Shown: piece by piece, positions 1 through 64,000 of the stretch
Layout of the letters: the number at the start of each line of letters is the position of its first letter
Numbering within the stretch: position 1 is the stretch's first letter
NCBI GenBank assembly: GCA_019057385.1
Contig: JAHQJS010000004.1
Location: 1,201,068 to 1,265,067, forward strand
Source of the DNA: Candidatus Borrarchaeum weybense
GTDB lineage: Archaea; Asgardarchaeota; Sifarchaeia; Borrarchaeales; Borrarchaeaceae
DNA length: 64,000 nucleotides
Direction of reading: 5' to 3'
Notes under the pieces: model-generated
What the model saw: the letters and a program-made list of their open reading frames with translations, nothing else
Told to the model about the DNA's origin: nothing
Database searches by the model: none
Translations under genes and position numbers: made by a program

Positions 1-431
1 GGAGTCTGTACAAACCACGGTATAAGAGTCTGAGCATGATCAGCTCCCGAACCGCGACCTTGTATAATTGCTGTTCTAATCGTCAAAGGTACGGTTAACT
101 GTCCTCCAGTCATATAATGTAGTTTTGCCATATGATTTGTGATTTGGTTCATGGCACAGGGTAGAAAATCAGGATACATTATCTCTACAATCGGATTTAA
201 CCCGGTTATCGCTGCCCCAATACCTGCTCCTACAAATCCATCTTCACTAATTGGGGTATCACGGACCCTTTCTGGGCCAAATTCATCCAATAGTCCTTTT
301 GACACGCCATAAACGCCACCAAGAAATCCTACATCTTCACCCATAAGAATTACGGTCGTATCTCTCCTCATTTCTTCACGTATGGCTTCATTAAGTGCTT
401 CAGCCATATTAATTTCTCTTTGTGTATTCAT
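1..431 (-). CDS. 2-oxoacid/acetoin dehydrogenase E1 beta subunit (3' end outside window)
   Basis: Hand translation from ATG at 431: MNTQREINMAEALNEAIREEMRRDTTVILMGEDVG...GPERVRDTPISE; directly follows the E1 alpha gene. Confidence 0.9.
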   Translation of the reverse strand, partial: MNTQREINMAEALNEAIREEMRRDTTVILMGEDVGFLGGVYGVSKGLLDEFGPERVRDTPISEDGFVGAGIGAAITGLNPIVEIMYPDFLPCAMNQITNHMAKLHYMTGGQLTVPLTIRTAIIQGRGSGADHAQTLIPWFVQT

Positions 432-444
432 TTCCTTTCCCTCC

Positions 445-1419
445 CTAGAAAACGAATCTCTCTAATTCTTCTGGACCTGGAAATTCGCTGTCAATAGCAA
501 ATTTTTCCGCCTCAGCAACTTCCGCCTCAACGTCTTTCTCAATGTTAGTAAGTTGCTCTTCGCTCGCGATAGTACATTCAAGAAGATACTTTCTATGCCG
601 TGCTATTGGATCTCTTTTCTTCCATTCTTCAACTTCTTCTTTCGTTCTATATGCGGTTCCTGGATCACCATAATAATGACCGTGATGCCTGTAAGTTTTA
701 GCTTCTATTAATGTGGGTCCCTCACCCTTTCGTGCCCGCTCAACTGCAGTACGTGCAGTTTTGTATACTTCTATTACATCGTTTCCGTCTATAGCAAAGC
801 CTGGTATATTATAAGCTTTTGCTCGAACAGCTATGTCTTTTACAGATGTCGATCGATTAACGCTTACAGAAATCGCGTATAGATTATTTTCACAAACGAA
901 AACTACTGGAAGTTTCCATATTGACGCAAGATTGAGACTTTCGTGAAAGCCGCCTGTATTAGCTGCCCCATCTCCAAAGAAACTTGCAATAACTTGATTT
1001 GTTTTTCTCAATGTAGCTGATAGCCCAGCACCAACTGCTAATGGCGCACCAGCACCAACTATGGATGATGAATATAACATTCCTTCAGAGGGCCACGATA
1101 AATGCATTGTCCCTCCTCTACCTCTACAGCATCCTGTTACCTTGCCTAAGATTTCAGCAGCTGTCACATTCATTGGTGCGCCTTTCGCAATAGTATGTGC
1201 ATGTGCCCGATGAGTGCTTGTTACTAAATCTTCTTTTATTAGATTTGCGCACACACCAACTGCTACAGCTTCTTGACCAGTAGAAAGGTGTAGTGTTCCA
1301 GGACATAACCCTCTAGCATAGAATTCGCCCATCTTATCATCAAAAAGTCTCACTCTTACCATTTCTCGATATAATTCAACCAATTTTTCATTGCTTATGG
1401 CTTCTTCTAATTCTATCAC
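445..1419 (-). CDS. TPP-dependent 2-oxoacid/acetoin dehydrogenase E1 alpha subunit
   Basis: GQEAVAVG, GRGGTMH, FFGDGAAN...ENNLY TPP motif, TYRHHGH; start uncertain because the GTG lies inside the SD. Confidence 0.92.
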   Translation of the reverse strand: MIELEEAISNEKLVELYREMVRVRLFDDKMGEFYARGLCPGTLHLSTGQEAVAVGVCANLIKEDLVTSTHRAHAHTIAKGAPMNVTAAEILGKVTGCCRGRGGTMHLSWPSEGMLYSSSIVGAGAPLAVGAGLSATLRKTNQVIASFFGDGAANTGGFHESLNLASIWKLPVVFVCENNLYAISVSVNRSTSVKDIAVRAKAYNIPGFAIDGNDVIEVYKTARTAVERARKGEGPTLIEAKTYRHHGHYYGDPGTAYRTKEEVEEWKKRDPIARHRKYLLECTIASEEQLTNIEKDVEAEVAEAEKFAIDSEFPGPEELERFVF

Positions 1420-1543
1420 CCTCCGACAGAAGTTTAATATACACTAAAAAATGTAATGATATAATAGTATGTAAATGGTTTATAAGAATTGATATTTTGG
1501 ATAAAAAAATGTAACTTACATGAATCTCCGGGAGGGAATCTGC

Positions 1544-2074
1544 ATGAGCGTGAAAGAAGTTCCTTTTAAAGAGGCTTCTGGCGAACTCAGCAGTACAATC
1601 CGTTACCAAGCCGCCGCTGGTAAACTCGGTAAAGTAATTATTGGTCGACTATTACCAGGCACTGATGTTATTGAAGGAATAGAGAAAATATGCAAAGATT
1701 ATAGTATTAAATCAGCCTTTGTAAGCCTATCAATAGGAAGTTTGCAAAAAGCAACATTTATGTTGGCAATGGCGAAAGAGGGTACCAAGTTAGGAATCGT
1801 TTATACAGAACCTATTGAAGTACCAGGACCTATTGAGTTTCTCAGTGGTCTTGGAGTAGTTTGTGAAGGAGGAACAGAAGGAGAATTGGAAACTCATTTT
1901 CATGCGACATTTAGTAACGAGAAAAAAGAAGTCTACGGCGGTCACCTTGTAAAAGGTAAAAACCCAACTCTAGCTACAATTGATCTTTCAATAATTGAAG
2001 TCCTGGGTGTTAGATTAGGTAGAAAATTTGATGAGGAAACTGGGTTCGTCCTTATTTCTCCAGAATCAATATAA
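1544..2074 (+). CDS. PPC/DUF296 domain protein
   Basis: GRLLPGTDVIEGI, IGSL, HFHATFS...GGHL motifs; SD GGAGGGA precedes ATG 1544. Confidence 0.85.
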   Translation: MSVKEVPFKEASGELSSTIRYQAAAGKLGKVIIGRLLPGTDVIEGIEKICKDYSIKSAFVSLSIGSLQKATFMLAMAKEGTKLGIVYTEPIEVPGPIEFLSGLGVVCEGGTEGELETHFHATFSNEKKEVYGGHLVKGKNPTLATIDLSIIEVLGVRLGRKFDEETGFVLISPESI

Positions 2075-2105
2075 TGAAAATTATATCCGCTAGGTTGAAA
2101 AAGAA

Positions 2106-4400
2106 TTACAATAACCGAAGAAGTTCTTCCAGTATTAATAATGCGCCTTTTTTATCAAGAGGTTCATTGTTATTGCCACACTTAGGAGACATAATACATG
2201 CAGGACACCCATCCTCACATTCACAATCACTTATCATTTCATATGTAGTCTGCAAGAATCCTGTATCTAATAACTTATAGATTTTTTCAGCAATGCCAAT
2301 CCCAAATTCGTAACCGTCGTAAATGAAAATAGCAGCTTTCTTTTCATCTTCGTGATATGGACTAGAGACACCACCTATGTCCCATCTGTCGCATAACGCG
2401 TACATGGGTGCCATTGCAATCATGGCATGCTCACAAGCATGAATAGCCCCCTCAAAATCATACCCACTCTCGGCTACTTTCTGTTGAATCCATTCTGGAA
2501 GTGTGAAATAAACGGCAACTGTCTGAAACTTCAATGGAGGTAGATCAATAGGTCGCCTCCCGATTATGACATCATAACGCTTTATCACATAAGAATGATA
2601 GAATTCAGTGACTTCTACATCAGCAACTTTCAATTCGAAGCCTAAACTAATTTCCTTTTCTTCTGTGATTTTCAGTATTTGAATATCTGTTTCTTCTAAC
2701 GGATTTGTATGAAGTTCAACATCTTCTTTTCTAACCGACGCAATCATTTTTTCGAGATCAAGGTTCTCTACGACATAGGTTTCTCCCTGATGAAGTAAGA
2801 CTGCACCTTTATAGGCCTCTCTATAAGCCTTTGGTAAATCCATTGTTTCAAGCAATTTACCATTATAATGAACGTAAACCATCTTATTTGAGATATTGTT
2901 TATGTTAACTACCTCAGTAGCACGCATCTTACCTGAATAGACATATCCCCTCGGAGTCTGCGTGATCAATTTGTGACGTTGCAAAGCATCTAATGATTCT
3001 TCAAATTTCAAACCGAAATACTTGTCATCTTCTAATTTGGCAATTGGAAGTTCAGCGGAAGCGCACATTAAATGACCAAGCACAACATATGGATTTTTTA
3101 AATCAATTACAGCATGTTCTGGTGAACTTCCAAAAAATTTTTCTGGATGTTTCATAAAGTATTGATCAAGAGGGTTTGAAAACGGTACTAAAATTGCCAA
3201 TGAATCATCCATTCCTCTTCCTGACCGTCCGGCTTGTTGCCATGTTGAAATTATAGTTCCTGGATACCCAGAGATAATAACGGCATCAAGCGAACCAACG
3301 TCGATTCCAACTTCGAGAGCAGTTGTTGAAGTCACACCTAGTAATTCCTTATTTTTCAAGCGTTGCTCAATATCTCTTCTTTCCTCTGGAAGGTATCCTG
3401 CCCGATAAGGACTTATTCGATCTGCTAAGAACTCACTAGCTAGATCTTCAGATAGAGCCTCTCTTGTCCACCTTGCAATTAATTCAGCCATTTGACGGGA
3501 AATTGTAAAGCACAGAGTCTGGATACTGCTTTTAACACTTTCAGTAAGTAAAAACATAGTTTCTTGGTGAGTTGAGCGTCTTATGCATTTAGCCTCATCG
3601 CTATAGGGAGGATTCCAAAAAACAAAGAACTTTCTTCCTCGGGATGATCCGTCTTCTGAAATAACTACACATTTTTTCCCGGTAAGATTAAAAGCTTGTT
3701 CTTCAGGATTCGCTATAGTAGCGCTAGAGAGAATAAACTGTGGAGATGAGCCATAATAATCACATATCCGAAGAAGTCTTCGAAATAGGAAGGCGCAATT
3801 AGCACCGAAAACACCTCGATAAGTATGAGCCTCATCAATCACGATAAATTTCAATCCCTGAAAGAATTTCTTCCATTTTGAATGCCAAGGAAGATATTGA
3901 TGTATCGCATATGGATTGCTTAAGATCATCCTTGATTTTTGTCTAATATTGGGACGTGCATGGGATGGTGTATCACCATCGTAAACACTTGCTTTTGTTT
4001 CTATGCTAGTTTCACTTTCAAATTGTGATAAGATCATTAGTTGATCATTAGAAAGAGCTTTTGTTGGATACAAAAATAATGCTGTAGAATTGGCATTTTT
4101 CCAAAGTTCTTCAAAGATTGATAGAGTATATGCTAAGGTTTTTCCGCTAGCTGTTGGTGTCGTAATTATTATATTATTTCCTCTTCGAATTTCATTTATC
4201 GCTTCTGCTTGGTGAATGTAAAGTTGCATGCTTCTTTTGTTGAGAAAACTTTGAAGAGGCAAGCCGAGTGGAAAATCGAGTGATCCATACTTTGGTTCTT
4301 TTTTTGGAAGTGTTTCTGTATGTACAATTTGTCCTTCATAATCTGAGGTTTCCTTTAATCCTCTAAGAAATATCTCAATTGAACTCATCATAAATTTCAC
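2106..4400 (-). CDS. DEAD/DEAH helicase with C-terminal DUF1998 Zn domain (MrfA/YprA/Hrq1-like)
   Basis: TPTASGKT, DEAH, SAT, QQAGRSGR, C-terminal CECEDGCPACIMSPKC. Confidence 0.92.
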   Translation of the reverse strand: MKFMMSSIEIFLRGLKETSDYEGQIVHTETLPKKEPKYGSLDFPLGLPLQSFLNKRSMQLYIHQAEAINEIRRGNNIIITTPTASGKTLAYTLSIFEELWKNANSTALFLYPTKALSNDQLMILSQFESETSIETKASVYDGDTPSHARPNIRQKSRMILSNPYAIHQYLPWHSKWKKFFQGLKFIVIDEAHTYRGVFGANCAFLFRRLLRICDYYGSSPQFILSSATIANPEEQAFNLTGKKCVVISEDGSSRGRKFFVFWNPPYSDEAKCIRRSTHQETMFLLTESVKSSIQTLCFTISRQMAELIARWTREALSEDLASEFLADRISPYRAGYLPEERRDIEQRLKNKELLGVTSTTALEVGIDVGSLDAVIISGYPGTIISTWQQAGRSGRGMDDSLAILVPFSNPLDQYFMKHPEKFFGSSPEHAVIDLKNPYVVLGHLMCASAELPIAKLEDDKYFGLKFEESLDALQRHKLITQTPRGYVYSGKMRATEVVNINNISNKMVYVHYNGKLLETMDLPKAYREAYKGAVLLHQGETYVVENLDLEKMIASVRKEDVELHTNPLEETDIQILKITEEKEISLGFELKVADVEVTEFYHSYVIKRYDVIIGRRPIDLPPLKFQTVAVYFTLPEWIQQKVAESGYDFEGAIHACEHAMIAMAPMYALCDRWDIGGVSSPYHEDEKKAAIFIYDGYEFGIGIAEKIYKLLDTGFLQTTYEMISDCECEDGCPACIMSPKCGNNNEPLDKKGALLILEELLRLL

Positions 4401-4746
4401 AATAAATTGTTTGAAGAATAATTCTTGATTTCATAAAAAAGTCTATTGATTTAAGGAACTATTTTTTTCCACAATTGTTTTCTATTTACTGTTTATTGTT
4501 ATTAAATTAACCATGGCTATAATATAGGCGCATTAAGAATGTCTCAAATCATATAAGGACAAAATCGCTTAATTTTCTCATCTTTCCTTTTTTTCTTATC
4601 ATTTTTTACTTATTTTTGATATTAGGGTCGTTCTTAAGATACATTCTGTCCGCTAGTTCTGCGAAATACTGTCTGCATAAAATGTAAAAATGAGTATTAC
4701 GTGTTTCTCTTAAAGATTTGCAGCCCTTGACAAAATTTAAAAATTA

Positions 4747-7700
4747 TTGCCTAATTGGGTGAAAAACAAGTTGAACGATCACGATAAAACAAAAGAGCAA
4801 CTTATCGAAGAATTAATAGAAATGCGTCAAATTGCTGCTAATTTGAAGACACTTGAAAATATGTATAAACAAACTGAAGAAAAACTTCGAGATTCGGAAG
4901 AGAAATATCATATAATGGTCGAGAATGCCAATGAACCTATCTTTGTAGCACAGGATGGGATAATTAAATTCGCAAATCAGAAGGCTATTGAAGTATTTGG
5001 GTATCAATTAGATGAATTGACTTCAAGACCTTTTGTGGATTTTATTCATCCAGATGATCGAGAGATTGTTATTGAACGTCATATAAAAAGACTCAAAGGT
5101 GCTGAAATTCCCCATGTCTACCCTTTCAGAATTATAAACAAAAACGGAAATGAAATATGGGCCGAAATCAACGTAGTTCTTATCAAATGGGAGGAAAGAC
5201 CTGCTACTTTATTTTCAATAAGAGACATAACCGAACGTAAACATACAGAGGAATTATTGAAAAAATCGGAAGAAAAATACGCAACTATCGTAGAACAGGG
5301 AAACGACGGGATCGCTATTGCTCAGTATGGGATGGTAAAATTTGTAAACAAAAAGTTGCTTGAGCTTTTTGGCTATTCGTTAGAAGAAACACTTGAAAAA
5401 CCATTTCTTGATTTTATTGCTCCAGAATATCGAAAAATAGTTATGGAACAATATAAAAATAGGCTCGCTGGAGAGAATTTTCAAACTAGATACGAATTAG
5501 CAATCAATACAAAAGATGGTAGGAAGATACCCGTTGAAATAAATGCCAGTTTGATTGAATATGAGGGGAGAACCGCAGATTTAGCGATAATACGAGACAT
5601 TAGCGAGCGTAAGCGGTCAGAAAAATCACTAAGAGAATCTGAAGAGAAATGCCGTAAGTTGATCGAGCATTCCCTATATGGAGTATTAATTATACAAGAC
5701 CAGGGTATCGTATTCGCTAATCCAGCATTCGCTAAGATTCTTGGCTATACAATGGAGGAATTGTTAGCTTTTTCGCCAGAAGAAATGAGGATGCTTGTAC
5801 ATTCAGAGGATCGAGCACTCGTTGAAGTGAGGATACGAGATCGCTTTATGGGGGAATCGGTGCCTCAACGCTACTCTTTTCGTATGATCAGGAAGGATGG
5901 CTCAACAAGGTGGCTAGAATCATCTACAAATCTTATCAATTATCTTGGAAGACCTGCTGTACAGGGTATTTTGGTAGATATTACCGAACGCAAACAGGCA
6001 GAAGAATTACTTAGAGACTCCGAGGAAAAATTCAGGCAGCTTGCAGAGCAGTCACCAAACATGATTTTCATTAATAAGAAGAGTAGGATAGTATACGCCA
6101 ATAAGAAATGTGAAGAAGTTTTGGGCTATACACGGGAGGAATTCTATTCACCTGGTTTTGATTTCCTTTGTTTGATTGCCCCAGACTATAGAAACTTGAT
6201 ACTTTCAAGGTTACATACACATATGGATGGCGATGAGATCGCGCCCTATGACTATGCTCTTGTCACCAAAGATGGTAAGAGAATTGAGGCAATAATCACT
6301 AGCAAATTAATAGAATATGATGGAGAGAGGGCGATCCTTGGGATAGTAACTGACATCACTGATCGAAAACGGACTGAGAAAGCGCTGGAGCAGCGGGTGC
6401 GAGAACTGGATCTGCTGGATAAGGCGCGCTCATCCCTAGCTAAAGGTCTAGATCTACCGAAGGTCATCCGTACCGTTGTTGAGGGCATTGTCGAGACGTT
6501 CGGCTATACTCTGGTCAGCCTCTACTTGCGTAAAGGTGATATATTGATACTTCAACATCAGATGGGTTACCACAAAGAAATCTCCGAAATTCCGATAACA
6601 AAGGGGGTCTCTGGCCGCGTTGTTCGTACCGCAGAACCTGTGTTACTCGAAGATGTTCGCACCGATCCCGAGTTCCTAGGGGCTATTGAAAATATCGCCT
6701 CTGAGATCTGCGTTCCGTTGTTCGACCAAAATGAGGTAGTGGGCACTTTAAACGTTGAGAGCAAAGCGGGTAAACACCTCACGGAAGCTGACTTGCGCCT
6801 TATGACAGCTCTGGGCGAATACGTTAGTGTTGCCATCGGAAAAGCCAGACTTTACGATGCAGCGCAACGGGAAATCGCCGAGCGCAAGAAAATAGAGAGT
6901 CAGTTAATTGAATCAGAAAAAAAATATCGTATGTTAATTGATCAGTCGCTCCAAGGTATTACAATTTTACAGGACGGCTTTATTAAGTTCGCTAATCCAG
7001 CATTCGCAGAGATCAGCGGATATACGATTGAGGAACTACTGAATTTTTCACCCGAAGACGCGAGGGCACTTGTGCACTCAGAGGATCGGGAAATTGTGCA
7101 AGAATGGATAAGAGATCGATTTATGGGCAAGCCAAGTTCTTTGCGTTACGATTTTCGAATAACCAGAAAAGATGGGTCGGTGAGCTGGCTGGACGCATCT
7201 GTTACTCTTATTGAATATCAAGGAAAACTCGCTAATCAGGTCACCTTTTTAGATATTACAAAGCGTAAACATGCTGAAGAAGAAATGAGGAAATATACTG
7301 AAAACTTGGAAAAACTCGTTGAAGAGAGGACATCGGAACTCATGGAGTCAGAGGCCCGTTATCGGGGGTTATATGAGTCCTCCATAGATGGCATCGCCTT
7401 CACAAATATGGAGCAAAAGATAGTGGACTGTAATCAGGCCTTCGCGGATATGCTCGGATACACTAAGGAGAAACTGTATCAATTAAGCCTATGGGACATC
7501 ACGCCCAGTAAGTGGATTGATATGAACAAAAAAATCTTTTCTAAAGAAGTGTTTGCGAAGGGTTATTCCGATGAGTACGTAAAAGAATACATCAAGAAGA
7601 ACGGAACAATCGTCCTAATCTCTGCAAGGTCATGGGTCATCAAGGATAAGGAGGGCACACCCACCGGATCATGGGGCATCGTTCGTGATATCACAGAACG

Positions 7701-8427
7701 GAAGAAAGTTGAACAAATGCAGTCACAATTCATCAATGTAGCTGCACACGAACTTCGAACTCCATTAAGCGCATTAAAAGCCCACGTAGATCTCCTTAAG
7801 ATAAAAATTAGTCGAGGTTTTTGGTCACTCCCTGGAGAAGTAAATGAGAAGATAGACATTATAGCACGGAATGCAGGCAGACTTGCTCTTCTTATCAATA
7901 ATCTTCTTGATTTTACTCGCCTTGAAGCCGGCACGATAAGAATGAATATTGAATTAAGCTCACTTGAAAATTTGGCAATTGAAATTGTAAAAGAAGTCAA
8001 TCCATTAGCTAAAAAGCATAAGCATGAGATTAAAATCATAACTCTAAAGTCATTGCCGTTGATTTATTTAGATAAAGACAAGATAAATGTGGTTTTTAAT
8101 AACTTGCTTTCTAACGCGATCAAATATACGCCTAAAGGTGGTAAAATTAACGTCTTGCTAACGGAACTAGATAACAATATCCATATCATGGTGAAAGATA
8201 ACGGTATAGGTATCGCGGAAGAAGATCTTGAAAGTATCTTTCTACCTTTTCACGTAGCTGATGTGAATACTACTAACAGACTTCAAATACAACCTGAGTT
8301 CGAACGAACAGGATTAGGACTGGCTATAACGAAAGAATACGTTAAAATGCATGGCGGCTCAATATGGGTGGAAAGTCAAGTCGGAGAGGGAAGTACTTTC
8401 CATGTGATCCTTCCCAAGAGAAGATAG
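4747..8427 (+). CDS. Multi-sensor histidine kinase (4 PAS, GAF, 2 PAS, HisKA, HATPase)
   Basis: Repeated EEKY...DITERK PAS/PAC units, GAF (SEICVPL), AAHELRTPL, NLLSNAIKY, DNGIGI, GLGL. Confidence 0.93.
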   Translation: MPNWVKNKLNDHDKTKEQLIEELIEMRQIAANLKTLENMYKQTEEKLRDSEEKYHIMVENANEPIFVAQDGIIKFANQKAIEVFGYQLDELTSRPFVDFIHPDDREIVIERHIKRLKGAEIPHVYPFRIINKNGNEIWAEINVVLIKWEERPATLFSIRDITERKHTEELLKKSEEKYATIVEQGNDGIAIAQYGMVKFVNKKLLELFGYSLEETLEKPFLDFIAPEYRKIVMEQYKNRLAGENFQTRYELAINTKDGRKIPVEINASLIEYEGRTADLAIIRDISERKRSEKSLRESEEKCRKLIEHSLYGVLIIQDQGIVFANPAFAKILGYTMEELLAFSPEEMRMLVHSEDRALVEVRIRDRFMGESVPQRYSFRMIRKDGSTRWLESSTNLINYLGRPAVQGILVDITERKQAEELLRDSEEKFRQLAEQSPNMIFINKKSRIVYANKKCEEVLGYTREEFYSPGFDFLCLIAPDYRNLILSRLHTHMDGDEIAPYDYALVTKDGKRIEAIITSKLIEYDGERAILGIVTDITDRKRTEKALEQRVRELDLLDKARSSLAKGLDLPKVIRTVVEGIVETFGYTLVSLYLRKGDILILQHQMGYHKEISEIPITKGVSGRVVRTAEPVLLEDVRTDPEFLGAIENIASEICVPLFDQNEVVGTLNVESKAGKHLTEADLRLMTALGEYVSVAIGKARLYDAAQREIAERKKIESQLIESEKKYRMLIDQSLQGITILQDGFIKFANPAFAEISGYTIEELLNFSPEDARALVHSEDREIVQEWIRDRFMGKPSSLRYDFRITRKDGSVSWLDASVTLIEYQGKLANQVTFLDITKRKHAEEEMRKYTENLEKLVEERTSELMESEARYRGLYESSIDGIAFTNMEQKIVDCNQAFADMLGYTKEKLYQLSLWDITPSKWIDMNKKIFSKEVFAKGYSDEYVKEYIKKNGTIVLISARSWVIKDKEGTPTGSWGIVRDITERKKVEQMQSQFINVAAHELRTPLSALKAHVDLLKIKISRGFWSLPGEVNEKIDIIARNAGRLALLINNLLDFTRLEAGTIRMNIELSSLENLAIEIVKEVNPLAKKHKHEIKIITLKSLPLIYLDKDKINVVFNNLLSNAIKYTPKGGKINVLLTELDNNIHIMVKDNGIGIAEEDLESIFLPFHVADVNTTNRLQIQPEFERTGLGLAITKEYVKMHGGSIWVESQVGEGSTFHVILPKRR

Positions 8428-8560
8428 AATTAGGATGAAGTATTAAATTTATAATAAACATTGAATTGCGTGAAAGTGTCCTTTCATGCAATTATATCCA
8501 CATTAGTTTTTTTAACTGTTCAAACATCACTAAAATAGCGAGTCGTATGAGGCTTCTGAA

Positions 8561-9052
8561 GTGAACACATTAGTCATAGCAACATGCGTTAAAGAGAAAC
8601 GAAAGGGAAGTCATAAAGCTAAAGATCTCTATATTTCGGATCTATTCAAAAAGATGAGAAAATATGTTGAAACGTATAATTATGACTGGAGAATTATTTC
8701 TGCAAAACATGGATTGATTAATCCAGAAAAAGTGATTGATTCCTATGAGGATGAATCACTAGATCAATTTAAATTACTTCAAGGAAAACAAACTGAAAAC
8801 TTAAGGGCAAAAAAAGAAACATTGAGAAATATAATTGACGAACAGTTGAGACCAGTTCTAACAAACTATGAGCGAATAATTTTAATGTGCGGAAAGCAGT
8901 ACAGAGACGTTATATTACCATTACTTGAGGAAAAAGAGGTTATAAACTATTTTAAGGGAACAAAAGGAATAGGTGAAATTAAGCAAAAACTCAGTAGTGA
9001 TATCGCCAAGAAAAAACAGCTCCCTCTCGATGAATATCTCACCGCCGCATAA
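8561..9052 (+). CDS. DUF6884 (YaaA-related) family protein
   Basis: IATCVKEK...AKDLYISDLF...WRIISAKHGLI pattern. Confidence 0.75.
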   Translation: MNTLVIATCVKEKRKGSHKAKDLYISDLFKKMRKYVETYNYDWRIISAKHGLINPEKVIDSYEDESLDQFKLLQGKQTENLRAKKETLRNIIDEQLRPVLTNYERIILMCGKQYRDVILPLLEEKEVINYFKGTKGIGEIKQKLSSDIAKKKQLPLDEYLTAA

Positions 9053-9125
9053 GTTAAAAAGTTAAGAGGATAACAGTACACCATATTTTTCGTTTTTAAA
9101 AAATCTATGCGGAGTGGTGTTGTAA

Positions 9126-10343
9126 ATGAAATTCTATTTACCATTCTGGTGGCCTGATGGGATCAATACGCATTTTGACCCCTTCTTAGAAACCGTTCCG
9201 CATAAAGAAAAAGTTCGAATTTGGAATATCTATAATCCTCCACCCTTAGATGGTATCCTTGTTTCGAGAGTAAATGTAGAATCAAAACCTCCCGAAAATG
9301 ATGACATTCATACAGCTTTAGACTTCAAAGGATCCATAATGGGCGATTGTGGGGCGTTTTCCTATATCGACGAAGCAGAACCGCCCTACGATCCTATAGA
9401 CACTCTAGAATTTTATGAAAAATACGGATTTGATATTGGGGTGACCGTTGATCACCTCATTGTTCCTAAATACGATAATGAGAAAGAATATCGACAAGAA
9501 CTGACCATCAAAAACGCAAAAAAGATGTTTGATGTGTGGAAAAACAAAGAAACTAAATTAAAACTACTTGGTGTTGTCCAGGGATGGAATGCTAACTCTT
9601 ATGCAACTGCAGCTCTTGAACTCGCTGAATATGGTTTTGATTACATTGCACTAGGAGGTTTGGTACGCGAACCGACAGAAAACATAAAGAAAATCCTAGA
9701 GATGGTTCATGCCATACTTCAAACAAACTCTCAAGAAAAAGGCGTACAAACAAAAATTCATTTGTTTGGCATTGCACGAGAGTCACTTTTCGCTACGATG
9801 AAACATACAGGAATACACTCTTTCGATAGTGCAGGAAGTCTTCGAAATGCTTGGTTGAGCGCCAAAAAAAATTATTATTTGGATAATGTGCCCTATTGTG
9901 CCATTCGCATCCCCAGGCCAAAAGATCTACGAGGTAAAAAAAAGAAATTTGTAGAAGAGCACGAAATTTCGAAAGACCTTTTGGTTAAATTGGAAAAAAA
10001 AGCGTTGGCAAACATCCGAGCGTTTCAAAAGCAAGAAATTACTCTTGATGAAGTACTGACAGCATTAAAAGAATATACCTCTGTTTTCACCCCTCCTAAG
10101 CAAACAGATCAAATCATCAACGAGTATCAACGGACACTCAATGCTAGACCATGGGAGTTGTGTGACTGCTCACTTTGTAAAAAGATAGGGATTGACATAA
10201 TTTTCTTCAGAATGCACGAAAGGAATATGCGACGCGGGTTTCATAATGTCTACGACTTTTATAATCACTTCAAAAAGTGGGAACAAAACTATTTACCATC
10301 TAAGAAAAACGAAAAGGAAAACCAACAATTGAAGTTAGTTTAG
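9126..10343 (+). CDS. dpdA: DpdA-like 7-deazaguanine transglycosylase (TGT fold)
   Basis: DGILVS, GDCGAFSY, VTVDHLI, VQGW, IALGGL, HLFG, SFDS, RPWELCDCSLC...RRGFHN; the GDCGAF and RRGFHN variants resemble DpdA rather than tRNA TGT/ArcTGT. Confidence 0.78.
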   Translation: MKFYLPFWWPDGINTHFDPFLETVPHKEKVRIWNIYNPPPLDGILVSRVNVESKPPENDDIHTALDFKGSIMGDCGAFSYIDEAEPPYDPIDTLEFYEKYGFDIGVTVDHLIVPKYDNEKEYRQELTIKNAKKMFDVWKNKETKLKLLGVVQGWNANSYATAALELAEYGFDYIALGGLVREPTENIKKILEMVHAILQTNSQEKGVQTKIHLFGIARESLFATMKHTGIHSFDSAGSLRNAWLSAKKNYYLDNVPYCAIRIPRPKDLRGKKKKFVEEHEISKDLLVKLEKKALANIRAFQKQEITLDEVLTALKEYTSVFTPPKQTDQIINEYQRTLNARPWELCDCSLCKKIGIDIIFFRMHERNMRRGFHNVYDFYNHFKKWEQNYLPSKKNEKENQQLKLV

Positions 10344-10370
10344 ACTATTTGTAACAAGCACTAAATTCAA

Positions 10371-11579
10371 TCATATCGCTAAAGAGTCACTCATTAAGTG
10401 CGGAATATTCCCACAGGGACATTGTTTTGTATCCTTTAGTTCTATCCACTTCTTTGTATCACTAGCGTAACGAGGTTTTAGTTTAAAAATCAATACTAAT
10501 TCTTGCCCGGTTGATAAAAGTTGTTTTCCTTCTATCTTAACTACTACCTTGTTCTTTTTTACATCAACTGTCCATTCGAATGGCTCAGCAATCTCGCTAT
10601 ATGATTTGGTTAGATTAATCTCGCCTATTTTTCGCTTATGATCCATTAGAATTTCGCATGATACTGCGCCATTGAATTTGGAAAATTCATAACTAAGTTT
10701 AAGCGCGTCTAAACGCCTAAGTTTTAGCCAATAGTGAAAACATGCTGAAAACTTGTTTTTATTCAGTTTACAAACGTACATTCTCTTTTTATCTTGAATA
10801 TTGATCGTATATGACTCACCTAGTCGTAAGTTGTTATAGTAACTCTTAATAATTTCCGGTGAGACGGTAGCATTTGCGATCGTTAAATCCTTCAATTTAT
10901 GGGTGAAGACATTTGGCTCGTAGGGAAGAGACTCATCAAATTCATTTGTAATCTCAACTTCATAAGGGTCATTAGAAGAAAACAAAGTAACATAAGTGAT
11001 GAAAGGAGCCCTATTTGATAATTTTAAATATTTTCTTCGCTCAAAATAGTCCATTAACCCATCACGTCGAATTTTCCATGTAATATCCTTTGTAAGTAGC
11101 CAATGTATTTGCGTATGATTTGTAAAGAATTCAAAGAGGTCGGAATAACGAGATATCTCATTTTCAGATGCTACTTTACTCTGAAAATCGACAGGAATAT
11201 CCTTTGTAAAATATGAGGAGGGTAGGCTTCGTCCAAAGTACAAAATTCGTTTCTTTATCGTCCAAAAATCAGCAAGAGCCTTTTTTCTCTTCTTCTTTTC
11301 CTTATTGATAAGTTCTAATTGTTCCAGTGCATTTAATGCCCTTCTTACATTAGCTAATGGTTCTTGTAGCTGATCTGCCAAATCATGTGTAAAGAACCCT
11401 TTTTTGTTTTCGAGAAGTCGAGCATATGCTTTGAGGGCAGTATCATTTTTCCAGCCCATTACCTTTCCGAATGCTTCAATTTTATCTTTATTATTCATCA
11501 TATCCTCTGAAAGGATAAATTCGCTTGCAGTAGATTTCGATTCTGAGTTTTTGAGTTTCTTTTTAGGCAATAGACTCAC
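10371..11579 (-). CDS. Protein with N-terminal winged-HTH-like region and unknown C-terminal domain
   Basis: THDLADQLQEPLANVRRALNALEQLELI resembles a wHTH; remainder unrecognised. Confidence 0.55.
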   Translation of the reverse strand: MSLLPKKKLKNSESKSTASEFILSEDMMNNKDKIEAFGKVMGWKNDTALKAYARLLENKKGFFTHDLADQLQEPLANVRRALNALEQLELINKEKKKRKKALADFWTIKKRILYFGRSLPSSYFTKDIPVDFQSKVASENEISRYSDLFEFFTNHTQIHWLLTKDITWKIRRDGLMDYFERRKYLKLSNRAPFITYVTLFSSNDPYEVEITNEFDESLPYEPNVFTHKLKDLTIANATVSPEIIKSYYNNLRLGESYTINIQDKKRMYVCKLNKNKFSACFHYWLKLRRLDALKLSYEFSKFNGAVSCEILMDHKRKIGEINLTKSYSEIAEPFEWTVDVKKNKVVVKIEGKQLLSTGQELVLIFKLKPRYASDTKKWIELKDTKQCPCGNIPHLMSDSLAI

Positions 11580-11935
11580 AGTTCAGTTTTTTTACAATTA
11601 TCTCATTCGTCCTATAAAATTTTTTGTAACAGCTTTTTTATTTCATCAAAACTTCAAACCTTAATCAATACACACAAGAAATAAGCATCCAATATCAAAA
11701 TAAAACACTTAAACAAGTTTTATCCTGGTTATTTTTGCTCCTCAGCGGATTTTTAGTCTTTATATCGATTTAACATTCAAGTACAACTGTGAACCTGTTA
11801 CAATTTCTGTCATTGGAAATCCCTAAATTCGCTGATTGATAAAAAGAGTATAGAGCATTAAATTCCTGTTTTGAGTACATTTCCGACAAAAACTAGTATA
11901 TTTGAAAATAAGAGGCATATCTAAGGAGGAATTCC

Positions 11936-12493
11936 ATGGAAGAAATGGATGCAAAGCACATGAACGAACAAGATAGTAAGATGAAGATCTTCGCGGATAG
12001 TAAGGAAGCTGCGTTAACCGCGATAATGGCAGCGTTATATGCTGTTCTTACATGGGTTGTAGCCCCGATTGCTTATGGTCCAATACAATTTCGAGTGAGT
12101 GAAGGATTAAAGGGATCTGTAATTAAAAAGAAGGTTCTTATTATTAGCTTTATTATTGGGAATGCGTTATCCAATATATTTAGCCCCCAGGCAGGTATTT
12201 GGGAATTTCTCTGGATGCCCTTTTGGAACCTCATCGGTGGTGGATCATGTTATCTCATTGCCAATAAACTTACTTACAACTTTAATTACAAAGATGGAGA
12301 ATACAACCTATTCTATTTTGTTGGTGCTTTCGTGTATGCGTTCTGCATAGCATTCGCTGTAGCATTCATGCTCGCAATTCTCTTTGCCCTTCCCTTTTGG
12401 ATCCTACTTCCAGTACTTCTTCTACCAGAAGCCATACTGATCGTCGGTCTTACACCTGTAATGACTCGTATTATGAATGAAATAGAGTGGTAA
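11936..12493 (+). CDS. queT: QueT family queuosine-precursor transporter (ECF S component)
   Basis: AIMAALYAVLT...PIAYGPIQFRVSE signature; hydrophobic; SD AGGAGG. Confidence 0.88.
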   Translation: MEEMDAKHMNEQDSKMKIFADSKEAALTAIMAALYAVLTWVVAPIAYGPIQFRVSEGLKGSVIKKKVLIISFIIGNALSNIFSPQAGIWEFLWMPFWNLIGGGSCYLIANKLTYNFNYKDGEYNLFYFVGAFVYAFCIAFAVAFMLAILFALPFWILLPVLLLPEAILIVGLTPVMTRIMNEIEW

Positions 12494-12543
12494 GACCATA
12501 ACCACTTTTTCCTTACTGTTTTTCTATACTTATGGGATTAGGT

Positions 12544-12792
12544 TTACTTGAAAAGCCAATCTTCTCTTTTCTTTTTCATATGAGTCTCCAAGACAGTCTT
12601 TGTATGAATGTCTCCTACTGTTTCAAAAACCATGTGTGACTGAAGGGGTTTTTTTCTAGCTGGTTCAAATCCCTGAACTGGGCACAGTTCTATTGGTGTT
12701 TTAGCTAGAACTTTATGTTCAAAACAATCGCCTTTGACTTCATCTACTGGTTTGTAGTATTTACAATCCCTACAAATGAACTCTTCACGCAT
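12544..12792 (-). CDS. Small Cys-rich protein resembling glycyl-radical enzyme small FeS subunits (BssC/AssC/HpdC-like)
   Basis: CRDCKYYKPVDEVKGDC...CP four-Cys pattern; the original SD (GGAGAGGAAGGGAAATG) lies beyond the insertion at 13125-13142. Confidence 0.5.
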   Translation of the reverse strand: MREEFICRDCKYYKPVDEVKGDCFEHKVLAKTPIELCPVQGFEPARKKPLQSHMVFETVGDIHTKTVLETHMKKKREDWLFK

Positions 12793-13134
12793 TTCCCTTA
12801 GGGAAGCGCCTGCCCTTTAGGGTGGGGAAGAATTGAGGGTGTTTTTCACTTTTATTAGGGCCTCTCCACTTTTAAATACGTGTTCTGAGATAGAGGTACG
12901 TGGTCTAAAGGCACACCTCTCATAGAAGTGGAAATGGTTAATGACCTCAAGGATGAGGAGCAGTAAACTGGTATAGCCCGACTCTATATGAGGATTACTG
13001 GGCTGGGCTGCGGTAAACACGCCCATGTGTTAGCGTGCGATGAGGTTGAAACTCTTTTGCAAAGAAGAGGACTGAGACCAAGCACAGCTAAAAGCCTCAC
13101 TGCTTTAGCGTGAGGTAGTTTACGCATTTCCCTT
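12787..13134. repeat. 13-bp direct repeat ACGCATTTCCCTT at both junctions of the element
   Basis: Exact copies at 12787-12799 and 13122-13134. Confidence 0.95.
12789..13123 (+). mobile_element. Non-autonomous IS200/IS605-type element carrying a TnpB-type omegaRNA only
   Basis: Left hairpin CCTGCCCTTTAGGGTGGGG-AAGAATTG; right end AAGCCTCACTGCTTTAGCGTGAGGTAGTTTAC; internal GGGCTGCGGTAAACACGCCC; TATA TTTAAATA 12871-12878; no credible protein. Confidence 0.8.
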
Positions 13135-13322
13135 CCTCTCCTTTTATCAAATGAAATCGGAATCTTTCACAACGTCATTATATCGATTTATTCATGCAAG
13201 ATTAGTTGTTATTGTATCACTATAATATATTTTCATGATATAAAATATTTTGTATGAGTTTTTTGACGAAAACTATTAATCCTTAAAACAATTAAGATAA
13301 TGTTCTAAAATGGTCTTAGGAG

Positions 13323-14369
13323 GTGAATCTATTAGTAGGATCTTACAGGCTGACTAAAGCAGTAAGGGTTCATGGTTGATCCTGTAAGTTGCCCCAAGCA
13401 GACCTAGAAAAGTTACTAGAGAGCATAGAAGTCTATCTACCCGAAGGTTCAGTTAAAGAGAAAATGTTAGCAGGAGCAGGAGATGACGCCGCAGTAATAC
13501 AGATTAGAGATGATCTAGCACTTATTGAAACTGTAGATTTTTTCACACCAAATATTGACGAGCCAATGATTCAAGGAGAAATCTCTGCATGTAATACAAC
13601 TAATGACATTTATGCGATGGGCGCTGTAGACATTCTTAGTGTACTAGTTGTTATGGGTGCACCAACAAATATGCCTTTTGAAATCTCTCGAGATCTTTTA
13701 AAGGGATTTAAAAATTTCTGTGAACGTCTAGGAACACACATTGTCGGCGGACATACTATAATAAATCCATGGCCTTTCATTGGTGGTTGCGCACTAGGTT
13801 TGGCGCACCCAAATAGCGTTGTCTATAATCGCGGTGCAAAAGTTGGAGACATTCTTCTCTTAACAAAACCTTTAGGAACGCAACCTGCGATGGCAGCATA
13901 TCGTTTACTCAAAGAAGAACAACAATTAATTGATTTATCTGAATATTTACCCACTAAAGTAATTGATCGTGCAATACAAAAAGCAATTGAGATAATGACA
14001 ACAACAAACAGGCCAATAGCAAAAATTATGCAGGAAATCAAGGTTAATGCCGCAACGGATGTAACCGGCTTTGGATTGACTGGGCATGCACGTGAAGTAG
14101 CAACACAAAGCAAGGTAAATATTGTGATTGATACTATGCCGATCATAAAAGGAACTAATATCCTTTCTGATCAACTAGGCTATTCATTAATGGAGGGTAC
14201 ATCTGCAGAGACTGCTGGAGGAATGTTACTCTCGTTATCACGTGATAATGTTGATCTATTCAAAGAAAAACTAATAGAAAGAGGAATAAAATCCTTTGAA
14301 ATAGGGCATGTTAAGGAGGGCAGCGGACAGGTGAATATTGTGCCTGATATAAGAATTATTGAAGTTTAG
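13323..14369 (+). CDS. selD: Selenophosphate synthetase, selenoprotein (TGA=Sec at 13377-13379)
   Basis: In-frame extension upstream of the track ORF reads YRLTKAVRVHG-U-SCKLP, the SelD catalytic Cys/Sec loop; GDDAAV, TVDFFTP, ATDVTGFGLTGH, AETAGGML. Confidence 0.93.
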
Positions 14370-14443
14370 ACGGCGCGTAATGAAAAAGACAGAAACCGCA
14401 AGGAGGGTCTTTAGAGCTTTCCACCAATGCAGGTGGCACCGTC
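14369..14443 (+). promoter_or_regulatory. SECIS-like element in the selD 3' UTR
   Basis: GACGG 14369-73 pairs with CCGTC 14439-43; ATGA 14380-83 opposite GA 14414-15; AAAGAC/GTCTTT stem; AGAAA bulge and CC-GCAA-GG apical stem. Confidence 0.8.
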
Positions 14444-14463
14444 AATATCCTCATATCTAAATT

Positions 14464-15372
14464 CTATTTCTCTCCATAGTCAACATTGCCAAATGCTTTG
14501 TTGTATTCATTGCTGAGTAACTCGTCGACCACATGCGTATACTTCTGCGTCGTAGATAGATTTGAATGCCCCAGCTGTTGTTGAATAACCCTTACATCCA
14601 TACCTCTGGATAAAGCAGTCGTAGCAAAGAAATGTCGTAGTTTATGACAACTGATAGCGGGATTTATACCTGCCAGATCTCGATATTTTGCAACTATATG
14701 TTGAATGGTACGAATGGCAATTCTTTTCCCATTCCTACTTATAAATAATGCATCATTTTCTTCGATCTTAGGTCGGATTTTTAAGTAATCGTTGATTAGA
14801 TCAAGCGCTGTAGTGCTAATTTTAACGTATCTGTGTTTTCCTCCCTTTGAAACAAGCCTTAGCGTTTCCTTTTCAAAATTGATATCTTTTAAACTCAAGT
14901 TATGGATGCCTTTTACACGAGCTCCAGTATAGATAAAAACAGCTAAAATCGCTAAATCACGAGTCTTATAATTTGAATTTCCTTCTTTGACAGTCTCAAT
15001 AAGTTTATGTATTTCTTTTTCCGTGGGAAAAATTGGCAATGTATGATCTAGTTTTGGTGTTTTGATTTCACCCATTGGACTTGTCTTAAGGTATTTCTCT
15101 CTTAACAAAATGTCATAGAATGTTCTGAGAGTCGAAACCTTTCGAGCTAAAGTGGTTTTTTTGTATCCTTTATCGCGTTTTAAATGAACTAAGAAGGCTC
15201 TAATATCTCTTGTTGTGGCATTTATAAGGGGTTTTTTAGTGAACTTGGAGAACAACGTCAGATCGTGAAGATACTGATTAAGGGAGGAACTTGCAAGCCC
15301 TTCTTCAACTTCTTTGATCACACGGAATTGATCGATTAATTCTTCATCAGATAAAACTTTTGTTTCCGACAT
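14464..15372 (-). CDS. xerA: XerA-like tyrosine recombinase
   Basis: YTGARV, KGGKHR, HKLRHFFAT, LGHSNLSTTQKY catalytic set plus N-terminal SAM-like domain. Confidence 0.82.
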   Translation of the reverse strand: MSETKVLSDEELIDQFRVIKEVEEGLASSSLNQYLHDLTLFSKFTKKPLINATTRDIRAFLVHLKRDKGYKKTTLARKVSTLRTFYDILLREKYLKTSPMGEIKTPKLDHTLPIFPTEKEIHKLIETVKEGNSNYKTRDLAILAVFIYTGARVKGIHNLSLKDINFEKETLRLVSKGGKHRYVKISTTALDLINDYLKIRPKIEENDALFISRNGKRIAIRTIQHIVAKYRDLAGINPAISCHKLRHFFATTALSRGMDVRVIQQQLGHSNLSTTQKYTHVVDELLSNEYNKAFGNVDYGEK

Positions 15373-15545
15373 ATTCGAAACTTCCGCAAGAACGGTATTT
15401 AGTTATTCTAATTTTGATTCATAGATTTAAAGCTTTATATTTTTAAGATTTCTGAGATTTTTATCCGCTTTTGTAGAGGATAAACATTAATATCGGGATG
15501 TTTTATTTCAAATGATCTAAAAGGTTTAGTAACATCTTGATAAGA

Positions 15546-15875
15546 TCATTTTAGAATCCTTTTCCATTTTGGTAAGTCTCTTTGTCTGTATTTTTCAATT
15601 ACCTTTATTAAGACCGCTTCGAGATCAATATTTCTCTTATTTGCCAAAGATATCAGTACAAATAGTAGATCACCAATTTCTAATTCTAATTCCGCTTCAA
15701 AATTGATGTGCGAATCTTCTTTTGCTATAGGACGAAATCCTTTTAGGCGCTGCAAAACGTGTGCAATTTCACCTAATTCTTCTATCATTCGAGCTAAGAT
15801 AATGGGATCTTCCCAGTATCCTCCTATTTCATTGATAAATTCATCAACGATTTTTTGAAGTTCTCGTAATTCCAA
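15546..15875 (-). CDS. MazG-like nucleotide pyrophosphohydrolase (YpjD-like)
   Basis: ARMIEELGEIA...ELEIGDLLFVL. Confidence 0.85.
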   Translation of the reverse strand: MELRELQKIVDEFINEIGGYWEDPIILARMIEELGEIAHVLQRLKGFRPIAKEDSHINFEAELELEIGDLLFVLISLANKRNIDLEAVLIKVIEKYRQRDLPKWKRILK

Positions 15876-16091
15876 TGGTCTTCCCTCATCAGTGATATAT
15901 TGAAAAAATGTAATTTTTTAATCTTATTTTGTAAGAATTTATCTAGTAACAAAACTCCTTTTCTGAGTTCCTCTATCAGATCTCAAGGGATGGATATGAA
16001 CGCAATCAGATCTCTTACTGAAGTAATTCTCACAAAATATAAAAATAATGATTGTGGTGCTTTTACTAAGTAACGAAGCGAAGTGATATCC

Positions 16092-16580
16092 ATGAGGATT
16101 GAGTTACCAGGTAAAAACTGCGAAAACTGCGGTAAATGCGTTATTCTATGCCCAGATAATCTTTATGTCGTTGACCTGACCACAGAAAAAGCGGTAATAG
16201 CTGATGATACCGTTTTTAATGAATTAGAAGATCGTATAAGTGGCGCCTTACTTACATTAATTAAGGAGCAAATACATAGTGATGGAAAAGTTACCGATGA
16301 TGAAAAAGCGCTCCTAGGTGTTATCACACGTAGTTTCTCAACGTTTAGTAATATGAGAAAAGTCGCGGAGCCAATTCTATTTTCAGCAAAAAAATATCTC
16401 TTCAAAAAAATCTGGGAAGAAGCAATAAAGGACGATGTCATTAGCGAAGATGAGCAAGCAATACTTGACATCATGGTTGATAAATTAAAAATCGCCCCAA
16501 ATGAAAAAGAACAATTCATTTCGGAAGTTGAAGCCGAAGCGGCAGCTATTAAGAAGTTAAAGCAAAAATTGGCAAAGTAG
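16092..16580 (+). CDS. 4Fe-4S motif protein with TerB-like acidic repeats
   Basis: CENCGKCVILCP; DGKVTDDEKALL and DDVISEDEQAIL repeats. Confidence 0.6.
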   Translation: MRIELPGKNCENCGKCVILCPDNLYVVDLTTEKAVIADDTVFNELEDRISGALLTLIKEQIHSDGKVTDDEKALLGVITRSFSTFSNMRKVAEPILFSAKKYLFKKIWEEAIKDDVISEDEQAILDIMVDKLKIAPNEKEQFISEVEAEAAAIKKLKQKLAK

Positions 16581-16764
16581 GTTTTCACCATAATTATTTA
16601 TAACAAGCCTTCCTTTTTGATTTTAAAACTTACCTTTTTACTGAGATTACTGTTCTAGTGGATTTTTTTAGTTTTTACGCGTCTTTTAATTTTATAGGGG
16701 TCATGTTTGTTCACTTTCTTCACAGATCCAAAATTCTCGATAGGAATATCTAAATCAGTTAGGT

Positions 16765-17095
16765 GTGAACTACCACCTAACGAGTGAGGTGGCTTCTGTC
16801 CTCCTAGACTGTTCTGCTTAGCCAACACGGTTGGACACATGCAGCCTAGTCATCGACAGTTCGGGCTGGTCAACGGCAGCCCCCGTCCCTCAAGGGACAC
16901 TTGAGGTCCGACAGTACCCTCATCGGTACTGTGTCTTGTGTACGCCCTTCACGCTAAGCCAGACACCTTGGATACCGCATATTTTTATTGTAATTAACTG
17001 CTATTTAAGTTGAAGGAGACCTGTGTGAAAGTGAAACAAGTAAAAGACGCAATTCATCCCCCCAACAAGTTAGGAGGTCTTCTTGCGGTAGATCT
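16765..17095 (-). mobile_element. Non-autonomous IS200/IS605-type element carrying a TnpB-type omegaRNA only; TAM TTTAT
   Basis: Minus strand: TTTAT|AGATCTACCGCAAGAAGACCTCCTAACTTGTTGGGGGGATGAATTG ... TTAAATA (17002-08) ... GGGCTGCCGTTGACCAGCCC ... GAAGCCACCTCACTCGTTAGGTGGTAGTTCAC; junctions supported by an intact paralogous site at 17159-17186. Confidence 0.88.
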
Positions 17096-17158
17096 ATAAA
17101 TTGTAGAAAGACCTTTCGTCAACGGTGATGCCTCCTTTTATGAAGGAAGATTTATCCA

Positions 17159-17186
17159 CAGTTAGGTATAAAATATAGAAAGACCT
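17159..17186 (+). promoter_or_regulatory. TATA-containing 28-bp unit, intact copy of the site split by the element
   Basis: CAGTTAGGTATAAAataTAGAAAGACCT versus split copy CAGTTAGGT (16756-64) + ATAAAttgTAGAAAGACCT (17096-17114); about 40 bp upstream of ATG 17209. Confidence 0.75.
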
Positions 17187-17208
17187 CACATAAGTAGTGG
17201 TGAAAAAT

Positions 17209-17844
17209 ATGCCTTTACAACCATTCACAAGGAATTTTAAAGATGAAAGTACACATACAGGATTTCAGTTTACATTTTATTGCGACAATTGTGGCGACGG
17301 CTACAAAACAAAATTCATAGAGTCAAAATCCTACAAGAAGAAAGGCCTTCTAAGAAAACTTTCAAAGGCAGTCTCAACTGCAGGCCGTTTTACTGGAACT
17401 GGGTCATTTAGTCTTGGATATGGATATGAAAGTTATCCGCCTGCATGGCATAAAGAGCACGAAAAAGCTTTTGAAAAAGGCTGGAACGAAGCCATAGAAC
17501 ATTTCCATAAATGTCCGAACTGTGGTAAACATGTCGATGACAACTGCTGGAATGGCCAGACGGATCTTTGCACAAAATGTTCCCCAAGAGAAGCAATAGA
17601 AGTAGCTGTAGCAAGATCGGATAAAATGAGGACAGATATAAGGGCAAAGGCTGCCCAGACTGAAGTATTTACTGGAGAAGTCGATAAAAGAACGACATTA
17701 TGTCCAGAGTGCGGTCAACCTGCTGGCGAAGGCAAATTCTGTAGCGAATGTGGTGCCCCTCTCGCACAAATCCAATGTCCCAATTGTGGAACACCGCTTA
17801 AACCTGGCACAAAGTTCTGCAACGAATGTGGAAAGAAACTCTGA
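17209..17844 (+). CDS. Multi zinc-ribbon (double zinc ribbon) protein
   Basis: GFQFTFYCDNCG and repeated CxxCG...KFCxECG units. Confidence 0.85.
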   Translation: MPLQPFTRNFKDESTHTGFQFTFYCDNCGDGYKTKFIESKSYKKKGLLRKLSKAVSTAGRFTGTGSFSLGYGYESYPPAWHKEHEKAFEKGWNEAIEHFHKCPNCGKHVDDNCWNGQTDLCTKCSPREAIEVAVARSDKMRTDIRAKAAQTEVFTGEVDKRTTLCPECGQPAGEGKFCSECGAPLAQIQCPNCGTPLKPGTKFCNECGKKL

Positions 17845-17926
17845 AAAAAACGTCTTAGCATCGTTTAAAAGAATAGTACAAAATTTGTACTGTTATCACC
17901 CCCTAATTTTTTCTTTCTTAAAATAA

Positions 17927-18913
17927 TTATTCTCCTTTTTCCAATATGACAGACGTCTTTGGGTACGGAATTTCTATGTCTTTATCTGTTAATGCGTTTT
18001 TAATGTTTGCCAGCATTCTGCTCTCGGTTTCGAAAAGTCCTCCTGCCTTAGTTGTATCCACAAAAACCTTTGCTTCCATATTAACAGAAGATTCGCCAAA
18101 TTTTGTTATGACTACCTCTATCGGAGTAAAATAGCCCTGACCATCTATTCCTTCTTTTGCTGTAGCAGGGTCATTTCTCAGAACTTCTTGTATAATTTTT
18201 ATGGCTTTCGATACGTCTGACTCGTAAGATATATTAATCTTATGAAAAAGTCTTCTTAACCGGTGCTCTGAATAATTAACTATTGCTTCCTTATCAACCA
18301 TCGAATTAGGCAGGTTAATTGGAGTATTGTCAGGCGCAACTATAGTTATTGAACGCAAACTCATAGTCCTAACTGTGCCTACTATGTTTTTCCCTTTAAG
18401 GTGAATCCAATCTCCGATCTTGAACGGCTTGTCAAGTATGAGGGATACCCCAGAGATGAAGTTAGAAAATGTCTGCTGCGCAGCAAGCCCCAAAACGATA
18501 CCTGCAAAACCTGCACCGACTAATAAGCCCTGAATAATTCCAACAAGTTCAAATACTCCTAAAGTCCATATAACAGCTACGACTAAAATACTGATTTTAA
18601 TCAGGTTTTTGATTAACATACTTACTCTGAGAGGTATGTCCTTAACCCGTTCTATCACTTTGATATAAACTTCTATACTTAGTCTTACAACGTACACTGC
18701 GCCAATCCATATAATTGCTATCAGTACCAATTGAGCCATGAAAGGATTGTTTGTACTGAACAGCACCCAATAAGAATTGAGGTTGTATCGCAACACAAGA
18801 AAGATCAAAATCGCTAAGATAACGATTATTGGAATCAACTTACGGCTTAATATGCCGCCTACAGTCTCTCGTACGTTATAGTTCTTTATTTTCTTAATTT
18901 CTATCTCCTCCAA
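17927..18913 (-). CDS. mscS: Small-conductance mechanosensitive channel MscS
   Basis: GLAAQQTFSNFISG...KPFKIGDWI, LPNS, FGESSVN. Confidence 0.92.
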   Translation of the reverse strand: MEEIEIKKIKNYNVRETVGGILSRKLIPIIVILAILIFLVLRYNLNSYWVLFSTNNPFMAQLVLIAIIWIGAVYVVRLSIEVYIKVIERVKDIPLRVSMLIKNLIKISILVVAVIWTLGVFELVGIIQGLLVGAGFAGIVLGLAAQQTFSNFISGVSLILDKPFKIGDWIHLKGKNIVGTVRTMSLRSITIVAPDNTPINLPNSMVDKEAIVNYSEHRLRRLFHKINISYESDVSKAIKIIQEVLRNDPATAKEGIDGQGYFTPIEVVITKFGESSVNMEAKVFVDTTKAGGLFETESRMLANIKNALTDKDIEIPYPKTSVILEKGE

Positions 18914-19811
18914 ACTGCTTAATAATTTTATAAGTTTAAAATGTACATAAAGCCATTTATCTTAATTTGAAATAATCAAACCCTAAAATTCGAATAGAAA
19001 ATACTTTTTAACGCAAGGAAAACGTTAGAAACTCACTAAAAATTCTAATCTTACTTTATATCCCTGCAGGTATCAAATTCTATCCTTTCCTCGTTGATTA
19101 AAATGGGTTCAACATAGAAGGAATATTCGATCAAACGGAAACTGTCAAAGTTCTCCTCTTTTGTTCCTTCTCTGAATTAGTGAACTAACTCACTATTAAA
19201 TCCCTCACACCAATATTTGAAATGAATTTTATAAATATAACGGGTTGGAAAATATTAGACTAAATAGTATTTTTTCATTTCATTCTTTTATTGTTACTTA
19301 CCATCGCACTCTGATGCTTTTTATGAAAAGTGATGTTCTTGCCGATTTTTAACTTTGTCATTTTTTCCTACCAGTTTAATATAACTGATATAAAGAAAAT
19401 ATTGAAATACTAGAGCGTGGAGAAGAATTGATATTAATATAGGGAAAATTTTGACTGGAATGCCAGGTACAGCGCTTTACGTTGCCGGAATATTTAGGAT
19501 GAACAATGAATCAATAAGAGATCTTTAAATATTGAAGGGAGGTTTTAAGAATATCTTTTTTTAGTAAGCCTATATTAATCACTTTTGAAAAAACATCGTT
19601 ACATTTATATGTATCAAATTAAAAATAATAGTCAATAATATATGCAAGATAATTTGTAGTTCTATTGAATACTAAATGAAGTAATTGAAGAAATTCTTTT
19701 TGAATTACTCGTTAAACAATTTCCTATCTTGTTCTTCACTTAGAAGATAGTAAAGGTCTTTTAGAAGTTGCCAGTTCTACACGTTTGTTTGCAATATGGA
19801 TGAAAGTAAGT

Positions 19812-20993
19812 ATGAGTTCAAATACCGTAGAAGACGTTTTTTCAAAGGGTTTTGTAAGCGTCAATGAAAATGAAACACTCTCTAATTGCTTCTCGCTCTT
19901 TAAAGAAGAATTAACACCAGTCTTAATTGTTTTAAACAGTAAAGGCCGATATAAGGGTATATTGACACTCCGATCGATAATCAGGTCGAGGTTCGATCCA
20001 TCCACAACTAAAGTAAACACCTTAATGCGTTCTGCGCCTGCTATTACAGTGCAGGATTCTCTTAGTAAAGTTGCTCGATTGATGATAGAGAGTGAAGTTA
20101 AAGAACTTCCAGTTTACAGTAGTGAAAAACTCGTAGGAGTAATTAAAGACGAAGATATCATTCATGAAGCTGTCATCAATGAATGGGGAGACACAAAAGT
20201 TAAGGAAATAATGAGCAAAAAACCATTTGTTGTTGAAGAGGATGATTCAGTAGCAGAAATAATAAGTCTCTTTAAAGATCAAGGCATTTCTCACGCACCT
20301 GTTGTGTATAAGGGTAAACCAACTGGAATGATAAGCATTCAAGATATTATTGACAGCGTTTACATCCCAAAAGAAAGTGAAACATCTACTGAAAGACGGG
20401 GGGCAGGAGAAAATATCAAAGTTATGAGTGCAAAAGTGAGTGGTATAATGTCAAAGCCACTCATTACGGTTTCGCCTGAAACTAATTTGCGAGAGACCGC
20501 AGAGAAAATGCATGAATTTGATATTTCCTCATTGGCGGTTGTCAGTGATGAAAGGATTGTAGGCATTGTGACAAAAAGAGATTTTCTTGAACCAATTGCA
20601 CAAATAGAGCCGAAAGGTAGGTTTCTCATACAATTTACCATTAAAGATGTGAACATAGACGATACCCAAGAAAAAATGATTATGGATGATTTCGAATCGT
20701 TCGAAAATAGATTTGAAGAAACACTAGAAGCCGGTACACTTTTCGTCTACCTGAAAAGTCATGGCGCAAACATCAAGGGAGATCAACTTGTTCATTGCCG
20801 TCTTCATATGCGATCAAGAAAAGGCTACTTCTTCAGTTCTAGTGAAGGGTGGGGGGTAGAAGAAACCTTCCGCCTGGCGTTGGATAGACTTGAAAGAAAA
20901 ATTTTGAAAAGCAAAACATTTCAAGCCGATCCAGAATTTGCTAAAACATATTTACGACGATTCCCTATAGTTGAAGACAAGAGGAAGTTCTAA
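19812..20993 (+). CDS. 4xCBS protein with C-terminal HPF/RaiA-like domain (candidate ribosome hibernation factor)
   Basis: Four CBS repeats, then HCRLHMR...FFSSSEGWGVEETFRLALDRLERKI; start may be 19800 or 19785. Confidence 0.75.
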   Translation: MSSNTVEDVFSKGFVSVNENETLSNCFSLFKEELTPVLIVLNSKGRYKGILTLRSIIRSRFDPSTTKVNTLMRSAPAITVQDSLSKVARLMIESEVKELPVYSSEKLVGVIKDEDIIHEAVINEWGDTKVKEIMSKKPFVVEEDDSVAEIISLFKDQGISHAPVVYKGKPTGMISIQDIIDSVYIPKESETSTERRGAGENIKVMSAKVSGIMSKPLITVSPETNLRETAEKMHEFDISSLAVVSDERIVGIVTKRDFLEPIAQIEPKGRFLIQFTIKDVNIDDTQEKMIMDDFESFENRFEETLEAGTLFVYLKSHGANIKGDQLVHCRLHMRSRKGYFFSSSEGWGVEETFRLALDRLERKILKSKTFQADPEFAKTYLRRFPIVEDKRKF

Positions 20994-21047
20994 AAGCAAA
21001 GCATTTCAATACGATCCAGAATTTGCTAGGACGTATTTAAGACGATT
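20907..21047 (+). repeat. Imperfect 56-bp tandem duplication of the gene's 3' end
   Basis: 20907-20962 versus 20992-21047, sharing CGATCCAGAATTTGCTA. Confidence 0.85.
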
Positions 21048-21159
21048 TTACATGACGTATCTCTAAGAAAAACCAAAATTAAAACAAACAAATCAAATCT
21101 ATGGTTTAGTTTGCTTTCTGTAATATACTAGGCGTAAAATAATTCAAAATTGAGTTGAA

Positions 21160-22092
21160 ATGATGTCCAACTATATCCAAAAAATTATCGATAACGTAGC
21201 TGAAAATTTACGTATTAGTTATCTCATTAGTTTCATAACCAGTTCTTCCCTCTTTTTAGTCCTGATGTTACTTTATAATTGGGATATAAGCAGTTTTACT
21301 GAATTAACATTCCTTTTAATCCTGACTGCGATTTCAGGAGTTACAATGCGATTTTTGAGTGGCTGGGGGTTAATTCTCACATATGCTATGGTTTGCTCCT
21401 ACGTATTAAAGATATTTTCAGGTTTTATAAAGGGTAGAAAAACTAGTGGAAAGATATTCAAGGCACTCCTCTTGGGCGTAACAGGTATAATATGGGGGTA
21501 TGGGGGTTACGTATTTATAACAGCTGTTTTTTACATGCGCACCCTTTCATTCATTGAGGAGTGGATCAGCCTTCTTTTTGGTATATGGTCTTTAATAGTC
21601 TTGGTTTATCTTGTTCCTGTAATCTGGGGTAAATACCAACCTCTTGCCGAAGAGAGACTCAGAGATAGGATAAAGGGAAAACTTGGAGGACTCAAATATT
21701 CTATCTGGAGCGGATACAAGTCAAAGATTCGTAAAGATTACGGAAAAGTATATGCTGCAGAATATGAACGCTATAAAACAGAAATAGAAGATATTCGAGA
21801 CCAATTAAGTGGAATCTTATTGCTCCCATTCACGTTCATGTTGATTGCCTTTCTTCCTCTTATGGGAGTTACCATCATCTTGTGGATTAGATTATTCTCG
21901 CATCATAAAAAACCATTTACAATTGGAGAAAGAATCTTACTATCACTTGTTCTTGCTGGAATCTTAACAATAAGCACGTTAATACTTTTATTTGTCGATA
22001 TAACAGCATTAATGACCTTTTTTAACATATCCTATGCTATGGGTATTTTTTCAGGAGTTGTTTTATTGATATATGTCATCATCAAATCTTAG
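21160..22092 (+). CDS. Multi-pass membrane protein of unknown function
   Basis: 310-aa ORF with several hydrophobic helices. Confidence 0.7.
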   Translation: MMSNYIQKIIDNVAENLRISYLISFITSSSLFLVLMLLYNWDISSFTELTFLLILTAISGVTMRFLSGWGLILTYAMVCSYVLKIFSGFIKGRKTSGKIFKALLLGVTGIIWGYGGYVFITAVFYMRTLSFIEEWISLLFGIWSLIVLVYLVPVIWGKYQPLAEERLRDRIKGKLGGLKYSIWSGYKSKIRKDYGKVYAAEYERYKTEIEDIRDQLSGILLLPFTFMLIAFLPLMGVTIILWIRLFSHHKKPFTIGERILLSLVLAGILTISTLILLFVDITALMTFFNISYAMGIFSGVVLLIYVIIKS

Positions 22093-22263
22093 CGTGGTGA
22101 CATTCTTCGAGTTTATCGCTTTTTCGTTAAGAAGGTTAAAAAACAGAATTTCATATAAAAAAATAGGAGGCGACTGTAATTATGGGTAGCAGTGATCATA
22201 CTGATCGTCATTTTCGGGGCAAAAAGACTTTCCAGTAAACCAAGAAATAAGAGGTGATTAAAA

Positions 22264-22722
22264 ATGTATACAAAAATTTTACTTGCAACTGATGGATCGG
22301 ACAACGCTAATCGTGCGGCCGAACGGGTAATTGAATTTCAGAAAAAATGGAATAGCAAAGTGGTCTTATTTCATTCTATAAGGCAAAAAATGATTCCAAA
22401 ATTGATAATTACTTTGCCTGGTCAGGCATATGCCATTCCAAGGGCTGTTTATGACGAAACTAGAAAAAAACACGAGAATGCGGGAGAGAAGATATTGGCC
22501 GAAACTAAGAAAATGTTTGATGATGCAGGTATGCCTGTTGAAACTCGATTAATCAAATACGAAAAGCCAGAGGATTATATCTTAAATATTCTTGAAAAAG
22601 AATACTTTGACCTAATAGTATTAGGAAGTAAAGGCCATTCCACACTAGAACGTATTTTTTCAGGATCGGTTACTCAAGAAGTTTTAAACAACGCGTACTG
22701 CGATTTACTCGTTGTTCGCTAA
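22264..22722 (+). CDS. Universal stress protein
   Basis: KILLATDGS...DLIVLGSKG...GSVTQEVL; SD GAGGTGA. Confidence 0.92.
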   Translation: MYTKILLATDGSDNANRAAERVIEFQKKWNSKVVLFHSIRQKMIPKLIITLPGQAYAIPRAVYDETRKKHENAGEKILAETKKMFDDAGMPVETRLIKYEKPEDYILNILEKEYFDLIVLGSKGHSTLERIFSGSVTQEVLNNAYCDLLVVR

Positions 22723-22879
22723 TTTTTTTAATTCAATTTTAATTGAATTTTCAGAAAATTGAATTCAATAGGAGTAATATTATTTGACTAATTCGACCCT
22801 TTATGGAAAAAAGACTTCTCAAAAAGGAACCTCTTTTACAGAAATAATCCATATACTTATCGGAACTATTCTTGTGGCC

Positions 22880-23239
22880 TCAATTTTTCTTAACTTTTTT
22901 ATCTTTTGATTCTTCCGATACGTCTATTTCTTCTAATACGTCTTCTAACTCTTCCATCAGAGCTCCATGATGTTGACCATAACTTTTGCCAATGACTTGG
23001 TTATCTTTGTGTGCTAGTTTACTAGGAACTTCTGGCAATACTGGTTCTTTCGCATACTTTATCCCATCCTCTTTCAAAGAATGTACTTCTTCTGTTAAAT
23101 CTTCGATTGAGTCTCTTAACGCAATAATTTCTTTCTTTATTCCTTTGGGAGGTGCTCTTTTCTTTTTATGCATGTGTCCCTTATGAATTTTCAATCCGTG
23201 TAGGTTCTTGCAAACCTTGCCACAGATTTCGCATTGCAT
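22880..23239 (-). CDS. C2H2 zinc-finger protein with coiled coil
   Basis: MQCEICGKVCKNLHGLKIHKGHMH; start moved to ATG 23239. Confidence 0.7.
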   Translation of the reverse strand: MQCEICGKVCKNLHGLKIHKGHMHKKKRAPPKGIKKEIIALRDSIEDLTEEVHSLKEDGIKYAKEPVLPEVPSKLAHKDNQVIGKSYGQHHGALMEELEDVLEEIDVSEESKDKKVKKN

Positions 23240-23613
23240 TTTTTTAACTTTGATGATTGCGTGAATTATCATATTGATAATTGATTTACATAAGCAGTTT
23301 TCTGTCCTAAAAACTTGTACATGAACCATTTCAAGAATAAAAAAGATAATCTTATTCTACTTTCCATTTCTTGCGATTCATTGGACTTTTTAATTCAAAA
23401 AGCTACGTAATCTTTTTGGGACAATAATAGTTTTAAAATAGCCGAGATATAAGAACATAGCGTTCGTAATAAATACGCGATAATTCTTTAATCACAAAAT
23501 ATCATTCAATTGTCGAGAATAGCCAACTTTATGATAAAATAATTCATAGAATGCCTAGCAAAAGCATCTTAATCGTTCTCCTTTTCGATATCGTAAAATA
23601 AGGGTATTAAAAA

Positions 23614-23922
23614 ATGGAATGGATCGAAAATAAACAAGAAATGAAAATGCGTGGCTCTCTTTCAGTTTTAGAACGAGAAGACAGTCTATACAAGATTGTT
23701 GTTGATAAACCTTCTATATACTGGATAGAGACAGGTAATGGTTACTATATTGAGTACTGTTTGAGCGATAGTTACTATACTGATTACAGTATTTCTGTCC
23801 TAAAATACGATGAAAATACTAATGAATGGACTATTCCCGTTATAAATCGTTTTGAGAGTACGTACGAAGAAATGGAAGACGTAGTTGAATTTTTTAAAAA
23901 GAAGTATGACGCACTTGGATAA
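23614..23922 (+). CDS. Hypothetical protein
   Basis: 102-aa ORF with plausible ATG; no motif recognised. Confidence 0.5.
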   Translation: MEWIENKQEMKMRGSLSVLEREDSLYKIVVDKPSIYWIETGNGYYIEYCLSDSYYTDYSISVLKYDENTNEWTIPVINRFESTYEEMEDVVEFFKKKYDALG

Positions 23923-24036
23923 CTGTGAATATTATTATTAAAGAACGACTAGAAATCTAAAGAAATGGCTTTTCGAGAGCCAGAAGTGGAGGTTTGAATT
24001 CTATAGTTCTTTTAGACAAACCCCCCATAAATTTAT

Positions 24037-25407
24037 TTACCAGCCTAATAAGGCTGAAATCAGGAAAATATAACCAGTTGCAACAACGAGATTTACAATT
24101 GTAATGAGCGTGCCTAATTTCATAAATTCAAGCCATGAAATCCCATTTCCTTCCTTTTTTAAGAGTCCAATCGCCACTATGTTCGCGACACCACCTATTG
24201 GAGTTAAATTTGCCCCTAGATTCGCACCTAGGATTGTGGACCAGATAATGGCTGTTTCGCTAAAACCGCCCGTTGTAGCAATAGTTGGGATGACAAAGAT
24301 CAATACTGCTGTAACACTAATGTTGTCCATAAATCCGGAAAGAATGGCACTCAACCATATTATAATAAACCAGAGGAGATATTTATTATCACCGGCCACG
24401 ATACTTATAGATTCCGCAAATATATCTAAGAGCCCTACTTTATGAGCACCACCTACAAGAATAAAAATGGCTACAAAAAATATCGCCATCTCCCAATCTA
24501 TTTGTCTCAGAATGATCTCTATCCTCGTATCTGAAAAGAGAATAAAAAGAATGGCACTAGTCAATGCGACGACATAGAATGGCATATTTATGAAACTGGC
24601 AATTATAAATGCTGCGATTGTTCCTATCAACAAAATTGCGGCAATATAGAACACCCTACGACTCCTGACGACTTGCCACTCATCCAAACCTAGAAAAGTC
24701 CTTTTAAGATCTACAGATATATTCGCGGTTTCTTCTTGCATTTTTTTGCCGTAAAGTAACTTAAATAAGAATAAATTAGTTATGACAAGAAGTACGCCGA
24801 TTGGAAGACCAAGGACAATAAATCCTTCATAGGAAAGAAAATATTTATGAGCAAGATCATAATTAGATGCTACAAGGATGTTTACGAATGAACTAATAAC
24901 AGTAGAGACACCAGCAGAGTTAGCAGTCATAATCTCACTAACAATGAAGGGTACAGGATCCAAATGCATGTTTCTGGTAACGACAAGTGTAAGTGCTCCA
25001 ACGATGATAAACGCTGGAGCGGCACCTAAAAGGGCAGAAAGACCAAAAGTAAGCAGATTCATGTAGAGAAAAATCTTGATAGGTTCTCCTTCTGTTAGCT
25101 TTATTATCTTAATTGTGATAAAGTCGAACAACCCAGATTCGCGTGACGCCTCAACAATCACTAAAACGGATACTACTATCGTTATTGTTCGCCAATGAAT
25201 TAATTCACCGAATAACTCTGCATCAGTAAAGATTTTAATACCTGAAGTCAGGAAGATAACTTTTACAAATAATATAACACCGATTCCCCCAAGCAAAGCT
25301 GCTAACGTTTTGTTCATTTTTTCTGTTGAAATAAGGACATATGTAGCGATTAGTATAATGGCAATCCCAATCATTGCGACGGTACTATTAACGGACATTG
25401 TTATCAA
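24037..25407 (-). CDS. ArsB/NhaD/CitM (IT superfamily) permease
   Basis: About 12 TM segments; IDWEMAIFF, SGFMDNI, GANLGANLTPIGGVAN. Confidence 0.85.
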   Translation of the reverse strand: MITMSVNSTVAMIGIAIILIATYVLISTEKMNKTLAALLGGIGVILFVKVIFLTSGIKIFTDAELFGELIHWRTITIVVSVLVIVEASRESGLFDFITIKIIKLTEGEPIKIFLYMNLLTFGLSALLGAAPAFIIVGALTLVVTRNMHLDPVPFIVSEIMTANSAGVSTVISSFVNILVASNYDLAHKYFLSYEGFIVLGLPIGVLLVITNLFLFKLLYGKKMQEETANISVDLKRTFLGLDEWQVVRSRRVFYIAAILLIGTIAAFIIASFINMPFYVVALTSAILFILFSDTRIEIILRQIDWEMAIFFVAIFILVGGAHKVGLLDIFAESISIVAGDNKYLLWFIIIWLSAILSGFMDNISVTAVLIFVIPTIATTGGFSETAIIWSTILGANLGANLTPIGGVANIVAIGLLKKEGNGISWLEFMKLGTLITIVNLVVATGYIFLISALLGW

Positions 25408-25965
25408 CTAAATAATGTTTTATTCTATATATTTAAACACTCAGAGAGAACCACGTAATTAGATGGCATATCTGAGTTAAAAGTTCTCCAACTTTCTAGA
25501 AAGTTAGCGAGAAATTCCCCAGAATTGGAGGGACAGTTAACAGAATAAAATACAGTTTTATTGGCTAACTAGCGAGAAGACCTACCAATTTATTGGGATT
25601 CTAAATAGAAATGAAGTCTCTGTTAGAGAGACAAATAATTAGATAATTTATATCCTTTTTAAAGCTTCTGGAAAAAAACAAAATCTTATATCGATAATTT
25701 TAAGGTCTCCTACATAAGGCATCGATATTTTATTGCTAAAAAAACGCTTTAAATTCAATTAGATATCAAATTAAACACTTTTACAAATTGATCATAAATC
25801 AAGGTTTAAGAAAAGCATTTAAAACAGATTTTATAAACTTTAAATCGTTAGAAGAAAATATTTTTTTGAAAATATGTTTCAAAATAAATGATTTTGTATT
25901 TTAAAAAGCAAGATCGCCTATTTCTTGATTATACCTTCTCTTTTTGATTTGCCGTAATAAAAACA

Positions 25966-26117
25966 TTTATAAGGTTATCGAAACATAACTATATATAGAT
26001 ATAGAAGATGCGGTTTTACAGATATCTAATTATTGAATTCATACTTGATGAACTTTTTTTAAAGAGAAATACGCATTAATTAGATATGGTGCCCCATTCT
26101 GAAAACTGATCCATCTT
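25966..26117 (+). promoter_or_regulatory. TATA box and long 5' leader hairpin of the first tfb
   Basis: TTTATAA 25966-72; AAGATG/CATCTT, CGGTTTT/AAAACTG and ATATCTAATTA/TAATTAGATAT pairings. Confidence 0.65.
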
Positions 26118-26140
26118 GAAAAGAGAATAGGGGTGATATA

Positions 26141-27106
26141 TTGAGTGAAGCATTAGAAACTAAGGGCAAAAACCAAATGAATTATAGTAAGAGCTTATTT
26201 AAAGGGGTGCATTGCATTGAGTGCGGTTCAACTGATATCATTTGGGATGAAACTCGCGGTGAAATTATTTGCAACAATTGTGGATTAGTTATCAAAGAAC
26301 ATATGATGGATATGGGACCTGAATGGAGGAGTTATACGGCGGAAGAACGAAAGAAAAGAAGCCGTGTAGGAAGCCCCATTAATTATTCTATTCATGACAA
26401 AGGCTTATCAACTATGATTGGTCGTGAAAATAGAGATACTTATGGCAAAAAACTTGGCCCCAGCCGACGTGCTGAAATTTATAGATTAAGAAAATGGCAA
26501 CGACGAATACGAATCCATAGTTCACGTGAACGAAATCTTATTCGAGCGTTAAGCGAACTAGATCGTTTAGCGAGTCAAATGGGCATTCCACGATCTATAA
26601 AAGAAGAAGTGGCAATGATTTATCGCAAGGCGTTAGAAAGTGGAATTAGTAGAAGTACTTCAATCGAAGAACTAGTTGCTGCCGCGCTATATGCTGTCTG
26701 TCGAATCAGAAAAATACCTCGGACCTTAGATGAAGTTGCAGAAAAATCGCACATCAGAAAAATTAAACTTGGAAAAGCATTTCGACAACTTGTCAGAAAG
26801 GTTAATGTAACAATCCCAATTAGTTCTCCAATTGATTTTATTCCACGATTTTCCAACGAACTAGAACTCTCTGGAAAGGTTGCAAACAGAGCAAAAGAAA
26901 TCCTCGACGAAGCAAAAGAAGAAGGCATCACAGCTGGAAAAGACCCAACAGGAATGGCTGCTGCTGCACTTTATGTAGCAGGAATAATCGAGAATGAACG
27001 ACGAACACAACGAGAAATCGCACGGGTTGCCCGAGTCACCGAGGTAACAGTTCGAAATCGATACAAAGAAATAGTACGAGAACTTGGGATTTCAGCAACT
27101 CCTTAA
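26141..27106 (+). CDS. tfb: Transcription initiation factor IIB
   Basis: CIECG...CNNCG Zn ribbon, GPEWR B-reader, two cyclin repeats, VTEVTVRNRY. Confidence 0.96.
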   Translation: MSEALETKGKNQMNYSKSLFKGVHCIECGSTDIIWDETRGEIICNNCGLVIKEHMMDMGPEWRSYTAEERKKRSRVGSPINYSIHDKGLSTMIGRENRDTYGKKLGPSRRAEIYRLRKWQRRIRIHSSRERNLIRALSELDRLASQMGIPRSIKEEVAMIYRKALESGISRSTSIEELVAAALYAVCRIRKIPRTLDEVAEKSHIRKIKLGKAFRQLVRKVNVTIPISSPIDFIPRFSNELELSGKVANRAKEILDEAKEEGITAGKDPTGMAAAALYVAGIIENERRTQREIARVARVTEVTVRNRYKEIVRELGISATP

Positions 27107-27231
27107 GTACCCCCACTAGATACTACTCTTTTTTAATTTGATTTTTTTTGACTGTTTTGGAACTATTCAACGTTTAAGTTCAATTTTTTTGAGATCAGTT
27201 CTATCTCAAACTAATCTCTAATTGGATTATC

Positions 27232-27379
27232 TTTAAATATGTTGTAAACTAATATGGGGTATAAGAGATGCGTTTACGGGATTTTTGATATAATGAAGTT
27301 GCAAATGAAAATCTTCTTTTATTTGTATTCTGCACTTCAAGATTTTTGCTATTCTAATCCGTAAACCAATCTATATACT
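27232..27379 (+). promoter_or_regulatory. TATA box and long 5' leader hairpin of the second tfb
   Basis: TTTAAATA 27232-39; GTTTACGG 27272-79/CCGTAAAC 27359-66, TGAAGT/ACTTCA, GTATA/TATAC. Confidence 0.65.
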
Positions 27380-27410
27380 TGATAGATTCAAGGCGAGGCG
27401 GTTTAAAACA

Positions 27411-28357
27411 ATGGAAAATTAGTAACTAATAAAAAACGAAGACCAGATTGCCATACAATCATTTGTACTGAATGTAGCTCAACCGATGTCGTGTGTGATG
27501 AAACTCGTGGTGAGATTACCTGCAATAGATGCGGCTTAGTTATTATAGAACACATAATTGATTTGGGACCAGAGTGGCGAAGCTATACAACTGAAGACCG
27601 AATGAAAAAAAGCCGTGTAGGAAGTCCCATTAATTACTCCATTCATGATAAAGGCCTATCTACTATGATTTGTTGGAGAAATCGAGATGCTAAAGGTCGA
27701 AAATTCTCACCTAGGCGACGTATAGAAGCATATAAATTGAGAAAGTGGCAAAAACGCACAAGAATTCGTAATGTTCGAGAAAGAAACCTTGTTCGGGCAT
27801 TAAGAGAGTTAAATCGTTTAGCAAGCCAGTTAAGTATTCCGCGATCTACAAAAGAAGAGGCTGTAATTATCTATCGCAAGGCAGTGGATAAAGGGTTGAG
27901 TAGAGGCATAAATATGGAAACATTAGTTGCAGCCGCACTGTATACTGCCTGTCGAGCCCGAAGAATTCCACGTACCTTAGATGAAATCGCAGAAAAGTCA
28001 CAAACTAGCAAAAAACACATTGGATCATGGTTTCGACGACTTGTTAGAAAGATGAAGATTTCTATCCCTATAAGTAAACCGGTGGACTTTATCTCTAGAT
28101 TTTCTAATGAATTAGAGCTTTCGGGAAGAGTAATAAGTAGAGCTATAGAACTCCTTGAAGAAGCAAAAGAAGAGGGAATTACAAATGGGAAAGTCCCGAC
28201 TGGAATAGCCGCTACTGCACTCTATATTGCTGGAATCCTTGAAGATGAACGAAGAACAAAGCGAGAAATCTCACGAGTTGGACAAGTCACAGAAGTTACT
28301 GTTCGAAACAGATATAATGAATTCGTGGAGAATCTTGAGATAGAGATTATGGCATAA
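27411..28357 (+). CDS. tfb: Transcription initiation factor IIB paralog (start anomalous)
   Basis: Full TFB motifs; the first Zn-ribbon pair CTEC (27464-75) lies upstream of the first in-frame GTG (27491); the SD-linked ATG 27411 is one base out of frame. Confidence 0.85.
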
Positions 28358-28682
28358 GTGATTTGCTGAACTCAATTCTTTTTTATTATTTTTTGTTGAT
28401 CGTTAATGATTAATTTCTTGAAGTTCTCATCAATTGAAACTATATAATGATTTGTTTCCTATTTCTTTTAGTAGACTTCAACAACTTTCTCCTGAGACAA
28501 TATCTGTGAAGGATTTTCTTATCAAGAATGATTAACGGTTTTTCAGATTTATGCGGTTGATTGGAAATATTTCTGAATTGGTATGAGTCCCGTACAACCG
28601 AAAGTCCTATAAGGTCGAGCAGAATATGTTAAGATACAAATATCGTAGTGCAGAGTTTCTAATCCTGCTGCGAAAAAGAAAG

Positions 28683-29075
28683 GTGGTATCTCTGAATTTA
28701 GTTTTAATCCCTGTAGATGGATCTATTCGCTCAGAAAAATCAATCGAATTTGCTTCAAGTATTCTAGACCATTCCATAAAAGTAATTGTATTCCATGTTA
28801 TGAAACCTGGCGGTAATTTAAATGAAGCAAATACCTTTGTTAATCGAGCTAAAGACACCTTAGAGAAATCTGGATTCGAAAATATTAAAACAGAAATAGC
28901 TGAATCACTAAGCGATCCTAGTGAAGAAATACTGAACAAGATTTCCCGAGAAAACATAGATTTTGTAATTATAAGCGCTTATGGTTATGGAAAAAGTGAA
29001 GAGAGCAAGGAAATTGGATCAGTTACCCTGAGTGTTGTTAATCGAGCAAAGTGCTCCATAATCGTGGTTAAGTGA
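28683..29075 (+). CDS. Universal stress protein
   Basis: VLIPVDGS...DFVIISAYG...IGSVTLSVV; start GTG 28683 or CTG 28692. Confidence 0.85.
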   Translation: MVSLNLVLIPVDGSIRSEKSIEFASSILDHSIKVIVFHVMKPGGNLNEANTFVNRAKDTLEKSGFENIKTEIAESLSDPSEEILNKISRENIDFVIISAYGYGKSEESKEIGSVTLSVVNRAKCSIIVVK

Positions 29076-29083
29076 TTTACCCG

Positions 29084-31087
29084 CTAGATAGTGATAACTA
29101 GATTCTCGGTAGCGGGAACTATTTTGAAATATGGCTCTTCAAGTTGATATCTGCCCCCCTCAACGCTAATTTCCTCTCCAGCAGCACAGGGTATCAAGAA
29201 GGTGATTTCTTCTGGAGTTTTCAAATAAACCTTCGTAAGATGTTCATCTATATGACTTTTCAAAGAAATATCTTTACCAAGGAATTTAAAATTGTGTATC
29301 TCAGAGGATTTAAAGATATCAATTGGAACGACTACCTGAAAATCCGCGCAGCGGATATCAAAGAATCCTTCTAAGATCGTTTTTATGTACTCTTCGTGAC
29401 TAAAACTTTGCGGAAAGTTACCTCTCTGCTCTAAGGAGCTAGGGTAAAAATGCTCAGCCATCAGTCCTAGACTATTTGAGCAAAAAATTGCAGAAGAAAG
29501 CAAATCGTAGTATCTATCGAACTTTCCTGCTCTGGTAAAATGTCTAGCAAGCCAGAATGTAGAAAGAAAGAATGGATGCTCCTCATCTGGATATCGGGCA
29601 AATCCTCCGTCTCTATCTAAGATCTTTACAATTTTATCTACTGTCTTCATCATCTTTGGATCGTCAATAGGAATTAATTCATAAAGACTAAGCGCTAATA
29701 CGGAAGAATCTAATATATGTTTCTCAAAACTTTGAACAAAGGATCCTTGAGACTCAGACCAGCCTTTAGTATCAATTTTCTTCATTATTGCTTCGAACGT
29801 TTCCTTATAGGGATCTAATATAACCGGTGAAGATAAAACCTTGCAGATAGTTATAAAATCTCTCAACCCTACCGCACATATAGCCTTGCCATAGACATAA
29901 TTGTACCTTTCTCCTCTAAATTCCCAAATTCCATTCTCTTTGAGATCCCAGATGTCTAAAATTACATCTGCAGCCAACTTCAATCGAGGGAAAGTTTCTT
30001 TCAAATAGTTGATATCTCCACTGTGTTGATAGTATTTGAGAACTGAATTAATTACTAGGCCTTCACTATCAATTTGAAATTGATCTGATGCCGCATTTCC
30101 AATCCGAATTTTACCTCCATACTCTTCAGGTATATCAAGCACGGATTCATTCCCCAATTTTTTACCATTGATAGTATAAAGAGGGTGTTCCCAGTGACCA
30201 TCATCGCCCTGAATACTGAAGAGAAAATCTAGAACTCTCCTAGAGGACGTAAAACAACTACTCATAGAAAGTGCTTCAGAGGTGAAGCATGCGTCCCTTA
30301 CCCAACAGTATCGATAATCCCAATTCCCGTCTTTACCAAGTGTATCAGGTATGCTGGTGGTGGGTGCTGCTAAAACAGCCCCTGTTGGATGATAGATCAA
30401 ATTGTGAAGAACCTGTAAGCTAATTTTATATATCTCAGAGATTTCCCTGAGACCGACATTGATCTGAACAGTATTTTCAAAAAACCTCTTCCAGAAGTCT
30501 AACTGCTGATTGAAAGGATGTGCTATTCCACACGGACCTCCGAATGAAAAATGCAGTTCGGTGAAAAAATCTCTGTCTAGATCTATTAGAATAATATTAT
30601 CTTTTTCAATATTCAAGTTGTGTTTTGAGCTAAGATAAATTTCAGAATTGCCTCCTGTAAGTTTGACAATATTTCCAATTTTTTCCAGTTTTACTTCTGC
30701 ATCATCGAAGAATTTAAGAGTCAACCCTAATTTTTCAGGAGGATTATCGTAAAAAGTGAGCCGCCTTAAATAACAATTTGTAGCATGTGGCATATAGTCA
30801 ATGAGATGAACAGTTAAGTTTGAATCCATCAGGATATTCACTAAAATGGGATAGTAATTTAAATAATGCAGATGAACACTCTCAAAGTTTTCTAGAAACG
30901 TATCTTCACCCGAATCTCTTGTAAACAATTTTATATAACCGCCCTTAGACTTATTTAAGATAGAAGCAATTAATAGATCAGAATCAAACTGAGGGAGAGA
31001 GAGCCATTCTATATTAGAATTTTCATTTATTAGCATTCCAGTGATACCATTTCCTAAGTAACCATAATTTGGGAACAACGACTTCAA
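29084..31087 (-). CDS. GH15 glycoside hydrolase (probable trehalase)
   Basis: AAPTTSIP, NWDYRYCWVRD, GIWEFR, LGLMAEH...GNFPQSFSH; downstream of TPS/TPP. Confidence 0.88.
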   Translation of the reverse strand: MKSLFPNYGYLGNGITGMLINENSNIEWLSLPQFDSDLLIASILNKSKGGYIKLFTRDSGEDTFLENFESVHLHYLNYYPILVNILMDSNLTVHLIDYMPHATNCYLRRLTFYDNPPEKLGLTLKFFDDAEVKLEKIGNIVKLTGGNSEIYLSSKHNLNIEKDNIILIDLDRDFFTELHFSFGGPCGIAHPFNQQLDFWKRFFENTVQINVGLREISEIYKISLQVLHNLIYHPTGAVLAAPTTSIPDTLGKDGNWDYRYCWVRDACFTSEALSMSSCFTSSRRVLDFLFSIQGDDGHWEHPLYTINGKKLGNESVLDIPEEYGGKIRIGNAASDQFQIDSEGLVINSVLKYYQHSGDINYLKETFPRLKLAADVILDIWDLKENGIWEFRGERYNYVYGKAICAVGLRDFITICKVLSSPVILDPYKETFEAIMKKIDTKGWSESQGSFVQSFEKHILDSSVLALSLYELIPIDDPKMMKTVDKIVKILDRDGGFARYPDEEHPFFLSTFWLARHFTRAGKFDRYYDLLSSAIFCSNSLGLMAEHFYPSSLEQRGNFPQSFSHEEYIKTILEGFFDIRCADFQVVVPIDIFKSSEIHNFKFLGKDISLKSHIDEHLTKVYLKTPEEITFLIPCAAGEEISVEGGRYQLEEPYFKIVPATENLVITI

Positions 31088-31266
31088 CCCCTTTTCTTAA
31101 TCCACTCTCTAGTAATTTATGTGTTTAAAATGATCAAATTTGCGAACTAAAAAGCCCCATTAACCCCCTTAAATCTAATTTATGCCTTCAAGAGGTTCAG
31201 AGCCTATCTGTTCTCTCCATTTTGCTCTGTCAAGATAAAAACCACCGTTGAAAAGTCCAGTGTGAC

Positions 31267-33462
31267 TCACTTCTTGTCGCTTTCAATTTCTTCTAATTCT
31301 GTTAATAGTGATCTCACTTCTCTAAAAGACTTCACACTGAATTTAGCATGAGAGGGCCCCAATCCCACCTTAATAGAATATCCTGATTCAGGAATGACTG
31401 CAAAAATATCTTCGTCGGTCACATCATCTCCTATTGCCAGAATAAAGTCCCAAGTATCTTTGGAAATCCAGTTTAACGCTGCCTTTCCCTTGTTTATACC
31501 AACGTTCTTGATCTCAATCACTTTGTTCCCTTCCAAAACTGCAACATTAAGATTGGCAAATAAATCTAAAAGCTGCGCTTTTAACTCACCTGCCCTTATT
31601 AAAGCCAATTCTGGATCTACTTGCCGATAGTGCCAGGCGAGGGAAAAATCTTTTTCTTCGATGAGGGCACCTGGAGTTCTATCTACATAGCGTTCAAGCA
31701 GTGGTCTTATTTCTTCTTTCCAATCGTTTCTTAAAGGCTCGATCATCTGCCACATACTTTCTTTTTCCTTAAGCCACACGCCATGCTCAGCAATCATTTC
31801 AAGCTTTAGACCACGCAACCATTTTTCCAATATTTCTTTGTCTCGTCCGCTTATTATGACAATTGTATTATTTGTATTCTGAGTAAGACATTTAAGCATT
31901 TCTAAGAGCTCCGCATCTGGTTTCGCTTTTGTGGGTTTTTTTACAAATGGAGTAAGAGTTCCATCGTAATCTAATAAAAGCAATCGTTTTTTGCTTTTAA
32001 GATATTTCTCAATTAACCTCGTCTTCCTTTCATATGTAAGTTTCGTCCCATAGAGTTCTTGCTGAATTCCTTTGATAGTACTCAATCCTTCCATAAAATC
32101 CTCAGCCCAGCGGACAACATTATAACGGCGTAGCCTCTCTTGCATCATTTTATTATTTTCTATTTGAACTTCTTCTGGCATCGTTAGTGCTTCCTTTAAG
32201 GCGTTTGCAACTTCCTCTTTATCGTTTGGATTTATTATGATGGCTTCTCCCATTTCTCTTGCAGCTCCCGCCATTTCACTAAGAATTAACACGCCCTTGC
32301 CGTCGAGTTTACTAGCAACGAACTCTTTTGCTATTAAGTTCATTCCGTCTCTTAGAGGAGTTATCAGGGCGATATCGGCAATATTATATAGTGCAACGAG
32401 GATTCGAAATGGTAAGAATTGATACAGATACCAAACAGGCACCCACCCAATCTTTCCATGTTGTCCGTTAATTCTGCCGACCAACTCATCCAATTGTTTT
32501 TTCAGTAGCTCATATTGTTCCACTCCTGTTCGTGAAGGGACTGCGACTAAAATTAAAGTTACTTTTTCGTCATATTCTGGATTATTATCTAAAAATAGGT
32601 CAAACGATTCCAGTCGTTTTAATATGCCTTTTGTGTAATCCAATCTGTCAATTGAAAAAATTATCTTACGTTCGCCTACTTCATTTCGAATTTCTTTGAT
32701 TTCTTCTTGCACTTCTGGAGTAGATACCGCGCTTGTAAATCGATCGTAGTCTATTCCCATAGGAAAAGTATCTACTTTAGTTACACGGTTATCAACTGTG
32801 ATTTGACCAAAAGTGGATTCATAACCTAATATTCTACTAACACTAGAGTTAAAATGTCGGACATAATCGAACGAGTGAAATCCTATGAGATCTGCCCCTA
32901 GAAGCCCATTGAGTATTTCTTTACGCCAAGGAAGCAGTCGGAATACTTCAAAAGAGGGGAATGGTATGTGAAGGAAGAAACCGATAGTCGCATCGGGAAT
33001 CTCTTCTCTTATAAGTTTTGGCAACAGCATTAGGTGATAATCATGCACCCAAATAGTATCGCCTGGCTTAAAAACTTTCATAATAACTTCAAAAAAAGCC
33101 TCGTTCACTCGCTCATAACTTCTCCATGTAAAGTCGTCATATTTGGTGTATTGAGTAAAGTAGTGAAAAAGAGGCCAAACTGTTTTATTGCAGAATCCTT
33201 CATAATAATTTTCAATATCTTGCTGGGGTATATAGACTGGATAAAAGTTCTCGGATTTCAATCTGGCATTGACTTCATTTTCCCTTCCTTCTATATCTTC
33301 TAGCGTTATACCTGGCCATCCGATCCATAAACTCTCATATGATTTATAAAATGAACTAAGACCTGTGGCCAGACCCCCTACACTGCGTTTAAAGTCTAAC
33401 TTATTTTCTGTCTTTTCTATACTAATGGGCAATCTATTTGAAACAATTAGTAATCTATTCAT
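31267..33462 (-). CDS. Bifunctional trehalose-6-phosphate synthase/phosphatase
   Basis: VSNRLP, GGLATGL, WVHDYHL, DRLDYTKG, RDGMNLIAKE; HAD motifs DYDGTL and GDDVTDED. Confidence 0.95.
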   Translation of the reverse strand: MNRLLIVSNRLPISIEKTENKLDFKRSVGGLATGLSSFYKSYESLWIGWPGITLEDIEGRENEVNARLKSENFYPVYIPQQDIENYYEGFCNKTVWPLFHYFTQYTKYDDFTWRSYERVNEAFFEVIMKVFKPGDTIWVHDYHLMLLPKLIREEIPDATIGFFLHIPFPSFEVFRLLPWRKEILNGLLGADLIGFHSFDYVRHFNSSVSRILGYESTFGQITVDNRVTKVDTFPMGIDYDRFTSAVSTPEVQEEIKEIRNEVGERKIIFSIDRLDYTKGILKRLESFDLFLDNNPEYDEKVTLILVAVPSRTGVEQYELLKKQLDELVGRINGQHGKIGWVPVWYLYQFLPFRILVALYNIADIALITPLRDGMNLIAKEFVASKLDGKGVLILSEMAGAAREMGEAIIINPNDKEEVANALKEALTMPEEVQIENNKMMQERLRRYNVVRWAEDFMEGLSTIKGIQQELYGTKLTYERKTRLIEKYLKSKKRLLLLDYDGTLTPFVKKPTKAKPDAELLEMLKCLTQNTNNTIVIISGRDKEILEKWLRGLKLEMIAEHGVWLKEKESMWQMIEPLRNDWKEEIRPLLERYVDRTPGALIEEKDFSLAWHYRQVDPELALIRAGELKAQLLDLFANLNVAVLEGNKVIEIKNVGINKGKAALNWISKDTWDFILAIGDDVTDEDIFAVIPESGYSIKVGLGPSHAKFSVKSFREVRSLLTELEEIESDKK

Positions 33463-33874
33463 TTGTCCCCCTCAAAATTCTTAATTTTATTGATTATTAA
33501 AAAAGTACGATCTCTATGCTGTTTTATGCATATATCACAAGATGCAAGGACCTTTGTTATTAGATGAAACCAAATACGGCATGTTCCTTTTATTTTCATG
33601 TTTTATACATATTCTCCTTAAGTCTAATTATTGAATATAATATATTATTCTCGTAAGAGTGAAATTGGTATGGTTTGCGAGAGTCTACAAGATTTTGATA
33701 TATATTGTAGACCCATTATTTTTGATATATGTGAATATTTTAGTATTAGCGATATTAAAACTCGAAAACCACTACTAGTAAACACAAGAATCCACATATC
33801 CACAGGAAACTACTATTATTCTCTCAAATTAATAATCTTACGCATCTCACATTCAAACAGATGAGGCTGACTGC

Positions 33875-33897
33875 TACTTATTTTCGTAAAATAAGTA
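33875..33897. terminator. Perfect AT-rich hairpin downstream of treT
   Basis: TACTTATTTT-CGT-AAAATAAGTA; function inferred from position only. Confidence 0.35.
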
Positions 33898-33928
33898 TAC
33901 GAGGGATGCAGAGGTTGTGGAAGAACCT

Positions 33929-35137
33929 TTAATCTAAGTAATTCTCAAATATATTAAGCCAATCAATCATTAGTCTTGTAATCAAGAAATTATTTTTTAC
34001 ATGTTCTTTTCCATTTTTACCCATTTCATCTCGTAGTTTTTCATCTTTCAGAAGTTTTATTATGCTCTCAGAAAATCCTTTGATATCCTTTGGTTCATGC
34101 AAAAATCCGTTCACGCCATTAATTACTTGTAATGGGATTCCTCCAACATTGGAAGCTACAACAGGTGTTTCCTTCCAAAGGGCTTCAGAAACAACCAATC
34201 CAAAGCCTTCTCTTAAGGATTTTTGAATAACAACCGAAGAAGCGGTCTGTAAACAATTAACCATCAGATCTGTTCCATTTAAAAGTAGCTTGATGTCCTT
34301 CTTATATTTACTCTTATTAACCTTTTTTCTAACCTTTTCATATATTTGCTGTCCCTCAGGGTCGTCTGTGGCAAATGCGCCGAGTAAAACTAGCTGACAA
34401 TCCAATTTTTGCCTTACCATTTCAAAAACTCTTATAACTCCAAGCGGGTCTTTCCACTTATCAAATCTTGATACTTGCGAAATGATTGGTCTTTCTATAT
34501 TTATTCCATGTTTAGTCAATGTGCTATCAATCATTTTATCAGAGATTTTTTTATTCTTTTGGTATAAAGGGTCTATTGCAGGATAAATAACACTTTGTGG
34601 AATATTTAACTCCTTTTTATATTTCTCCATTGAGATGACCAAATGATCATATTGCTCGATGAAGTTTTTTAAATAAGTCCAGTGTATTGTGTTGGGATGA
34701 GTTATATCAATGTGGGCCCTAAAAATCCACGGCTGTTTTTTTTCGTAGAAGTCAACTAATGCCAAAGGTTGCGGATCATGCACTATTACAAGGTCGTGAT
34801 TGTTTATGTGTGTGAATTTTGAAAAGCGTTTATTTGTTTCGTAATAGATTTTTTTCCTTCGTTCTGACAAATTTATTTTATCGCCTTGGAGTCCATTATG
34901 AAAACTTTTTGTAACTTTAAAGAAGTCAGGATTTCCATGCAGAATTCTCCAACCGAAATCAATCCCAAAGTCGTGAAACATCGGAATCATACTATTAAGC
35001 ATCTCTGCAACACCGCCCCCTTGATAAGTCGAGTTAATACAAAGGATGTGATATTTAGAAAATTTTTCCGACTTCATCTGAAGTTGTTCAAAGTGTTCTA
35101 TTCCAACGATGCTTCGATAGTTTTTCAGAGATGCCAT
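33929..35137 (-). CDS. treT: Trehalose glycosyltransferring synthase TreT (GT4)
   Basis: NSTYQGGGVAEML, HDPQP, QVSRFDKWKDP, EGFGLVVSEALWK. Confidence 0.9.
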   Translation of the reverse strand: MASLKNYRSIVGIEHFEQLQMKSEKFSKYHILCINSTYQGGGVAEMLNSMIPMFHDFGIDFGWRILHGNPDFFKVTKSFHNGLQGDKINLSERRKKIYYETNKRFSKFTHINNHDLVIVHDPQPLALVDFYEKKQPWIFRAHIDITHPNTIHWTYLKNFIEQYDHLVISMEKYKKELNIPQSVIYPAIDPLYQKNKKISDKMIDSTLTKHGINIERPIISQVSRFDKWKDPLGVIRVFEMVRQKLDCQLVLLGAFATDDPEGQQIYEKVRKKVNKSKYKKDIKLLLNGTDLMVNCLQTASSVVIQKSLREGFGLVVSEALWKETPVVASNVGGIPLQVINGVNGFLHEPKDIKGFSESIIKLLKDEKLRDEMGKNGKEHVKNNFLITRLMIDWLNIFENYLD

Positions 35138-35380
35138 TTCGGTTTACCTCACAGTGGGTTCATCGGGAAAATATACAGGGAAAACCGTATATCTCATTTA
35201 TAAATTTTTAGAATTGCTGAGAAATAGGTCGAGTGAAATACGAAGTATTTTTTCAATATTCATAAAAGATTTTTGAAAATACTGTTTTACAAAAACTTTA
35301 AGAACTTGTTATTAGTGTATTGGTTGTTCTCTAGGCAAACCGTTATGTCTGCGTATTATGGAGAATATCGAGGACAAAAT

Positions 35381-36628
35381 ATGAAAATAGCCTTTTTTGT
35401 CTGGGAATTTCCACCCAAGATTGTTGGTGGATTAGGAACATATGCTCTGGAGATAACACAACAGTTTATTAAAAGAGGACATGAAGTCACGGTCTTTACC
35501 CTTAATGATCCTTCTGGGAAACTCCTCACAAGAGATATTTGGCGTGGTGTTGAGGTCTACAGACCGACACCTATCGATTTTAGCGGTCTATTTCCAACTT
35601 TTGTTGATACCGAACTCAGAGAATGGGGATTAGGACTTCGTTTCTTTTCAGATGTTATAACCTATAATGTATTTTCAGCTGCAAAACTTTGCAATCACCT
35701 CGTAAAAAAAGAGCGTAGAGAATTCGATATATTATCTGCTCACGATTGGCTATCAGTTCTTGGAGGAATTTCATCAAAAAGACATCTAGATCTGCCTCTG
35801 ATATTCCATGTCCATTCTACTGAACGAGGGAGGGCACTCGGAGGAGGCTCATGCACTGTAGAAAACTTTGAAGCAAAGGGTGCTGAAGTTTCTGATGGAA
35901 TAATTACAGTATCAAAGGTTATGCGCGAAGAACTCATCTCTGTAGGCTTTCCTGTCCATAAGATAAATGTCATTTGGAATGGAGTTGACCCAGAAAACAA
36001 ATATAATCCAAAAAATATCCCTGAAGAAAGTATTTTGACAATTAGAGAAAGATATGGAATTCAAGATGATGAATTCATGATTTTTTACGTTGGACGCTTA
36101 ATTGCTGTTAAAGGAGTTGATTGTTTAATCAGAGCCATGCCTCAAGTTTTGGCTGATGTGCCAAACGCAAAGTTAGTCATTGTGGGTATGGGAAATTTGT
36201 ACCAATACTTAGAAGATACTGTAAGCCAGTTAAATCTCCAAGATAAAGTAATTTTTCGTAATGAATTTATCTCGGAAGAGGAACGTATTCTAAGCATTGC
36301 AGCTTCAGATGTGTGTGTCTTTCCGTCTCATTACGAACCTTTCGGAATTGTTAGTCTAGAGGCGATGGCGATGAAAAAACCTGTGGTAGTAGGAGCAATG
36401 GGAACTTCTGGATTCAAAGAACAAGTAATAGAAGCAGGAACAGACCAATGTGGTTATCTTATTGATCCAAATGATCCAAATGATATCGCTAACGCAGTAA
36501 CAACAATACTCCAAGATCCCGACCGTGCAAAAAAAATGGGAGAAAACGCAAGAAAAAGAGTATTAGCAGAATTTACATGGGATCATGTAGCTGAGAATAC
36601 AATATCTGTGTATGAAAGATTTCTTTAA
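35381..36628 (+). CDS. GT4 glycosyltransferase (glycogen-synthase-like)
   Basis: WEFPPKIVGGLG, AHDWL, HSTERGR, YEPFGIVSLEAM; start moved to ATG 35381. Confidence 0.9.
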   Translation: MKIAFFVWEFPPKIVGGLGTYALEITQQFIKRGHEVTVFTLNDPSGKLLTRDIWRGVEVYRPTPIDFSGLFPTFVDTELREWGLGLRFFSDVITYNVFSAAKLCNHLVKKERREFDILSAHDWLSVLGGISSKRHLDLPLIFHVHSTERGRALGGGSCTVENFEAKGAEVSDGIITVSKVMREELISVGFPVHKINVIWNGVDPENKYNPKNIPEESILTIRERYGIQDDEFMIFYVGRLIAVKGVDCLIRAMPQVLADVPNAKLVIVGMGNLYQYLEDTVSQLNLQDKVIFRNEFISEEERILSIAASDVCVFPSHYEPFGIVSLEAMAMKKPVVVGAMGTSGFKEQVIEAGTDQCGYLIDPNDPNDIANAVTTILQDPDRAKKMGENARKRVLAEFTWDHVAENTISVYERFL

Positions 36629-36928
36629 AATTTATACGCGATTACAAGAGCTTTTCTCTCAATATTTTTGAAGATGGCATGAAAACACACATGAAAAGAT
36701 ATATAAGAAACTTAAATATGGATGTAAAGCTATATTATGCAGCTTTAGTGAAGCTTAAATTATCAATGGAGATTAGAATTGATACTTATGACGCTGGCAC
36801 TGGTCGTGTAGATGAACTGGCTACCTTTGAAAATTAAGTTAAAGATGTAGACTATTTTGTATTGTGTGGGTTAATTATGTGAACAAAAACATTTTAAAAT
36901 TCTTTAATTTTAAAAAGGATGTGAATTC

Positions 36929-38149
36929 TTGAATTCTGCAAATAATGATAAATCAAATAATTGGATGTTGCCAATTAATATTGTAAATTTGCTCTTTAAT
37001 ACAGTAACAATAATACCCTTCGTTATAATTCCTCTTTATGCAACAACTGTATTAGGTGCCTCCCTTTTTCAAGCAAGCTTGATCGCCGGAACGTTCTTTG
37101 GAGTTAATGCAGTGACGGCCATAATTATGGGGTCACTGTCTGATATTATGGGGAAGCGAAAACCATTTCTGATTTTTAGTCTGTTCGGATCTGCAGTCAT
37201 CTTTCTCATAATCTCTTTTATTGCACTCCCAGTAACATTGATTTTATTAATGGGGCTCTTTGGATTCATAGCCGCAGGATTCTCACCCTGCGCGATGGGC
37301 ATGGTCTCTGAATACTCAGAACCGGGAGAAAAAGGTAAAAACTTAGGATATTTAAATTCTGGAACCTCATTGGGGTGGGCAGTAGGCTCTTTTTCGAGCG
37401 GGACAATTACTGAACTTTTCAGTTTTGCGATGACCTTCTATTTTGGATGCATGCTTGCAGTTCTTGCTGCTGTCCTAACGATTATCTTCTTGAGAGAGAC
37501 AAAAACCGACATTGTTAAAGAAAGAAACTTCAGCAAGATTATACTCGCTTTGAAAAATCGATTCATACCGAAAAGTGGCGAAAGCACATATTTAAAAGAA
37601 AAGGGCTTAAGTTGGTTTTATATCTCTTTATTCTTTAGATATAGTGCTTATTGGGGGTCATTTGCTTTATTATCCATTTTCTTTGCGACAATAGTGTCGA
37701 CAACATGGGTTGGTATCCTTATAGCTATCAACTTAGGGATTTCAGCTTTAATTATGTCCCCTGTGGGTAAATTTTCCGATATGAAAGGCAGAAAAATAAT
37801 CATTATGTTTGGATTAATTGGGACTAGTATTGTTTTAGTAATGTATGCGACATCCTACAGCCTTATTTTACTCATTATCGCCCAAGTCCTTAATGCTTTT
37901 GTTTTTGCAAGCATTTATACTGGAGGAAGTGCCTTTGTATCAGATGTCGCGCCTTCTGCCAGCCACAACGAAGCTATGGGTTACCTCAATTCTGCTATAA
38001 CCTTTGGAGCTGTGACTGGAACCCTAATAGCAGGTATAATGGCTGAAATATTTGGTTTAAGAATTATGTTTCTCATCTTGGCTATATTGCCTATTATTGG
38101 TGCTGTAATTGTTTTATCAAAAGTAAGCGAAACCATCTCATCATCATAA
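36929..38149 (+). CDS. MFS transporter
   Basis: GSLSDIMGKRK motif A; 12 TM segments. Confidence 0.9.
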   Translation: MNSANNDKSNNWMLPINIVNLLFNTVTIIPFVIIPLYATTVLGASLFQASLIAGTFFGVNAVTAIIMGSLSDIMGKRKPFLIFSLFGSAVIFLIISFIALPVTLILLMGLFGFIAAGFSPCAMGMVSEYSEPGEKGKNLGYLNSGTSLGWAVGSFSSGTITELFSFAMTFYFGCMLAVLAAVLTIIFLRETKTDIVKERNFSKIILALKNRFIPKSGESTYLKEKGLSWFYISLFFRYSAYWGSFALLSIFFATIVSTTWVGILIAINLGISALIMSPVGKFSDMKGRKIIIMFGLIGTSIVLVMYATSYSLILLIIAQVLNAFVFASIYTGGSAFVSDVAPSASHNEAMGYLNSAITFGAVTGTLIAGIMAEIFGLRIMFLILAILPIIGAVIVLSKVSETISSS

Positions 38150-38230
38150 TTGTTGAGGATTAGGAGGTTTGGATGATGAGAGGGCATATAACAATAACAT
38201 AATAGCCTAATTTAATGAGGGGTACAAAAA

Positions 38231-39796
38231 ATGAAGGTGAGTAGGGTACAAGAGATGAGGAATCTTGATAAATGTGCTATTGAGGACTATGGTATCGTTG
38301 GGGATATCCTCATGGAGAATGCAGGTCAGGCAGCTTACTTCGTGATACTCGATCAGATAGGCATAAAGGGGAAGGATTTTATCATCCTTTGTGGTTCAGG
38401 CAATAACGGCGGTGATGGGCTTGTGGCAGCCAGGAAGATACATTCCCAGGGCGGCACTGCTCGGGTCTTCCTAATGAGCGATGAGGGTAAGTTTAAAGGA
38501 TCCGCTAGAAAGAACTTCGAGATTGTTTCCAAATTGCCCATCGAGGTCCGGAAGGTAGAGGACCGAGAAACGCTCAGATCTTATATCATGAATTGTGACG
38601 TTATTGTGGATGCCATCTTAGGGACTGGTATTACACGGGAGGTAAAGGGCAAATATAGAGATATAATCAATCTAATAAACAAGAGTAAAAAATTGACTGT
38701 CAGCATAGACATCCCTTCGGGGATAAACGGTGACACCGGAAAGATTATGGGTGTAGCCGTGAGAGCCGATTATACTATAACCTACGGTCTACCGAAGATT
38801 GGCAACGTCATCTATCCTGGCTTTGAATATTGTGGAAAACTCTACGTTACTCATATATCATTCCCTCCAGAACTTTATAACAAACCCGAGTTAAAGATAG
38901 AGATAGGAATTCCTTCTCCGCTACCAAAGAACGGGCATAAGGGAGATATTGGAAAGGTCTTATTCATAGCAGGGGCCAAGGGATATCACGAGTCCCCATA
39001 CTACTTGGTATCATCGTTCCTAAAAGCAGGAGGCGATTACTCACGCTTTGCTGCCCCTCGCTCGGTTATACCTTTCATAGCCAACGAGGACAAAAAGATA
39101 GCTTTCGTTCACCTAACAGAAACGAAGAGCGGGAGCATCGCGATGCAAAACAAAGATCAACTTTTAGAGATAGCAGAGCAAATGGATCTTGTGGTAATAG
39201 GTTCTGGCGTTTCACTAAACAAGGAAACTCAGGAACTGGTGAGGATCCTAGCTGAGGAGATTGAGCGCCCTCTTCTTTTTTATAATGATAGTATTACCGT
39301 CATATCAAAGAATATAGAAGTAATAAGGTCAAGAGCAGAACCCACAGTTCTTATTGCTAATCTAGGTGAGATGTCCTCGATTGTATCTAAGGATACAGCA
39401 GAAATTGAAGAAACTATTATTGATATCTTACAAGAGATGGCAAAAACCCTTGATTCGATCATTGTACTAAAGGCTGCCCATTCTCTGATAAGCTACCCTG
39501 ACAAAACTGTTCGCATCAATATGAGTGGCAATCCTGATATGATAACTGAAGGGTCTGGAGATGTACTTGTGGGCTGCATTGCTGCGATGTTTGGTCTTGG
39601 TCTTTCTATAGAGGAAGCGGTTGTGACTGGCGTCTTCATTCATGGTTTATCGGCAGATATAACTGCAGAAAACAAGGAAACGGACGAAATCACGGCCCAG
39701 AATATCATCGACTACCTTCCTATAGCTCTCAAAAGATATAGAGAAAGGGGCAATGAGATACTTAACCACTTCTATCACAGCATATACTATGTATAG
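38231..39796 (+). CDS. nnr: Bifunctional NAD(P)HX epimerase/dehydratase (dehydratase half degenerate)
   Basis: LMENAG, GSGNNGGDG, DAILGTG, DIPSG; C-terminal GSGDVL. Confidence 0.88.
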   Translation: MKVSRVQEMRNLDKCAIEDYGIVGDILMENAGQAAYFVILDQIGIKGKDFIILCGSGNNGGDGLVAARKIHSQGGTARVFLMSDEGKFKGSARKNFEIVSKLPIEVRKVEDRETLRSYIMNCDVIVDAILGTGITREVKGKYRDIINLINKSKKLTVSIDIPSGINGDTGKIMGVAVRADYTITYGLPKIGNVIYPGFEYCGKLYVTHISFPPELYNKPELKIEIGIPSPLPKNGHKGDIGKVLFIAGAKGYHESPYYLVSSFLKAGGDYSRFAAPRSVIPFIANEDKKIAFVHLTETKSGSIAMQNKDQLLEIAEQMDLVVIGSGVSLNKETQELVRILAEEIERPLLFYNDSITVISKNIEVIRSRAEPTVLIANLGEMSSIVSKDTAEIEETIIDILQEMAKTLDSIIVLKAAHSLISYPDKTVRINMSGNPDMITEGSGDVLVGCIAAMFGLGLSIEEAVVTGVFIHGLSADITAENKETDEITAQNIIDYLPIALKRYRERGNEILNHFYHSIYYV

Positions 39797-39806
39797 GTGG
39801 ATAATT

Positions 39807-40826
39807 ATGAAAGCATGGATAGCAAGGAAACAGGCTAGTATCGAAGAAAAACCAATGGAGTTCACAAATCTCCCAACACCAATTCCAAAAGGAGATGAAA
39901 TAAGGATAAAAATATCAGCCTGCGGTATTTGCAGGACGGACCTACATATTGTTGAGGGCGACCTTCCTTTGAAGAAATCTCCAATTGTTCCAGGACATGA
40001 GGTCGTCGGTGTGGTGGATGAAGTAGGGGATAAGGTTAAGAGGTTTAAAAGCGGAGACAAAGTGGGCGTATCCTGGTTGCATAGCACCTGCAGAAGATGT
40101 AAGTACTGCCTCTCAGGAAGGGAGAATTACTGTCCTGAGTACAAATGCACGGGCTGGCATGTTAACGGCGGTTTCGCGGAATATATGACCATTAGGGAAG
40201 ACTTTGCTCTTTCACTTCAGGGCGTAGATATGGATCCCGAGGACATAGCACCACTCTTATGCCCAGGGGTCGCTGGATATCTTTCCTTTAAACTTGCCTC
40301 CGTCAAGGAGGGTGATAAACTTGGTCTGTACGGGTTTGGGCCAACAGCTTACTATGTCTTAAAGGTTGCTAATTACCTTGGAATAGAATGCTATGTGAGT
40401 ACAAGATCAAAACATAATATAGAATCTGCAAGAAGGGAGGGCGCAGTATGGGCCAACGATACGATGAATGCCAAGATGCCTGAACGGCTAGATGCTGCGA
40501 TACTCTTCCCGCCAGCGGGCAAGTTAGTTGAACCCACGCTTTCTCAGGTCAATCAGGGAGGAAGAGTGATCTTGGCCGCAGTGGACATGTCCCTGATAGA
40601 GATAAATGATTATTCCAATAATCTCTGGGGCAGAGACATCTTCACTCTTTATAATGTGAAGCATTCCGAATCAGAGGAATTCTTAAGACTTGCCACAAAA
40701 ATTGGTATAACTATAGATATCAAGGTATTTCCCTTCGAGAAGTTACAAGACGCCATGATCCAATTGAAGCAAAGGAAGATAAAGGAACCCAATGTAGTCA
40801 TAAAGATGCCGACACCCGAGGGATAA
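39807..40826 (+). CDS. Zinc-dependent alcohol dehydrogenase family protein
   Basis: CGICRTDLH, GHEVVG, CRRCKYC...ENYC, GLYGFG. Confidence 0.9.
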   Translation: MKAWIARKQASIEEKPMEFTNLPTPIPKGDEIRIKISACGICRTDLHIVEGDLPLKKSPIVPGHEVVGVVDEVGDKVKRFKSGDKVGVSWLHSTCRRCKYCLSGRENYCPEYKCTGWHVNGGFAEYMTIREDFALSLQGVDMDPEDIAPLLCPGVAGYLSFKLASVKEGDKLGLYGFGPTAYYVLKVANYLGIECYVSTRSKHNIESARREGAVWANDTMNAKMPERLDAAILFPPAGKLVEPTLSQVNQGGRVILAAVDMSLIEINDYSNNLWGRDIFTLYNVKHSESEEFLRLATKIGITIDIKVFPFEKLQDAMIQLKQRKIKEPNVVIKMPTPEG

Positions 40827-41141
40827 CATTTTTTTGACTATTGTTCAAAATGGTACTAATCCCGAATTTAATCATCCCTTATCTTTAGGAGGCAAATTAG
40901 CGACCAGAAGGCATTAATTGAGTGATGTTTAATCTGTTTTGGATCTGATTTTTAAGTTTTGAAAAGTGATATCGTGCAGCAACTTAATCCAATGTATTTT
41001 TAAATGGAATTACGTGATGAAGGGTACAAAGGTTTGAATTAAATCAACAAAAATCATTGGAGACTCAAACCAGTTTGCATAAGATCTCTTTGTTATTAGG
41101 TCAAGACAAATAGGATTATTAGTACATAAAAAAGGAAATGC

Positions 41142-42389
41142 GTGATTTCTTTGAACTCTACAACAAGTGATGGCGCTCCCTCATTAATATCAATTAATAT
41201 TACAAATTGGCTTTCTTCTTTTGCAGCAATCGTTCCATTTGTTATTATTCCTCTTTATGCGAGGGCTTATCTGGGGGCAACGCTGTTTCAGGCTAGCATA
41301 ATTATAGGAACTTTATTTGGTGTAACTTCAGTGAGTTCGGTAATTATGGGTTCGTTATCAGACGAACTGGGGCGAAGAAAACCCTTTCTTATCGTGAGCA
41401 TGCTCGGATCTGCCATCATTTTTCTTGTGATCCCTCTTTTGGGCAGTTCACTGCACTTGATTTTACTCATGGCTGTTTTTGGCTTTATTTCCGCTGGATT
41501 TGTCCCCTGTATAATGGGGATGGTCTCTGAAATCTCCTCAAAAACTGAAAAAGGGAGAAATTTGGGACTTTTAAACTCGACAACCTCGCTAGGATGGGCC
41601 ATAGGATCCTTTTTGAGCGGTTTAATTGCGGATTTATTTAATTTTACAATGTCTTTTTATTTAGGGAGTTTCCTTGCAGTGCTTACAGTTGTATTAACAA
41701 TATTTTTCTTGAAGGAGACTAAAGCCGATGTTGGTAAAGACCGAGACTTCAAAAAGGCTTTAATCGCGTTAAAAAAACGCTTTAGTTTTTCAACTAGTGG
41801 AGAAGGTGCATATCTCAAAGAAAATGGCTTAAACTGGTTTTATGTCTCTGCATTTTTACGATATAGTGCTTATTGGGGCTCATTTGCACTACTCACAATT
41901 TTCTTTGCGTCATTGGTCTCAACGACGTGGGTGGGTATACTACTGCTGATTAATATGGGTCTCCAGGGTTTATTGATGACTCCTGTAGGAAAGTTGTCGG
42001 ATGAAAGGCTAGGTAGAAAGCCTATTATTCTATTCGGTCTATTTGGCACGACTGTCGTACTTTCCCTTTATGCGTTATCTTACAGTCTCTATTTGCTAAT
42101 TATAGCCCAAACTCTTAATGCATTTGTGTTTGCATGTATTTATACTGGAGGTAGTGCTTTTGTATCAGATATCTCACCGAAGGGTAAGCATAATGAGGCT
42201 ATGGGTTATTTAAATTCTAGCATTACTCTCGGAGCAGTAACTGGGACAATTATAGCGGGCTTTATTGCTGAAATGTTCGGTTTAAGGAACATGTTCTTTA
42301 TCTTAGCAGTTTTGCCTGTTATTGGTGCTATAGTCGTTCTTTTGAAAGTTAACGAAACTATTTTGATAACTGAAACTTTGAAAGACTAA
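41142..42389 (+). CDS. MFS transporter (paralog of 36929-38149)
   Basis: GSLSDELGRRK; shares RYSAYWGSFALL and HNEAMGYLNS with the paralog. Confidence 0.9.
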   Translation: MISLNSTTSDGAPSLISINITNWLSSFAAIVPFVIIPLYARAYLGATLFQASIIIGTLFGVTSVSSVIMGSLSDELGRRKPFLIVSMLGSAIIFLVIPLLGSSLHLILLMAVFGFISAGFVPCIMGMVSEISSKTEKGRNLGLLNSTTSLGWAIGSFLSGLIADLFNFTMSFYLGSFLAVLTVVLTIFFLKETKADVGKDRDFKKALIALKKRFSFSTSGEGAYLKENGLNWFYVSAFLRYSAYWGSFALLTIFFASLVSTTWVGILLLINMGLQGLLMTPVGKLSDERLGRKPIILFGLFGTTVVLSLYALSYSLYLLIIAQTLNAFVFACIYTGGSAFVSDISPKGKHNEAMGYLNSSITLGAVTGTIIAGFIAEMFGLRNMFFILAVLPVIGAIVVLLKVNETILITETLKD

Positions 42390-42490
42390 TCCTTTTGATT
42401 TTAACTTTTTCACTTGTAAGAAAGGCATTTCTTCACCGAATTAGTTAAATGTAGGAAGAATCTAAGGACTATCAAAAAGGTGGCGGAATT

Positions 42491-43699
42491 ATGATTACTT
42501 TAGAAAATTATCGAGAAATTGTCGGCGACACAGTAATCTCCGAGATTTATAAAAAAGCTAGAAGACTTTATGGGAAGCACGTCGTACATATCAACTCGAC
42601 ATACGCAGGCGGGGGAGTAGCAGAAATGCTTGACTCCTTGGTACCTTTAATGAATGATGTTGGTTTAGAGGTAGGCTGGAGAATATTACATGGAAATCCT
42701 GATTTTTTTATAACCACAAAGAAATTTCATAACGCGCTTCAGGGAGAGGATATTAATTTTACTGAAATGAAACAACATGTGTACACTAAAGCTAATGAGG
42801 ATTTCTCTGTATTTACACACATAGATCATGATTGTGTAATTATACATGATCCACAGCCTCTGTCTCTTATAAAATATTATAAGAAAAGGCAGCCATGGGT
42901 TTGGAGATGTCATGTTGATCTGTCGAATCCTAATCAAGAGGTCTGGAATTATCTTAAGAACTTCATTCTAAGGTATGATTTGGTTATTGTTTCAAATAAG
43001 AAATACACAAAAGACGATTTACCAGTAGAACAGAAGATTGTACATCCCACCATTGATCCACTTTCTTCAAAAAATAAAGAACTCGATGATGAAACCATCG
43101 AGAAGTACATCACAAAATTCGACATACCCACTGATAAACCGCTCATAACACAGGTATCCAGATTCGATAAATGGAAAAACCCGGAAGGGGCAATAGATGT
43201 CCTCCGGCGTGTCTGGGATAAAATAGATTGTAGATTAGTCTTATGCGGAAGTATGGCAGCAGATGACCCAGAAGGTTATCAAATTTATGAGAACGTAAAA
43301 CAAAAGGCAGAAGATTTGGTTGAAAATAGGGATGTTATTCTCATAACTAGCGAAAATAATATTCTAGTAAATGCATTACAGCGACGTTCCGATGTTGTAC
43401 TACAAACCTCGATAAAAGAAGGCTTTGGACTTTCAGTAACTGAAGCTCTATGGAAGGAAACACCTGTTGTGGCTTCTAACGTTGGAGGAATCCCATTACA
43501 AGTAATTGATGGGGAAACTGGTTTTTTGGTAGATCCCCATGATACAGGAAGCTTTGCAGAAAAAGTTATAAGACTATTACAAGAGCCCGATTTAGCAGAA
43601 AAAATGGGTAAAAAAGGTAAAGAGCATATTAGAAGAAACTTTCTCATAACACGGCTTTTATCGGATTACTTGAGCGTTTTGAACGATATCATACATTGA
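42491..43699 (+). CDS. treT: Trehalose glycosyltransferring synthase TreT (second copy)
   Basis: NSTYAGGGVAEML, HDPQP, QVSRFDKWK, EGFGLSVTEALWK. Confidence 0.9.
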   Translation: MITLENYREIVGDTVISEIYKKARRLYGKHVVHINSTYAGGGVAEMLDSLVPLMNDVGLEVGWRILHGNPDFFITTKKFHNALQGEDINFTEMKQHVYTKANEDFSVFTHIDHDCVIIHDPQPLSLIKYYKKRQPWVWRCHVDLSNPNQEVWNYLKNFILRYDLVIVSNKKYTKDDLPVEQKIVHPTIDPLSSKNKELDDETIEKYITKFDIPTDKPLITQVSRFDKWKNPEGAIDVLRRVWDKIDCRLVLCGSMAADDPEGYQIYENVKQKAEDLVENRDVILITSENNILVNALQRRSDVVLQTSIKEGFGLSVTEALWKETPVVASNVGGIPLQVIDGETGFLVDPHDTGSFAEKVIRLLQEPDLAEKMGKKGKEHIRRNFLITRLLSDYLSVLNDIIH

Positions 43700-43912
43700 G
43701 TAGCTCACTACTCTACAGTTCAGAGATTCAAGAGACAGTCTCTCATCATTATCTTCAAGGAATTAGTGATAAATTCATTCTATTTTCTATAACTTTATTT
43801 TTCTCAATGTGTGACGTCCTTATTGACTTTCTACCCATTTTCGCAACATTTATAAACTTCGCCGAAGAAATTGCGCTTTCAATTAACTTTTATCGCGAAA
43901 GGTGAACTCGAA

Positions 43913-45055
43913 ATGGAAAGTGAAATAACAAAATACCTATCTGAAACAATTGGTGAGCGACTTGCAGGATCTGAAGCTGATCGAAAAGCAGCAGAGTATA
44001 TCGCAGGGAAAATGAAAGAACTTGGGTTAGAGGTCGAATACCAAAAATTCAAGTTTGTTGGCTGGGAAATAACTCGGAAAGCAAGATTAGAACTATTACA
44101 ACCTGAGCAGAAGGAAATCCTCACAGGGAGTTTAATGTTTAGTGAGAGTACTCCTGAGGGAGGCATTATAGGAAAGATTAAGTACGTCGGAATCCAGTAT
44201 GTAATCCCCAAGCTCTTCGAATGGCCCAAGTATGCCATAGTCGATGACAAGGGAAATCATCTTGGTTACATTTTGGCTCATATAGATGGGCCTGCTATGA
44301 ATTTCGTATTGACTGATATGGGAAAAGATTATGGATGTGCCCCTTACGTTATAGTTGGGCAAGAGATACATACTTATTTTCAAGAAAAATTAGCAGCTGG
44401 CGAAGAAATAAGTGTAAGAATGGATACCGCTGGAAAACATGCGCCAAGTCTTGAAACGCAGAACGTAATCGGTACGCTACGAGGTTCTGCTTTACCAGAT
44501 GAAGAAATAATTGTATGTGGACACTATGATTGTGGTTTTGAATCTCATGGTGCTGATGATAATGCAAGCGGTATAGATGCTATGTTAAGAGCAGCTAAAG
44601 CGCTAGTTGAGAAGGGCGGAACTAAGAAAACAGTGAAATTTGTCGCATTCGGGGCTGAAGAATATCTCCTTTATGGGTCTTATTATTATGCTAAAACATT
44701 AAAAGAACAAGGACAGCTTGCTAGAGTAAAAAATGTTATCAATCTTGATATGGTGGGCTCAGGGGAATTCTTGTGGGTCTGGGTAGCTCCTGAAAGTTTT
44801 AAACAACAAGTTGCCGATGCCTTGGATCAATCTATTAAAGGTGAGTTTGATATCCAATGGAATCTAGAACTCCTCCCCGCAAGTGATCACTGGCCCTTCT
44901 TTGAAGAAGGGGTTCCGTCGGTACACCTCATTTTCTGGCCTTATGAATATCTGCATCAAGAACATGATAGTTACGATAAAATTGAAGTAGATAAAATCGA
45001 AAAGGCAGCAAAAGCGACAACAGCCATAGCTGAACGCCTAGCTGGTGTGAGCTAA
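43913..45055 (+). CDS. M28 family metallopeptidase
   Basis: GHYD, GADDNASG, AEE, NLDMVG, SDH; SD AGGTGA precedes ATG 43913. Confidence 0.9.
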   Translation: MESEITKYLSETIGERLAGSEADRKAAEYIAGKMKELGLEVEYQKFKFVGWEITRKARLELLQPEQKEILTGSLMFSESTPEGGIIGKIKYVGIQYVIPKLFEWPKYAIVDDKGNHLGYILAHIDGPAMNFVLTDMGKDYGCAPYVIVGQEIHTYFQEKLAAGEEISVRMDTAGKHAPSLETQNVIGTLRGSALPDEEIIVCGHYDCGFESHGADDNASGIDAMLRAAKALVEKGGTKKTVKFVAFGAEEYLLYGSYYYAKTLKEQGQLARVKNVINLDMVGSGEFLWVWVAPESFKQQVADALDQSIKGEFDIQWNLELLPASDHWPFFEEGVPSVHLIFWPYEYLHQEHDSYDKIEVDKIEKAAKATTAIAERLAGVS

Positions 45056-45160
45056 GTCGTTTTTTTACTTTTTTTTCCATTTGTAACAAGACTATATTTA
45101 TAATACGTCTTATATGAAAAGAAGATATCACTCTGATATTATTGAGAAGGTGAATTTAAA

Positions 45161-46309
45161 ATGGTAAGTGAAGTAACGAAATACTTATCTGAAACAATTG
45201 GTGAGCGACGGGCAGGAACTGAAGCTGATAAAAAAGCGACAGAATATATTGCTAGGAAAATGAAAGAGATTGGATTAGAAGTAGAGATCCAAAAATTCAA
45301 GTTTCTTGGTTGGGAAATGACTCGAAGACCGATGTTAGAATTAGTAGAACCTCAGCAAAAGGAATTACCCTCAGGCGTTTTTATGTTCAGTGAAAGTACT
45401 CCAGAAGGAGGCATCACGGGGAAATTAGAGTACATCGGGATCATGCCCTTCATACCTAAGCTTTTTGAATGGCCAAAATACGCTGTTGTTGATGACGCTG
45501 GAAATCATCTTGGCTATATCATAGGACATATTGATGGACCAGCTATCAATTTCACACTTATGGAAATCGGGAAGACATATGGATGTGCACCCTATATCAT
45601 GACAGATCAGGAAACCCATGAATATTTTCAGGAGAAACTAGCTGCTGGTGAAGAAATCCGCGTGCGCATAGATACCGCTGGAAAACTTGTACCTGGTCTT
45701 GAGACACAAAACGTAATCGGTACGCTACGAGGTTCTGCTTTACCAGATGAAGAAATAATTGTATGCGCTCATCACGACAGTACTTATGAATCACATGGAG
45801 CTAATGATAACGCAAGCGGTGTAGATGCTGTATTAAGAGTCGCAAAAAATTTAATCGAGAAAGGGGGAACTAAGAAAACAGTGAAATTTATCACCTTTGC
45901 AGCCGAAGAATATCTCTTTTTTGGATCTTACTATTATGTAAAAACACTAAAAGAAAAAGACCCCTCCAGTATTGCTAGAATAAAAAACGTCGTAAACCTG
46001 GATATGGTCGGCGTAGGAGAATATCTATGGGTATGGGTGGCTCCTGACAGTTTTAGACATCAAGTTGACGAGGCTTTGAAAGAGTCCATCAAAGATGAGT
46101 TTGATATTCAATGGAATCCCGAACTCCTTCCTGCGAGTGATCATTGGCCTTTCTTTGAACAAGGTATTCCCTCTGTAATGTTAATTTTCTGGCCTCACGA
46201 ACAATATCATCTCTCGACCGATATGATCACTGAAATTGACGATGATAAAATCGAGAAGACAGCAAAAGCAGCGACAGCTATAGCCGAACGTCTAGCAGGT
46301 GTTAATTAG
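45161..46309 (+). CDS. M28 family metallopeptidase (tandem paralog)
   Basis: AHHDS, GANDNASG, AEE, NLDMVG, SDH, YH. Confidence 0.9.
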   Translation: MVSEVTKYLSETIGERRAGTEADKKATEYIARKMKEIGLEVEIQKFKFLGWEMTRRPMLELVEPQQKELPSGVFMFSESTPEGGITGKLEYIGIMPFIPKLFEWPKYAVVDDAGNHLGYIIGHIDGPAINFTLMEIGKTYGCAPYIMTDQETHEYFQEKLAAGEEIRVRIDTAGKLVPGLETQNVIGTLRGSALPDEEIIVCAHHDSTYESHGANDNASGVDAVLRVAKNLIEKGGTKKTVKFITFAAEEYLFFGSYYYVKTLKEKDPSSIARIKNVVNLDMVGVGEYLWVWVAPDSFRHQVDEALKESIKDEFDIQWNPELLPASDHWPFFEQGIPSVMLIFWPHEQYHLSTDMITEIDDDKIEKTAKAATAIAERLAGVN

Positions 46310-46362
46310 TCTTATTTTAACTTCCTTCTTTTCTATAGTTTAGTCTTATTCTTCTTTTACAC

Positions 46363-48177
46363 TTAGGGATGAAATTTCTTGAAAATGTATGTTGCCACTG
46401 TATCAGAAATTGAGGGAATGCTTTCTAACTCTTCGATAGAAGCAGTCTTTATCTTTTCAAGCGATCCAAAATAAGAAAGTAAATCTTGTTTTCGTTTTTT
46501 TCCAACTCCTGGAATTTCATCGAGTACAGAATGTGTAACTCTTTTTCTTTTGAGTTTTCGATGATAATTTATAGCAAATCTGTGAGCTTCATCTCTGACA
46601 TTCCTTAATAATAGTAATGCTATATTTTCTTCTGGGAGACTTATTGGTTCATCCTTTTCACGAATATAGATTTCTTCATTTTCCTTAGCTAATGCTATGA
46701 TATCAATTTTCTTCAGATCTAAATCATGGATTACCTCAACAGCTGTATGCAAGTGACCTTTTCCACCGTCAATTAGAATTAAGTTTGGCAGGGTTTTTCC
46801 TTCTTTGATAACCCTCTTATATCGACGGTGCACTATTTCTTGCATCATGGCATAATCATCTTGCTGATATACACTCTTGATTTTAAAATGACGATATTCT
46901 GATGGTTTAGGTTTGCCATTGATGAAAACTGCCATTGCGCCTACCGACGCTTCCCCCCTAATATTTGAAATATCAAAAGCCTCTATTCTGTAAGGTAATA
47001 CTTGAAGTCCTAATACGTTCTTTGTTTCTTCAAGTATGCGTTTTGACGTTTCTGACGACTCTTCGATTTTTCCCTGAATCAATTGAATCTGGGCATTTTT
47101 GTTGACCAATTTAACGAGATTTAGTTCATTTTCCTGTTCTGCAACTCGAATGCTTACTGGTCGCTCCTTGTATTTTTGCAACCATTGTTGAATTACTTGA
47201 ACCTCGTCTTTGTCTATATTTTGCGGAAGGATTATTTCGTTGGGGACAGTCTTTCGCATGGCATAGTATTGTTTGATAAACCCGGTCAGTAATTCATTGT
47301 CATCATCTTTGAAAAATCGTAACAAGAAATGTTCATTCCCCATAATTCTTCCTTCTCTAATAAAAAACACCTGTACACCTGCACGTTTTCCTTTTTTCGC
47401 CAATCCGATTATATCTTGATCTACGGTCACGAGATCTGTTGAGACGACTCGTTGTCTTATTTGAATCTTTTTCAAGGCATTTATTTGATTCCGAATATGT
47501 GCGGCAGTTTCAAATTCTAACTTGTCTGAATGAACCTTCATCTTTCTTTCTAATTGAGCAAGAATTTCTTCGAAACGTCCCTCCAAAAAAAGAATCGCTT
47601 GACGAATCATTTCTTGATATTTTTCTTTTGTTACAGACCCATTACACGGAGCAGAACACAACTTTATACTATAATCTAGACAAGGTTTGTATACCTTCTT
47701 TCCCAACTCTAGCGAACAGTTCGCAATCTGGAACAGTTTACGCATAGTTCTAAAGATTTTATTCAGATCCCATAAGCTAGTAAATGGACCAAAATACTGT
47801 GTTCCATCACCTTCATCAACGTCTTTGGCTCGAACAAACAAGATTCTTGGCCATTCTTCATTGACTGTGATTTTAATATAGAGATAACTCTTATCGTCAA
47901 CAAAACGAATATTATAACGCGGTCGATAAATTTTAATGAAATTATTTTCCAAAATAAGTGCTTCTACGTCATTATTTGCTACTACAAAGTCAAAATCCTC
48001 AATTTTTTCGGCAAGCAATCGAATTCTGGGTGATTGAATACTCTTACTGTGGACGTAGTATGCCAGTCTTTTTCTTAGTGAATTAGCCTTCCCCACATAA
48101 AGAACTTTGCCTTTTTTTCCCTTCAGTAAATAAGTTCCAGGAACATCTGGTACCGTTTGAAGTTTGTCTTTTAGCAA
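46363..48177 (-). CDS. uvrC: Excinuclease ABC subunit C
   Basis: GIY-YIG (YVGKA), UVR domain, FDISN, DGGKG, RDEAHRFA, HhH. Confidence 0.96.
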   Translation of the reverse strand: MLKDKLQTVPDVPGTYLLKGKKGKVLYVGKANSLRKRLAYYVHSKSIQSPRIRLLAEKIEDFDFVVANNDVEALILENNFIKIYRPRYNIRFVDDKSYLYIKITVNEEWPRILFVRAKDVDEGDGTQYFGPFTSLWDLNKIFRTMRKLFQIANCSLELGKKVYKPCLDYSIKLCSAPCNGSVTKEKYQEMIRQAILFLEGRFEEILAQLERKMKVHSDKLEFETAAHIRNQINALKKIQIRQRVVSTDLVTVDQDIIGLAKKGKRAGVQVFFIREGRIMGNEHFLLRFFKDDDNELLTGFIKQYYAMRKTVPNEIILPQNIDKDEVQVIQQWLQKYKERPVSIRVAEQENELNLVKLVNKNAQIQLIQGKIEESSETSKRILEETKNVLGLQVLPYRIEAFDISNIRGEASVGAMAVFINGKPKPSEYRHFKIKSVYQQDDYAMMQEIVHRRYKRVIKEGKTLPNLILIDGGKGHLHTAVEVIHDLDLKKIDIIALAKENEEIYIREKDEPISLPEENIALLLLRNVRDEAHRFAINYHRKLKRKRVTHSVLDEIPGVGKKRKQDLLSYFGSLEKIKTASIEELESIPSISDTVATYIFKKFHP

Positions 48178-48210
48178 CGGCTTTCAGCCTCGATAATAAA
48201 TCTTCAATAT

Positions 48211-49215
48211 TCAACTAATTTTTAACACGGCTGCTCCATTAAATCGACTATATTTAAGGTCACTCAGAGCTTGATTTGCATTTTCCAATGAATAAGGGAC
48301 AGTTTCCGTTTTTATTTCGATTTCCTGGGCTATTTTCAAGAATTCGATGGCATCTTGACGTGTAACATTTGCAACGCTCACAATCTTACGCTCATGCCAT
48401 AAAAGATCCCAGGATATCGGCGGAATATCTGATAAATAGATCGCATTTATAGCTAAAGTGCCACCACGATCGAGTTGTTGAAGTATATCCAACACTAAAG
48501 GTCCGGATGGCGCAAATGAGATCGCTCTATCTATTTTTTTAGGAGGTATATCTTTAGAAGTTCCAACCCAAGCAGCATCAAGTTCTTTCGCGTGTTCTTG
48601 ATGTTCTTTTGAGCGAGTGAAGACAAAAACCTCACAATCCCAATGGTTAGCAATCTGAATTACTATATGTGCAGAAGCTCCAAACCCAAACAACCCCAGT
48701 GTTTCGCCAGGTTTTACTTCTGACAGTCTAAGGGACCTATAACCAATGACTCCCGCACACATTAAAGGAGCGGCTTTAATATCATCAAAAGATTCTGGTA
48801 GAAGATAAATATAATCGCTGGGAGCGGTTACAAATTCTGCAAAACCGCCATTCTCACTAAATCCGGTGAATTTGGCATGTGGACATAAGTTTTCTTGGCC
48901 TCGAACGCAATATTTACAAGTTTGGTCAGTAGAATAGAGCCATGCAACACCCACACGGTCTCCTTTCTTAAAATTCTTTACGTTTTCCCCTAATTCATCA
49001 ACGACAGCCACAATTTCATGTCCAGGTACGATAGGTAATTTGGGTAGGGGATCTAATTCACCCTCAACGATGTGTAAATCTGTGTGACACACGCCACAGG
49101 TTTTTAATTTAAGTAATACTTCATCCTCAGATAGTGGTCTTTTAATGGGAATGTCCTCCAATTCGAGTGGCGAGTTTTCGATACTATCAGGCTTTCTAAG
49201 AACCATAGCTTTCAT
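48211..49215 (-). CDS. Zinc-dependent alcohol dehydrogenase family protein
   Basis: CGVCHTDLH, GHEIV, APLMCAG, GLFGFG. Confidence 0.9.
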   Translation of the reverse strand: MKAMVLRKPDSIENSPLELEDIPIKRPLSEDEVLLKLKTCGVCHTDLHIVEGELDPLPKLPIVPGHEIVAVVDELGENVKNFKKGDRVGVAWLYSTDQTCKYCVRGQENLCPHAKFTGFSENGGFAEFVTAPSDYIYLLPESFDDIKAAPLMCAGVIGYRSLRLSEVKPGETLGLFGFGASAHIVIQIANHWDCEVFVFTRSKEHQEHAKELDAAWVGTSKDIPPKKIDRAISFAPSGPLVLDILQQLDRGGTLAINAIYLSDIPPISWDLLWHERKIVSVANVTRQDAIEFLKIAQEIEIKTETVPYSLENANQALSDLKYSRFNGAAVLKIS

Positions 49216-49434
49216 AATCAAAACCACTTGCTTTTCTCTTCAATTATCTTGTTTATCATACTTTCACAGGAATGCTCAATCAGTGTTTGGGATCAATTTA
49301 CTTATAATGATATTCAAGTGAGCAGTAGTCATTTTGTCCCCTCTTCTTGTAGAGATCATAATTTTAAGAAGGGATATGAGCGAAAAAATGGTCACCGAAA
49401 AAATAGGAGAAAAATATATTCAATTTAACCATTA

Positions 49435-49875
49435 TTAAATAGAAAAACTCCATTCACAGCCTTCCATATACGCTGGCGGAAGCCTTATTGGTCTTACTCT
49501 AATATTTGGATTTATTTCCTTCGCAAATGCTATAAAATAAGCTCCACTGACTGGTTCGCAAACGAATCTAGTTCTATCAGCCTTTTTCATTGCTTCAAGA
49601 GTTCGGCAATATTCAATATGAAGAATAGCCTCGCTATCAGTGAGCATCTCATAATGGCATTCTACTTGAAGCATGAATGGTGCACGAATCAATATTTCTA
49701 GAGCCGTTTCAAGTGAACTGTCCTGTACATTGAATAACGATCTCAATCGTTTTGCTTCTTTTCTTCCATATTTTTTCCATACATCAACGTCTATTTTTAA
49801 AGCGCTTTCATAATCAGTCATTTTCTCTGTTGTCAGAAACCATAACGCATCCATAACAAAGAATAAATCACTATA
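49435..49875 (-). pseudogene. 3' part of a DUF6125-like gene interrupted by the tnpB element
   Basis: YSDLFFVMDALWF...C...C...C; joins in frame with 51308-51375. Confidence 0.8.
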
Positions 49876-51310
49876 GTTACTACTTTCGTAGAAAAATATT
49901 AAACTTCTTCCATACTAACCACAGGAACAAGTGGAAAGTAGTTAGAGGACTGGGGACCATATACTCCCAGGGATAGCCCGCGATCTCGTATGTTGCATGC
50001 GGCGTTATAGTCGGCGTCACCCTTATAACCGCAAGCTGGACATACGAATTTTTCATCTCGACGGATACCCCTGCTTCCACACTTGTGACAGACTTGACTC
50101 GACCAGTATGGGTACACCTCTATCAGGAAAACACGGTTTTCCTCGCAGAGCAACTCCAATTTGGTACAAGCATGACGATAAGCCCAGTGTGAGAGCAGTC
50201 GGTTAGTGTAACGATTTCTTCGCTTCTTTTTATATTTTCGCGCTTTCTTACTTCGTCCTTTCTTCACATCTCGTAAGCGTTCGATCACTAGCACTCTTAT
50301 TCTCGTGAAATCTATCTTCTTCAACTCACTATTGATGTGTTCTTTAATTATTAGGTGGCTTTTTTTCCTTCTGTAAAACCGCTCTATTTCCTGTTTCAAT
50401 GTTCCTCCAACGATTTGACCATCAGATATCACTGCTAGTTTGCGAAAGCCCAGGTCCAGACCTACCATCTCTCCCAATTTTCTTATTGGGGGCAGTTGCT
50501 TCTCGAAGAAGACATCAAGGAAAAAGCCTTGTTTGGTTCTTCGTAGCCTACAGGACTTCAATAACTCCCAACCCTTATTATAAAAAGAGTTAAAGTGATG
50601 ATGTCGTTTGGTTGGCAGATAAATGGGTCTGCCACCTAAAATAGAGATTTTGATCCAGAGGTCAAAGGTGTTGTTGCCTTTTTTAATTTGCGCAAAGCGT
50701 TGGTCCAGTTCAAGTGTGGCTTTACAAATGACTGGTTTGGTTTTTTTGGTACGTTTACGCTGAGACTTGACATTCTGGAGTGCCTGTTTGGCGGCACATT
50801 GCTTGTATCGTTCTGTCAGTGATGTCCTTATGTGCAGGTAATATTTTTTAGGGACAAATGAGCCTTCGAATATATTATGATTCCAGAGGGTGTTGATGCA
50901 TTTCTGCATAAAACTGAGATATTCATCAATTAAGTTATTCAGTATACTTTGTTTAAGTTTAGTCACATAGTTTAAGCTAAGGGTGGCCCGCCTAATCACG
51001 ATATTCTCAAATCCTTTCGTATCTCGATATTAAACTATTAGTTACTAAGACACGTACTTAAGAAGAGTATTAGTCTTTATGATGCGGCTTTACAGAGTTA
51101 GTATATACAATCACCTTTTTTTAAGAACAGACTCCCCTTTGTATAAGTAAAATATCAAAAAAGAAAACCGCTTTCAGCGTTATGAAGTTAGGCAAATTGA
51201 GAGGAAACCTGATTGTATGATTACTTCTGATATAACCTCATTAAAACAAATTATGGCGATGTGTTTACGCGTTTTCTATGATTTCTATATTTTTACCTAA
51301 ATCTCTTTCA
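49871..51310 (-). mobile_element. IS607-like tnpB element lacking tnpA (1440 bp; junction ambiguous within an 8-bp repeat)
   Basis: TATAGTGA at both junctions (49868-75, 51308-15); removal restores a 166-aa ORF; TAGAAA-type subterminal repeats at both ends. Confidence 0.8.
49899..50999 (-). CDS. tnpB: RNA-guided endonuclease TnpB
   Basis: RuvC-I GLDLG, RuvC-II VIERL, Zn finger CHKC/CPAC, RuvC-III DADYNAACNI; catalytic D-E-D present. Confidence 0.93.
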   Translation of the reverse strand: MIRRATLSLNYVTKLKQSILNNLIDEYLSFMQKCINTLWNHNIFEGSFVPKKYYLHIRTSLTERYKQCAAKQALQNVKSQRKRTKKTKPVICKATLELDQRFAQIKKGNNTFDLWIKISILGGRPIYLPTKRHHHFNSFYNKGWELLKSCRLRRTKQGFFLDVFFEKQLPPIRKLGEMVGLDLGFRKLAVISDGQIVGGTLKQEIERFYRRKKSHLIIKEHINSELKKIDFTRIRVLVIERLRDVKKGRSKKARKYKKKRRNRYTNRLLSHWAYRHACTKLELLCEENRVFLIEVYPYWSSQVCHKCGSRGIRRDEKFVCPACGYKGDADYNAACNIRDRGLSLGVYGPQSSNYFPLVPVVSMEEV

Positions 51311-51375
51311 CTATACATTTTAATTAGTTCAATTAAGTCGTGTTTCGAAAAATCCTTGAAGTCTGCTATTTTCAT
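51308..51375 (-). pseudogene. 5' part of the DUF6125-like gene
   Basis: SD AGGTGA, then ATG 51375: MKIADFKDFSKHDLIELIKMYS. Confidence 0.8.
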
Positions 51376-51453
51376 AAGCTCACCTAATTTCGCCTCTTAC
51401 TTGTTTCAGAACTTCAGATAGTACCAAAAAACGTAGATGAAGAGTAAAATAAT

Positions 51454-51861
51454 TCAAAAATTAAATCTGACGGATAATATGTCTTTTATTTTAGTGATAA
51501 AAACTTCAGCATCATTTATAGCGCTTCTTGCGTCATCTTCTGATATAAAAGAGACTATTCCGTAATCCGCGCTTTCTCTAAATGAAAGTAATTTATTTAG
51601 AATTCTACCAAACTTTTCTTCTAAGAGGCCTTCTTTAATAACCCGGATTCCAAAAACAACTTGGAGACCTTTGTGTGTTCTTGTATCTTCTCCTAAAAGA
51701 TATAAAAGTGCTTTTGAAGCATGAAAAACACTATAGTAGGCTCGACTGATCGCATCCTCGTAAAATTTATTTTTAAAGAGAAGCTGAGCTGCAGAAATTG
51801 CTTTATCTGATCGCTCTATATACTCTTTGGCAATCTTGAACGTGTTTTCTTTTTCACTCAT
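51454..51861 (-). CDS. HEPN domain protein
   Basis: DAISRAYYSVFHASKA, THKG, RESADY; start ATG 51861. Confidence 0.9.
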   Translation of the reverse strand: MSEKENTFKIAKEYIERSDKAISAAQLLFKNKFYEDAISRAYYSVFHASKALLYLLGEDTRTHKGLQVVFGIRVIKEGLLEEKFGRILNKLLSFRESADYGIVSFISEDDARSAINDAEVFITKIKDILSVRFNF

Positions 51862-51863
51862 AA

Positions 51864-51998
51864 TTACCACCTCAAGGAGACCCCCCAACATGTTGGGGGG
51901 AGGAATTGAGGTTGGGCGTTGCTCACACTACCCTTTCTGCGGAGACAGGGTTTGGTGTACCCAACCTCAGGTGGTGTGTTAATGACGGGTACTCGCAA
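51864..51998 (-). pseudogene. iscB: iscB remnant (N-terminus fused to C-terminus)
   Basis: TTG start MRVPVIN... joined to ...QFLPPTCWGVSLRW; PLMP, RuvC and HNH parts missing. Confidence 0.6.
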
Positions 51999-52009
51999 GT
52001 CCCGCCGCT

Positions 52010-52262
52010 CCCCACACCAAGGGAGTAGGTTCTCTTCGCCAAAGTTATCAGTCAGTACTATACGATGATCACTGAGAGTTTCCTCTCTGTTTAAACCACC
52101 GTTTACAGAGCAAAGGACTAGAGAAGCATCCTTTGGTGTGTTCTTGAACTCTCCTGATAACGTAGATACCGCCATAGACTATATGACCTCTCTTAGGCTA
52201 ATCAACCAATTACTCTTGCTCCTCACGGAACAAGCCCTCTATTTTTTTGGAGGGTGATTGAC
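52010..52262 (-). ncRNA. HEARO/IscB omegaRNA scaffold
   Basis: GTCAATCACCC..GGGCTTG, GTTGATTAGCCTAAG, CTACGTT, GGATGCTTCTCTAGTCC, TTTAAACAG, TTGGCGAAG in HEARO order; 3' boundary approximate. Confidence 0.82.
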
Positions 52263-52588
52263 AATCGAATGCCTTCCTTTAGAATGTTCTTAATTATAGG
52301 ATCTCCTTTCTTATGACGATATTCTTCTTTGGAGAGAAAAACTAAAGAGACAGGCACAGAGTACTTAAGATATATTTCCGAAAGTTCATTTTGAAGAGCG
52401 TCCCTTTTATTGTTATCTCCTACAATTAGCAAATCAAGATCACTGTCTGGACGGTAATTACCAGTTGCAAATGAACCATAAATAATTGCCAAGTCAATTG
52501 ATTCTTCATTGTTCTTCAGGATTTTTTTCAGAAGATCAATTATTTCTTTTTCGTATAAATATAACACTCTGTTGACCTCATAAATCAC
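52223..52588 (-). CDS. Minimal nucleotidyltransferase (MNT), C-terminus extended by the insertion
   Basis: YGSFATGNYRPDSDLDLLIV (GSx10DxD); last 12 aa derive from the element. Confidence 0.88.
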   Translation of the reverse strand: MIYEVNRVLYLYEKEIIDLLKKILKNNEESIDLAIIYGSFATGNYRPDSDLDLLIVGDNNKRDALQNELSEIYLKYSVPVSLVFLSKEEYRHKKGDPIIKNILKEGIRLSITLQKNRGLVP

Positions 52589-52653
52589 AATGTTTTAATA
52601 AACAAAATAAAAAAAGTGAGATGACTTATTAATATTTTTCAGTTCCAGTGATC

Positions 52654-53763
52654 TTATCTATACAGATCGTCAAGGTCATCTCGGTTACTTTGAAATCTTT
52701 GTTCATCAAGATCTATTTCAACATTTCTAAATTCTTGAACTTGCATTGTGCTTCTATCTGTCTCGGGAAGCGCTGATTTTGCAACAATGTAAAACTGACA
52801 TAACTTTTCTTTGTGCATGAGAGTTATCCCACTCCACTTTCCATCCTCTGTTCCGAATCGTATCACAGATCCAAGCCCTGCACCTTGTTTTTCCTCTTCA
52901 AAGGACATCTTTGCTTCTGCGAGAGCATCTGATACTTTTTTCCAGTAGTCTTCATTGCTTTTCAAAACGTCTTTAGATTCTTCTTTATCCATCCTTAAAA
53001 TTGCTTCCATTATAAAGCCGTTCAAGGTCTCATTTCTGACTTCTTTCCAAGCTTTTTTATTCCCATAGAACTCTAGCGCATTTAATTGCCCGTTAATGAA
53101 TACGGCAACACCGCACTGTTTTTCTACATCTTCAAAATGAAGAGTATATTTTTCAACACGCTCTTTTTGGTCACTGGCTAATTTATTATAGGAACGTGAT
53201 ACGTTTTGATCTGTCGTTTGTCCAAATACTGCCATTTGTGCTTCAATTCCGCCCCAGATTGAACCTTGTGAATCTACTTCCTCCTTCATGGCGTTAGACA
53301 TGATAGACGGGTTCAGGCGGATCTTTGCTGATTTGAATTTACGGTGTTCTGTTCCTTTTGGTGCAATTTCAGTAGAATTTTCAAGTTCAAATGACCATCT
53401 TCCTGCTTCCACGCATCTTGAAGGAATTGGAATTGGTTTGCCTGTCTGAGTTGGCGGAACAAGCAATGGTTGGTAAATAACTCGATCCTGCTTGCCACCC
53501 GAGATTGTGTGCCCGAAGGGTATCAAAATCGGAATTTTCGATGAATTAACGACTTCCAACTCGCTCACGCTTGCCGATTCTTGTTCACTAATATGGCTTG
53601 CGTTTTGTAATTCGGCTTCCTTTATAGTCATGAACTCTGCTTCATCGCCTTCTAAAATAAGCGGGATTATAGTCATGTTCTTGTAGCTTTGTAAATTTCC
53701 AAATCTTATTATTTTGTTTATATCTCCTTCAAAGATATTTTTTAAATAATCTAAATGCTTCAG
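52654..53763 (-). CDS. ARPP-1/DUF6569 family protein
   Basis: GGKQDR, CVEAGRW, QGSIW, QCGVAVFING; frame is open upstream of ATG 53676 to CTG 53763. Confidence 0.72.
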   Translation of the reverse strand: MKHLDYLKNIFEGDINKIIRFGNLQSYKNMTIIPLILEGDEAEFMTIKEAELQNASHISEQESASVSELEVVNSSKIPILIPFGHTISGGKQDRVIYQPLLVPPTQTGKPIPIPSRCVEAGRWSFELENSTEIAPKGTEHRKFKSAKIRLNPSIMSNAMKEEVDSQGSIWGGIEAQMAVFGQTTDQNVSRSYNKLASDQKERVEKYTLHFEDVEKQCGVAVFINGQLNALEFYGNKKAWKEVRNETLNGFIMEAILRMDKEESKDVLKSNEDYWKKVSDALAEAKMSFEEEKQGAGLGSVIRFGTEDGKWSGITLMHKEKLCQFYIVAKSALPETDRSTMQVQEFRNVEIDLDEQRFQSNRDDLDDLYR

Positions 53764-53769
53764 TCCTAT

Positions 53770-54198
53770 TCAATCCTCCTTTTTGGGTTTTTTGAGTTTA
53801 GTTTCCTCAAGGGGTTCAATGTTATCGTTCAAGATTTCTAATGCACGATTACCGTTAGTGGTTAGTGCAAAACCAAATTCAAGGTCTTTACTTCCATTTT
53901 TATATTCCTTAATATTTCGCCAACCTCTATATTTCGGACTAGCTAATTCTTCAAATTCTACGTGCTCTCTATGTTGTGTTATCAATTTCTGGGTTTTTAA
54001 TCTCTTCAACTTATTTGAAATGGTTGATTTTGGAACAGGCGTAGGAGGCGTGTCATCATCACTCTCTGATAGTAAATATTGTAGCTCATTTATTCCTTTA
54101 GGCTCAGAAAGAGATGTGATGATTTTTTGCTCACGAAGTGCTTCAAGCAATTGTTTTGGTGATAGTTTCTTCTTTTCTTTCTCATTTTCTTTACCCAT
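53770..54198 (-). CDS. ArsR-like winged-HTH regulator
   Basis: PKSTISNKLKRLKTQKLI...FALTTNG; SD GGGTGA. Confidence 0.7.
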   Translation of the reverse strand: MGKENEKEKKKLSPKQLLEALREQKIITSLSEPKGINELQYLLSESDDDTPPTPVPKSTISNKLKRLKTQKLITQHREHVEFEELASPKYRGWRNIKEYKNGSKDLEFGFALTTNGNRALEILNDNIEPLEETKLKKPKKED

Positions 54199-54219
54199 TA
54201 AATCACCCTTTTGGGACTA

Positions 54220-54274
54220 ATAGTTCTATTTTTTCGAACTATCTATCCCATATAGTGAAATAATAGTTTATAAA
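54220..54274 (-). promoter_or_regulatory. TATA box and inverted-repeat operator of the HTH/ARPP-1 operon
   Basis: TTTATAAA 54267-74; ATAGTTC-N9-GAACTAT 54220-42 at the expected transcription start. Confidence 0.55.
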
Positions 54275-54618
54275 CCTTTGTACGGATTCGATTAACTTCG
54301 AGTTAATTTCTTGTAGTTAATGCTCCATTCATTAGAAAAGCATTGAAAAAGAGTTCCCGCTTATAAAAAGCATACAAAAGAAGCCAATTAAAGAATATCG
54401 TAAAGAAATACTGACGGTTAATTAAGAAACACTTTTTTAACCATAGTTGTTATCAAAGAGAGAACGATAAATGCATTTTTGCTTTTGTGGACATTTTTCC
54501 ATTTAGATATACCATAATGAACGATTATTAAGCCACAATATTTATATTATAAATCTATCTATGAAATAGTGTAAATATTTCCGTTTACGGATATTGTTCA
54601 ATATGATTTGAGAAGGAG

Positions 54619-55395
54619 ATGAACATGAAATTCTCCGAAACTTTAACGGATAAGGATGCCAGAATAGTTATCGGAGAGCTTACACTAAGAGAACTAGAGC
54701 AACTTTATTCCCAAAGGGAATGGAAACAGACCCTAAGCCCTAAAATCGTGACCACAATTCTTAAAGAAATTCTCAAAGAGGCGACTCTTGAAGATATTGA
54801 AATAAGAGAAGAAACTGAAAATAATGAACGGTATGCAAAACTGCTGCAATTTTTTGGAGATATTTTAAAGGACTATGTATGTATCAACGGTAGCAGTATT
54901 TCTCCGATGTTAACAAAGGAAGAATGTGATGCTGAGGTAGAACACCTAAATCAAGTTGCTAGAGCACATCATCTGTCTTTTCAACTCGCTTACGGGATGA
55001 AACATAAAATAGGAGAATGTATAAACAAAGAACTTGGTGTAATTGACGAAACCTACAGTAAATCGTGCAAAGCAAGGGAACAGGTAGAATGTATAGATTT
55101 TGACATTATTGTGAAAGAAATTAAGCCAAAATTACATGAAAACGTCCTAAAATTAGTAGAAAGATATCATCCGATTCTCCTTGAAGAAAAACAGAGTTTA
55201 ATCGAAAATACTACTGATGAACAGCTTGACAGAATTTTAGAACTTTATGTTAAAAATGCAAAAAATTCTATCGAATATGGATATCTCAAGCATGATCCTC
55301 AGAAGATCAAAGACTACATTTATAATGCTGTCTTAGAAAGTATAGAATGGTGGTTAAAAAACGTTTTTGAAGACCAACTTATAGATTTCATTTAG
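54619..55395 (+). CDS. Hypothetical alpha-helical protein
   Basis: 258-aa ORF with SD AAGGAG; no motif recognised. Confidence 0.65.
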   Translation: MNMKFSETLTDKDARIVIGELTLRELEQLYSQREWKQTLSPKIVTTILKEILKEATLEDIEIREETENNERYAKLLQFFGDILKDYVCINGSSISPMLTKEECDAEVEHLNQVARAHHLSFQLAYGMKHKIGECINKELGVIDETYSKSCKAREQVECIDFDIIVKEIKPKLHENVLKLVERYHPILLEEKQSLIENTTDEQLDRILELYVKNAKNSIEYGYLKHDPQKIKDYIYNAVLESIEWWLKNVFEDQLIDFI

Positions 55396-55663
55396 ATAAT
55401 CCCCTTTTTCATTGATAAGGGACGAGTTTAATCCACGGAATTTCCTGTAATAGAAAACCTCCTCTTTTTAGGTATTTAATTGTATATTAGGGAAGTAATA
55501 GGGAAGTAATAAAACCATCCAGTAGAAGTTCCACCAATTTTTGGCGCCATAAATATTTCTCTTAGAGTGAAAGCATATACTCCACGGTTTTGTGGTATAC
55601 GTCAGTTTTGAAGCAGAAGTTTAGGTAACTCTTACATTTGTATCGATCAGCTTAGATACATAT

Positions 55664-55738
55664 CGAAAATTTTAAATATGACATTGTCATTATCATACCC
55701 AAGTTCATCAATAGTTTTCCTGAATCGAATTGATGAAC
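55664..55738 (+). promoter_or_regulatory. BRE/TATA and inverted repeat upstream of acr3 (candidate ArsR operator)
   Basis: CGAAAA-T-TTTAAATA 55664-78; GTTCATCAAT-N16-ATTGATGAAC 55703-38. Confidence 0.6.
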
Positions 55739-55823
55739 AAATCTTTAACGGGGGCGTGTGATCCTCTTATGATATGAAATTAACAGAAAATTACATAGAG
55801 GTATTAAAGCAGGTGTAAACGAA

Positions 55824-56933
55824 ATGAATACACAACAAATACAAGGTCAAGTTGAAGTAAAGGAAGAAATGGGTCGATCAATTAATTATTTTGAAAGATA
55901 TCTTACCGTCTGGGTAGGTCTTTGCATTGTTGCTGGCATTGTGCTTTCTCAAATAATTCCAGCGATAAGTACAACCATTGATTCGTGGCAATTTGCTAGT
56001 ATTAATATTCCGATTGGCATTTGCCTGTTCTTAATGATGTATCCTGCAATGCTCAATCTCCAAACTTCAGAGATTAAAAAACTAGGTAAAAATCCCAAAC
56101 CGATAATTCTAACTCTGATTTCAAATTGGATTATTGCCCCTTTCGTTGGATTTCTAATGGCAAGGATATTTCTCGCTGGATTTGAGCAATTAATAGTAGC
56201 TGTAATCTTACTAGCGAGTTCACCTTGTACTGCTATGGTCTTAGTTTGGGGCTGGATGTGTGAGGGAAACCAAGAACAAAACGTGGTCAATACTAGCCTA
56301 AATACGGTCACTATAATGATCCTATTTGTTCCAATAGTTGCGCTTCTCACAGGAATCCAAAACATCCCAATTAATTACTTGCTACTTATTCTGTCAGTGG
56401 TCTTGTTTATTGGATTACCTATGAGTCTGGGAATCATTAGCAAAAGAGCAATTGTTTCCTTAAAGGGATTAGAGTGGTTCGATAATATTTACCGCCCTTT
56501 TGTTGGAAAAGTATCTATTGTTGCACTATTAACTACTTTGGTGGTGCTGTTTTCTTTAAATGGAAATGTATTGCTGCTTAATCCTGACCTTCTGGTCTTA
56601 GTGTCAATACCTTTGCTGCTAGGCTTTGCTATAGTCGTTGGTTTCAATACTTTGATTACGAAAATATTCAGTCTTAATTACAGGGAAGCAATTATCACGG
56701 TAATTATTGGATCTTCAAGTCACTTTGAAATTGCGATTGCTACGGCTGTTACAATGTATGGTGTCGGTTCACTTGCCGCCTTAGGAACTACAATGGGATT
56801 ATTCTGGGAAGTTCCCATTATGCTCGGTTTAGTTTATTTAGGAAAATATCTTGGCAAAAGAGGGTTCTGGAAATGGCCGGAATCAGCATTAGATGCATGT
56901 GAAATTGTTGATGATCCCTCTGTTACATTATAG
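55824..56933 (+). CDS. acr3: ACR3 family arsenite efflux transporter
   Basis: FERYLTVWV, MMYPAM, NWIIAPF, PCTAMVLVW, SHFEIAIA, EVPIML. Confidence 0.93.
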   Translation: MNTQQIQGQVEVKEEMGRSINYFERYLTVWVGLCIVAGIVLSQIIPAISTTIDSWQFASINIPIGICLFLMMYPAMLNLQTSEIKKLGKNPKPIILTLISNWIIAPFVGFLMARIFLAGFEQLIVAVILLASSPCTAMVLVWGWMCEGNQEQNVVNTSLNTVTIMILFVPIVALLTGIQNIPINYLLLILSVVLFIGLPMSLGIISKRAIVSLKGLEWFDNIYRPFVGKVSIVALLTTLVVLFSLNGNVLLLNPDLLVLVSIPLLLGFAIVVGFNTLITKIFSLNYREAIITVIIGSSSHFEIAIATAVTMYGVGSLAALGTTMGLFWEVPIMLGLVYLGKYLGKRGFWKWPESALDACEIVDDPSVTL

Positions 56934-57051
56934 GTTCGACAATTCCCTAACTTCATCCCTTTTTTATTTTATCTACTTTAATAGAAAAATGAACGATTAT
57001 ATCTTGAAGCAAATAAAGTTTATACATCTCAAATGAAAGAAGTGAGTTAAC

Positions 57052-57465
57052 ATGCCGATAGAAAGTGAAAGATTAGAAAGACTTATTGACTCGGGAGAAT
57101 GCCCTTCAAAAAGTTCCGAAGTTTATGCAAAAGAGCTGAAAGCGTTAAATGATCAATTAGATAAAGAGGTTCCCGAAAAACTACTCCAATTGTTTAATGC
57201 ATTATCGGATCATAAAAGATGGAAAATTGTTAAACTGTTACTCAATCGCAAATTGTGCGTCTGTGAGTTTACTGAGGTGCTAGAGGTGACACAATCGACT
57301 GTGAGCCATCATCTGAGTATTTTAGAGAGCGCAGGACTAATAAGAGGCTTTAAGAAAGGAAAATGGACGTTTTATGAGGTAAAAAAACCAGATCACGTTG
57401 CCAAACTTTTTAAATTTGCTGAAGAATTAGTTAATTCCAAGGTTAGTGTTCTACCAGCCATTTAG
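57052..57465 (+). CDS. arsR: ArsR/SmtB metalloregulator
   Basis: LCVCEF...QSTVSHHLSILESAGLI. Confidence 0.9.
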   Translation: MPIESERLERLIDSGECPSKSSEVYAKELKALNDQLDKEVPEKLLQLFNALSDHKRWKIVKLLLNRKLCVCEFTEVLEVTQSTVSHHLSILESAGLIRGFKKGKWTFYEVKKPDHVAKLFKFAEELVNSKVSVLPAI

Positions 57466-57470
57466 GAAAT

Positions 57471-58055
57471 TTATCTTTGATGATTGACTTTTTGTAACTC
57501 CTGTTCTTTCTTTTGTCTTAAAAGTGCCTCCTTGTTTGGAACATCATCTTTTAATAGAAAGGATGCCCACGTTGTATCTACTTTGTCAATATTTGCTTCC
57601 CAGTATAGTAAACGGTCATACAACCAATTACATTCTTTAGCAATCACATCATCAGCGTCTTTTTGTTCAGCAGCATATACAAATGCAGTAATCGTGTACA
57701 TAACAAAACCCATGGCGTGCGTTTCAATATGGACAGTTCCAACAACGTGTCCCATAGCGCGAGCAGCAGCACAAGCAGCGGGATCTTCTTCGGCGACTGC
57801 GGTTGCGGCATTGTGTGTAGCATGGGCAGCCTTTTTGGCCACTGGCATTTTTATCTTTCCACGCGCCCATGCTTTTGCTGCTTCAACAGCTTCTCGTGGT
57901 CGCTCATCTTGGGGATACTTCTCTTCAAAAATCGGAAGTATGCGCTCGGCACATTCAATACTCCATACTACCAACGTCCTATGCTTTTGCTTTTCAATCA
58001 GTTCCCTAATTGGCCGTAAGCAGGCGCTTTCTCTTGTAACCAAAAGTTTTTTCAT
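57471..58055 (-). CDS. Imm5-like putative immunity protein
   Basis: WSIECAERILPIFE...DERPREAVEAAKAWARG...AARAMGH. Confidence 0.75.
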   Translation of the reverse strand: MKKLLVTRESACLRPIRELIEKQKHRTLVVWSIECAERILPIFEEKYPQDERPREAVEAAKAWARGKIKMPVAKKAAHATHNAATAVAEEDPAACAAARAMGHVVGTVHIETHAMGFVMYTITAFVYAAEQKDADDVIAKECNWLYDRLLYWEANIDKVDTTWASFLLKDDVPNKEALLRQKKEQELQKVNHQR

Positions 58056-58162
58056 AATTTTTCTCCTTAATTTTTAATTTTCTTTGCTGGGGAATTAGTT
58101 TAACCACTATTTCAATTAGAATTGTAGTAAAAAAAACTGAAGCGAAGAACTTCCAGTTTGAA

Positions 58163-58966
58163 TTAAAAGAAATAATTCTCTTCTGTTCCCAGCATATATT
58201 CGAGGGTTGAATGGTAGACGTCAACAAACTGATCAAAAGCATCTATATTCGGATCCAGAACTGGATTGAGTTCAACTATGACATAATGAGATAAATTGTT
58301 CTTTTCAAATGTTATTAACTTCTTTTGTGCAACATCCAAAATTAGGCGTCCTTCAGGAACTCTAAGTTCTCCTGACTTAATTGCGTCCACGAAAAGGCGA
58401 TATTTGTCACTGTGGAGACCTCCCAGACAAACTTTAGCGTTCTTAACTCCTGAAGTCGTCTTCACGGTAAACGTTTTTTTCACCAAATTCCCCAATAATC
58501 TCTTAGGGATTAAGTGATTGTTTTGTACCTTTGTTAAGACTTCGTCTGCCATTTTTTGGCCTCTTGCTAATTCTATGACTCGAATTTCCTTTGTGATCTT
58601 CTCCTCATCAGCTTTTGCAGTAGGATCAATAACATCAGGGCTTATAATATCAACAAGCGGGGTTGGTTTGTCTGGCCTAAGTTCAGTGCTATCAAAAATC
58701 ACTCCGGAAATTGTCTTAACCTCTGGAATTGGTCGACCACCTACGGACATATTTCCATACATTACTGCAGGTCCTATAAGACAAGACCGAACTAATGTTT
58801 CTCCAGTCTCTTCATTGGTAGATATAAGGTTCCATACTTGTTTCGATGTAGCTAGGATATATCCTTCAAGTTGAAAGGATCCCATTTGACTCTCATAATC
58901 TGGAATATAAAGTTCAAGTATCCAGAAAAGAGTTGGAAATTCGAGGACATCTTGAATTTCAAACAC
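58163..58966 (-). CDS. Hypothetical protein
   Basis: 267-aa ORF; frame stays open about 20 codons upstream without a canonical start. Confidence 0.65.
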   Translation of the reverse strand: MFEIQDVLEFPTLFWILELYIPDYESQMGSFQLEGYILATSKQVWNLISTNEETGETLVRSCLIGPAVMYGNMSVGGRPIPEVKTISGVIFDSTELRPDKPTPLVDIISPDVIDPTAKADEEKITKEIRVIELARGQKMADEVLTKVQNNHLIPKRLLGNLVKKTFTVKTTSGVKNAKVCLGGLHSDKYRLFVDAIKSGELRVPEGRLILDVAQKKLITFEKNNLSHYVIVELNPVLDPNIDAFDQFVDVYHSTLEYMLGTEENYFF

Positions 58967-59288
58967 ACCCCAGTAGCGCTCTAAATTGACGATAATTTCA
59001 GAAACTTTCTTTAAAATACATATAATTTGCTATCTGTATAACAATATTATACATTTGGAAAGTTTATCTCTCATATTTTTTTTATGAAATCATGAATTTA
59101 AAGTTTCTCAGAGATTTATACACAATTCTATTTCTATATGATATTGAGGTCTTCTATCTTTATTTTGTACATGGATACAGAAACGAAAAAATTAAAGGAC
59201 ATTAGATCAATATATGAACAATGCGCAAAGATATCTTCCTCTAATAAGGGGAAATAAAAAATAGGGGTAAGTAGTTAAAGATAGTCTT

Positions 59289-60605
59289 CTATTTTTGTCT
59301 TTTCTTACGCAGAATCATCGTTACTAGCGTAATAAGGGGGATAAGTCCAAGAAGCAAAGTTCCAAAACAGAATCCTGTACCGCCATCTCCAGCATCTCCA
59401 GTACCACCGCCTTCACCAGGGGACGTATCAATTGAAGATTCACCGCTTACTATTTCAGCATTTGACCAGTCGTACGCAAAAACATCGACGAAAAATCCTG
59501 CTACGCTTGTGTCAAAAATAATGACGCCTGCCTCTCTATTTTCATTCGCCGCTTCGTAGGACCAATTGATGCTTGAGATCAAAACAATTGAGTTATCTAC
59601 GATAACGCCTTTGTTGTGACAATATTCAAAAACACTGCTAGAATATGCCACTTCGATTCCTTCAGATGCCATATAACTTGCCGAATCTGCCGCACCAGAT
59701 GGTTGTTTATCAATGATTACTTTAACGGTGACGCCACGATCCACAGCAGCTTCGAGTTCATCCAAAAACTCATCTGAGCTGCCATCCCATTCAGTTTTAA
59801 TATAAGCTTGTTGGACATAAATAGTGTCTGTGGCGGACTGCAAAAGCGATTTTATCGCAGAGACATCGTTATCTGGTGAAACGATAGTTTGAATGGTCAT
59901 GCTTCCTGTATATTTCTTTGAACTGAAAGACTTTGAATAACTGCCAGAAGACACACTTTCTGAAAAGGTTTTTTCATGATCAGCATCTTCAAAGTATGGT
60001 GTAGCTATACCCATATCGTTGTTAAAAACTTGTAGAAAGTAGTTGACGACATCACTGTTTTTGATCATCACTCCCCATTCGCGATTACCGTAACTGGGAT
60101 CTTTTGGAACGCTCGTCTTCGCCCAATTCGCACTCTGGACTAGTACAACTTCTTGATCTATGATAATGTACTTCGCATGAGTGAAGTCATACGTATTTGA
60201 AGACTCAAACAAATTTACGTTTGTAGCACCTGCGTCATCTGCCGCTTGTGATAGATAATAGAGTGCGCCTCTTGTATTTGAGGTTTCAAATCCTGATGCA
60301 TGACGGTATGAAACGATCACGTTAATTATAATGGAGGGATTTTCGTTCATTTTATCGACTAGAGCGTTTAGGAGGAATGTATTAGAAATGGCATAAATGC
60401 ATAGGTCAATTTCTTCGTCTGCGCTATCCAACGCATCTATCGTTACGCCGTAAATTGAATCCGGGGATGTATAGCATGTTACCTCCATATTACCAGAATG
60501 CTTTGTGGCAGAAAAGTTAGAAGCTGTAGCTAATTGTGTGAAAATAACTCCAGTGAATAGTAGCGTTAGTGTTAGTGTTGTTACAAATAGATATTTCCTT
60601 CGCAT
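59289..60605 (-). CDS. Secreted, C-terminally anchored phospholipase D family protein
   Basis: Signal peptide, HAKYIIID and HNKGVIVD HKD motifs, Gly linker, TM helix and basic tail. Confidence 0.9.
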   Translation of the reverse strand: MRRKYLFVTTLTLTLLFTGVIFTQLATASNFSATKHSGNMEVTCYTSPDSIYGVTIDALDSADEEIDLCIYAISNTFLLNALVDKMNENPSIIINVIVSYRHASGFETSNTRGALYYLSQAADDAGATNVNLFESSNTYDFTHAKYIIIDQEVVLVQSANWAKTSVPKDPSYGNREWGVMIKNSDVVNYFLQVFNNDMGIATPYFEDADHEKTFSESVSSGSYSKSFSSKKYTGSMTIQTIVSPDNDVSAIKSLLQSATDTIYVQQAYIKTEWDGSSDEFLDELEAAVDRGVTVKVIIDKQPSGAADSASYMASEGIEVAYSSSVFEYCHNKGVIVDNSIVLISSINWSYEAANENREAGVIIFDTSVAGFFVDVFAYDWSNAEIVSGESSIDTSPGEGGGTGDAGDGGTGFCFGTLLLGLIPLITLVTMILRKKRQK

Positions 60606-60895
60606 TAATTTTCACCTTTTTTAAGACTTAAATATTATGTATGAGCTGTGAATATTTAAGTCTGTATCAATTGTTCTGAACGAATTTGCTATAAAAGACT
60701 GATGGAGGCAGAAATGTTAAGGCTAGAATGATAAATGGGTTAGCTAATAATTATCTGATCTTTCAAACGACGCACCTTAAATCAGATAAACGACTGGATT
60801 ATCATTTTCAATTAATTAAAGAAGATAAAGTATTGATCTATTGTTATTGTAATCTAATGCGTGCCTCAAAGGGTTCGCAGTTTTGAAAATGACTC

Positions 60896-61735
60896 TTATG
60901 CAAAATACCGTAGCACAAGAAGGCCTGCCAAAAGAATATACAAACCTGCAATAAAATATCGCAAGTTCGTAGCAGAGACTCTGTGAGAGAATCGTGCGCC
61001 CATTTGTGCACCTATCACTAAACTCGGTGCGATAAACACAAGATATACATAATTTACATGCCCCAGTGACGCATGAGTAAGAAACGCCGCGAAGGCGGTT
61101 ATAGTAACCATAAGGCTTGAGGTTCCCGTGGCTAAATTCACAGGAAGTCCACCAGCAATTAATACAGGGACTTTCAAAACACCGCCTGAAATGCCGAAAA
61201 ACCCAGCAGCGAAACCGGCTAAAAAACTTGCGGGGAGTACGAGAGCTAAATTTACAATATATTCAACATTCTTATCATCGCTATTTATTAGAGTTCTTCT
61301 GACGTAAAAAAAACGGTGGTGTCCAGCCGTAATATGTTGTCCCGCGTCACTATTGATTTCGATTTCACAAGAGCTGTTGGCTTTCAAAACAATGACTGAA
61401 TTGATAAGCAGGAGGAGTGCGAAAAGAATTTCCAAAAAGACCGTCGATATAAGAGTTGTTGTATACGCACCAAGAATTGCGCCTGGAACAGTTACTGATT
61501 CTAAAAGCAGCCCAAGTTTCCAGTCGACCCTCCTCTGTCTAAAATATTCAATAAAAGATGAAATTCCTGTGAACATTACTGCGCTGATACTAATTCCTAC
61601 GGCTTGACGTGCATCAAAACCAAGAAATAGCAGAGTAGGCACCAATAAGATACCTCCACCAATACCAAGCATAGCTGAAATGAAGCCGATTATTAGAGTG
61701 GTTATAACTAATAGCACATAGATAAGTAATCCCAT
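60896..61735 (-). CDS. TauE/SafE (TSUP) family exporter
   Basis: GIGGGILLVP and GISGGVLKVP repeats. Confidence 0.9.
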   Translation of the reverse strand: MGLLIYVLLVITTLIIGFISAMLGIGGGILLVPTLLFLGFDARQAVGISISAVMFTGISSFIEYFRQRRVDWKLGLLLESVTVPGAILGAYTTTLISTVFLEILFALLLLINSVIVLKANSSCEIEINSDAGQHITAGHHRFFYVRRTLINSDDKNVEYIVNLALVLPASFLAGFAAGFFGISGGVLKVPVLIAGGLPVNLATGTSSLMVTITAFAAFLTHASLGHVNYVYLVFIAPSLVIGAQMGARFSHRVSATNLRYFIAGLYILLAGLLVLRYFA

Positions 61736-61812
61736 AATTTATCCCAGATTTTAATCAATACGCTGTAAGTCATAATAATAGTTTTTATAGTTGTGGTATC
61801 TATATGGATTAC

Positions 61813-61901
61813 AATGCGAGGAATACCTCGCATTATGCGGAGAACACGTTCTTGTGCATGAGACCGAACCTGGGAGGTCCCACGCTTTCGACGATGGGGA
61901 C
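61813..61901. other. GC-rich multi-hairpin element between divergent genes
   Basis: AATGCGAGG-AATA-CCTCGCATT; ATGCGGAGAAC/GTTCTTGTGCAT; GACC/GGTC competing with GTCCCA/TGGGGAC. Confidence 0.6.
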
Positions 61902-61935
61902 GGATGACAGGCAAAAGGAAGAAAAAGGTGAAAAA

Positions 61936-62412
61936 ATGAAAGAATTAAAATACGAATTTTCAACGCAAGAAGAAATTAACAAGGGTTTAAATTGTCTAAA
62001 GGACGTAACTGAAGTTACATCTGAAGAAATGGAGGAAACTGGTAGCCTCAAAATTAAATCTTCAGATAGATCGCTAATAATGATAGTTCATTCTATATTT
62101 TCTAAAGAGCAAGAACTTACAATAGAAGTATATGCCACTACTACGACTGAAGATGCAGAGAATGTAGTGAAGGAGTGTTTTGGAACACCAAAGTCAGAAA
62201 GAAAACTAGCACCCTCAATATTGGAAGTGTCAAAAATCATTATCCAGTCTACTAGACAAAACCTAGATCTGTTGTCTGAAGATGTATGTGATATATTTGG
62301 ACTGAAGGCAAAGCATTTTGAAAAATATAAAAAGATGATTATTCAGTCTGCCTCGATGCCTGGAGCGCTACCTGAGGTAAAACAGGCCGCAGATAAAATA
62401 GAATCCTTATAA
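61936..62412 (+). CDS. Hypothetical protein
   Basis: SD AGGTGA precedes ATG 61936 (MKELKYEF...). Confidence 0.7.
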   Translation: MKELKYEFSTQEEINKGLNCLKDVTEVTSEEMEETGSLKIKSSDRSLIMIVHSIFSKEQELTIEVYATTTTEDAENVVKECFGTPKSERKLAPSILEVSKIIIQSTRQNLDLLSEDVCDIFGLKAKHFEKYKKMIIQSASMPGALPEVKQAADKIESL

Positions 62413-62465
62413 ATACCTCAAAAACTATCATATTCAACAAATTGCAAATACTTGGAGTTGAATTA

Positions 62466-62813
62466 ATGACGGAAAGGGAAAATAGTCTCGTTGTAGTTTG
62501 GAGTAGCGGAGATCGCGAAGTTGCACTTAAAATGGTCTTCATGTACACTTTGAATTCAAAATTGAAAGATTGGTGGGAAGATGTTCGCTTTATTGTTTGG
62601 GGTCCATCAGCAAAGTTATTGAGTGTTGATGTCGAACTACAAGAATACTTACAAAAAATGAGAGATGCTGGAGTGATATTAGAAGCATGCAAAAAGTGTT
62701 CAGACCTTTTTGGAGTTTCAGCAAAACTCGAAGACCTAGGCATCGATGTAAAATATATGGGAGTACCGTTAACGACATATTTGAAGGAAGGTCGACACAT
62801 AATCACTTTTTAA
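62466..62813 (+). CDS. DsrE family protein
   Basis: WWEDVRFIVWGPS...EACKKCS...YMGVPLT. Confidence 0.85.
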   Translation: MTERENSLVVVWSSGDREVALKMVFMYTLNSKLKDWWEDVRFIVWGPSAKLLSVDVELQEYLQKMRDAGVILEACKKCSDLFGVSAKLEDLGIDVKYMGVPLTTYLKEGRHIITF

Positions 62814-62904
62814 TTAATCTATCATTCTTAAAGAGTTAGAACTCAAATAGAATGTTGCTCAATAGAGTAAAGTAGAATCATCTTTCATCAAAGGTATTTA
62901 TTCT

Positions 62905-63885
62905 TTAATATTGTATGTATCGAGTTCTGAAGTTTGTAGCTTTACGTCTGACGAGCAGTCGTTTATTTTTAAAGACGAATGTATCTAAATCTCTTACAAC
63001 TAGAATTGTCCTCACATGATTTTTCAATTCTAGAATAGCCTTTGTGGATTCTTTTGTTTGAAAGGGTATTGATTCTAAAGTGAGTCTCTCAGCAGCCTGT
63101 TTTAATATCGCTTCTTCAGTCGTTTCAATGTCTTTAGGAGTCTTTTTAAATAATGATCTGTGACCAAATCGCATATCGGCAATATGTGTCAATGCAAGAT
63201 GGTTTGAATTGCTTCTTAGAGCATCAATCACAGCAGTAGATGGTGTAGAATGCATACTCTTTTGCGCCCATCGTTTATTTTTGTTAGGAAAGGTACTTTC
63301 ATGAAAGAAAATACACGAGTTTTGTCCTAATTTCTGAATCGAAGGAAAACCCGCAATGGTATCTACTGGGAATGTGATTTTTAAATTAGGATTTTTGAAG
63401 GCGTAACAAAGAGTAGGTGTTCTATGTGCTGCTCTACATGCCCAAACTTCGGTATTTTGAATTTCATCTATTTTCTTAATTTCATCTGATTGAAAAAATA
63501 GTTGGTTTTTTTCATCGTCACTTAGAAATTCTATAAACCGTGGAATCCTTCCTAAAAAACAAGCTCTGATAAAAAGTCTTAAGAAACGTTCTTTCTCAGG
63601 CGGATAAAACAATTTCACCTTTGGATTATCAGAAGCTTTTTTAATCTTACGAAGAACCCAACCAAAATATACGGGGTTGAGGTGATCTAAATGTGTATGA
63701 GTGATATAGATGCGGCGGATTTTTGAAAAATCGTCTTTTCTAAGAGAAAGTAAGTTTTTGGATCCACAATCAATTAATGCAATAGATTGATCGTCATCAG
63801 AATATAGTCTTACGACCATTGCGCTTTTTGCTCTATATTGAAGTATGTTCGCTGAACCGCTTCCCATCACCTGCACTGAAAGCAT
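62905..63885 (-). CDS. RNase Z-like metallo-beta-lactamase fold hydrolase
   Basis: LIDCG, THTHLDH, HESTF, HST, LTH. Confidence 0.78.
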   Translation of the reverse strand: MLSVQVMGSGSANILQYRAKSAMVVRLYSDDDQSIALIDCGSKNLLSLRKDDFSKIRRIYITHTHLDHLNPVYFGWVLRKIKKASDNPKVKLFYPPEKERFLRLFIRACFLGRIPRFIEFLSDDEKNQLFFQSDEIKKIDEIQNTEVWACRAAHRTPTLCYAFKNPNLKITFPVDTIAGFPSIQKLGQNSCIFFHESTFPNKNKRWAQKSMHSTPSTAVIDALRSNSNHLALTHIADMRFGHRSLFKKTPKDIETTEEAILKQAAERLTLESIPFQTKESTKAILELKNHVRTILVVRDLDTFVFKNKRLLVRRKATNFRTRYIQY

Positions 63886-64000
63886 TAGAACGCCTCGTGA
63901 AATATTTTAGATTAACTATAAGCTATTTGCCTGATTATTCCAAGATTTCATAGGGACTTCTTGTTGGCCAATCAGGTACCAACCGTTCCTTTCATTATAG

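Follow-up and report, generated by a model that had tools for sequence, protein, structure and literature searches.

Measurements of 7-deazaguanine bases in DNA have until now come from bacteria with full Dpd islands, from phages and from archaeal viruses, and we found no report in the literature of one made on cellular archaeal DNA. In the system of Salmonella enterica serovar Montevideo (PDB 7UI4; PMC10164549), the transglycosylase DpdA requires the ATPase DpdB in vitro, and DpdC, a DUF328/PF03883 protein of about 310 aa (PMC5699537; PMC12839542), converts dPreQ0 to dADG in DNA. There, DpdC works independently of DpdA and DpdB and is dispensable for insertion. Other relatives are the fused DUF6884-DpdA or DpdA-DUF6884 proteins of Laceyella tengchongensis, cyanobacteria, Bathyarchaeia and Methanosarcina, which databases call 'DpdA' or 'hypothetical' and whose genes often adjoin preQ0 synthesis genes or Vut_1/YhhQ. 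Pfam relates DUF6884 distantly to YaaA/PF03883 and proposes motifs of the types CxxxK, (L/I)SAxxG and PYE/D as the active site; the superfamily includes the 'cantaloupe-fold' DNA-binding proteins YaaA (DUF328, PF03883) and Bacillus subtilis YfjM (DUF6884), which have been connected with oxidative stress or with the binding of DNA lesions and have no transglycosylase partner (PMC11701544). As for import, queT follows preQ1 riboswitches in Firmicutes and yhhQ occurs in bacterial dpd clusters, where preQ0 salvage was earlier proposed to feed Dpd modification; the function of QueT was still an unvalidated prediction as of a 2016 review (PMC5699537).

We analysed a 64,000-nt window of the Asgard archaeon Candidatus Borrarchaeum weybense, for which an earlier note had proposed one four-gene 7-deazaguanine module. 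Our results favour, with a probability of about 0.6, a DpdA/mini-DpdC modification pair that apparently lacks DpdB and lies beside a regulated importer, a variant of the known Dpd system. It shares with the Salmonella system the whole DpdA catalytic domain, a DpdC-homologous partner and the expected route from G through dPreQ0 to dADG in DNA. It differs from it by its archaeal host, by a partner of 163 aa that matches approximately the N-terminal half of DpdC, by the lack of dpdD-K restriction genes nearby and by a DpdB that we did not find, in a search without a positive control. It differs from the fused forms, which belong to the same DpdA clade (36-49% identity) and have the same DUF6884 domain, in that DUF6884 is encoded by a gene of its own ahead of the DpdA gene, in that QueT takes the place of YhhQ or queCDE, and in that the neighbourhood has none of the additional TGT paralogues, ATPases and nucleases found in their islands.

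Organization of the locus

All four genes were confirmed as open reading frames with exactly the boundaries given here. The genes of the DUF6884 protein (8561-9052) and DpdA (9126-10343) are both on the + strand, 73 bp apart, a gap at which they are probably co-transcribed. A gene for a protein with a winged helix-turn-helix (wHTH) and a beta-sandwich (10371-11579) lies on the - strand, convergent with the DpdA gene and sharing no promoter with it. It is divergent from queT (11936-12493, + strand), from which it is separated by 356 bp. The 1593 bp between the end of the DpdA gene and the start of queT agree with the distance of about 1.6 kb first noted, as do the orientations of the genes. The flanking genes encode a histidine kinase, the wHTH protein, QueT, SelD and XerA, and the full arrangement is syntenic in every relative with 74-90% DpdA identity. 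The stretch probably consists, in this Asgard genus, of two units placed side by side, one with DUF6884 and DpdA, the other with queT and the wHTH gene.

A DpdA-family transglycosylase

The 405-aa product of 9126-10343 had been described as a TGT-fold protein with DpdA-type motifs, to be compared with DpdA and TGT models. This comparison favours DpdA, with 330.3 bits to the NCBIfam equivalog NF041059 (cut-off 200) against 60.9 bits to TgtA (cut-off 350) and 38.8 to Tgt (cut-off 307), which places the protein by its sequence in the DpdA family and outside the tRNA TGT grouping. The PADLOC DpdA model matches at 2.2e-93, and the best solved relative is Salmonella Montevideo DpdA (7UI4, E 3.8e-53), far ahead of ArcTGT (1IQ8, 3.6e-7).

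When mapped onto 7UI4, with residue roles taken from PMC10164549, the catalytic aspartates and the zinc site that had been claimed are present: D74, D109 and D234 correspond to Asp95, Asp130 and Asp256, and C346, C348, C351 and H373 form the Cys3His site, with a spacing of X21 where the Salmonella enzyme has X22 (CXCX2CX22H). G177-G178 correspond to Gly206-207 and F214 to Leu236. The three aspartates, the two glycines, F214 and the zinc ligands are invariant in 17 diverse relatives, and Gln152 replaces His181 of the Salmonella enzyme both here and in all 17. The DpdA-specific C-terminal insertion carrying the zinc site aligns throughout to 7UI4, and the PUA and C1-C3 tRNA-binding domains are absent. 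DNA is thus the predicted substrate.

A miniature DpdC-like partner

The protein encoded at 8561-9052 scores 84.9 bits with DUF6884 (PF21818), for which the cut-off is 30. It carries C9..K13 at CxxxK and I46-S47-A48-K49-H50-G51 at ISAxxG, following motif definitions (CxxxK, LSAxxG) that we took from the Pfam paper and checked in the DUF6884 family alignment. The earlier note had recognised no dpdC and treated DUF6884 as an accessory. Neither view holds, because on sequence grounds DUF6884 is the N-terminal core of DpdC: aligned with hhalign to the full DpdC domain, the family alignment covers DpdC positions 2-177 of 325 (Prob 98.3%, E 1.2e-14), and the two share CxxxK, ISAxxG and PYE/D. Three PADLOC DpdC models match the protein of the window at 3e-4 to 6e-4 (the 3e-4 match spans about 50 residues), and the scores rise to 5e-10 in a standalone relative, 1e-8 to 4e-11 in fused domains and 7e-43 in a DpdA fusion of the same phylum whose N-terminus is a full DpdC. 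NCBIfam found no match to full-length DpdC (DUF328, ~310 aa), so that the homology concerns the N-terminal core alone. The locus pair is therefore DpdA with a mini-DpdC rather than DpdA with an accessory of unknown type.

The association is general. We surveyed 80 species-level loci of this DpdA clade and found DUF6884 fused to DpdA or at most 3 kb away in 72 of them (45 N-terminal fusions, 5 C-terminal fusions and 22 within 3 kb), with none detected in the remaining 8; DpdA homologues at 36-49% identity are mostly such fusions. DpdA and DUF6884 are thus nearly universal partners, as the functional tie first proposed would have it, and this sets the protein of the window apart from YaaA and YfjM, with which it shares its superfamily, CxxxK and (L/I)SAxxG.

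The most likely chemistry of the mini-DpdC, judging from its motifs, is that of DpdC, the conversion of the dPreQ0 nitrile into the amide of dADG, with the conserved cysteine of CxxxK as the candidate nucleophile. Since the protein corresponds to roughly the first half of DpdC alone, catalysis may also have been lost. DUF6884 could instead be a DNA-binding, base-flipping or abasic-site cofactor that replaces DpdB, leaving dPreQ0 as the final mark. This fits its truncation, the tight cooperation suggested by fusions in both orders, and the recovery of its family member YfjM on abasic and RNA-base lesions, where it is modelled as flipping the base (PMC11701544). It would also fit the lack of any match to DpdB (NF041060) in the genome, which is 100% complete by markers, and in five genomes with fused DpdA, but no control genome matched either. 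Yet, Salmonella DpdC needs neither DpdA nor DpdB and is not required for insertion, and the motifs shared with DpdC are the very ones proposed as an active site. We thus regard the cofactor role as a serious but less probable reading than a DpdC-like activity.

QueT, its neighbour and the supply of precursor

The 185-aa membrane protein encoded at 11936-12493 is a genuine QueT, as first noted (PF06177, 74.8 bits against 33.7, with 139 of 141 profile positions covered), and the sole match in the 4.18-Mb genome. QueT is a predicted ECF S-component for 7-deazaguanine precursors, and its ligand here would be one of these. The genome also encodes, elsewhere, a canonical ArcTGT, presumably the main consumer of what is imported. 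The idea of a salvage-fed system remains plausible, but is not established: another contig carries a QueD-like gene (87 bits against 89), a QueE-like gene (153 bits) and a QueC-like one that is only partial, scoring 56 bits with Pfam QueC and missing the PP-loop part, so that de novo synthesis of preQ0 may be possible. A canonical QueC was not found in the genome (best TIGR00364 score 41 bits, cut-off 150).

For the 402-aa product of 10371-11579, structure prediction, suggested in the earlier note, gave an AlphaFold2 model (pLDDT 81.6) with a wHTH at residues ~24-120 and a beta-sandwich at ~159-374. The former resembles ArsR, MarR and Phr regulators (Z ~9-9.7) and the latter ribophorin I, DUF2207 and the N-domain of M1 aminopeptidases (Z up to 13.0). 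The likeness to regulators is at the level of the fold, because no Pfam or NCBIfam regulator family reaches its cut-off; the HTH matches, at residues 45-100, are to TrmB (16.8 bits, cut-off 25.6), Lrs14 (23.3, cut-off 90) and Sta1 (23.1, cut-off 80). The family is very small, with 19 representatives among 1.84 billion proteins. Its distant homologues are divergent from queT, from a DUF5591 ArcS-core gene or from a gene for a small polytopic membrane protein, and the genomes of the queT- and DUF5591-linked homologues have no DpdA. The 402-aa protein thus belongs with queT, most likely as its local regulator, and the four genes do not form a single conserved module.

In the shared promoter region (11580-11935), a TATA-like block at 11611-11622 is conserved, and two sequences of 12 nt, TTGTAACAGCTT (11624-11635) and AACCTGTTACAA (11792-11803), form an inverted pair, 92% complementary, that may serve as an operator. 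Both blocks are conserved in five genomes of the genus (78-90% protein identity), and a comparison of the region with Rfam up to E 1 gave nothing, preQ1 riboswitches included. The Firmicutes queT and the yhhQ of dpd clusters are likewise precursor importers with dedicated local control beside a consumer, but here the host is an archaeon and a divergent wHTH/beta-sandwich protein stands in the place of a riboswitch.

Does the imported precursor reach DpdA? The adjacency might be coincidental, with queT and its regulator serving tRNA archaeosine (ArcTGT) only, and DpdA and DUF6884 drawing independently on an internal pool of preQ0. Of the phylum's 61 genomes, 27 indeed have QueT, in most cases with no DpdA, which occurs in just 6, and among these 27 QueT loci the wHTH neighbour is restricted to this genus. 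The convergent genes, the homologues in DpdA-less genomes and the QueD-, QueE- and QueC-like genes point the same way. The neighbourhood conservation that had been put forward as a check thus holds for DpdA and DUF6884, but the linkage of queT to DpdA is limited to the genus and one remnant. The remnant, a decayed DpdA C-terminus from a different family of this phylum, is separated by 320 bp from a queT gene in divergent orientation and brings the adjacency into a second lineage. Furthermore, the arrangement is retained across the genus, canonical QueC is missing, and about 35 of the 80 loci of the DpdA clade, counting the QueT of this genus, have a precursor-supply gene within 10 kb (queC/D/E or folE2 in 27, Vut_1/YhhQ in 9), with transporters immediately beside DpdA in some, as in Laceyella, where Vut_1 directly follows the fused DpdA gene. 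Coincidence is therefore a serious but less probable explanation than an importer that also supplies DpdA.

Search for restriction partners

The note had recognised neither dpdB nor restriction genes, and we found none at the locus (the DpdB search being the one without a positive control). No dpdD-K gene adjoins dpdA, DpdD had no match in the genome in a search that also lacked a positive control, and PADLOC gave near the locus only generic helicase matches, on 2106-4400. Using tblastn with proteins of Dpd-like islands, we found no restriction partners in the genome except a HerA-NurA pair on another contig.

The pair might nevertheless be the modification half of a defence system resembling restriction-modification, with the 402-aa protein as the reader or effector by which modified or unmodified DNA is sensed. 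The Dpd-like islands that house related fused DpdA genes do contain PLD nucleases, DpdD, large helicases, HerA-NurA, GmrSD and HNH; a PADLOC defence-candidate model (PDC-M57A) matches DUF6884 at 1e-20; and a DEAD/MZB helicase gene is directly 5' of DUF6884 in some relatives. Yet, neither a nuclease nor an NTPase fold is seen in the 402-aa model, the protein has no PADLOC match, its homologues occur in genomes without DpdA, and the searches for restriction partners returned what is described above. This makes defence improbable, and of the two roles first offered for the winged-helix protein, 'regulator' fits better than 'reader'. That this DpdA modifies RNA (tRNA or other) is less probable still: Gln152 at the position of His181, a glutamine shared with tRNA TGTs, speaks for it, against the profile scores, the aligned insertion with its zinc site, the missing tRNA-binding domains, a partner homologous to the DNA-acting DpdC and an ArcTGT encoded elsewhere.

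Discussion

If the locus is a DpdA/mini-DpdC pair beside a regulated importer, DpdA would swap guanine in DNA for preQ0 by the mechanism of the TGT superfamily, with one aspartate as nucleophile and another as acid-base, and the DUF6884 protein would act on the same DNA, most likely turning the dPreQ0 nitrile by hydration into the amide of dADG. QueT would import the 7-deazaguanine precursor (preQ0), which would serve ArcTGT and, in this genus, DpdA too. The wHTH/beta-sandwich protein would control the common promoter region, in the role that preQ1 riboswitches have upstream of bacterial queT.

Because the known chemistry would be unchanged, the importance of these results is moderate. Still, they suggest that a miniature form of DpdC went unrecognised. 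The DUF6884 family may be viewed as DpdC's catalytic core, and it accompanies nearly all members of a large DpdA clade that apparently does without DpdB. If so, the pair would be a minimal dADG-writing machinery and would provide a small, tractable enzyme with which the uncommon conversion of a nitrile to an amide on DNA could be studied. The mark may also be present in the chromosomes of Asgard archaea, the prokaryotes most closely related to eukaryotes, where no restriction partner is obvious. More speculatively, chromosomal dADG or dPreQ0 made by a DpdB-independent pair that has no restriction partner could be an orphan epigenetic mark and not a label of self in defence, and the wHTH/beta-sandwich family a protein sensor of 7-deazaguanine bases controlling their import in archaea; we hold this extended view only tentatively.

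At a locus where a preQ1 riboswitch was not detected, this very small family is a candidate protein regulator of archaeal 7-deazaguanine import, and the importer would have its own, new type of regulator. The protein shares with ArsR/SmtB, MarR and Phr regulators its N-terminal fold and a divergent orientation relative to its presumed target, whereas its C-terminal 250 residues form a ribophorin-I/DUF2207-like beta-sandwich that is not known in them. One of its distant homologues lies in an unrelated context.

Results

Gene content and setting of the locus

The four open reading frames are confirmed exactly where the earlier note had placed them, in a genome assembled as 4.18 Mb in 8 contigs. 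They encode the DUF6884 protein (8561-9052, plus strand; PF21818, 84.9 bits against a cut-off of 30), a DpdA (9126-10343, plus strand; NCBIfam equivalog NF041059, 330.3 bits against a cut-off of 200), a 402-residue protein whose HTH matches are all sub-threshold (10371-11579, minus strand) and QueT (11936-12493, plus strand; 74.8 bits against 33.7). By the tests applied, the locus contains members of the DpdA, DUF6884 and QueT families, and databases already label these archaeal proteins "DpdA". The closest DpdA proteins in named metagenome-assembled genomes are those of Candidatus Borrarchaeum yapensis (90% identity), a "Promethearchaeota archaeon" (83%) and Candidatus Sifarchaeum marinoarchaea (78%). 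The order of the four genes is kept in every relative (DpdA identity of 74-90%) whose contig extends far enough.

The upstream side of the locus is variable, with a DEAD/MZB helicase directly adjoining it in some relatives and a large PAS histidine kinase interposed upstream of the DUF6884 gene in the window and in Borrarchaeum. In the window this kinase (4747-8427; 1226 residues, six PAS domains and one GAF domain) separates the DUF6884 gene from an MrfA-type helicase with DEAD, Helicase_C, WHD_HRQ1 and MZB domains (2106-4400, minus strand). The MrfA-type helicase is directly divergent from the DUF6884 gene in Sifarchaeum and in two metagenome relatives, and is possibly linked to the DpdA pair. 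An origin in a mobile element was rejected: the nearby recombinase scores as a XerA equivalog (253.6 bits against 220), it and the next gene, selD, hold the same place in relatives, and the GC content of the locus is unremarkable. A comparison for insertions and deletions with two genomes of the same genus (76-77% complete) found the flanks missing too, the only matches being repeated elements and PAS repeats. One relative carries a 244-residue radical-SAM gene between queT and selD (L054:7514-8248), with the Fer4_12 and Radical_SAM signature found in QueE. The matching site of the window (around 12544-13389) lacks this gene and contains small reading frames along with a protein-less repeat element (12784-13143) that has copies dispersed across related genomes.

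A DpdA-type transglycosylase and a predicted miniature DpdC

The description of the product of 9126-10343 as a TGT-fold protein of the DpdA type, with catalytic aspartates and a zinc site, was borne out by the equivalog match, by the closest solved structure and by residue conservation. The protein has a weak Pfam TGT match and scores far under the cut-offs of the tRNA enzymes (60.9 for archaeal TgtA, 38.8 for bacterial Tgt). Its closest solved structure is the DNA-guanine transglycosylase of Salmonella Montevideo (7UI4, E = 3.8e-53), whereas ArcTGT, the archaeal tRNA enzyme, reaches only 3.6e-7. When residues were mapped through the 7UI4 alignment, with roles taken from the structure paper (PMC10164549), D74, D109 and D234 corresponded to Asp95 (acid/base), Asp130 (base recognition) and Asp256 (nucleophile) of the Salmonella enzyme, and G177-G178 to its Gly206-207. 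These residues and the zinc site (C346, C348, C351 and H373) are invariant in 17 relatives with 36-78% identity. His181 of the Salmonella enzyme differs, being replaced by Gln152 in the window and by Gln in all 17 relatives.

The DUF6884 protein had been regarded as an accessory. Its sequence identifies it instead as the N-terminal core of DpdC, in effect a miniature version of the enzyme that, without needing DpdA or DpdB, turns dPreQ0 in DNA into dADG. The DpdC family corresponds to DUF328 (PF03883), i.e., to the YaaA family (PMC5699537; PMC12839542), and the Pfam paper describes DUF6884 as distantly related to YaaA, with the conserved motifs CxxxK and LSAxxG. The PADLOC models of DpdC match DUF6884 domains in a graded series, from 3e-4 to 6e-4 for the window protein (three models), through 5e-10 for a standalone relative and 1e-8 to 4e-11 for fused domains (Laceyella, a Bathyarchaeote and others), to 7e-43 across the whole DpdC model for a fusion from another family of the same phylum. 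When a profile of 17 DUF6884 domains, built without the latter protein, was compared by hhalign with the DpdC domain of that protein, the two aligned with a probability of 98.3% (E = 1.2e-14) over DpdC positions 2-177 of 325, with CxxxK, AxDLY, IISAxxGLI, PY(E/D) and LGxxY in register. The window protein has the corresponding C9..K13 and I46-S47-A48-K49-H50-G51. A sequence search of the PDB with it gave nothing meaningful.

In the DpdA clade of the window, the association with DUF6884 is nearly universal. Relatives with 36-49% identity to the window DpdA are mostly 540-700 residues long and contain both PF01702 and PF21818. We counted the association in the best 80 species-level loci, using a DUF6884 profile made from standalone members with one iteration. 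The domain is fused to the N-terminus of DpdA in 45 loci, from bacteria (cyanobacteria, Chloroflexota, Paenibacillus, Laceyella, Planctomycetota and others), and to its C-terminus in five, from archaea (Bathyarchaeia, Halobacteriales, Aenigmatarchaeota and Methanosarcina); it is encoded separately within 3 kb of DpdA in 22 more. No DUF6884 was seen in the remaining eight, three of which have a C-terminal extension of similar size that the profile missed. Because the two domains are fused in either order, there is strong evidence that both activities share one substrate. A complex prediction for DpdA and DUF6884, both given as alignments, scored 0.01, a value that bears neither for nor against binding. 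Our full-text search of the literature, of partial coverage, returned no paper equating DUF6884 with the DpdC core, none on the fused DUF6884-DpdA clade and none on the family of the 402-residue protein; likewise, within the part covered on DUF6884, PDC-M57 and DpdA in Asgard archaea, there was no earlier description of the DUF6884-DpdA pairing.

The dpdA gene is present in only 6 of the 61 sampled genomes of the phylum. In a midpoint-rooted FastTree phylogeny, read without support values, the window clade falls among the archaeal C-fused forms and is separate from a second Asgard group, made up of Heimdallarchaeum and a Promethearchaeote, whose DUF6884 gene is divergent from DpdA. Judging from this tree, Asgard archaea hold at least two DpdA lineages. 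In a second Asgard lineage (L046:8712-11336, and L073-L075 at about 9159-11770), one that includes a Promethearchaeota MAG, a standalone DUF5591 protein, i.e., the catalytic core of ArcS (PMC10516641), is encoded immediately after the divergently arranged DpdA. This position suggests that the DNA mark of these archaea may be of the archaeosine type (dG+) rather than dADG. In Candidatus Heimdallarchaeum aukensis, a 394-residue DUF6884-domain protein (L081:14069-15253) lies 2.7 kb downstream of DpdA, with an alpha/beta hydrolase and a TPR protein in between. The window's own genome also encodes two short TGT-fold paralogues beyond ArcTGT and DpdA (loci L060 and L061), on contig 3 (126867-127907, 352 residues) and contig 4 (736983-737651, 297 residues).

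The winged-helix protein and its divergent promoter region

The 402-residue protein belongs to a very small family, with four clusters in an index of 5.8 billion proteins and, by profile search, 19 representatives (eight full-length) among 1.84 billion. A first fold made from six close sequences was unusable (pLDDT 39) and was superseded by an AlphaFold model from 11 aligned members (pLDDT 81.6). In this model, residues 24-120 form a winged helix like those of ArsR/SmtB, MarR and the Pyrococcus heat-shock regulator Phr (Z of 9-9.7). Residues 159-374 fold into a beta-sandwich, to which the N-domain of M1 aminopeptidases, ribophorin I (luminal domain), DUF2207 proteins and a Legionella "putative nutrient binding protein" are similar (Z up to 13.0); the model shows no features of a nuclease or an NTPase. 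C270, C280, C387 and several aromatic or charged residues are conserved in the family. A PDB sequence search gave nothing meaningful, and a feature search of the ESM Atlas with the C-terminal part returned only unnamed clusters, all below 0.9.

The genomic contexts of four distant homologues of this protein were compared. One (P0132, E = 1.8e-32) is divergent from queT and another (P0129, E = 4e-80) from a DUF5591 gene, and neither genome contains DpdA. The family thus follows genes for the import or processing of 7-deazaguanines rather than DpdA, and belongs with queT. A third homologue (P0130) is divergent from a 208-residue polytopic membrane protein outside known families, and a fourth (P0135) has an unrelated genomic context; the small membrane protein beside the homologue of locus L152 matched neither a home-made QueT profile nor Pfam. 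Of the earlier proposal, the winged helix was upheld by the model, and membership of a DpdA module was not, given the homologues in genomes devoid of DpdA. The divergent arrangement matches that of a local transcription factor, and genomic context and fold suggest that the protein regulates queT. An Rfam search over 8000-13500, with E-values up to 1, found no riboswitch, and the 356-bp intergenic region (11580-11935) had no match. This region contains a conserved TATA-like block and the inverted pair TTGTAACAG / CTGTTACAA, both retained across the genus with small changes, which are candidate operators.

Precursor supply

QueT is found in 27 of the 61 genomes of the phylum, mostly without DpdA, and among these QueT loci only those of the window's genus have the winged-helix neighbour. 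The linkage of queT with the winged-helix gene holds among the relatives within the genus and is missing from the other QueT loci of these genomes. Since the window's genome has one QueT alongside a canonical ArcTGT (529 bits), the primary client of QueT is probably tRNA archaeosine.

A supply link from queT to DpdA is nevertheless likely, judging from what surrounds DpdA elsewhere. A precursor supply gene lies no more than 10 kb from DpdA in about 35 of the clade's 80 loci: que or folE2 genes in 27, Vut_1 in 9 (3 of them overlapping) and QueT in 2. These counts, made with home-made profiles, are lower bounds. In Laceyella, Vut_1 immediately follows the DUF6884-DpdA fusion. Another family of the phylum (G036, L048:3330-4703) has a 161-residue frame that covers no more of DpdA than its C-terminal zinc-binding part (103 bits, model positions 304-404), with a divergent queT about 320 bp away; this frame represents a decayed DpdA or else a fragment that stands alone. 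In 2016, the occurrence of yhhQ within dpd clusters had already been read as hinting at the incorporation of salvaged preQ0 into DNA (PMC5699537).

The system had also been called salvage-fed, which, if read as strict dependence, is not established. Canonical QueC was not found in the window's genome (best match of 41 bits against 150), but contig 1 has a QueD-like gene (87 bits against 89), a QueE-like gene (153 bits, under the equivalog cut-offs) and, at 137 kb, a gene for a 337-residue protein with 56 bits to the C-terminal three quarters of Pfam QueC (L005:1033-2046, minus strand). The match of this protein begins at profile position 58, the PP-loop part being missing, and it weakly resembles the Qat defence protein QatC; its gene lies between the QueD-like and QueE-like ones, 17 and 14 kb off. 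No DUF5591/ArcS core was found in the genome by tblastn.

Discussion

Our results suggest a pathway in which QueT would import preQ0 or a close relative, the function of QueT being itself a prediction as of 2016 (PMC5699537). By homology to the Salmonella enzyme, DpdA would then excise the target guanine, with Asp234 serving as the nucleophile and Asp74 in the acid/base role, and install preQ0, after which the miniature DpdC, by homology to DpdC, would hydrate the nitrile to the amide to give dADG. By analogy with QueF and nitrilases, the reaction could plausibly pass through a thioimidate on the conserved Cys9, a route that is speculative. The winged-helix/beta-sandwich protein, from its context and fold, would set the expression of queT, possibly by sensing a 7-deazaguanine base in the sandwich.

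The locus differs from the islands of the fused relatives, which have folE2-queD-queC-queE or a Vut_1/YhhQ transporter nearby, one or two additional TGT paralogues, BrxC/D-like ATPases, PLD nucleases, DpdD, very large DEAD/MZB helicases, HerA-NurA, GmrSD, HNH and small winged-helix proteins. None of these components is near the DpdA pair of the window, and a tblastn search of the whole genome with island proteins found a HerA-NurA pair on another contig and nothing else. The NCBIfam models of DpdB and DpdD had no match in this genome, and that of DpdB had none in five genomes with fused DpdA, although neither model matched in any control genome. The reported lack of dpdB, dpdC and restriction genes stands for restriction genes in the vicinity and fails for dpdC, whose core is present as DUF6884; DpdB, in a search devoid of positive control, gave no match. 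Lacking full-length DpdC and restriction genes, and with DpdB unmatched, the locus is not a complete Dpd system; with the island genes not found near it, it resembles a Dpd-like island in orphan form or a modification-only remnant of one. The 402-residue protein had no phmmer match among the unknown proteins of related islands.

Archaeal Dpd-like islands are far richer than the bacterial Dpd model. Those of two metagenome contigs (L056:3236-21502 and L057:3619-19739) and of loci L051 and L049 have two or three different TGT paralogues, with an HxlR-type winged-helix protein, preQ0 synthesis genes or Vut_1, Q_salvage (DUF2419), an OGG/HhH-GPD glycosylase, MazG, HEPN, HerA-NurA, GmrSD, and PLD and HNH nucleases.

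Follow-up and report, generated by a model that had tools for sequence, protein, structure and literature searches.

Within the analysed stretch of 64,000 nucleotides from Candidatus Borrarchaeum weybense (hereafter the window) three short elements lie on signals of gene expression, which raises the question whether they form an RNA-guided regulatory layer or owe their positions to the way in which they insert and persist. The first-pass annotation had described them as protein-less, with IS200/IS605-type ends and each placed on an expression signal. Both descriptions hold: the elements, here termed E1 to E3, were found with exactly the boundaries drawn there, E1 lying 4 nt into a gene of 82 codons, E2 in a TATA-like box and E3 in the ATGA overlap of an MNT/HEPN gene pair (Table 1).

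Each element represents one member of a multi-copy family in the host genome and four genomes of the same genus, and the boundaries were set from alignments of the family copies. The right ends close with ...GGTAGTTTAC at 13123 (E1), ...GGTAGTTCAC at 16765 (E2) and ...GTGATTGAC at 52262 (E3). The subterminal hairpins at both ends are common to elements carrying tnpB or iscB, a transposase or nuclease ORF is absent, the internal ORFs match no Pfam family and coding traces are limited to the C-terminal tnpB remnants of E1 and E2. E1, E2 and E3 are confirmed as protein-less IS200/IS605 derivatives of the PATE/MITE type. The host genome also contains minimal IS200/IS605 forms of about 46 nt.

Table 1. 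Features of the three elements and of their insertion sites (positions in the window).
Feature	Position	Strand	Remarks
E1	12789..13123	+	335-bp protein-less TnpB-type IS200/IS605 derivative; from family alignments and sister empty sites
E1 TAM TTCAC (family consensus TCAC)	12784..12788	+	at codons 2-3 within the host gene of 82 codons (- strand)
E1 left-end tip, aberrant	12789..12799	+	11 nt, identical to 13124-13134 3' of the right end
E1 left-end double-stem hairpin (TnpA recognition structure)	12795..12840	+	kept in all copies; common to full-length element C7:822680
E1 TATA box TTTTAAATA	12870..12878	+	about 240-250 nt from right end; conserved among family copies
E1 omegaRNA scaffold	12900..13123	+	includes tnpB C-terminal remnant (12970-13107) and terminal hairpin
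E1 omegaRNA presumed guide	13124..13139	+	flank directly 3' of right end; from TnpB omegaRNA architecture
Host gene of 82 codons, CxxC protein	12544..12792	-	start codon now within E1 left-end tip
E2	16765..17095	-	331-bp protein-less TnpB-type IS200/IS605 derivative; left end 17095, right end 16765
E2 TAM TTTAT (ATAAA on + strand)	17096..17100	-	TTTAT precedes about 45 CGCAAGAAG-class left ends
E2 internal TATA box TTAAATAG	17002..17009	-	kept in 4/5 genome copies; about 240-250 nt from right end
E2 omegaRNA scaffold and tnpB C-terminal remnant	16765..16970	-	consensus fold -78.7 kcal/mol, 66 pairs
E2 omegaRNA presumed guide	16749..16764	-	flank; by position only
Promoter-like copy A	16734..16764 (left half), 17096-17114 (right half)	+	GGTATAAAT box interrupted by E2
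Promoter copy B, intact, TATA GGTATAAAATATAG	17143..17186	+	for zinc-ribbon gene 17209-17844; box conserved in G004
E3	51862..52262	+	401-bp protein-less IscB-type IS200/IS605 derivative
E3 TAM CTCAT	51857..51861	+	reverse complement of HEPN start codon in ATGA overlap
E3 left end	51862..51915	+	outer stem CCTCAA/TTGAGG, inner stem C6/G6
HEARO RNA (IscB omegaRNA scaffold)	52025..52262	-	RF02033, 132.4 bits vs gathering score 83, model positions 1-211
E3 omegaRNA presumed 5' guide	52263..52278	-	by position, directly 5' of HEARO; in last MNT codons
MNT nucleotidyltransferase gene	52223..52588	-	Pfam PF18765 and PF01909
HEPN gene	51454..51861	-	Pfam PF05168, 1.4e-22

TCAC directly precedes the left end in 22 of 22 copies of the E1 family (five genomes), and a census of the family copies revealed that the TAM co-varies with the left-end class. 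The three TAM classes (TCAC, TTTAT, TCAT) and both TnpB- and IscB-type cargo share near-identical left ends. Precise insertion without target duplication is documented for E1 and E3 by empty sites in sister genomes: G004:C120 and G003:C13 each contain a single copy of the E1 target, and in G003:C254, where E3 is absent, the sequence ...ctcat/aatcgaatg... is contiguous and the junction precise. For E2 the flanks in the sole syntenic sister contig, G004:C120, are separated by unrelated genes over 2.3 kb, so that the site was reconstructed from an internal promoter repeat instead. The joined flanks of E2 form a 42-nt near-copy of the promoter located 72 nt downstream, with a score of 53 compared to 36 for the best of 2000 shuffles.

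The TnpB-type elements E1 and E2 had been described as carrying an internal TATA box and as built of end, promoter, scaffold and guide, and the conserved TATA boxes and tnpB-derived omegaRNA scaffolds agree with this architecture, the guide being assigned by position. TTTTAAATA does not vary when four gene-less copies are aligned with a full-length TnpB element (C7:821405-822680), in which an ATG follows about 25 nt downstream. Judging from this alignment, the E1 TATA box is the putative tnpB promoter of the parent, retained in a deletion derivative. The E1 scaffold is 92% identical to the 3' 152 nt of the element encoding a 308-aa TnpB (C7:821405-821556), and its tnpB remnant comprises the last 46 codons with 89% identity to the TnpB at C7:821553 (tblastn). 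In the E2 family, with five full copies in the host genome and further ones in the sister genomes, the conserved scaffold starts about 35-40 nt downstream of the TATA box. The E2 remnant covers approximately the last 34 codons with a stop and yields tblastn matches to TnpBs of 483-489 aa; in both elements the remnant overlaps the omegaRNA. An Rfam search of positions 12500-17400 at a permissive E-value returned only noise for E1 and E2 and no match to a curated TnpB omegaRNA family.

The HEARO RNA of E3 scores as high as the iscB-linked copies. Its family comprises nine close and about ten diverged gene-less copies as well as 12 iscB-linked ones. None of the 16 genes for RRXRR-domain proteins (iscB) in the genome lies at the E3 locus, and 12 of the 16 iscB loci have an adjoining HEARO that is 88-92% identical to that of E3. 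The assembly holds about 40 tnpB genes, 16 iscB genes, 36 HEARO matches and one Y1 tnpA, and the 36 HEARO matches against 16 iscB genes count in favour of gene-less omegaRNA carriers. The archaeal SSU model gave a match in the host genome, whose search for mcrA found none. Given its location inside the MNT-HEPN operon, E3 would rely on the host promoter for its transcription.

Other loci of the genome encode compatible nucleases in which RuvC/HNH motifs are present, as the first-pass annotation had anticipated. These are the 12 iscB loci for E3, the 308-aa TnpB for E1 and, for E2, the 483-489-aa TnpBs, whose scaffolds are the nearest TnpB-linked ones in the genome with about 72% identity, a value at which compatibility appears uncertain. 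The cognate TnpBs examined carry the D/E/D motifs and are not RuvC-dead by motif; the regular-expression search of 40 TnpB ORFs for RuvC residues is crude, and a motif missing there does not denote a dead enzyme. The search of the assembly for tnpA, tnpB and iscB thus recovered the latter two, but neither a tnpA with ends matching E1-E3 nor a RuvC-dead cognate. The sole Y1 tnpA (C7:194191-194619) belongs to an element whose left-end hairpin differs in sequence from the ends of E1-E3.

The lack of a matching-end tnpA, the altered left-end tip of E1 and the absence of a close TnpB-linked parent of E2 from the genome would also fit inert relics, i.e. decaying deletion products that neither give rise to working omegaRNAs nor serve any nuclease and persist only as harmless insertions. 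However, the scaffold is the best-conserved segment of the gene-less copies, with a pairwise identity of 91-92% compared to 69-71% for the left end (92% and 69% in the E2 family). Compensatory changes preserve base pairs at seven pairs of the E1 scaffold in a 23-copy alignment and are present in the E2-family alignment too. Furthermore, the TATA boxes are kept across family copies, the HEARO of E3 is level in score with iscB-linked copies and the insertions postdate the split from the sister species. The strong scaffold conservation could partly stem from recent spread instead of selection. We nevertheless regard inert relics as unlikely. E1-E3 are most probably non-autonomous protein-less internal-deletion derivatives of IS200/IS605-family transposons that have kept the omegaRNA scaffold. 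The retained parts are the left-end hairpin specifying the target motif, the complete scaffold and the right end, and in E1 and E2 additionally the tnpB promoter of the parent. Insertion is precise, lies 3' of TCAC, TTTAT or TCAT and produces no target duplication. Presumably a Y1 TnpA mobilises the elements in trans. Their omegaRNAs would use the adjacent flank as guide, and retention of the elements by TnpB or IscB acting in trans is plausible.

TldR proteins, which resemble TnpB but are nuclease-dead, act as repressors directed to host promoters by omegaRNA guides. In a similar manner, flank-derived guides might steer TnpB, IscB or dead derivatives to promoters and starts, which would constitute the dispersed regulatory layer proposed in the first-pass annotation. 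The location of all three elements on expression signals is in line with this proposal, as are the position of the E3 omegaRNA within the MNT-HEPN transcription unit and the guide of E1, which finds a TAM and an 11-nt match at the left junction of its own element, over the start codon of the 82-codon gene. However, this is the only 11-nt match. For the 56 elements the longest TAM-adjacent guide match genome-wide measures 6-11 nt, as it does with random 24-mers, and none of the 56 guides has a TAM-adjacent match elsewhere above chance, the best one for the E2 guide being 9 nt. Each guide has its full target in the empty site, and the host genome lacks this site; the E3 guide matches the empty G003 allele perfectly over at least 16 nt beside the TAM, and identity to the G003 flank extends over 26 nt. 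The catalytic motifs of the cognate nucleases are intact, and promoter zones hold no surplus of TTTAT-class copies (8 of 32 near gene starts compared to 21% expected, p=0.33). In the TCAT class 9 of 27 copies lie on start codons compared to 14% of the non-genic ATGA sites (about 2.4-fold, p ~0.009). This start-codon bias is modest, and the alternative named in the first-pass annotation, a location bias explained by TAM composition, largely applies. A regulatory layer therefore seems highly improbable.

Rather, the insertion positions are mostly accounted for by the target motifs (TCAC, TTTAT, TCAT) together with selection. Elements would be found on a start codon, a TATA-like box or an ATGA overlap because the target motifs resemble such signals and because insertions persist only where host expression stays intact. 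Of the 56 elements 44 are intergenic and seven of the remaining 12 lie at most 24 nt from a gene end, while only 28% of all TTTAT sites in the genome are intergenic.

The host signal survives at all three insertion sites. At E1, where the ORF start of the interrupted gene is conserved in G004 and G003 and the presumed guide spans its original SD and ATG, the element would spare expression by bringing a copy of the lost ATG and leader; at E2 only one of two promoter copies would have been struck. At E3 the HEPN ATG (51859-51861) is retained as part of the TAM, and the left-end tip reads GAGGTGG on the - strand, 6 nt 5' of this ATG. This motif is SD-like when compared with the 16S rRNA 3' end (...GGATCACCTCCT), so that E3 may supply a replacement translation signal. 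The last 12 codons and the stop of the MNT gene are now provided by the E3 right end, whereas the empty-site ORF ends with ...GIRL followed by a stop.

The left-end tip of E1 gives back the host-gene ATG together with 7 nt upstream, while the other E1-family copies show TGATCCCCCTC at this position. The standard transposition mechanism does not account for the altered tip. A tip that copies the flank was considered as a family property and rejected: in a scan of 56 and 17 further elements only E1 (11 nt) and C4:893175 (6 nt) stood out, and the prefix match of tip and flank is 0-2 nt in 51 of the 56 elements and 11 nt in E1 alone. Likewise, the 13-bp repeat ACGCATTTCCCTT at E1 does not represent a target-site duplication, as the tip is canonical and a duplication absent in 21 other copies. 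The tip may be the natural scar of an RNA-guided cut-and-copy repair, in which the TAM-proximal end of a TnpB-cut donor joint would have primed synthesis on the sister copy, thereby restoring the host start. In the TCAT and TCAC subfamilies the left-end outer stem can be read as an SD (GAGGTGG or GAGGT) placed 6-8 nt 5' of the retained ATG, and these subfamilies may be adapted to land on ATGA or GTGA starts with replacement translation signals. As the E1 tip leaves a TAM and an 11-nt seed for its own omegaRNA on the start codon, E1 might conceivably act on the 82-codon gene in a TldR-like manner. The joint reading, with adapted subfamilies, a repair scar and such an effect on the gene, appears rather doubtful.

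E1-E3 belong to an already described kind of element, the gene-less omegaRNA-bearing IS200/IS605 derivatives. PATEs often encode omegaRNAs on which TnpB must act in trans (Meers et al. 2023, PMC10055086). Similar to the PATE-like elements of Geobacillus stearothermophilus described there, E1-E3 have ends common to tnpB/iscB elements, no ORF, a kept omegaRNA, a presumed dependence on TnpA and TnpB/IscB in trans and clade-specific TAMs set by the left end. They differ in their archaeal host, in a TnpB-type promoter that is presumably a TATA box inherited from tnpB, and in combining three TAM classes with TnpB- and IscB-type cargo; they are known here from sequence alone. E3 resembles HEARO RF02033, including copies without an HNH/IscB ORF, in its full model match and in a presumed guide taken from the flank 5' of the scaffold, but forms a defined mobile unit of 401 bp, has a TnpB-type left end and lies in an MNT-HEPN operon. 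The likeness to TldR is confined to the general idea of an omegaRNA guide beside a host gene-expression signal: no RuvC-dead cognate was found for E1-E3, their guides match no other locus, and they are mobile and multi-copy instead of fixed beside a regulon. Archaeal MITEs/PATEs of the IS200/IS605 type (Haloquadratum walsbyi, PMC3119063; ISC elements, PMC4810608) are likewise short hairpin-ended non-autonomous copies. These are reported mainly as palindromic ends, whereas the cargo here is a guide-RNA scaffold.

The locus thus illustrates cleanly, with an empty site or a reconstructed site for every element, the persistence of gene-less omegaRNA carriers in an archaeon whose guide-RNA scaffolds far outnumber its nuclease genes. 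Their apparent taste for expression signals is mostly what target motifs and selection predict, which calls for caution in proposing regulatory layers. Leads on how such elements limit the damage to their host, and possibly on homing repair in vivo, come from the TCAT class, with its SD-like left end and modest surplus on start codons, and from the tip of E1, a copy of the target of the E1 guide.

The genome of Candidatus Borrarchaeum weybense (assembly G000; 4.18 Mb, 37% G+C, 8 contigs) is rich in OMEGA-type elements, with 41 matches to the TnpB zinc-ribbon domain, 16 IscB RRXRR-domain genes and 36 HEARO matches (28 of them above the Rfam gathering score), and it encodes only one Y1 tnpA. The archaeal SSU rRNA model matched at 1223 bits, and mcrA was not found in the assembly. 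Since the host is an archaeon, the promoter element to consider is the TATA box; furthermore, its 16S rRNA ends in ...GGATCACCTCCT, so that Shine-Dalgarno pairing of the GGAGG type is possible. The match to the 16S rRNA gene is 2666 nt long for a model of only 1478 positions; the difference implies that some 1.2 kb has been inserted, perhaps as one or more introns.

The three protein-less IS200/IS605 derivatives E1, E2 and E3 have exactly the boundaries assigned to them in the first-pass annotation, to the base, when their ends are set by the alignment of family copies. Genome-wide, four classes of left end can be distinguished, and the TAM, the short target motif directly before the left end, co-varies with the class. 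This is the known IS200/IS605 rule, according to which the target is specified by the left end. The left ends are common to TnpB-type elements, IscB-type elements and the gene-less derivatives of both.

Elements, left-end classes and other loci discussed in the text. Positions with a contig label (C3 to C8) refer to the B. weybense assembly, all others to the window.
Feature	Position	Strand	TAM	Ends	Copies
E1	12789-13123	+	TTCAC	right end GGTAGTTTAC (family-copy alignment)	
E2	16765-17095	element top strand = window -	TTTAT (ATAAA at 17096-17100)	right end GGTAGTTCAC at 16765	
E3	51862-52262	+	CTCAT	right end GTGATTGAC	
Left-end class			TTTAT	CGCAAGAAG	~45
Left-end class			TCAT	CCTCAAGGAG	~12
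Left-end class			TCAC	CCTCAAGGAAG	3 (22 across the genus)
Left-end class			TTAC	AGCAAGAAAG	6
Minimal elements, 46-47 nt	C3:105358-105403; C5:7218-7263; C8:17167-17212; C4:923339-923384; C7:400083-400129		TTTAT or TTCAT	right-end motif GGTAGTTCAC or GTGATTGAC	5
E1-family copy	C8:29176-29513				
254-nt gene-less copy	C4:892922-893175				
Full-length TnpB element	C7:821405-822680				
tnpA-tnpB element	C7:193950-195880				1
TnpB-like gene	49899-50999	-			1
Promoter-like copy A	16734-16764 and 17096-17114				
Promoter-like copy B	17143-17186				
HEARO RNA of E3	52025-52262	-			
16S rRNA gene match	C5:332567-335232				

The bulge and the outer stem of the left end take part in this co-variation: TCAT and TCAC occur with CCTCAA...AGGAATTGAGG, TTTAT with CGCAA...ATGAATTGCG and TTAC with its own class of end. 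The two TAMs which are reverse complements of start codons are the ones paired with an outer stem that reads as a Shine-Dalgarno sequence on the opposite strand.

Element lengths cluster at 46-47 nt (a single hairpin), ~251-258 nt, ~324-338 nt (the class of E1 and E2) and ~380-409 nt (the HEARO carriers), and full-length forms measure 1276, ~1351-1387, 1540 and ~1620 nt. In the minimal elements the hairpin following the TAM runs straight into the right-end motif, thus the left and right ends are fused into one stem-loop. One E1-family copy on contig C8 forms a tail-to-head pair, another IS200/IS605 left end beginning no more than 5 nt beyond it.

E3 carries a complete HEARO RNA (132.4 bits, gathering score 83), which reads inward from the right end with its guide at the 5' side, within the flank, the orientation required for an IscB element. 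No matching Rfam family was found for E1 and E2, and none of the small internal ORFs of the three elements matched a Pfam family. Omega RNAs of TnpB lie at the C-terminal codons of tnpB, and E1 retains 46 such codons with 89% identity to a 308-aa TnpB (C7:821553), while E2 retains about 34, including a stop, with 53-68% identity to TnpBs of 483-489 aa (the 483-aa protein is encoded at C8:31773). The TATA box TTTTAAATA of E1 (12870-12878) is invariant across the gene-less copies and also present in the full-length element, where an ATG follows ~25 nt further on; it therefore represents the tnpB promoter of the parent. An internal deletion has brought this promoter next to the omega RNA of E1. 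The TATA box TTAAATAG of E2 (17002-17009, - strand) is likewise conserved within its family, and the sharply conserved scaffold starts ~35-40 nt downstream of it. Among gene-less copies the scaffold is the segment with the highest conservation, the pairwise identities of scaffold, promoter region and left end being 92%, 78% and 69% in the E2 family and 91%, 84% and 71% in the E3 family. According to the family alignments several scaffold base pairs are preserved by two-sided changes.

Candidate partner proteins are encoded elsewhere in the genome. The HEARO of 12 iscB loci is 88-92% identical to that of E3, and RuvC and HNH motifs are present in the iscB example that was examined. The last 152 nt of E1 share 92% identity with the right end of the element encoding the 308-aa TnpB, in which the D/E/D motifs are present. 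The scaffold of E2 shares only ~72% identity with those of the 483-489-aa TnpBs, so its TnpB partner is less certain. Motif inspection of the TnpB and IscB proteins revealed no evident RuvC-dead partner for the three families. The sole Y1 tnpA (C7:194191-194619) is part of a tnpA-tnpB element whose left-end hairpin (...GGAAAGTTCCCTTCCGAAAGGTGGGGGATAAGAG...) differs in sequence from those of all multi-copy families. A further TnpB-like gene (336-366 aa; motifs GLDLG, LVIERL and DYNAACNI) lies 0.9 kb from E3; it is unrelated to E3, present as a single copy and without recognisable transposon ends.

The three elements are mobile. The MNT and HEPN genes on either side of E3 are contiguous in the sister genome G003 (...ctcat|aatcgaatg...), and the junction joins the left flank of E3 exactly to its right flank with zero duplication. 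The target of E1 is a single uninterrupted sequence in both G003 and a second sister genome, G004. No clean empty site of E2 was found in the sister genomes; its joined flanks yield a 42-nt near-copy of the promoter-like copy B (alignment score 53 versus 36 for the best of 2000 shuffles), which confirms its boundaries.

The positions assigned to the elements in the first-pass annotation, a start codon (E1), a TATA box (E2) and an ATGA stop/start overlap (E3), are literally true, and the host signal survives at all three insertions. E1 follows TTCAC 4 nt inside a conserved 82-codon CxxC gene (12544-12792, - strand), parting ATGC from GTGAAG..., but its first 11 nt duplicate the 11 nt beyond its right end and thereby restore the ATG and 7 upstream bases. 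The zinc-ribbon gene at 17209 is preceded by two occurrences of a promoter-like segment of ~42 nt that includes a TATA box. E2 interrupts the GGTATAAAT box of the upstream copy A, the redundant one; copy B, 72 nt downstream, is intact and contains the TATA box conserved in G004. E3 divides the overlap of an MNT nucleotidyltransferase/HEPN pair (as indicated by Pfam and the empty site), the ATG being kept within the TAM and the left-end tip providing GAGGTGG 6 nt before it on the coding strand; at the other side of the element, the right end extends the MNT protein by a tail of 12 residues.

The tip of E1 (12789-12799, identical to 13124-13134) differs from that of the other 21 family copies, which have TGATCCCCCTC at this position. 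This tip gives the 82-codon gene back its ATG and leader and also creates a TAM and an 11-nt match to the guide of E1 itself. Of 56 elements, 51 have a tip/flank identity of 0-2 nt; it reaches 6 nt once (C4:893175) and 11 nt in E1 alone. The single other case of this kind, a 254-nt gene-less copy, has a left-end tip that matches its right flank over the first 6 nt (at 7 of 11 positions). The canonical tip already shares 6 of 11 positions with the E1 flank. Speculatively, the element could have been excised and the donor joint cut by TnpB 15-21 nt from the TAM; the partly trimmed TAM-proximal 3' end might then have annealed, through microhomology, to a sister copy at its left-end tip and primed synthesis, so that the tip was replaced by target sequence. 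An equally possible explanation is template switching during replication. By either route the variant would be favoured because the start of the host gene is restored.

To evaluate placement, genes were called crudely by greedy choice of ORFs with 80 codons or more counted from their first ATG, and the procedure was identical for real insertion sites and all TAM sites of the genome. Among the end-paired elements 44 of 56 are intergenic, and of the 12 remaining ones 7 are no further than 24 nt from a gene end, versus only 28% intergenic among all TTTAT sites, which is the pattern purifying selection would produce. No promoter enrichment was detected for the TTTAT class against intergenic TTTAT sites, as a distance of 16-70 nt to a called start was observed for 8 of its 32 intergenic copies and for 21% of these sites (p = 0.33). 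For the TCAT class, junctions from five genomes of the genus were pooled; among 27 independent ones there are 9 in which an ORF of 80 codons or more begins at the ATG of the TAM, while called starts make up 3.1% of all ATGA sites and 14% of the non-genic ones. This ~2.4-fold excess (p ~0.009) derives from a crude test, in which related copies are not fully independent. Hence, TAM composition, a possibility raised beforehand, accounts for most of the pattern and leaves over the start-codon excess of the TCAT class, which fits the idea that an SD-like sequence supplied by the left end makes such insertions tolerable.

The guides, taken as the first 24 nt after the right end of each end-paired element, were compared by their longest prefix match after any TAM-core occurrence on both genome strands, with 150 random genomic 24-mers as control. 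Matches of 6-11 nt were indistinguishable from those of the random sequences (mostly 7-10 nt); the best were 9 nt for E2, 8 nt for E3 and 11 nt for E1, whose match is the left junction of the element itself. Each guide has a full target only in its empty site, which is absent from the B. weybense assembly. Taking into account these chance-level matches and that a RuvC-dead partner is not evident, the dispersed regulatory layer proposed from an otherwise correct and carefully made observation is not supported. The perfect match of the E3 guide beside the TAM in the empty G003 allele is the prediction of a retention or homing function, not of a regulatory one. A class of such elements has already been described, and the putative mechanism with the best support for the three elements is that they maintain themselves by means of nucleases provided in trans.

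Follow-up and report, generated by a model that had tools for sequence, protein, structure and literature searches.

IS200/IS605 elements and PATEs are described as making no target duplication (PMC3119063; 10.1101/2023.03.14.532601). The question raised by this locus is why a cassette of that kind has the same short sequence at both of its junctions, and how one of the two copies comes to supply the start codon of the gene into which the cassette is inserted. The window, that is the whole stretch of 64,000 nucleotides that was analysed, corresponds to C4:1201068-1265067 of G000, the genome under study. As the preliminary description reported, the repeat ACGCATTTCCCTT is found at both junctions (12787-12799 and 13122-13134, +) and has no further exact match in the window; with up to one mismatch there are three matches, where shuffles predict 0.14. 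The informative part of the repeat is 11 nt and not 13 nt, because AC is common to the ends of the TAM (TTCAC) and of the RE terminus (TTTAC). The repeat copies overlap the ends of a protein-less cassette of 335 bp (12789-13123) which carries a gene for a TnpB guide RNA (omegaRNA) and is inserted at codon 2, or codons 2-3, of a small Cys-rich archaeal gene.

The region 12784-13143 is arranged on the + strand as TTCAC, GCATTTCCCTT, about 324 nt up to GGTAGTTTAC, a second GCATTTCCCTT and CCTCTCC. The TAM or TnpA target motif TTCAC (12784..12788; family consensus NTCAC) abuts the left side of the element. It is followed by the left copy of the host target (12789..12799), which stands in place of LE nucleotides 1-11, for which the consensus is TGATCCCCCTC. 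The remaining LE (12800..12845) is conserved across the cassettes and contains a subterminal hairpin, CCTGCCC-TTTA-GGGTGGG (12809-12826, ssDNA fold), and the outer-stem partner TTGAGGG (12833-12839). There is a TATA-like box, TTTTAAATA, at 12870..12878, and the predicted omegaRNA scaffold runs from 12900 to 13123, its 5' limit being approximate. Within the scaffold are a remnant of the 3' coding end of tnpB (12970-13107; 89% protein identity to TnpB residues 337-382 of C7:821418-822566), the RE hairpin with its stem CCTCAC/GTGAGG (13094..13116; ssDNA fold, z = -2.7) and the RE terminus TTTAC (13119..13123), which forms the final bases of the element and is where the homology between copies stops. 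The native host flank GCATTTCCCTTCCTCTCC (13124..13141) is the predicted guide, positioned according to established TnpB biology (10.1101/2023.03.14.532601). The right repeat copy (13124-13134) forms nucleotides 1-11 of the predicted guide, as had been claimed, and lies directly after the RE terminus, and 13135-13141 is the antisense of the native Shine-Dalgarno sequence (SD), GGAGAGG. Both cassette ends have subterminal imperfect hairpins without terminal inverted repeats, and these are conserved in 24 copies.

There is a 1.28-kb full-length relative of the cassette at C7:821405-822690. It has the same LE and TATA box as the cassette (the TTTAAATA box, which in full-length elements is upstream of tnpB), its RE is 92% identical over the last 152 nt, and its ORF matches PF07282 and PF01385 (TnpB). 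Over its last 150 nt the window cassette shows homology to the 3' end of this tnpB, and patches of the interior are also kept. On sequence grounds the cassette is an internally deleted tnpB element, a PATE-type non-autonomous IS200/IS605 member that keeps the LE, putative promoter, predicted omegaRNA scaffold and RE. Its earlier description as an IS200/IS605 omegaRNA cassette is supported, and it is tnpB-less.

The omegaRNA is assigned by position to the tnpB 3' end plus RE, and its guide would begin immediately outside RE. RNAalifold analysis of the 24 copies gave double compensatory changes in 13 of 57 predicted pairs, located in the 3' two thirds (for example GGGC/GCCC to GGGG/CCCC, and CTCTT/AAGAG to CTCTA/TAGAG). 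The TATA-like box, a presumed promoter, is nearly invariant in the family (alignment columns 88-97). This box and the covariation fit an omegaRNA gene with its own promoter. At the cassette locus no Rfam family reached its gathering score. The sole match in the window is a HEARO RNA (IscB-type omegaRNA) at 52025-52262 (-), which scored 132 bits as a full-length match to RF02033.

Only one cognate (family C) tnpB is present in G000, at C7:821418-822566 (-) (L004/L075), and it has an in-frame TAA (...QPRC*YEVK...); the next-best TnpB in this genome is no more than 27% identical. Intact cognate genes of 386-393 aa are present elsewhere in the genus, four in G004 and one in G001. G000 has a single gene for a Y1 (HUH) TnpA (PF01797, C7:194221-194586), which is a candidate source of transposase in trans, and 41 matches to the TNB domain (PF07282). 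By eye, the G+C content of C7:821418-822566 looks clearly above the 37% of the genome. Two further TnpB-type genes lie at approximately 49956-50945 (-) of the window and just past its end at C4:1265246-1265464; the first of these (C4:1251023-1252012) shares 25% identity with the family-C TnpB.

PATEs are non-autonomous, protein-less IS200/IS605 members encoding omegaRNA and are known from Haloquadratum (PMC3119063) and Geobacillus (10.1101/2023.03.14.532601). Like the cassette, they are internal deletions of tnpB elements in which the tnpB 3' end and RE (the omegaRNA site) are kept, they have subterminal hairpins without inverted terminal repeats, they are inserted 3' of a short motif, and they occur in many copies with a single TnpA per genome. 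The cassette itself is an ordinary PATE, or stand-alone omegaRNA cassette, of a known kind (PMC3119063; 10.1101/2023.03.14.532601). Unlike PATEs, however, the window copy and three of its 23 relatives bear a TAM-anchored copy of the target over the start of LE.

The host gene (12544..12792, -, from the ORF list) encodes a Cys-rich protein of 82 aa without a Pfam family. Its orthologues are 87% (G004) and 77% (G003) identical at the amino acid level, with uninterrupted 5' regions, and dN/dS against the G004 orthologue is 0.15. The start codon (CAT at 12790-12792) lies inside the left repeat copy, confirming that this copy rebuilds the host ATG. The right copy, which in gene orientation is preceded by GGAGAGG, opens a read-in ORF of 47 aa (12984..13127, -) that begins at the native ATG and SD and enters the cassette as a by-product of the insertion. 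Beside the Cys-rich gene, at 9126-12493, are genes for a TGT-like transglycosylase (PF01702), a QueT transporter (PF06177) and a 402-aa protein that is weakly winged-helix-like; past the cassette is an AIR-synthase/SelD-like gene (13389-14369).

A search for an empty allele had been proposed as a check, and the orthologous site is indeed empty in two sister species. In both G004 and G003 there is a single uninterrupted GGAGAGGA.GGGA.ATG upstream of the gene (GGAGAGGACGGGAAATG in G004, GGAGAGGACGGGACATG in G003), and in G004 the selD-like neighbour is upstream. Since these sites are empty and their sequence is contiguous, the right copy, to which they are orthologous, is the native 5'UTR and ATG.

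The left copy was compared with the family. The LE consensus of the 24 cassettes is TCAC|TGATCCCCCTCAAGG (in a longer form TCAC|TGATCCCCCTCAAGGAAGC). The alignment of other copies, also proposed earlier, shows that they start with TGATCCCCCTCAAGG and not with GCATTTCCCTTAGGG, so the repeat is target-specific and is not encoded by the element. The window LE has no indel relative to the consensus, but five of its first 11 bases are changed (positions 1, 2, 5, 6 and 11) and all five are the base of its own right flank. Beyond this stretch the element and its relatives share 85-91% identity, and the closest of these (in G001, 90-91% identical) have the consensus LE start. By these alignments the locus contains two copies of 11 nt of host target, of which the left one has taken the place of the LE start and so restored the host start codon. 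The replaced bases also affect the proposed outer end stem, which in the family consensus is a perfect CCCTCAA/TTGAGGG. The pairing of CCCTTAG with TTGAGGG noted previously for the window copy does form on paper (five Watson-Crick and two G.T pairs), but the minimum-energy DNA fold prefers another local hairpin.

The alignment of 24 cassettes, which is about the number of such cassettes in the genus, was drawn from five genomes. The RE hairpin and terminus are present in approximately 30 copies in G000, in three subfamilies; the window cassette belongs to subfamily C, with TCAC at the left and GGTAGTTTAC at the end. The motif to the left of LE is TCAC in 22 of the 24 cassettes and TCAT in the other two. 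In 20 of the 24 there is no repeat and the LE start is unrelated to the right flank, and for one cassette of G004 (L037) there is a precise empty site in G000. In the remaining four, the LE start matches its own right flank at 10/10 (window), 9/10 (L058), 9/10 (L047) and 7/10 (L064) positions. As a control, the 552 mismatched pairs of LE and flank were compared, and the best reached 7/10, once. Shuffles and permutation together rule out a chance repeat.

L058 (G004:C113) carries 9 nt of target after TCAC, lacks 11 nt of LE and has an AGAGGAT-GTG start region rebuilt. L064 (G004:C37) has 8 nt of target (7/8 identical) after TCAC and has lost about 26 nt of LE including half of the hairpin, and a Shine-Dalgarno sequence, GAGGTGA, is rebuilt. 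The empty alleles of both are present in G000 and have the target in single copy. In L047 (G000 C7:356147), about 34 nt of target (25/34 identical) stand in place of the first ~59 nt of the element and rebuild the N-terminal MNLIDTHIHVDGMS of a TatD-like hydrolase, the differences from the displaced native copy being mostly synonymous; this site is empty in G003. In all four family-C cases the rebuilt start signals belong to the gene reading away from LE. The loss of LE is 11, 11, about 26 and about 59 nt, the left join always runs from the TAM, and the junction between RE and flank is exact in every case. Microhomology at the joins is short, being 4-5 nt in the window (CCCT(T)) and about 2 nt in L058. 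What sets this locus apart is a target copy, anchored at the TAM, which has overwritten LE and re-created host start signals, and the empty sites verify four independent events. The suggestion that selection had preserved the gene gains further support from the other three cassettes.

There is an additional case in another family at C4:488985-489123. Here TTTAT and 7 nt of target are followed by the last ~140 nt of an element, RE and the same 7 nt. The insert has no LE, no gene is rescued and an in-frame TAG remains, which suggests that the scar is mechanistic and not purely selected. For this short insert an RNA-templated or reverse-transcribed origin is possible; for the window copy such an origin is ruled out because LE is present from position 12 together with the promoter. 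When the 277 GTAGTTYAY termini of G000 were screened for a TAM followed by a copy of the flank, the only matches were the window cassette, L047, the case with 7 bp, three arrays of tandem cassettes and one 9-mer. The 9-mer is part of a tandem duplication of ~90 nt at a family-D cassette and is not a replacement of the LE start. No LE-start replacement was found among about eight complete copies of family D, and no such pattern among the RE-only fragments in G000. The events amount to only 4-6 in total and come from five related genomes.

From these observations we infer that the left junction arose when an empty copy of the site was joined illegitimately to a filled one, most simply through a failed repair after a TnpB cut, and we put the chances of this at about even. 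The cassette would originally have been inserted normally, 3' of TCAC in codons 2-3 of the Cys-rich gene and without duplication. The present left junction would be a secondary product and not one made by TnpA, which works on one strand and is unable to duplicate target bases. Host sequence reaching 11 nt beyond the TAM would have come from an empty copy, and the element from LE position 12 onwards from a filled one. The join would be sited at the microhomology CCCT(T) and the right side would be homologous and exact. Homology-directed integration, as proposed in the preliminary description, suits the right junction, which looks either homology-made or canonical, but the left is an illegitimate join of microhomology type.

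The TnpB homing pathway is established and consists of excision, a cut of the resealed site and repair from a filled copy (10.1101/2023.03.14.532601). TnpB needs a TAM-proximal heteroduplex of about 12 bp and cuts 15-21 nt from the TAM (PMC10097598). If homing were the trigger, the emptied and resealed site would be cut at that distance, and the right broken end would invade the filled sister or genome copy and copy the element from RE to LE. The copied strand would then be closed onto the left end, which would still bear TAM-proximal target bases that mismatch LE. Such a product would keep the cassette and restore the host ATG, and would match the guide over only 11 nt, fewer than the ~12 bp that TnpB needs, so that it would be spared further cutting. 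The model assumes that empty and filled copies coexisted, through sister chromatids, polyploidy or DNA transfer. All the cases fit one general form, in which host sequence of the empty site, to N bases past the TAM, would be joined to the filled site from a point P. Here N is 7, 8, 9, 11, about 22 or 34, and P lies within the element, except in the family-D case, where it falls in the left flank.

Several features are consistent with this proposal. The polarity of the scars, with an exact RE and a variable loss of LE from the TAM, is as expected for copying from RE to LE. The parts of TnpB/IscB homing are arranged so that the RE side should be exact and the duplication should start at the TAM. 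The target kept is 11, 9 and 8 nt in family C and 7 nt in the other family, all below ~12 bp and within the 15-21 nt cut distance; these four short cases would escape re-cutting because about 12 bp of TAM-proximal pairing is needed. Rare products of this kind would be seen at gene starts because the host gene is selected for. There are intact cognate TnpB genes in the genus and a Y1 TnpA in G000. Against TnpB as the trigger, the sole cognate tnpB in G000 is broken, so that TnpB activity must be past or ancestral, and L047 keeps ~34 nt, beyond what a cut at 15-21 nt leaves. The latter case and the ~90-nt tandem duplication of family D mean that a TnpB cut cannot account for every case. The narrower claim, that these junctions are natural footprints of failed TnpB homing in which the cassette is kept, the host gene is restored and a guide match of less than ~12 nt escapes cutting, is put forward tentatively and may well prove wrong.

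The main competing explanation, which we consider rather unlikely, is that repair took place within one molecule after the fixation of a canonical insertion, by short-patch conversion or a double template switch, with no empty copy taking part. The first 11 nt of the right flank would have been copied over the LE start 335 bp away, and selection would have kept the restored ATG; the shared ..AC, A-T and CCCT bases would have helped, and TnpA may have held the ends together. This would suit the base-for-base replacement without a change in length, the 6/11 bases (and AC) that LE start and flank already had in common, and the rebuilding of a translation start signal or N-terminus in 4/4 family-C cases. 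It requires neither an active TnpB nor an empty allele and so accommodates the pseudogenised tnpB of G000. It needs two switches at very short homologies, however, as against one illegitimate join between empty and filled copies. Additionally, its natural products do not include the LE deletions of L058, L064 and L047, or the 140-nt insert without LE at C4:488985-489123, where no gene is rescued, and the kept lengths of 7-11 nt are left without a reason. The match between guide and left junction could alternatively be functional, with the omegaRNA, with or without TnpB, binding the left junction or the AAGGGAAAUGC initiation region of the neighbour mRNA and so regulating the element or host gene. 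The 11-nt match behind TTCAC, to which the preliminary description drew attention, is real: the 11 nt after TTCAC (12784-12788) agree in full with the predicted guide. A read-through transcript past RE would be antisense to both copies of the initiation region, and binding without cleavage may be possible at partial matches, as inferred from PMC10097598. The match is nevertheless the automatic result of a duplication that also restores the ATG, it is absent from the twenty canonical cassettes, the other three cases duplicate differing lengths and features, and the cognate tnpB is broken in G000. A regulatory function is for these reasons improbable; the antisense position relative to the initiation region of the neighbour follows from the geometry alone. 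Under the preferred reading, that of a join between empty and filled copies, the 11-nt match would be a by-product lying just below the TnpB threshold.

Two further readings have very little probability. The direct repeat at both junctions is what a duplication-generating transposase of another IS class would leave, and the preliminary description had named target-specific duplications in all copies as the sign of such a class. The repeat is present in only 4/24 cassettes, however, with 20 lacking it and L037 having a precise empty site. Its length ranges from 8 to about 34 nt, and its left copy stands in place of LE bases instead of flanking a complete end. The end hairpins and the TAM, like the TnpB parent and the Y1 TnpA, are those expected of IS200/IS605. 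The family census rules the other class out. An equally remote reading is that an element-encoded LE resembles an SD/ATG-rich flank by chance, or that the right flank is what remains of an older LE after a tandem insertion. The LE start is indeed rich in C and T, as an antisense SD region is, and one cassette (L041) and its orthologue (L050) do have a degenerate LE as right flank. The consensus LE start nevertheless differs at 5/11 bases, no mismatched LE/flank pair exceeds 7/10, and the host sequence orthologous to the right copy is present in two species. Encoding by the element is ruled out by the LE consensus of 24 copies, and an older LE by the empty sites for the window, L058 and L064; it holds for L041/L050. 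A single Campbell-type crossover between an excised circle and the target was rejected on paper, since it would leave circle and not host sequence in one copy. Template switching at a fork after lagging-strand excision by TnpA has the right polarity, but it needs an RE that has already been copied and is thus double-stranded, and it was set aside.

The proposed events have relatives among known systems. TnpB/IscB homing (10.1101/2023.03.14.532601) has the same left TAM, right-flank guide and filled and empty site copies. It restores the element perfectly, whereas the left junction here is imperfect, restores a gene and is presumably resistant to cutting. Internally deleted P and Ac/Ds elements arise through abortive gap repair (interrupted SDSA), in which one-way copying from a sister template, an early stop and closure at microhomology give truncated element copies as in our proposal. 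The break in that case is made by transposase excision in a eukaryote, whereas in this archaeon an RNA-guided nuclease would make it at a resealed site, and the product here, unlike those of interrupted SDSA, duplicates target bases. Engineered CRISPR gene drives give rise to function-preserving resistance alleles, in which the homing site is altered by imperfect repair and the host gene still works. If the homing interpretation is true, these junctions would be a natural counterpart of such alleles in an archaeon. Unlike them, the 'resistant' allele here still has the drive cassette, and only the 11-nt match suggests that it is resistant.

Literature searches on TAM-anchored, LE-overwriting footprints found no description of them. 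For PATEs, an unexplained heterogeneity of the termini beyond the palindrome has been noted (PMC3119063), which may be the same phenomenon. IS200/IS605 transposition is the textbook case of transposition without target duplication. TnpB homing has been shown in laboratory bacteria, so far without a recognised genomic trace. The signature, consisting of a TAM-anchored target copy, an overwritten LE and rebuilt start signals, can be searched for in any genome and could reveal where and how often empty and filled site copies recombined, and how hosts and guide-RNA transposons settle conflict at essential genes. For annotation, the terminal heterogeneity of mini-elements can be host sequence, and element ends, and hence TAM and guide calls, are best set from a family consensus together with empty sites.

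There is a second protein-less IS200/IS605 cassette in the window at 16765-17095 (-), which belongs to family D and has TTTAT as its TAM and GGTAGTTCAC as its RE end. It lies in the upstream copy of a diverged tandem duplication of ~90 nt that spans the TATA box, SD and ATG of a gene for a 215-aa zinc-ribbon protein. The intact downstream duplicate (~17159-17215, in the region 17096-17215) begins with TTTAT and 9 nt matching the guide of this cassette. Head-to-tail IS200/IS605 arrays are present in G000 at C4:~776585-776936, at C7:~525660-527285 and on C3 near 139813 (minus-strand count). At the array junctions the RE terminus GTAGTTCAT directly abuts the next LE, as expected if a new copy targets the TAM-like terminus of a resident one.

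Finally, some shortened or degenerate ends were seen in the family. The right flank of L041 (G000 C8:29170-29513) and of its orthologue L050 (G004:C19) is the degenerate LE ACTATCACCTCAAGGATGCTCCCC..., which suggests that another element was inserted at the TAM of an earlier copy that has since decayed. The first 9 nt of LE are missing (TCAC|CTCAAGG...) from the full-length L078 (G004:C60) and from the cassette L052 (G003:C263). The right flank of L078 also starts with CTCAAG, so that this end may be a scar closed at a microhomology of 6 nt. The flank of L052 is unrelated, and such shortened ends may still transpose.

Follow-up and report, generated by a model that had tools for sequence, protein, structure and literature searches.

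An omegaRNA-bearing mobile element of the PATE kind interrupts one copy of the promoter of a zinc-ribbon protein gene in Candidatus Borrarchaeum weybense, and its guide matches a second, intact copy of the same promoter; with a probability of about 80%, this match is a by-product of descent and not evolved targeting. The window, as we call the whole 64,000-nt stretch that was analysed (GCA_019057385.1 JAHQJS010000004.1:1201068-1265067, positions counted from its first letter), belongs to a genome of 4.18 Mb. A sequence-only reading of it had described an omegaRNA cassette at this locus and had proposed that the match over the neighbouring promoter makes the cassette a candidate cis RNA-guided repressor. 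The cassette itself is well supported as a multi-copy element with conserved ends and a scaffold common with TnpB 3′ ends. The proposed repression fares worse, since the match appears to be inherited from a duplication, coincides with the core promoter and has lost its pairing in sister alleles.

The element, its guide and its candidate proteins

In the region read closely (16300-17700), positions 16765-17095 form a 331-bp block on the minus strand that is richer in GC than its flanks, with its left end at 17095 and its right end at 16765. By sequence, this block is a protein-less, non-autonomous element of the IS200/IS605 family (PATE/MITE) that has lost tnpB and kept the omegaRNA. The only ORFs overlapping it are chance ones of 60-61 aa, no transposase or TnpB gene lies inside, and an Rfam scan of 15500-18500 with E values up to 1 gave no family match. 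Five full copies with 80-90% identity and one truncated copy are found in the genome, and there are more in three congeneric genomes. When nine copies from this genome and the three congeners are aligned, similarity extends up to ...GGTAGTTCAC and divergence is complete beyond, each copy having a different flank, so that the element has a sharp right-end tip (...TAGTTCAC). An nhmmer profile of the scaffold recovers the five genome copies with E values of 1e-65 to 1e-72. Both ends have subterminal palindromes, as the arms of the left-end palindrome and the terminal hairpin of the right end co-vary among copies. Upstream of the scaffold, a TATA-like motif reads ACTTAAATAG in eight of the nine aligned copies and ACTAAAAAG in L005; it is presumed to be the promoter of the omegaRNA and, in full-length relatives, of tnpB.

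In every such element, the guide is the DNA that adjoins the right end. Here it begins with ACCTAACTGATTTAG..., and its first 13 nt are identical to the empty allele L061 described below; the 16-nt length given in Table 1 is an assumption taken from characterised TnpBs. The TAM that had been proposed, TTTAT, stands directly before the left end in all six copies having this left end and at nearly all of the roughly 45 genome loci at which this left end occurs, and the empty allele agrees with it.

Table 1. Positions of the features of the element, the two promoter copies and the neighbouring gene in the window
Feature	Position	Strand	Description
Guide region	16749..16764	-	ACCTAACTGATTTAGA, flank directly 3′ of the right end; nine copies diverge after ...GTTCAC
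omegaRNA scaffold and right end (RE)	16765..16968	-	~204 nt, ends ...GCCACCTCACTCGTTAGGTGGTAGTTCAC
Internal TATA-like box	17001..17009	-	CTTAAATAG, ~30 nt upstream of the conserved scaffold start
Left end (LE)	17010..17095	-	Subterminal palindrome 17058-17077, CCTCCTAAC..GTTGGGGGG
TAM of insertion	17096..17100	-	TTTAT on the minus strand (ATAAA on the plus strand); no target duplication, as judged from the empty allele
Interrupted promoter copy 1, right half	17096..17110	+	ATAAATTGTAGAAAG; left half CAGTTAGGT at 16756-16764
Spacer, stump of a second TnpB transposon (Y)	17111..17158	-	Compared with the L063-L066 alleles and the Y ends of the genome
Intact promoter copy 2, BRE/TATA of the zinc-ribbon gene	17159..17186	+	CAGTTAGGTATAAA kept 14/14 in element-free L067/L068/L070
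Zinc-ribbon protein gene, 211 aa	17209..17844	+	Pfam Zn_ribbon_3 and DZR; Shine-Dalgarno GGTGA 17198-17202

The left end also connects the element to proteins that may serve it in trans. About 90 nt of it recur at those ~45 loci, and about 20 of these then have a same-strand ORF of 390-410 aa or ~490 aa. The ORFs are TnpB (Pfam Cas12f1-like_TNB and OrfB_IS605, with PDB matches to ISDra2 TnpB), and the tnpB genes run from the TTTAT side to the ...GTTCAC side, which places the window element on the minus strand. The final ~145 nt of the scaffold have homologues at the 3′ ends of five TnpB loci, including ~490-aa TnpB loci; even the nearest full-length scaffolds have only ~73% identity over the last 140 nt. 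A consensus fold comprises 41 pairs, nine of them with compensatory double changes, together with the invariant single-stranded motifs GAACUGUCGAUGA, GAGGNCAGAAG and UAGUUCAC. The left end, the terminal hairpin and the right-end tip are common to at least 12 intact TnpBs of 394-411 aa and to two of ~490 aa. Aligned, these candidate partners retain the GIDLG (D), IG.P(D/E)K and DRD.NAA motifs, and they look catalytically intact, with a RuvC site that appears not to be inactivated. We considered whether the 489-aa TnpB at L025:1521-2990:- could be nuclease-dead, given that its RuvC-II glutamate seemed absent, and rejected this: the position holds D in this protein (IGCPDK) and E in a paralogue (IGHPEK). 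A Y1 TnpA is also likely to be available in trans, as the genome has one intact PF01797 match (G000:C7:194221-194586), which is a candidate transposase for these ends.

Two promoter copies and the natural alleles of the locus

Excision of 16765-17095 in silico joins CAGTTAGGT|ATAAAttgTAGAAAGACCT (16756-16764 and 17096-17114), and an uninterrupted CAGTTAGGTATAAAataTAGAAAGACCT at 17159-17186, which had been noticed from the sequence alone, is identical to this reconstituted site at 25 of 28 positions. Put differently, the ATAAATTGTAGAAAGACCT that directly follows the element at 17096-17114 has an intact counterpart, CAGTTAGGTATAAAATATAGAAAGACCT, at 17159-17186. Copy 2 sits 44-48 nt beyond copy 1 and adjoins the gene, where the BRE/TATA lies ~41 nt upstream of ATG 17209 and a GGTGA lies 6 nt before it. 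The gene encodes a protein that falls in a 20-member protein cluster in Asgard MAGs, and the names in this cluster put the organism with the Asgard archaea (Ca. Borrarchaeum / Sifarchaeia / Promethearchaeota). The TATA-like box that had been placed about 40 bp upstream of the ATG is very likely the working promoter (17159-17186), judging from the GTATAAA and its spacing to the ATG, both conserved in all relatives compared. On the minus strand of copy 2, the guide match consists of the TAM TTTAT at 17172-17168 followed by ACCTAACTG at 17167-17159, which is the first 9 nt beyond the right end of the element; the match then ends, exactly as the earlier reading had it. The 14-mer that comprises TAM and seed, TTTATACCTAACTG, has a single occurrence in the whole genome, which lies 394 bp away from the right end. 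When the reconstituted site was locally aligned with the region downstream, the score was 53, and 1000 shuffles scored 23.7 +/- 4.2 with a maximum of 41. In the interrupted copy, the 28-nt repeat ends in ACCT (17111-17114), and these four bases may be part of a second transposon's tip and lie outside the duplicated promoter, so that the securely duplicated host sequence is 24 nt (CAGTTAGGT and ATAAATTGTAGAAAG).

Natural alleles of this locus were taken from contigs of members of the zinc-ribbon protein's 90% cluster, and they fall into four types (E, W, S and T). In type E (L061 from GCA_019058535.1, and L062), the flanks are ~95% identical to those of the window and the order of genes is the same (selD, integrase, MazG, a 162-aa gene and the zinc-ribbon gene), with one promoter (...AATCAGTTAGGTATAAATTGTAGAAAGACCTCACATAAATAGTGGTGAAAAATATG) and neither element nor spacer. 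The sequence CAGTTAGGTATAAATTGTAGAAAGACCT of L061/L062 is identical to the reconstituted site at 28 of 28 positions, which bears out the junctions 16765 and 17095, and the joined halves of copy 1 correspond to the single promoter of this allele. By alignment, type E is a real empty allele, from a related Asgard archaeon. The sequence-only reading had proposed a comparison with related genomes for empty alleles and single-copy promoters, and L061/L062 provide both. Compared with them by BLAST, the window carries a 422-nt insertion at 16737-17158. A further allele, that of protein P0003, has an intergenic region of 228 nt and is probably another empty allele.

Type W is the allele of the window, and contig pieces of run X3, from a different study, span it without a break from the left end through the copy-1 half and the spacer to copy 2. 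The Logan contig L052, which comes from the likely source run, is identical to the window and ends inside the element, and so adds nothing independent. In type S (L053/L054; gene 98.6% identical), the element is reduced to a left-end remnant, and the copy-1 half, the spacer and copy 2 are present; in place of the omegaRNA part stand 115 nt, among them a diverged duplicate of the 3′ end of the upstream gene, and copy 2 reads TTG, as copy 1 does, instead of ATA. Type T (L063-L066; 97.3% identical) has the left end and ATAAATTGTAGAAAG, then ~265 nt of a second TnpB transposon, which we call Y, a homologue of a 41-nt part of the window spacer, and copy 2. Here copy 2 is remodelled, with changes in both TAM and seed and with small extra duplications; the contigs begin inside the element, and its scaffold and guide fall outside them. 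Relatives at a greater distance have a single promoter. In L067/L068/L070 (~85% identical and free of the element), CAGTTAGGTATAAA is kept amid surroundings that differ, and the G004 type (L055-L060), which has other genes upstream, retains GTATAAAATAT together with a 46-nt spacing to the ATG. Two promoter copies occur in only three allele types, those of the window, L053/L054 and L063-L066, and all three have the element or its left-end remnant. The earlier reading had held in reserve that the match could be a by-product of a prior promoter duplication. That it is a by-product is the better reading; that the duplication was prior finds no backing in these alleles, where it is seen only together with the element or the remnant.

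The spacer between the two copies is a stump of Y. Positions 17111-17117 match the right-end tip of Y, which is their likely identity, and 17118-17158 (41 nt) are homologous to the part beside its left end, resembling Y left ends such as ...TATGGACAAATCTTGCC. The L063-L066 spacer contains the ~265 nt of Y as the C-terminus of its tnpB (with a C..C...ADRD..AA.NI motif), its omegaRNA and a right end finishing in ...ATGAAAGGAACGGT, followed by the same 41 nt; this right end abuts CTTTCTACAATTTAT. By this comparison, the window spacer derives from that of type T by deletion. The Y family has ten right ends in the genome, and a comparison of five left-end copies fixed neither the TAM of Y nor its exact left end. 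We also considered whether the ACCTAACTG of copy 2 could be the left-end tip of Y and rejected this, as the empty allele and the element-free species have ACCTAACTGATTT at this position. A simple tandem duplication of ~72 bp, covering promoter and gene start, was rejected because the flanks beyond the repeat are not significantly alike (386 and 98 of 1000 shuffles reach the score); the spacer is also IS-derived.

Origin of the match and possible action of the RNA on copy 2

The element was inserted 3′ of TTTAT, within the BRE/TATA core of the zinc-ribbon promoter and with no target duplication. In the course of events that we favour, Y and the element, in either order, would have disrupted the promoter. 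Most likely, a break or rearrangement near the left end of Y was then repaired with an empty allele as the template; 24 nt of promoter would have been copied before the ends were rejoined, and the patch would have restored a BRE/TATA at its native distance from the gene. Alternatively, the duplicate would have come first and the element would have landed in a redundant copy, in which case its insertion would have been neutral. The event order and the mechanism of duplication are deduced from three occupied allele types and one empty one, and either order fits. The RNA would likely retain the usual role of an omegaRNA, that of being loaded in trans by a TnpB encoded elsewhere, cutting the emptied donor site and keeping the element in place; its target for cutting would be TTTAT with a guide match of at least 13 nt, for which nine matched bases would be too few. 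Because the TAM and the first nine guide bases are the conserved core promoter, any working promoter copy matches the guide, and the match is limited to 9 nt by the extent of the duplicated patch, which at that point gives way to Y-derived DNA. Duplication and conservation of the core promoter together indicate that the match was inherited and not selected. The wider family of right ends gives a measure of how common such sites are. A match to TTTAT and nine guide bases is found somewhere in the genome for 14 of the 80 guides of the right-end superfamily, and in a genome so AT-rich these sites seem to be tolerated noise. The window guide is the sole one whose matching site adjoins its own element (394 bp away, the next nearest being 31.6 kb); the 13 other matching guides have their sites at least 31.6 kb from the element or on another contig. 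A nearby target copy as a systematic property of the family was considered and rejected, as none of the four other copies of the element has a TTTAT+9 site and the 13 other sites are distant.

A different account would have the match do work. A trans-acting TnpB carrying this omegaRNA would settle on the TTTAT of copy 2 and open a 9-bp partial R-loop over 17167-17159 without cutting, the occupied BRE/TATA would lower zinc-ribbon transcription, and the cassette would be a still mobile forerunner of TldR-type regulators. We regard such cis repression as unlikely. In its favour, an unbroken TAM and 9-nt seed coincide exactly with the core promoter (BRE/TATA), at which TnpB, once bound, would be expected to block TBP/TFB; the genome also has related, intact-looking TnpB genes whose terminal hairpin and left end match, and a TATA-like box of the element itself precedes the scaffold. 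TldRs are natural repressors that target promoters with 9-11-nt guides and a seed of ~6 nt (10.1101/2023.11.30.569447), and ISDge10 TnpB, when given a 10-nt guide, engages its target DNA but makes no double-strand breaks (PMC13507860). That a TnpB with this omegaRNA binds copy 2 without cutting it is physically plausible at a correspondingly low probability. However, the match is explained by duplication and promoter conservation, L053/L054 have lost the omegaRNA and yet kept the copy-2 promoter, and L063-L066 carry a copy 2 with mutated TAM and seed on contigs that leave scaffold and guide outside. The TTTAT+9 sites that other guides of the family have elsewhere also weigh against it. Unlike TldRs, the TnpBs keep their acidic RuvC residues and sit in mobile elements, and unlike a truncated guide, this one runs on beyond position 9 into mismatches. 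In the free RNA, the first eight guide bases are predicted in silico to pair with GUUAGGUG of the scaffold. In RNA run X19, a single run available as contigs only, two 151-nt contigs fall on the zinc-ribbon gene and none on the element, which speaks neither for nor against expression of the omegaRNA. A short-match repressor, with the duplication leaving TAM and 9 nt and a nuclease-competent TnpB then binding the BRE/TATA from trans without cutting, appears quite improbable as well.

Self-targeting could also take the form of cleavage. In such a scheme, the TnpB-omegaRNA complex would treat copy 2 like an emptied donor site and cut it, gene conversion or homing would follow between the copies, and the rearrangements would be its scars. 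The locus is indeed rearranged to an unusual degree, with mini-duplications and a remodelled copy 2 in L063-L066, and in L053/L054 copy 2 is identical to copy 1 (TTG instead of ATA), as gene conversion would make it. The guide of Y (CTTTCTACAATTTAT...) would have had a 15-nt match to copy 2 in the ancestral arrangement, and an intact Y omegaRNA and an intact copy 2 are never found together in the three allele types, an anecdotal observation. We nevertheless consider cleavage very unlikely. The 9-nt match of the element falls short of the ~12 bp required by characterised TnpBs (PMC13639567, PMC13507860), ISDra2 TnpB for one reading about the first 12 bp of its target (PMC13639567), and both the window and L053/L054 have an undamaged copy 2. 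That Y targeted it is conjecture, as Y has no TAM assigned to it. That the repeat is a chance similarity or an artefact of assembly is a matter of the slightest probability. The region is AT-rich and holds a repeated element, such repeats often break assemblies, and one Logan contig does end inside the element. However, the identity over the 28 nt scores far above all 1000 shuffles, the 14-mer is unique in the genome, and the left end, copy-1 half, spacer and copy 2 recur in assemblies made independently in other studies (L053/L054, L063-L066 and the pieces of run X3). Descent through duplication thus stays our preferred account of the match.

Relation to known systems and implications

The element is a further case of a described kind, the omegaRNA-carrying PATEs and MITEs of IS200/IS605 known from Haloquadratum walsbyi (PMC3119063) and Geobacillus stearothermophilus (PMC10055086), here in an Asgard archaeon. 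Like them, it has no protein gene, is present in many copies, has ends with subterminal palindromes that are common to TnpB-bearing elements, is inserted 3′ of a fixed TAM with no target duplication and has an omegaRNA that depends on TnpB in trans. It differs from known PATEs in its host, in an archaeal TATA-like box of its own that is fused to the scaffold, and in the position of this copy, which lies inside a BRE/TATA (the TAM TTTAT being the TATA core) beside a second copy of its own target. The element likewise resembles TnpB systems that cut the donor site. Its guide is the flank of the right end, TAM and guide recreate the emptied donor site, and beyond TTTAT the window guide agrees with the natural empty allele over 13 nt. 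In contrast to those systems, the match nearby is a duplicate of the donor site that is truncated to 9 nt and should escape cutting.

The likeness to TldRs (10.1101/2023.11.30.569447; 10.64898/2026.09.22.753285) is that of a short, TAM-flanked match (9-11 nt) over the promoter of a neighbour. TldRs, however, are domesticated, nuclease-dead proteins that have lost mobility and have conserved guide-target pairs, whereas the candidate proteins here keep their catalytic acidic residues, the RNA belongs to a mobile element that is intact and present in many copies, and sister alleles do not preserve the pairing (type S is without the omegaRNA, and copy 2 of type T is without TAM and seed). Guide-length switching of ISDge10 (PMC13507860) offers another parallel, with ~10 matched bases and engagement without double-strand breaks. 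That work used an engineered, truncated guide and activator fusions in human cells, whereas the present case concerns a natural, full-length guide that is mismatched after position 9. If repression through the short match were real, the locus would be a testable natural intermediate between a homing guide and an RNA-guided transcription factor, and an archaeal snapshot of the first step from a selfish homing guide to a TldR-like regulator.

Regardless of whether the RNA acts on copy 2, the natural empty allele fixes the TAM (TTTAT), both junctions and the guide, and so provides a population-resolved example of such an element. Since TTTAT overlaps the core of the archaeal TATA box, this family can land in promoters. 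Its guides match any later copy of the insertion site, and matches between a guide and its neighbourhood therefore need to be checked against an empty allele and for duplication before they are read as regulatory. The ends, scaffold and partners described here can be used in annotating these genomes and in picking archaeal TnpB/omegaRNA pairs for testing.

A second transposon between the promoter copies

The spacer that separates the two copies of the zinc-ribbon promoter, one interrupted by the element under study and the other intact, is what is left of another TnpB transposon, Y. This family encodes a TnpB of ~550 aa and has a right end of ...ATGAAAGGAACGGT (10 right ends in the genome). 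The sister alleles L063-L066 retain ~265 nt of Y including its own omegaRNA, whose predicted guide, CTTTCTACAATTTAT, comes from the promoter. None of the three types of allele seen combines an unaltered copy 2 with an intact Y omegaRNA.

Features at the locus, in related alleles and elsewhere in the genome
Feature	Position	Strand	Remark
Y stump	window 17111-17158; L063:225-560		second TnpB transposon family
Guide and terminal scaffold hairpin region	window 16745-16790	minus	complementarity and predicted fold
Second omegaRNA cassette	window 12784-13143	plus	different family; right end ...GTGAGGTAGTTT
Replacement in soil-metagenome allele	L053:537-651		115 nt
Extra bases relative to empty allele	window 16737-16758, against L061:2930-2951		~22 bases, CAAAATTCTCGATAGGAATATC
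TATA-region tandem repeat	L055-L058:2935-2960		12 nt, ATGTATAAAAAA ATGTATAAAATA
Y1 TnpA	C7:194221-194586		only one in the genome

Guide and scaffold of the studied element

In the window copy, GUUAGGUG of the terminal scaffold hairpin is complementary to guide bases 1 to 7-8 (ACCUAAC), and in the predicted minimum free energy fold with the guide included this pairing displaces the canonical terminal hairpin. The 5′ arm of that hairpin in other copies of the element is CCACCUAACUU, which is nearly identical to the guide of the window copy; this likeness is probably a coincidence. Elsewhere in the window, reading of the sequence places the 13-mer ACGCATTTCCCTT at each of the two junctions of the second omegaRNA cassette.

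Rearrangements and small indels

The soil-metagenome allele lacks the omegaRNA part of the element; the stretch in its place includes a diverged duplicate of the upstream 162-aa gene's 3′ end. The zinc-ribbon gene of this allele is 98.6% identical to that of the window versus only 93.7% for the upstream gene, which suggests recombination between lineages at this spot. The extra bases that distinguish the window from the empty allele lie just past guide base 13 and are another small indel at the hot spot. The tandem repeat in the TATA region of the zinc-ribbon promoter belongs to more distant, G004-type species, and therefore small TATA-region duplications also arise in this promoter without a nearby transposon.

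The superfamily across the genome

One superfamily of right ends, with a terminal hairpin plus TAGTTCAC, is present in ~80 copies across the genome, which also holds ~45 shared left ends with the TAM TTTAT and at least 12 intact TnpBs of 394-411 aa. Because this TAM is the archaeal TATA core, promoter hits by such elements may be frequent.
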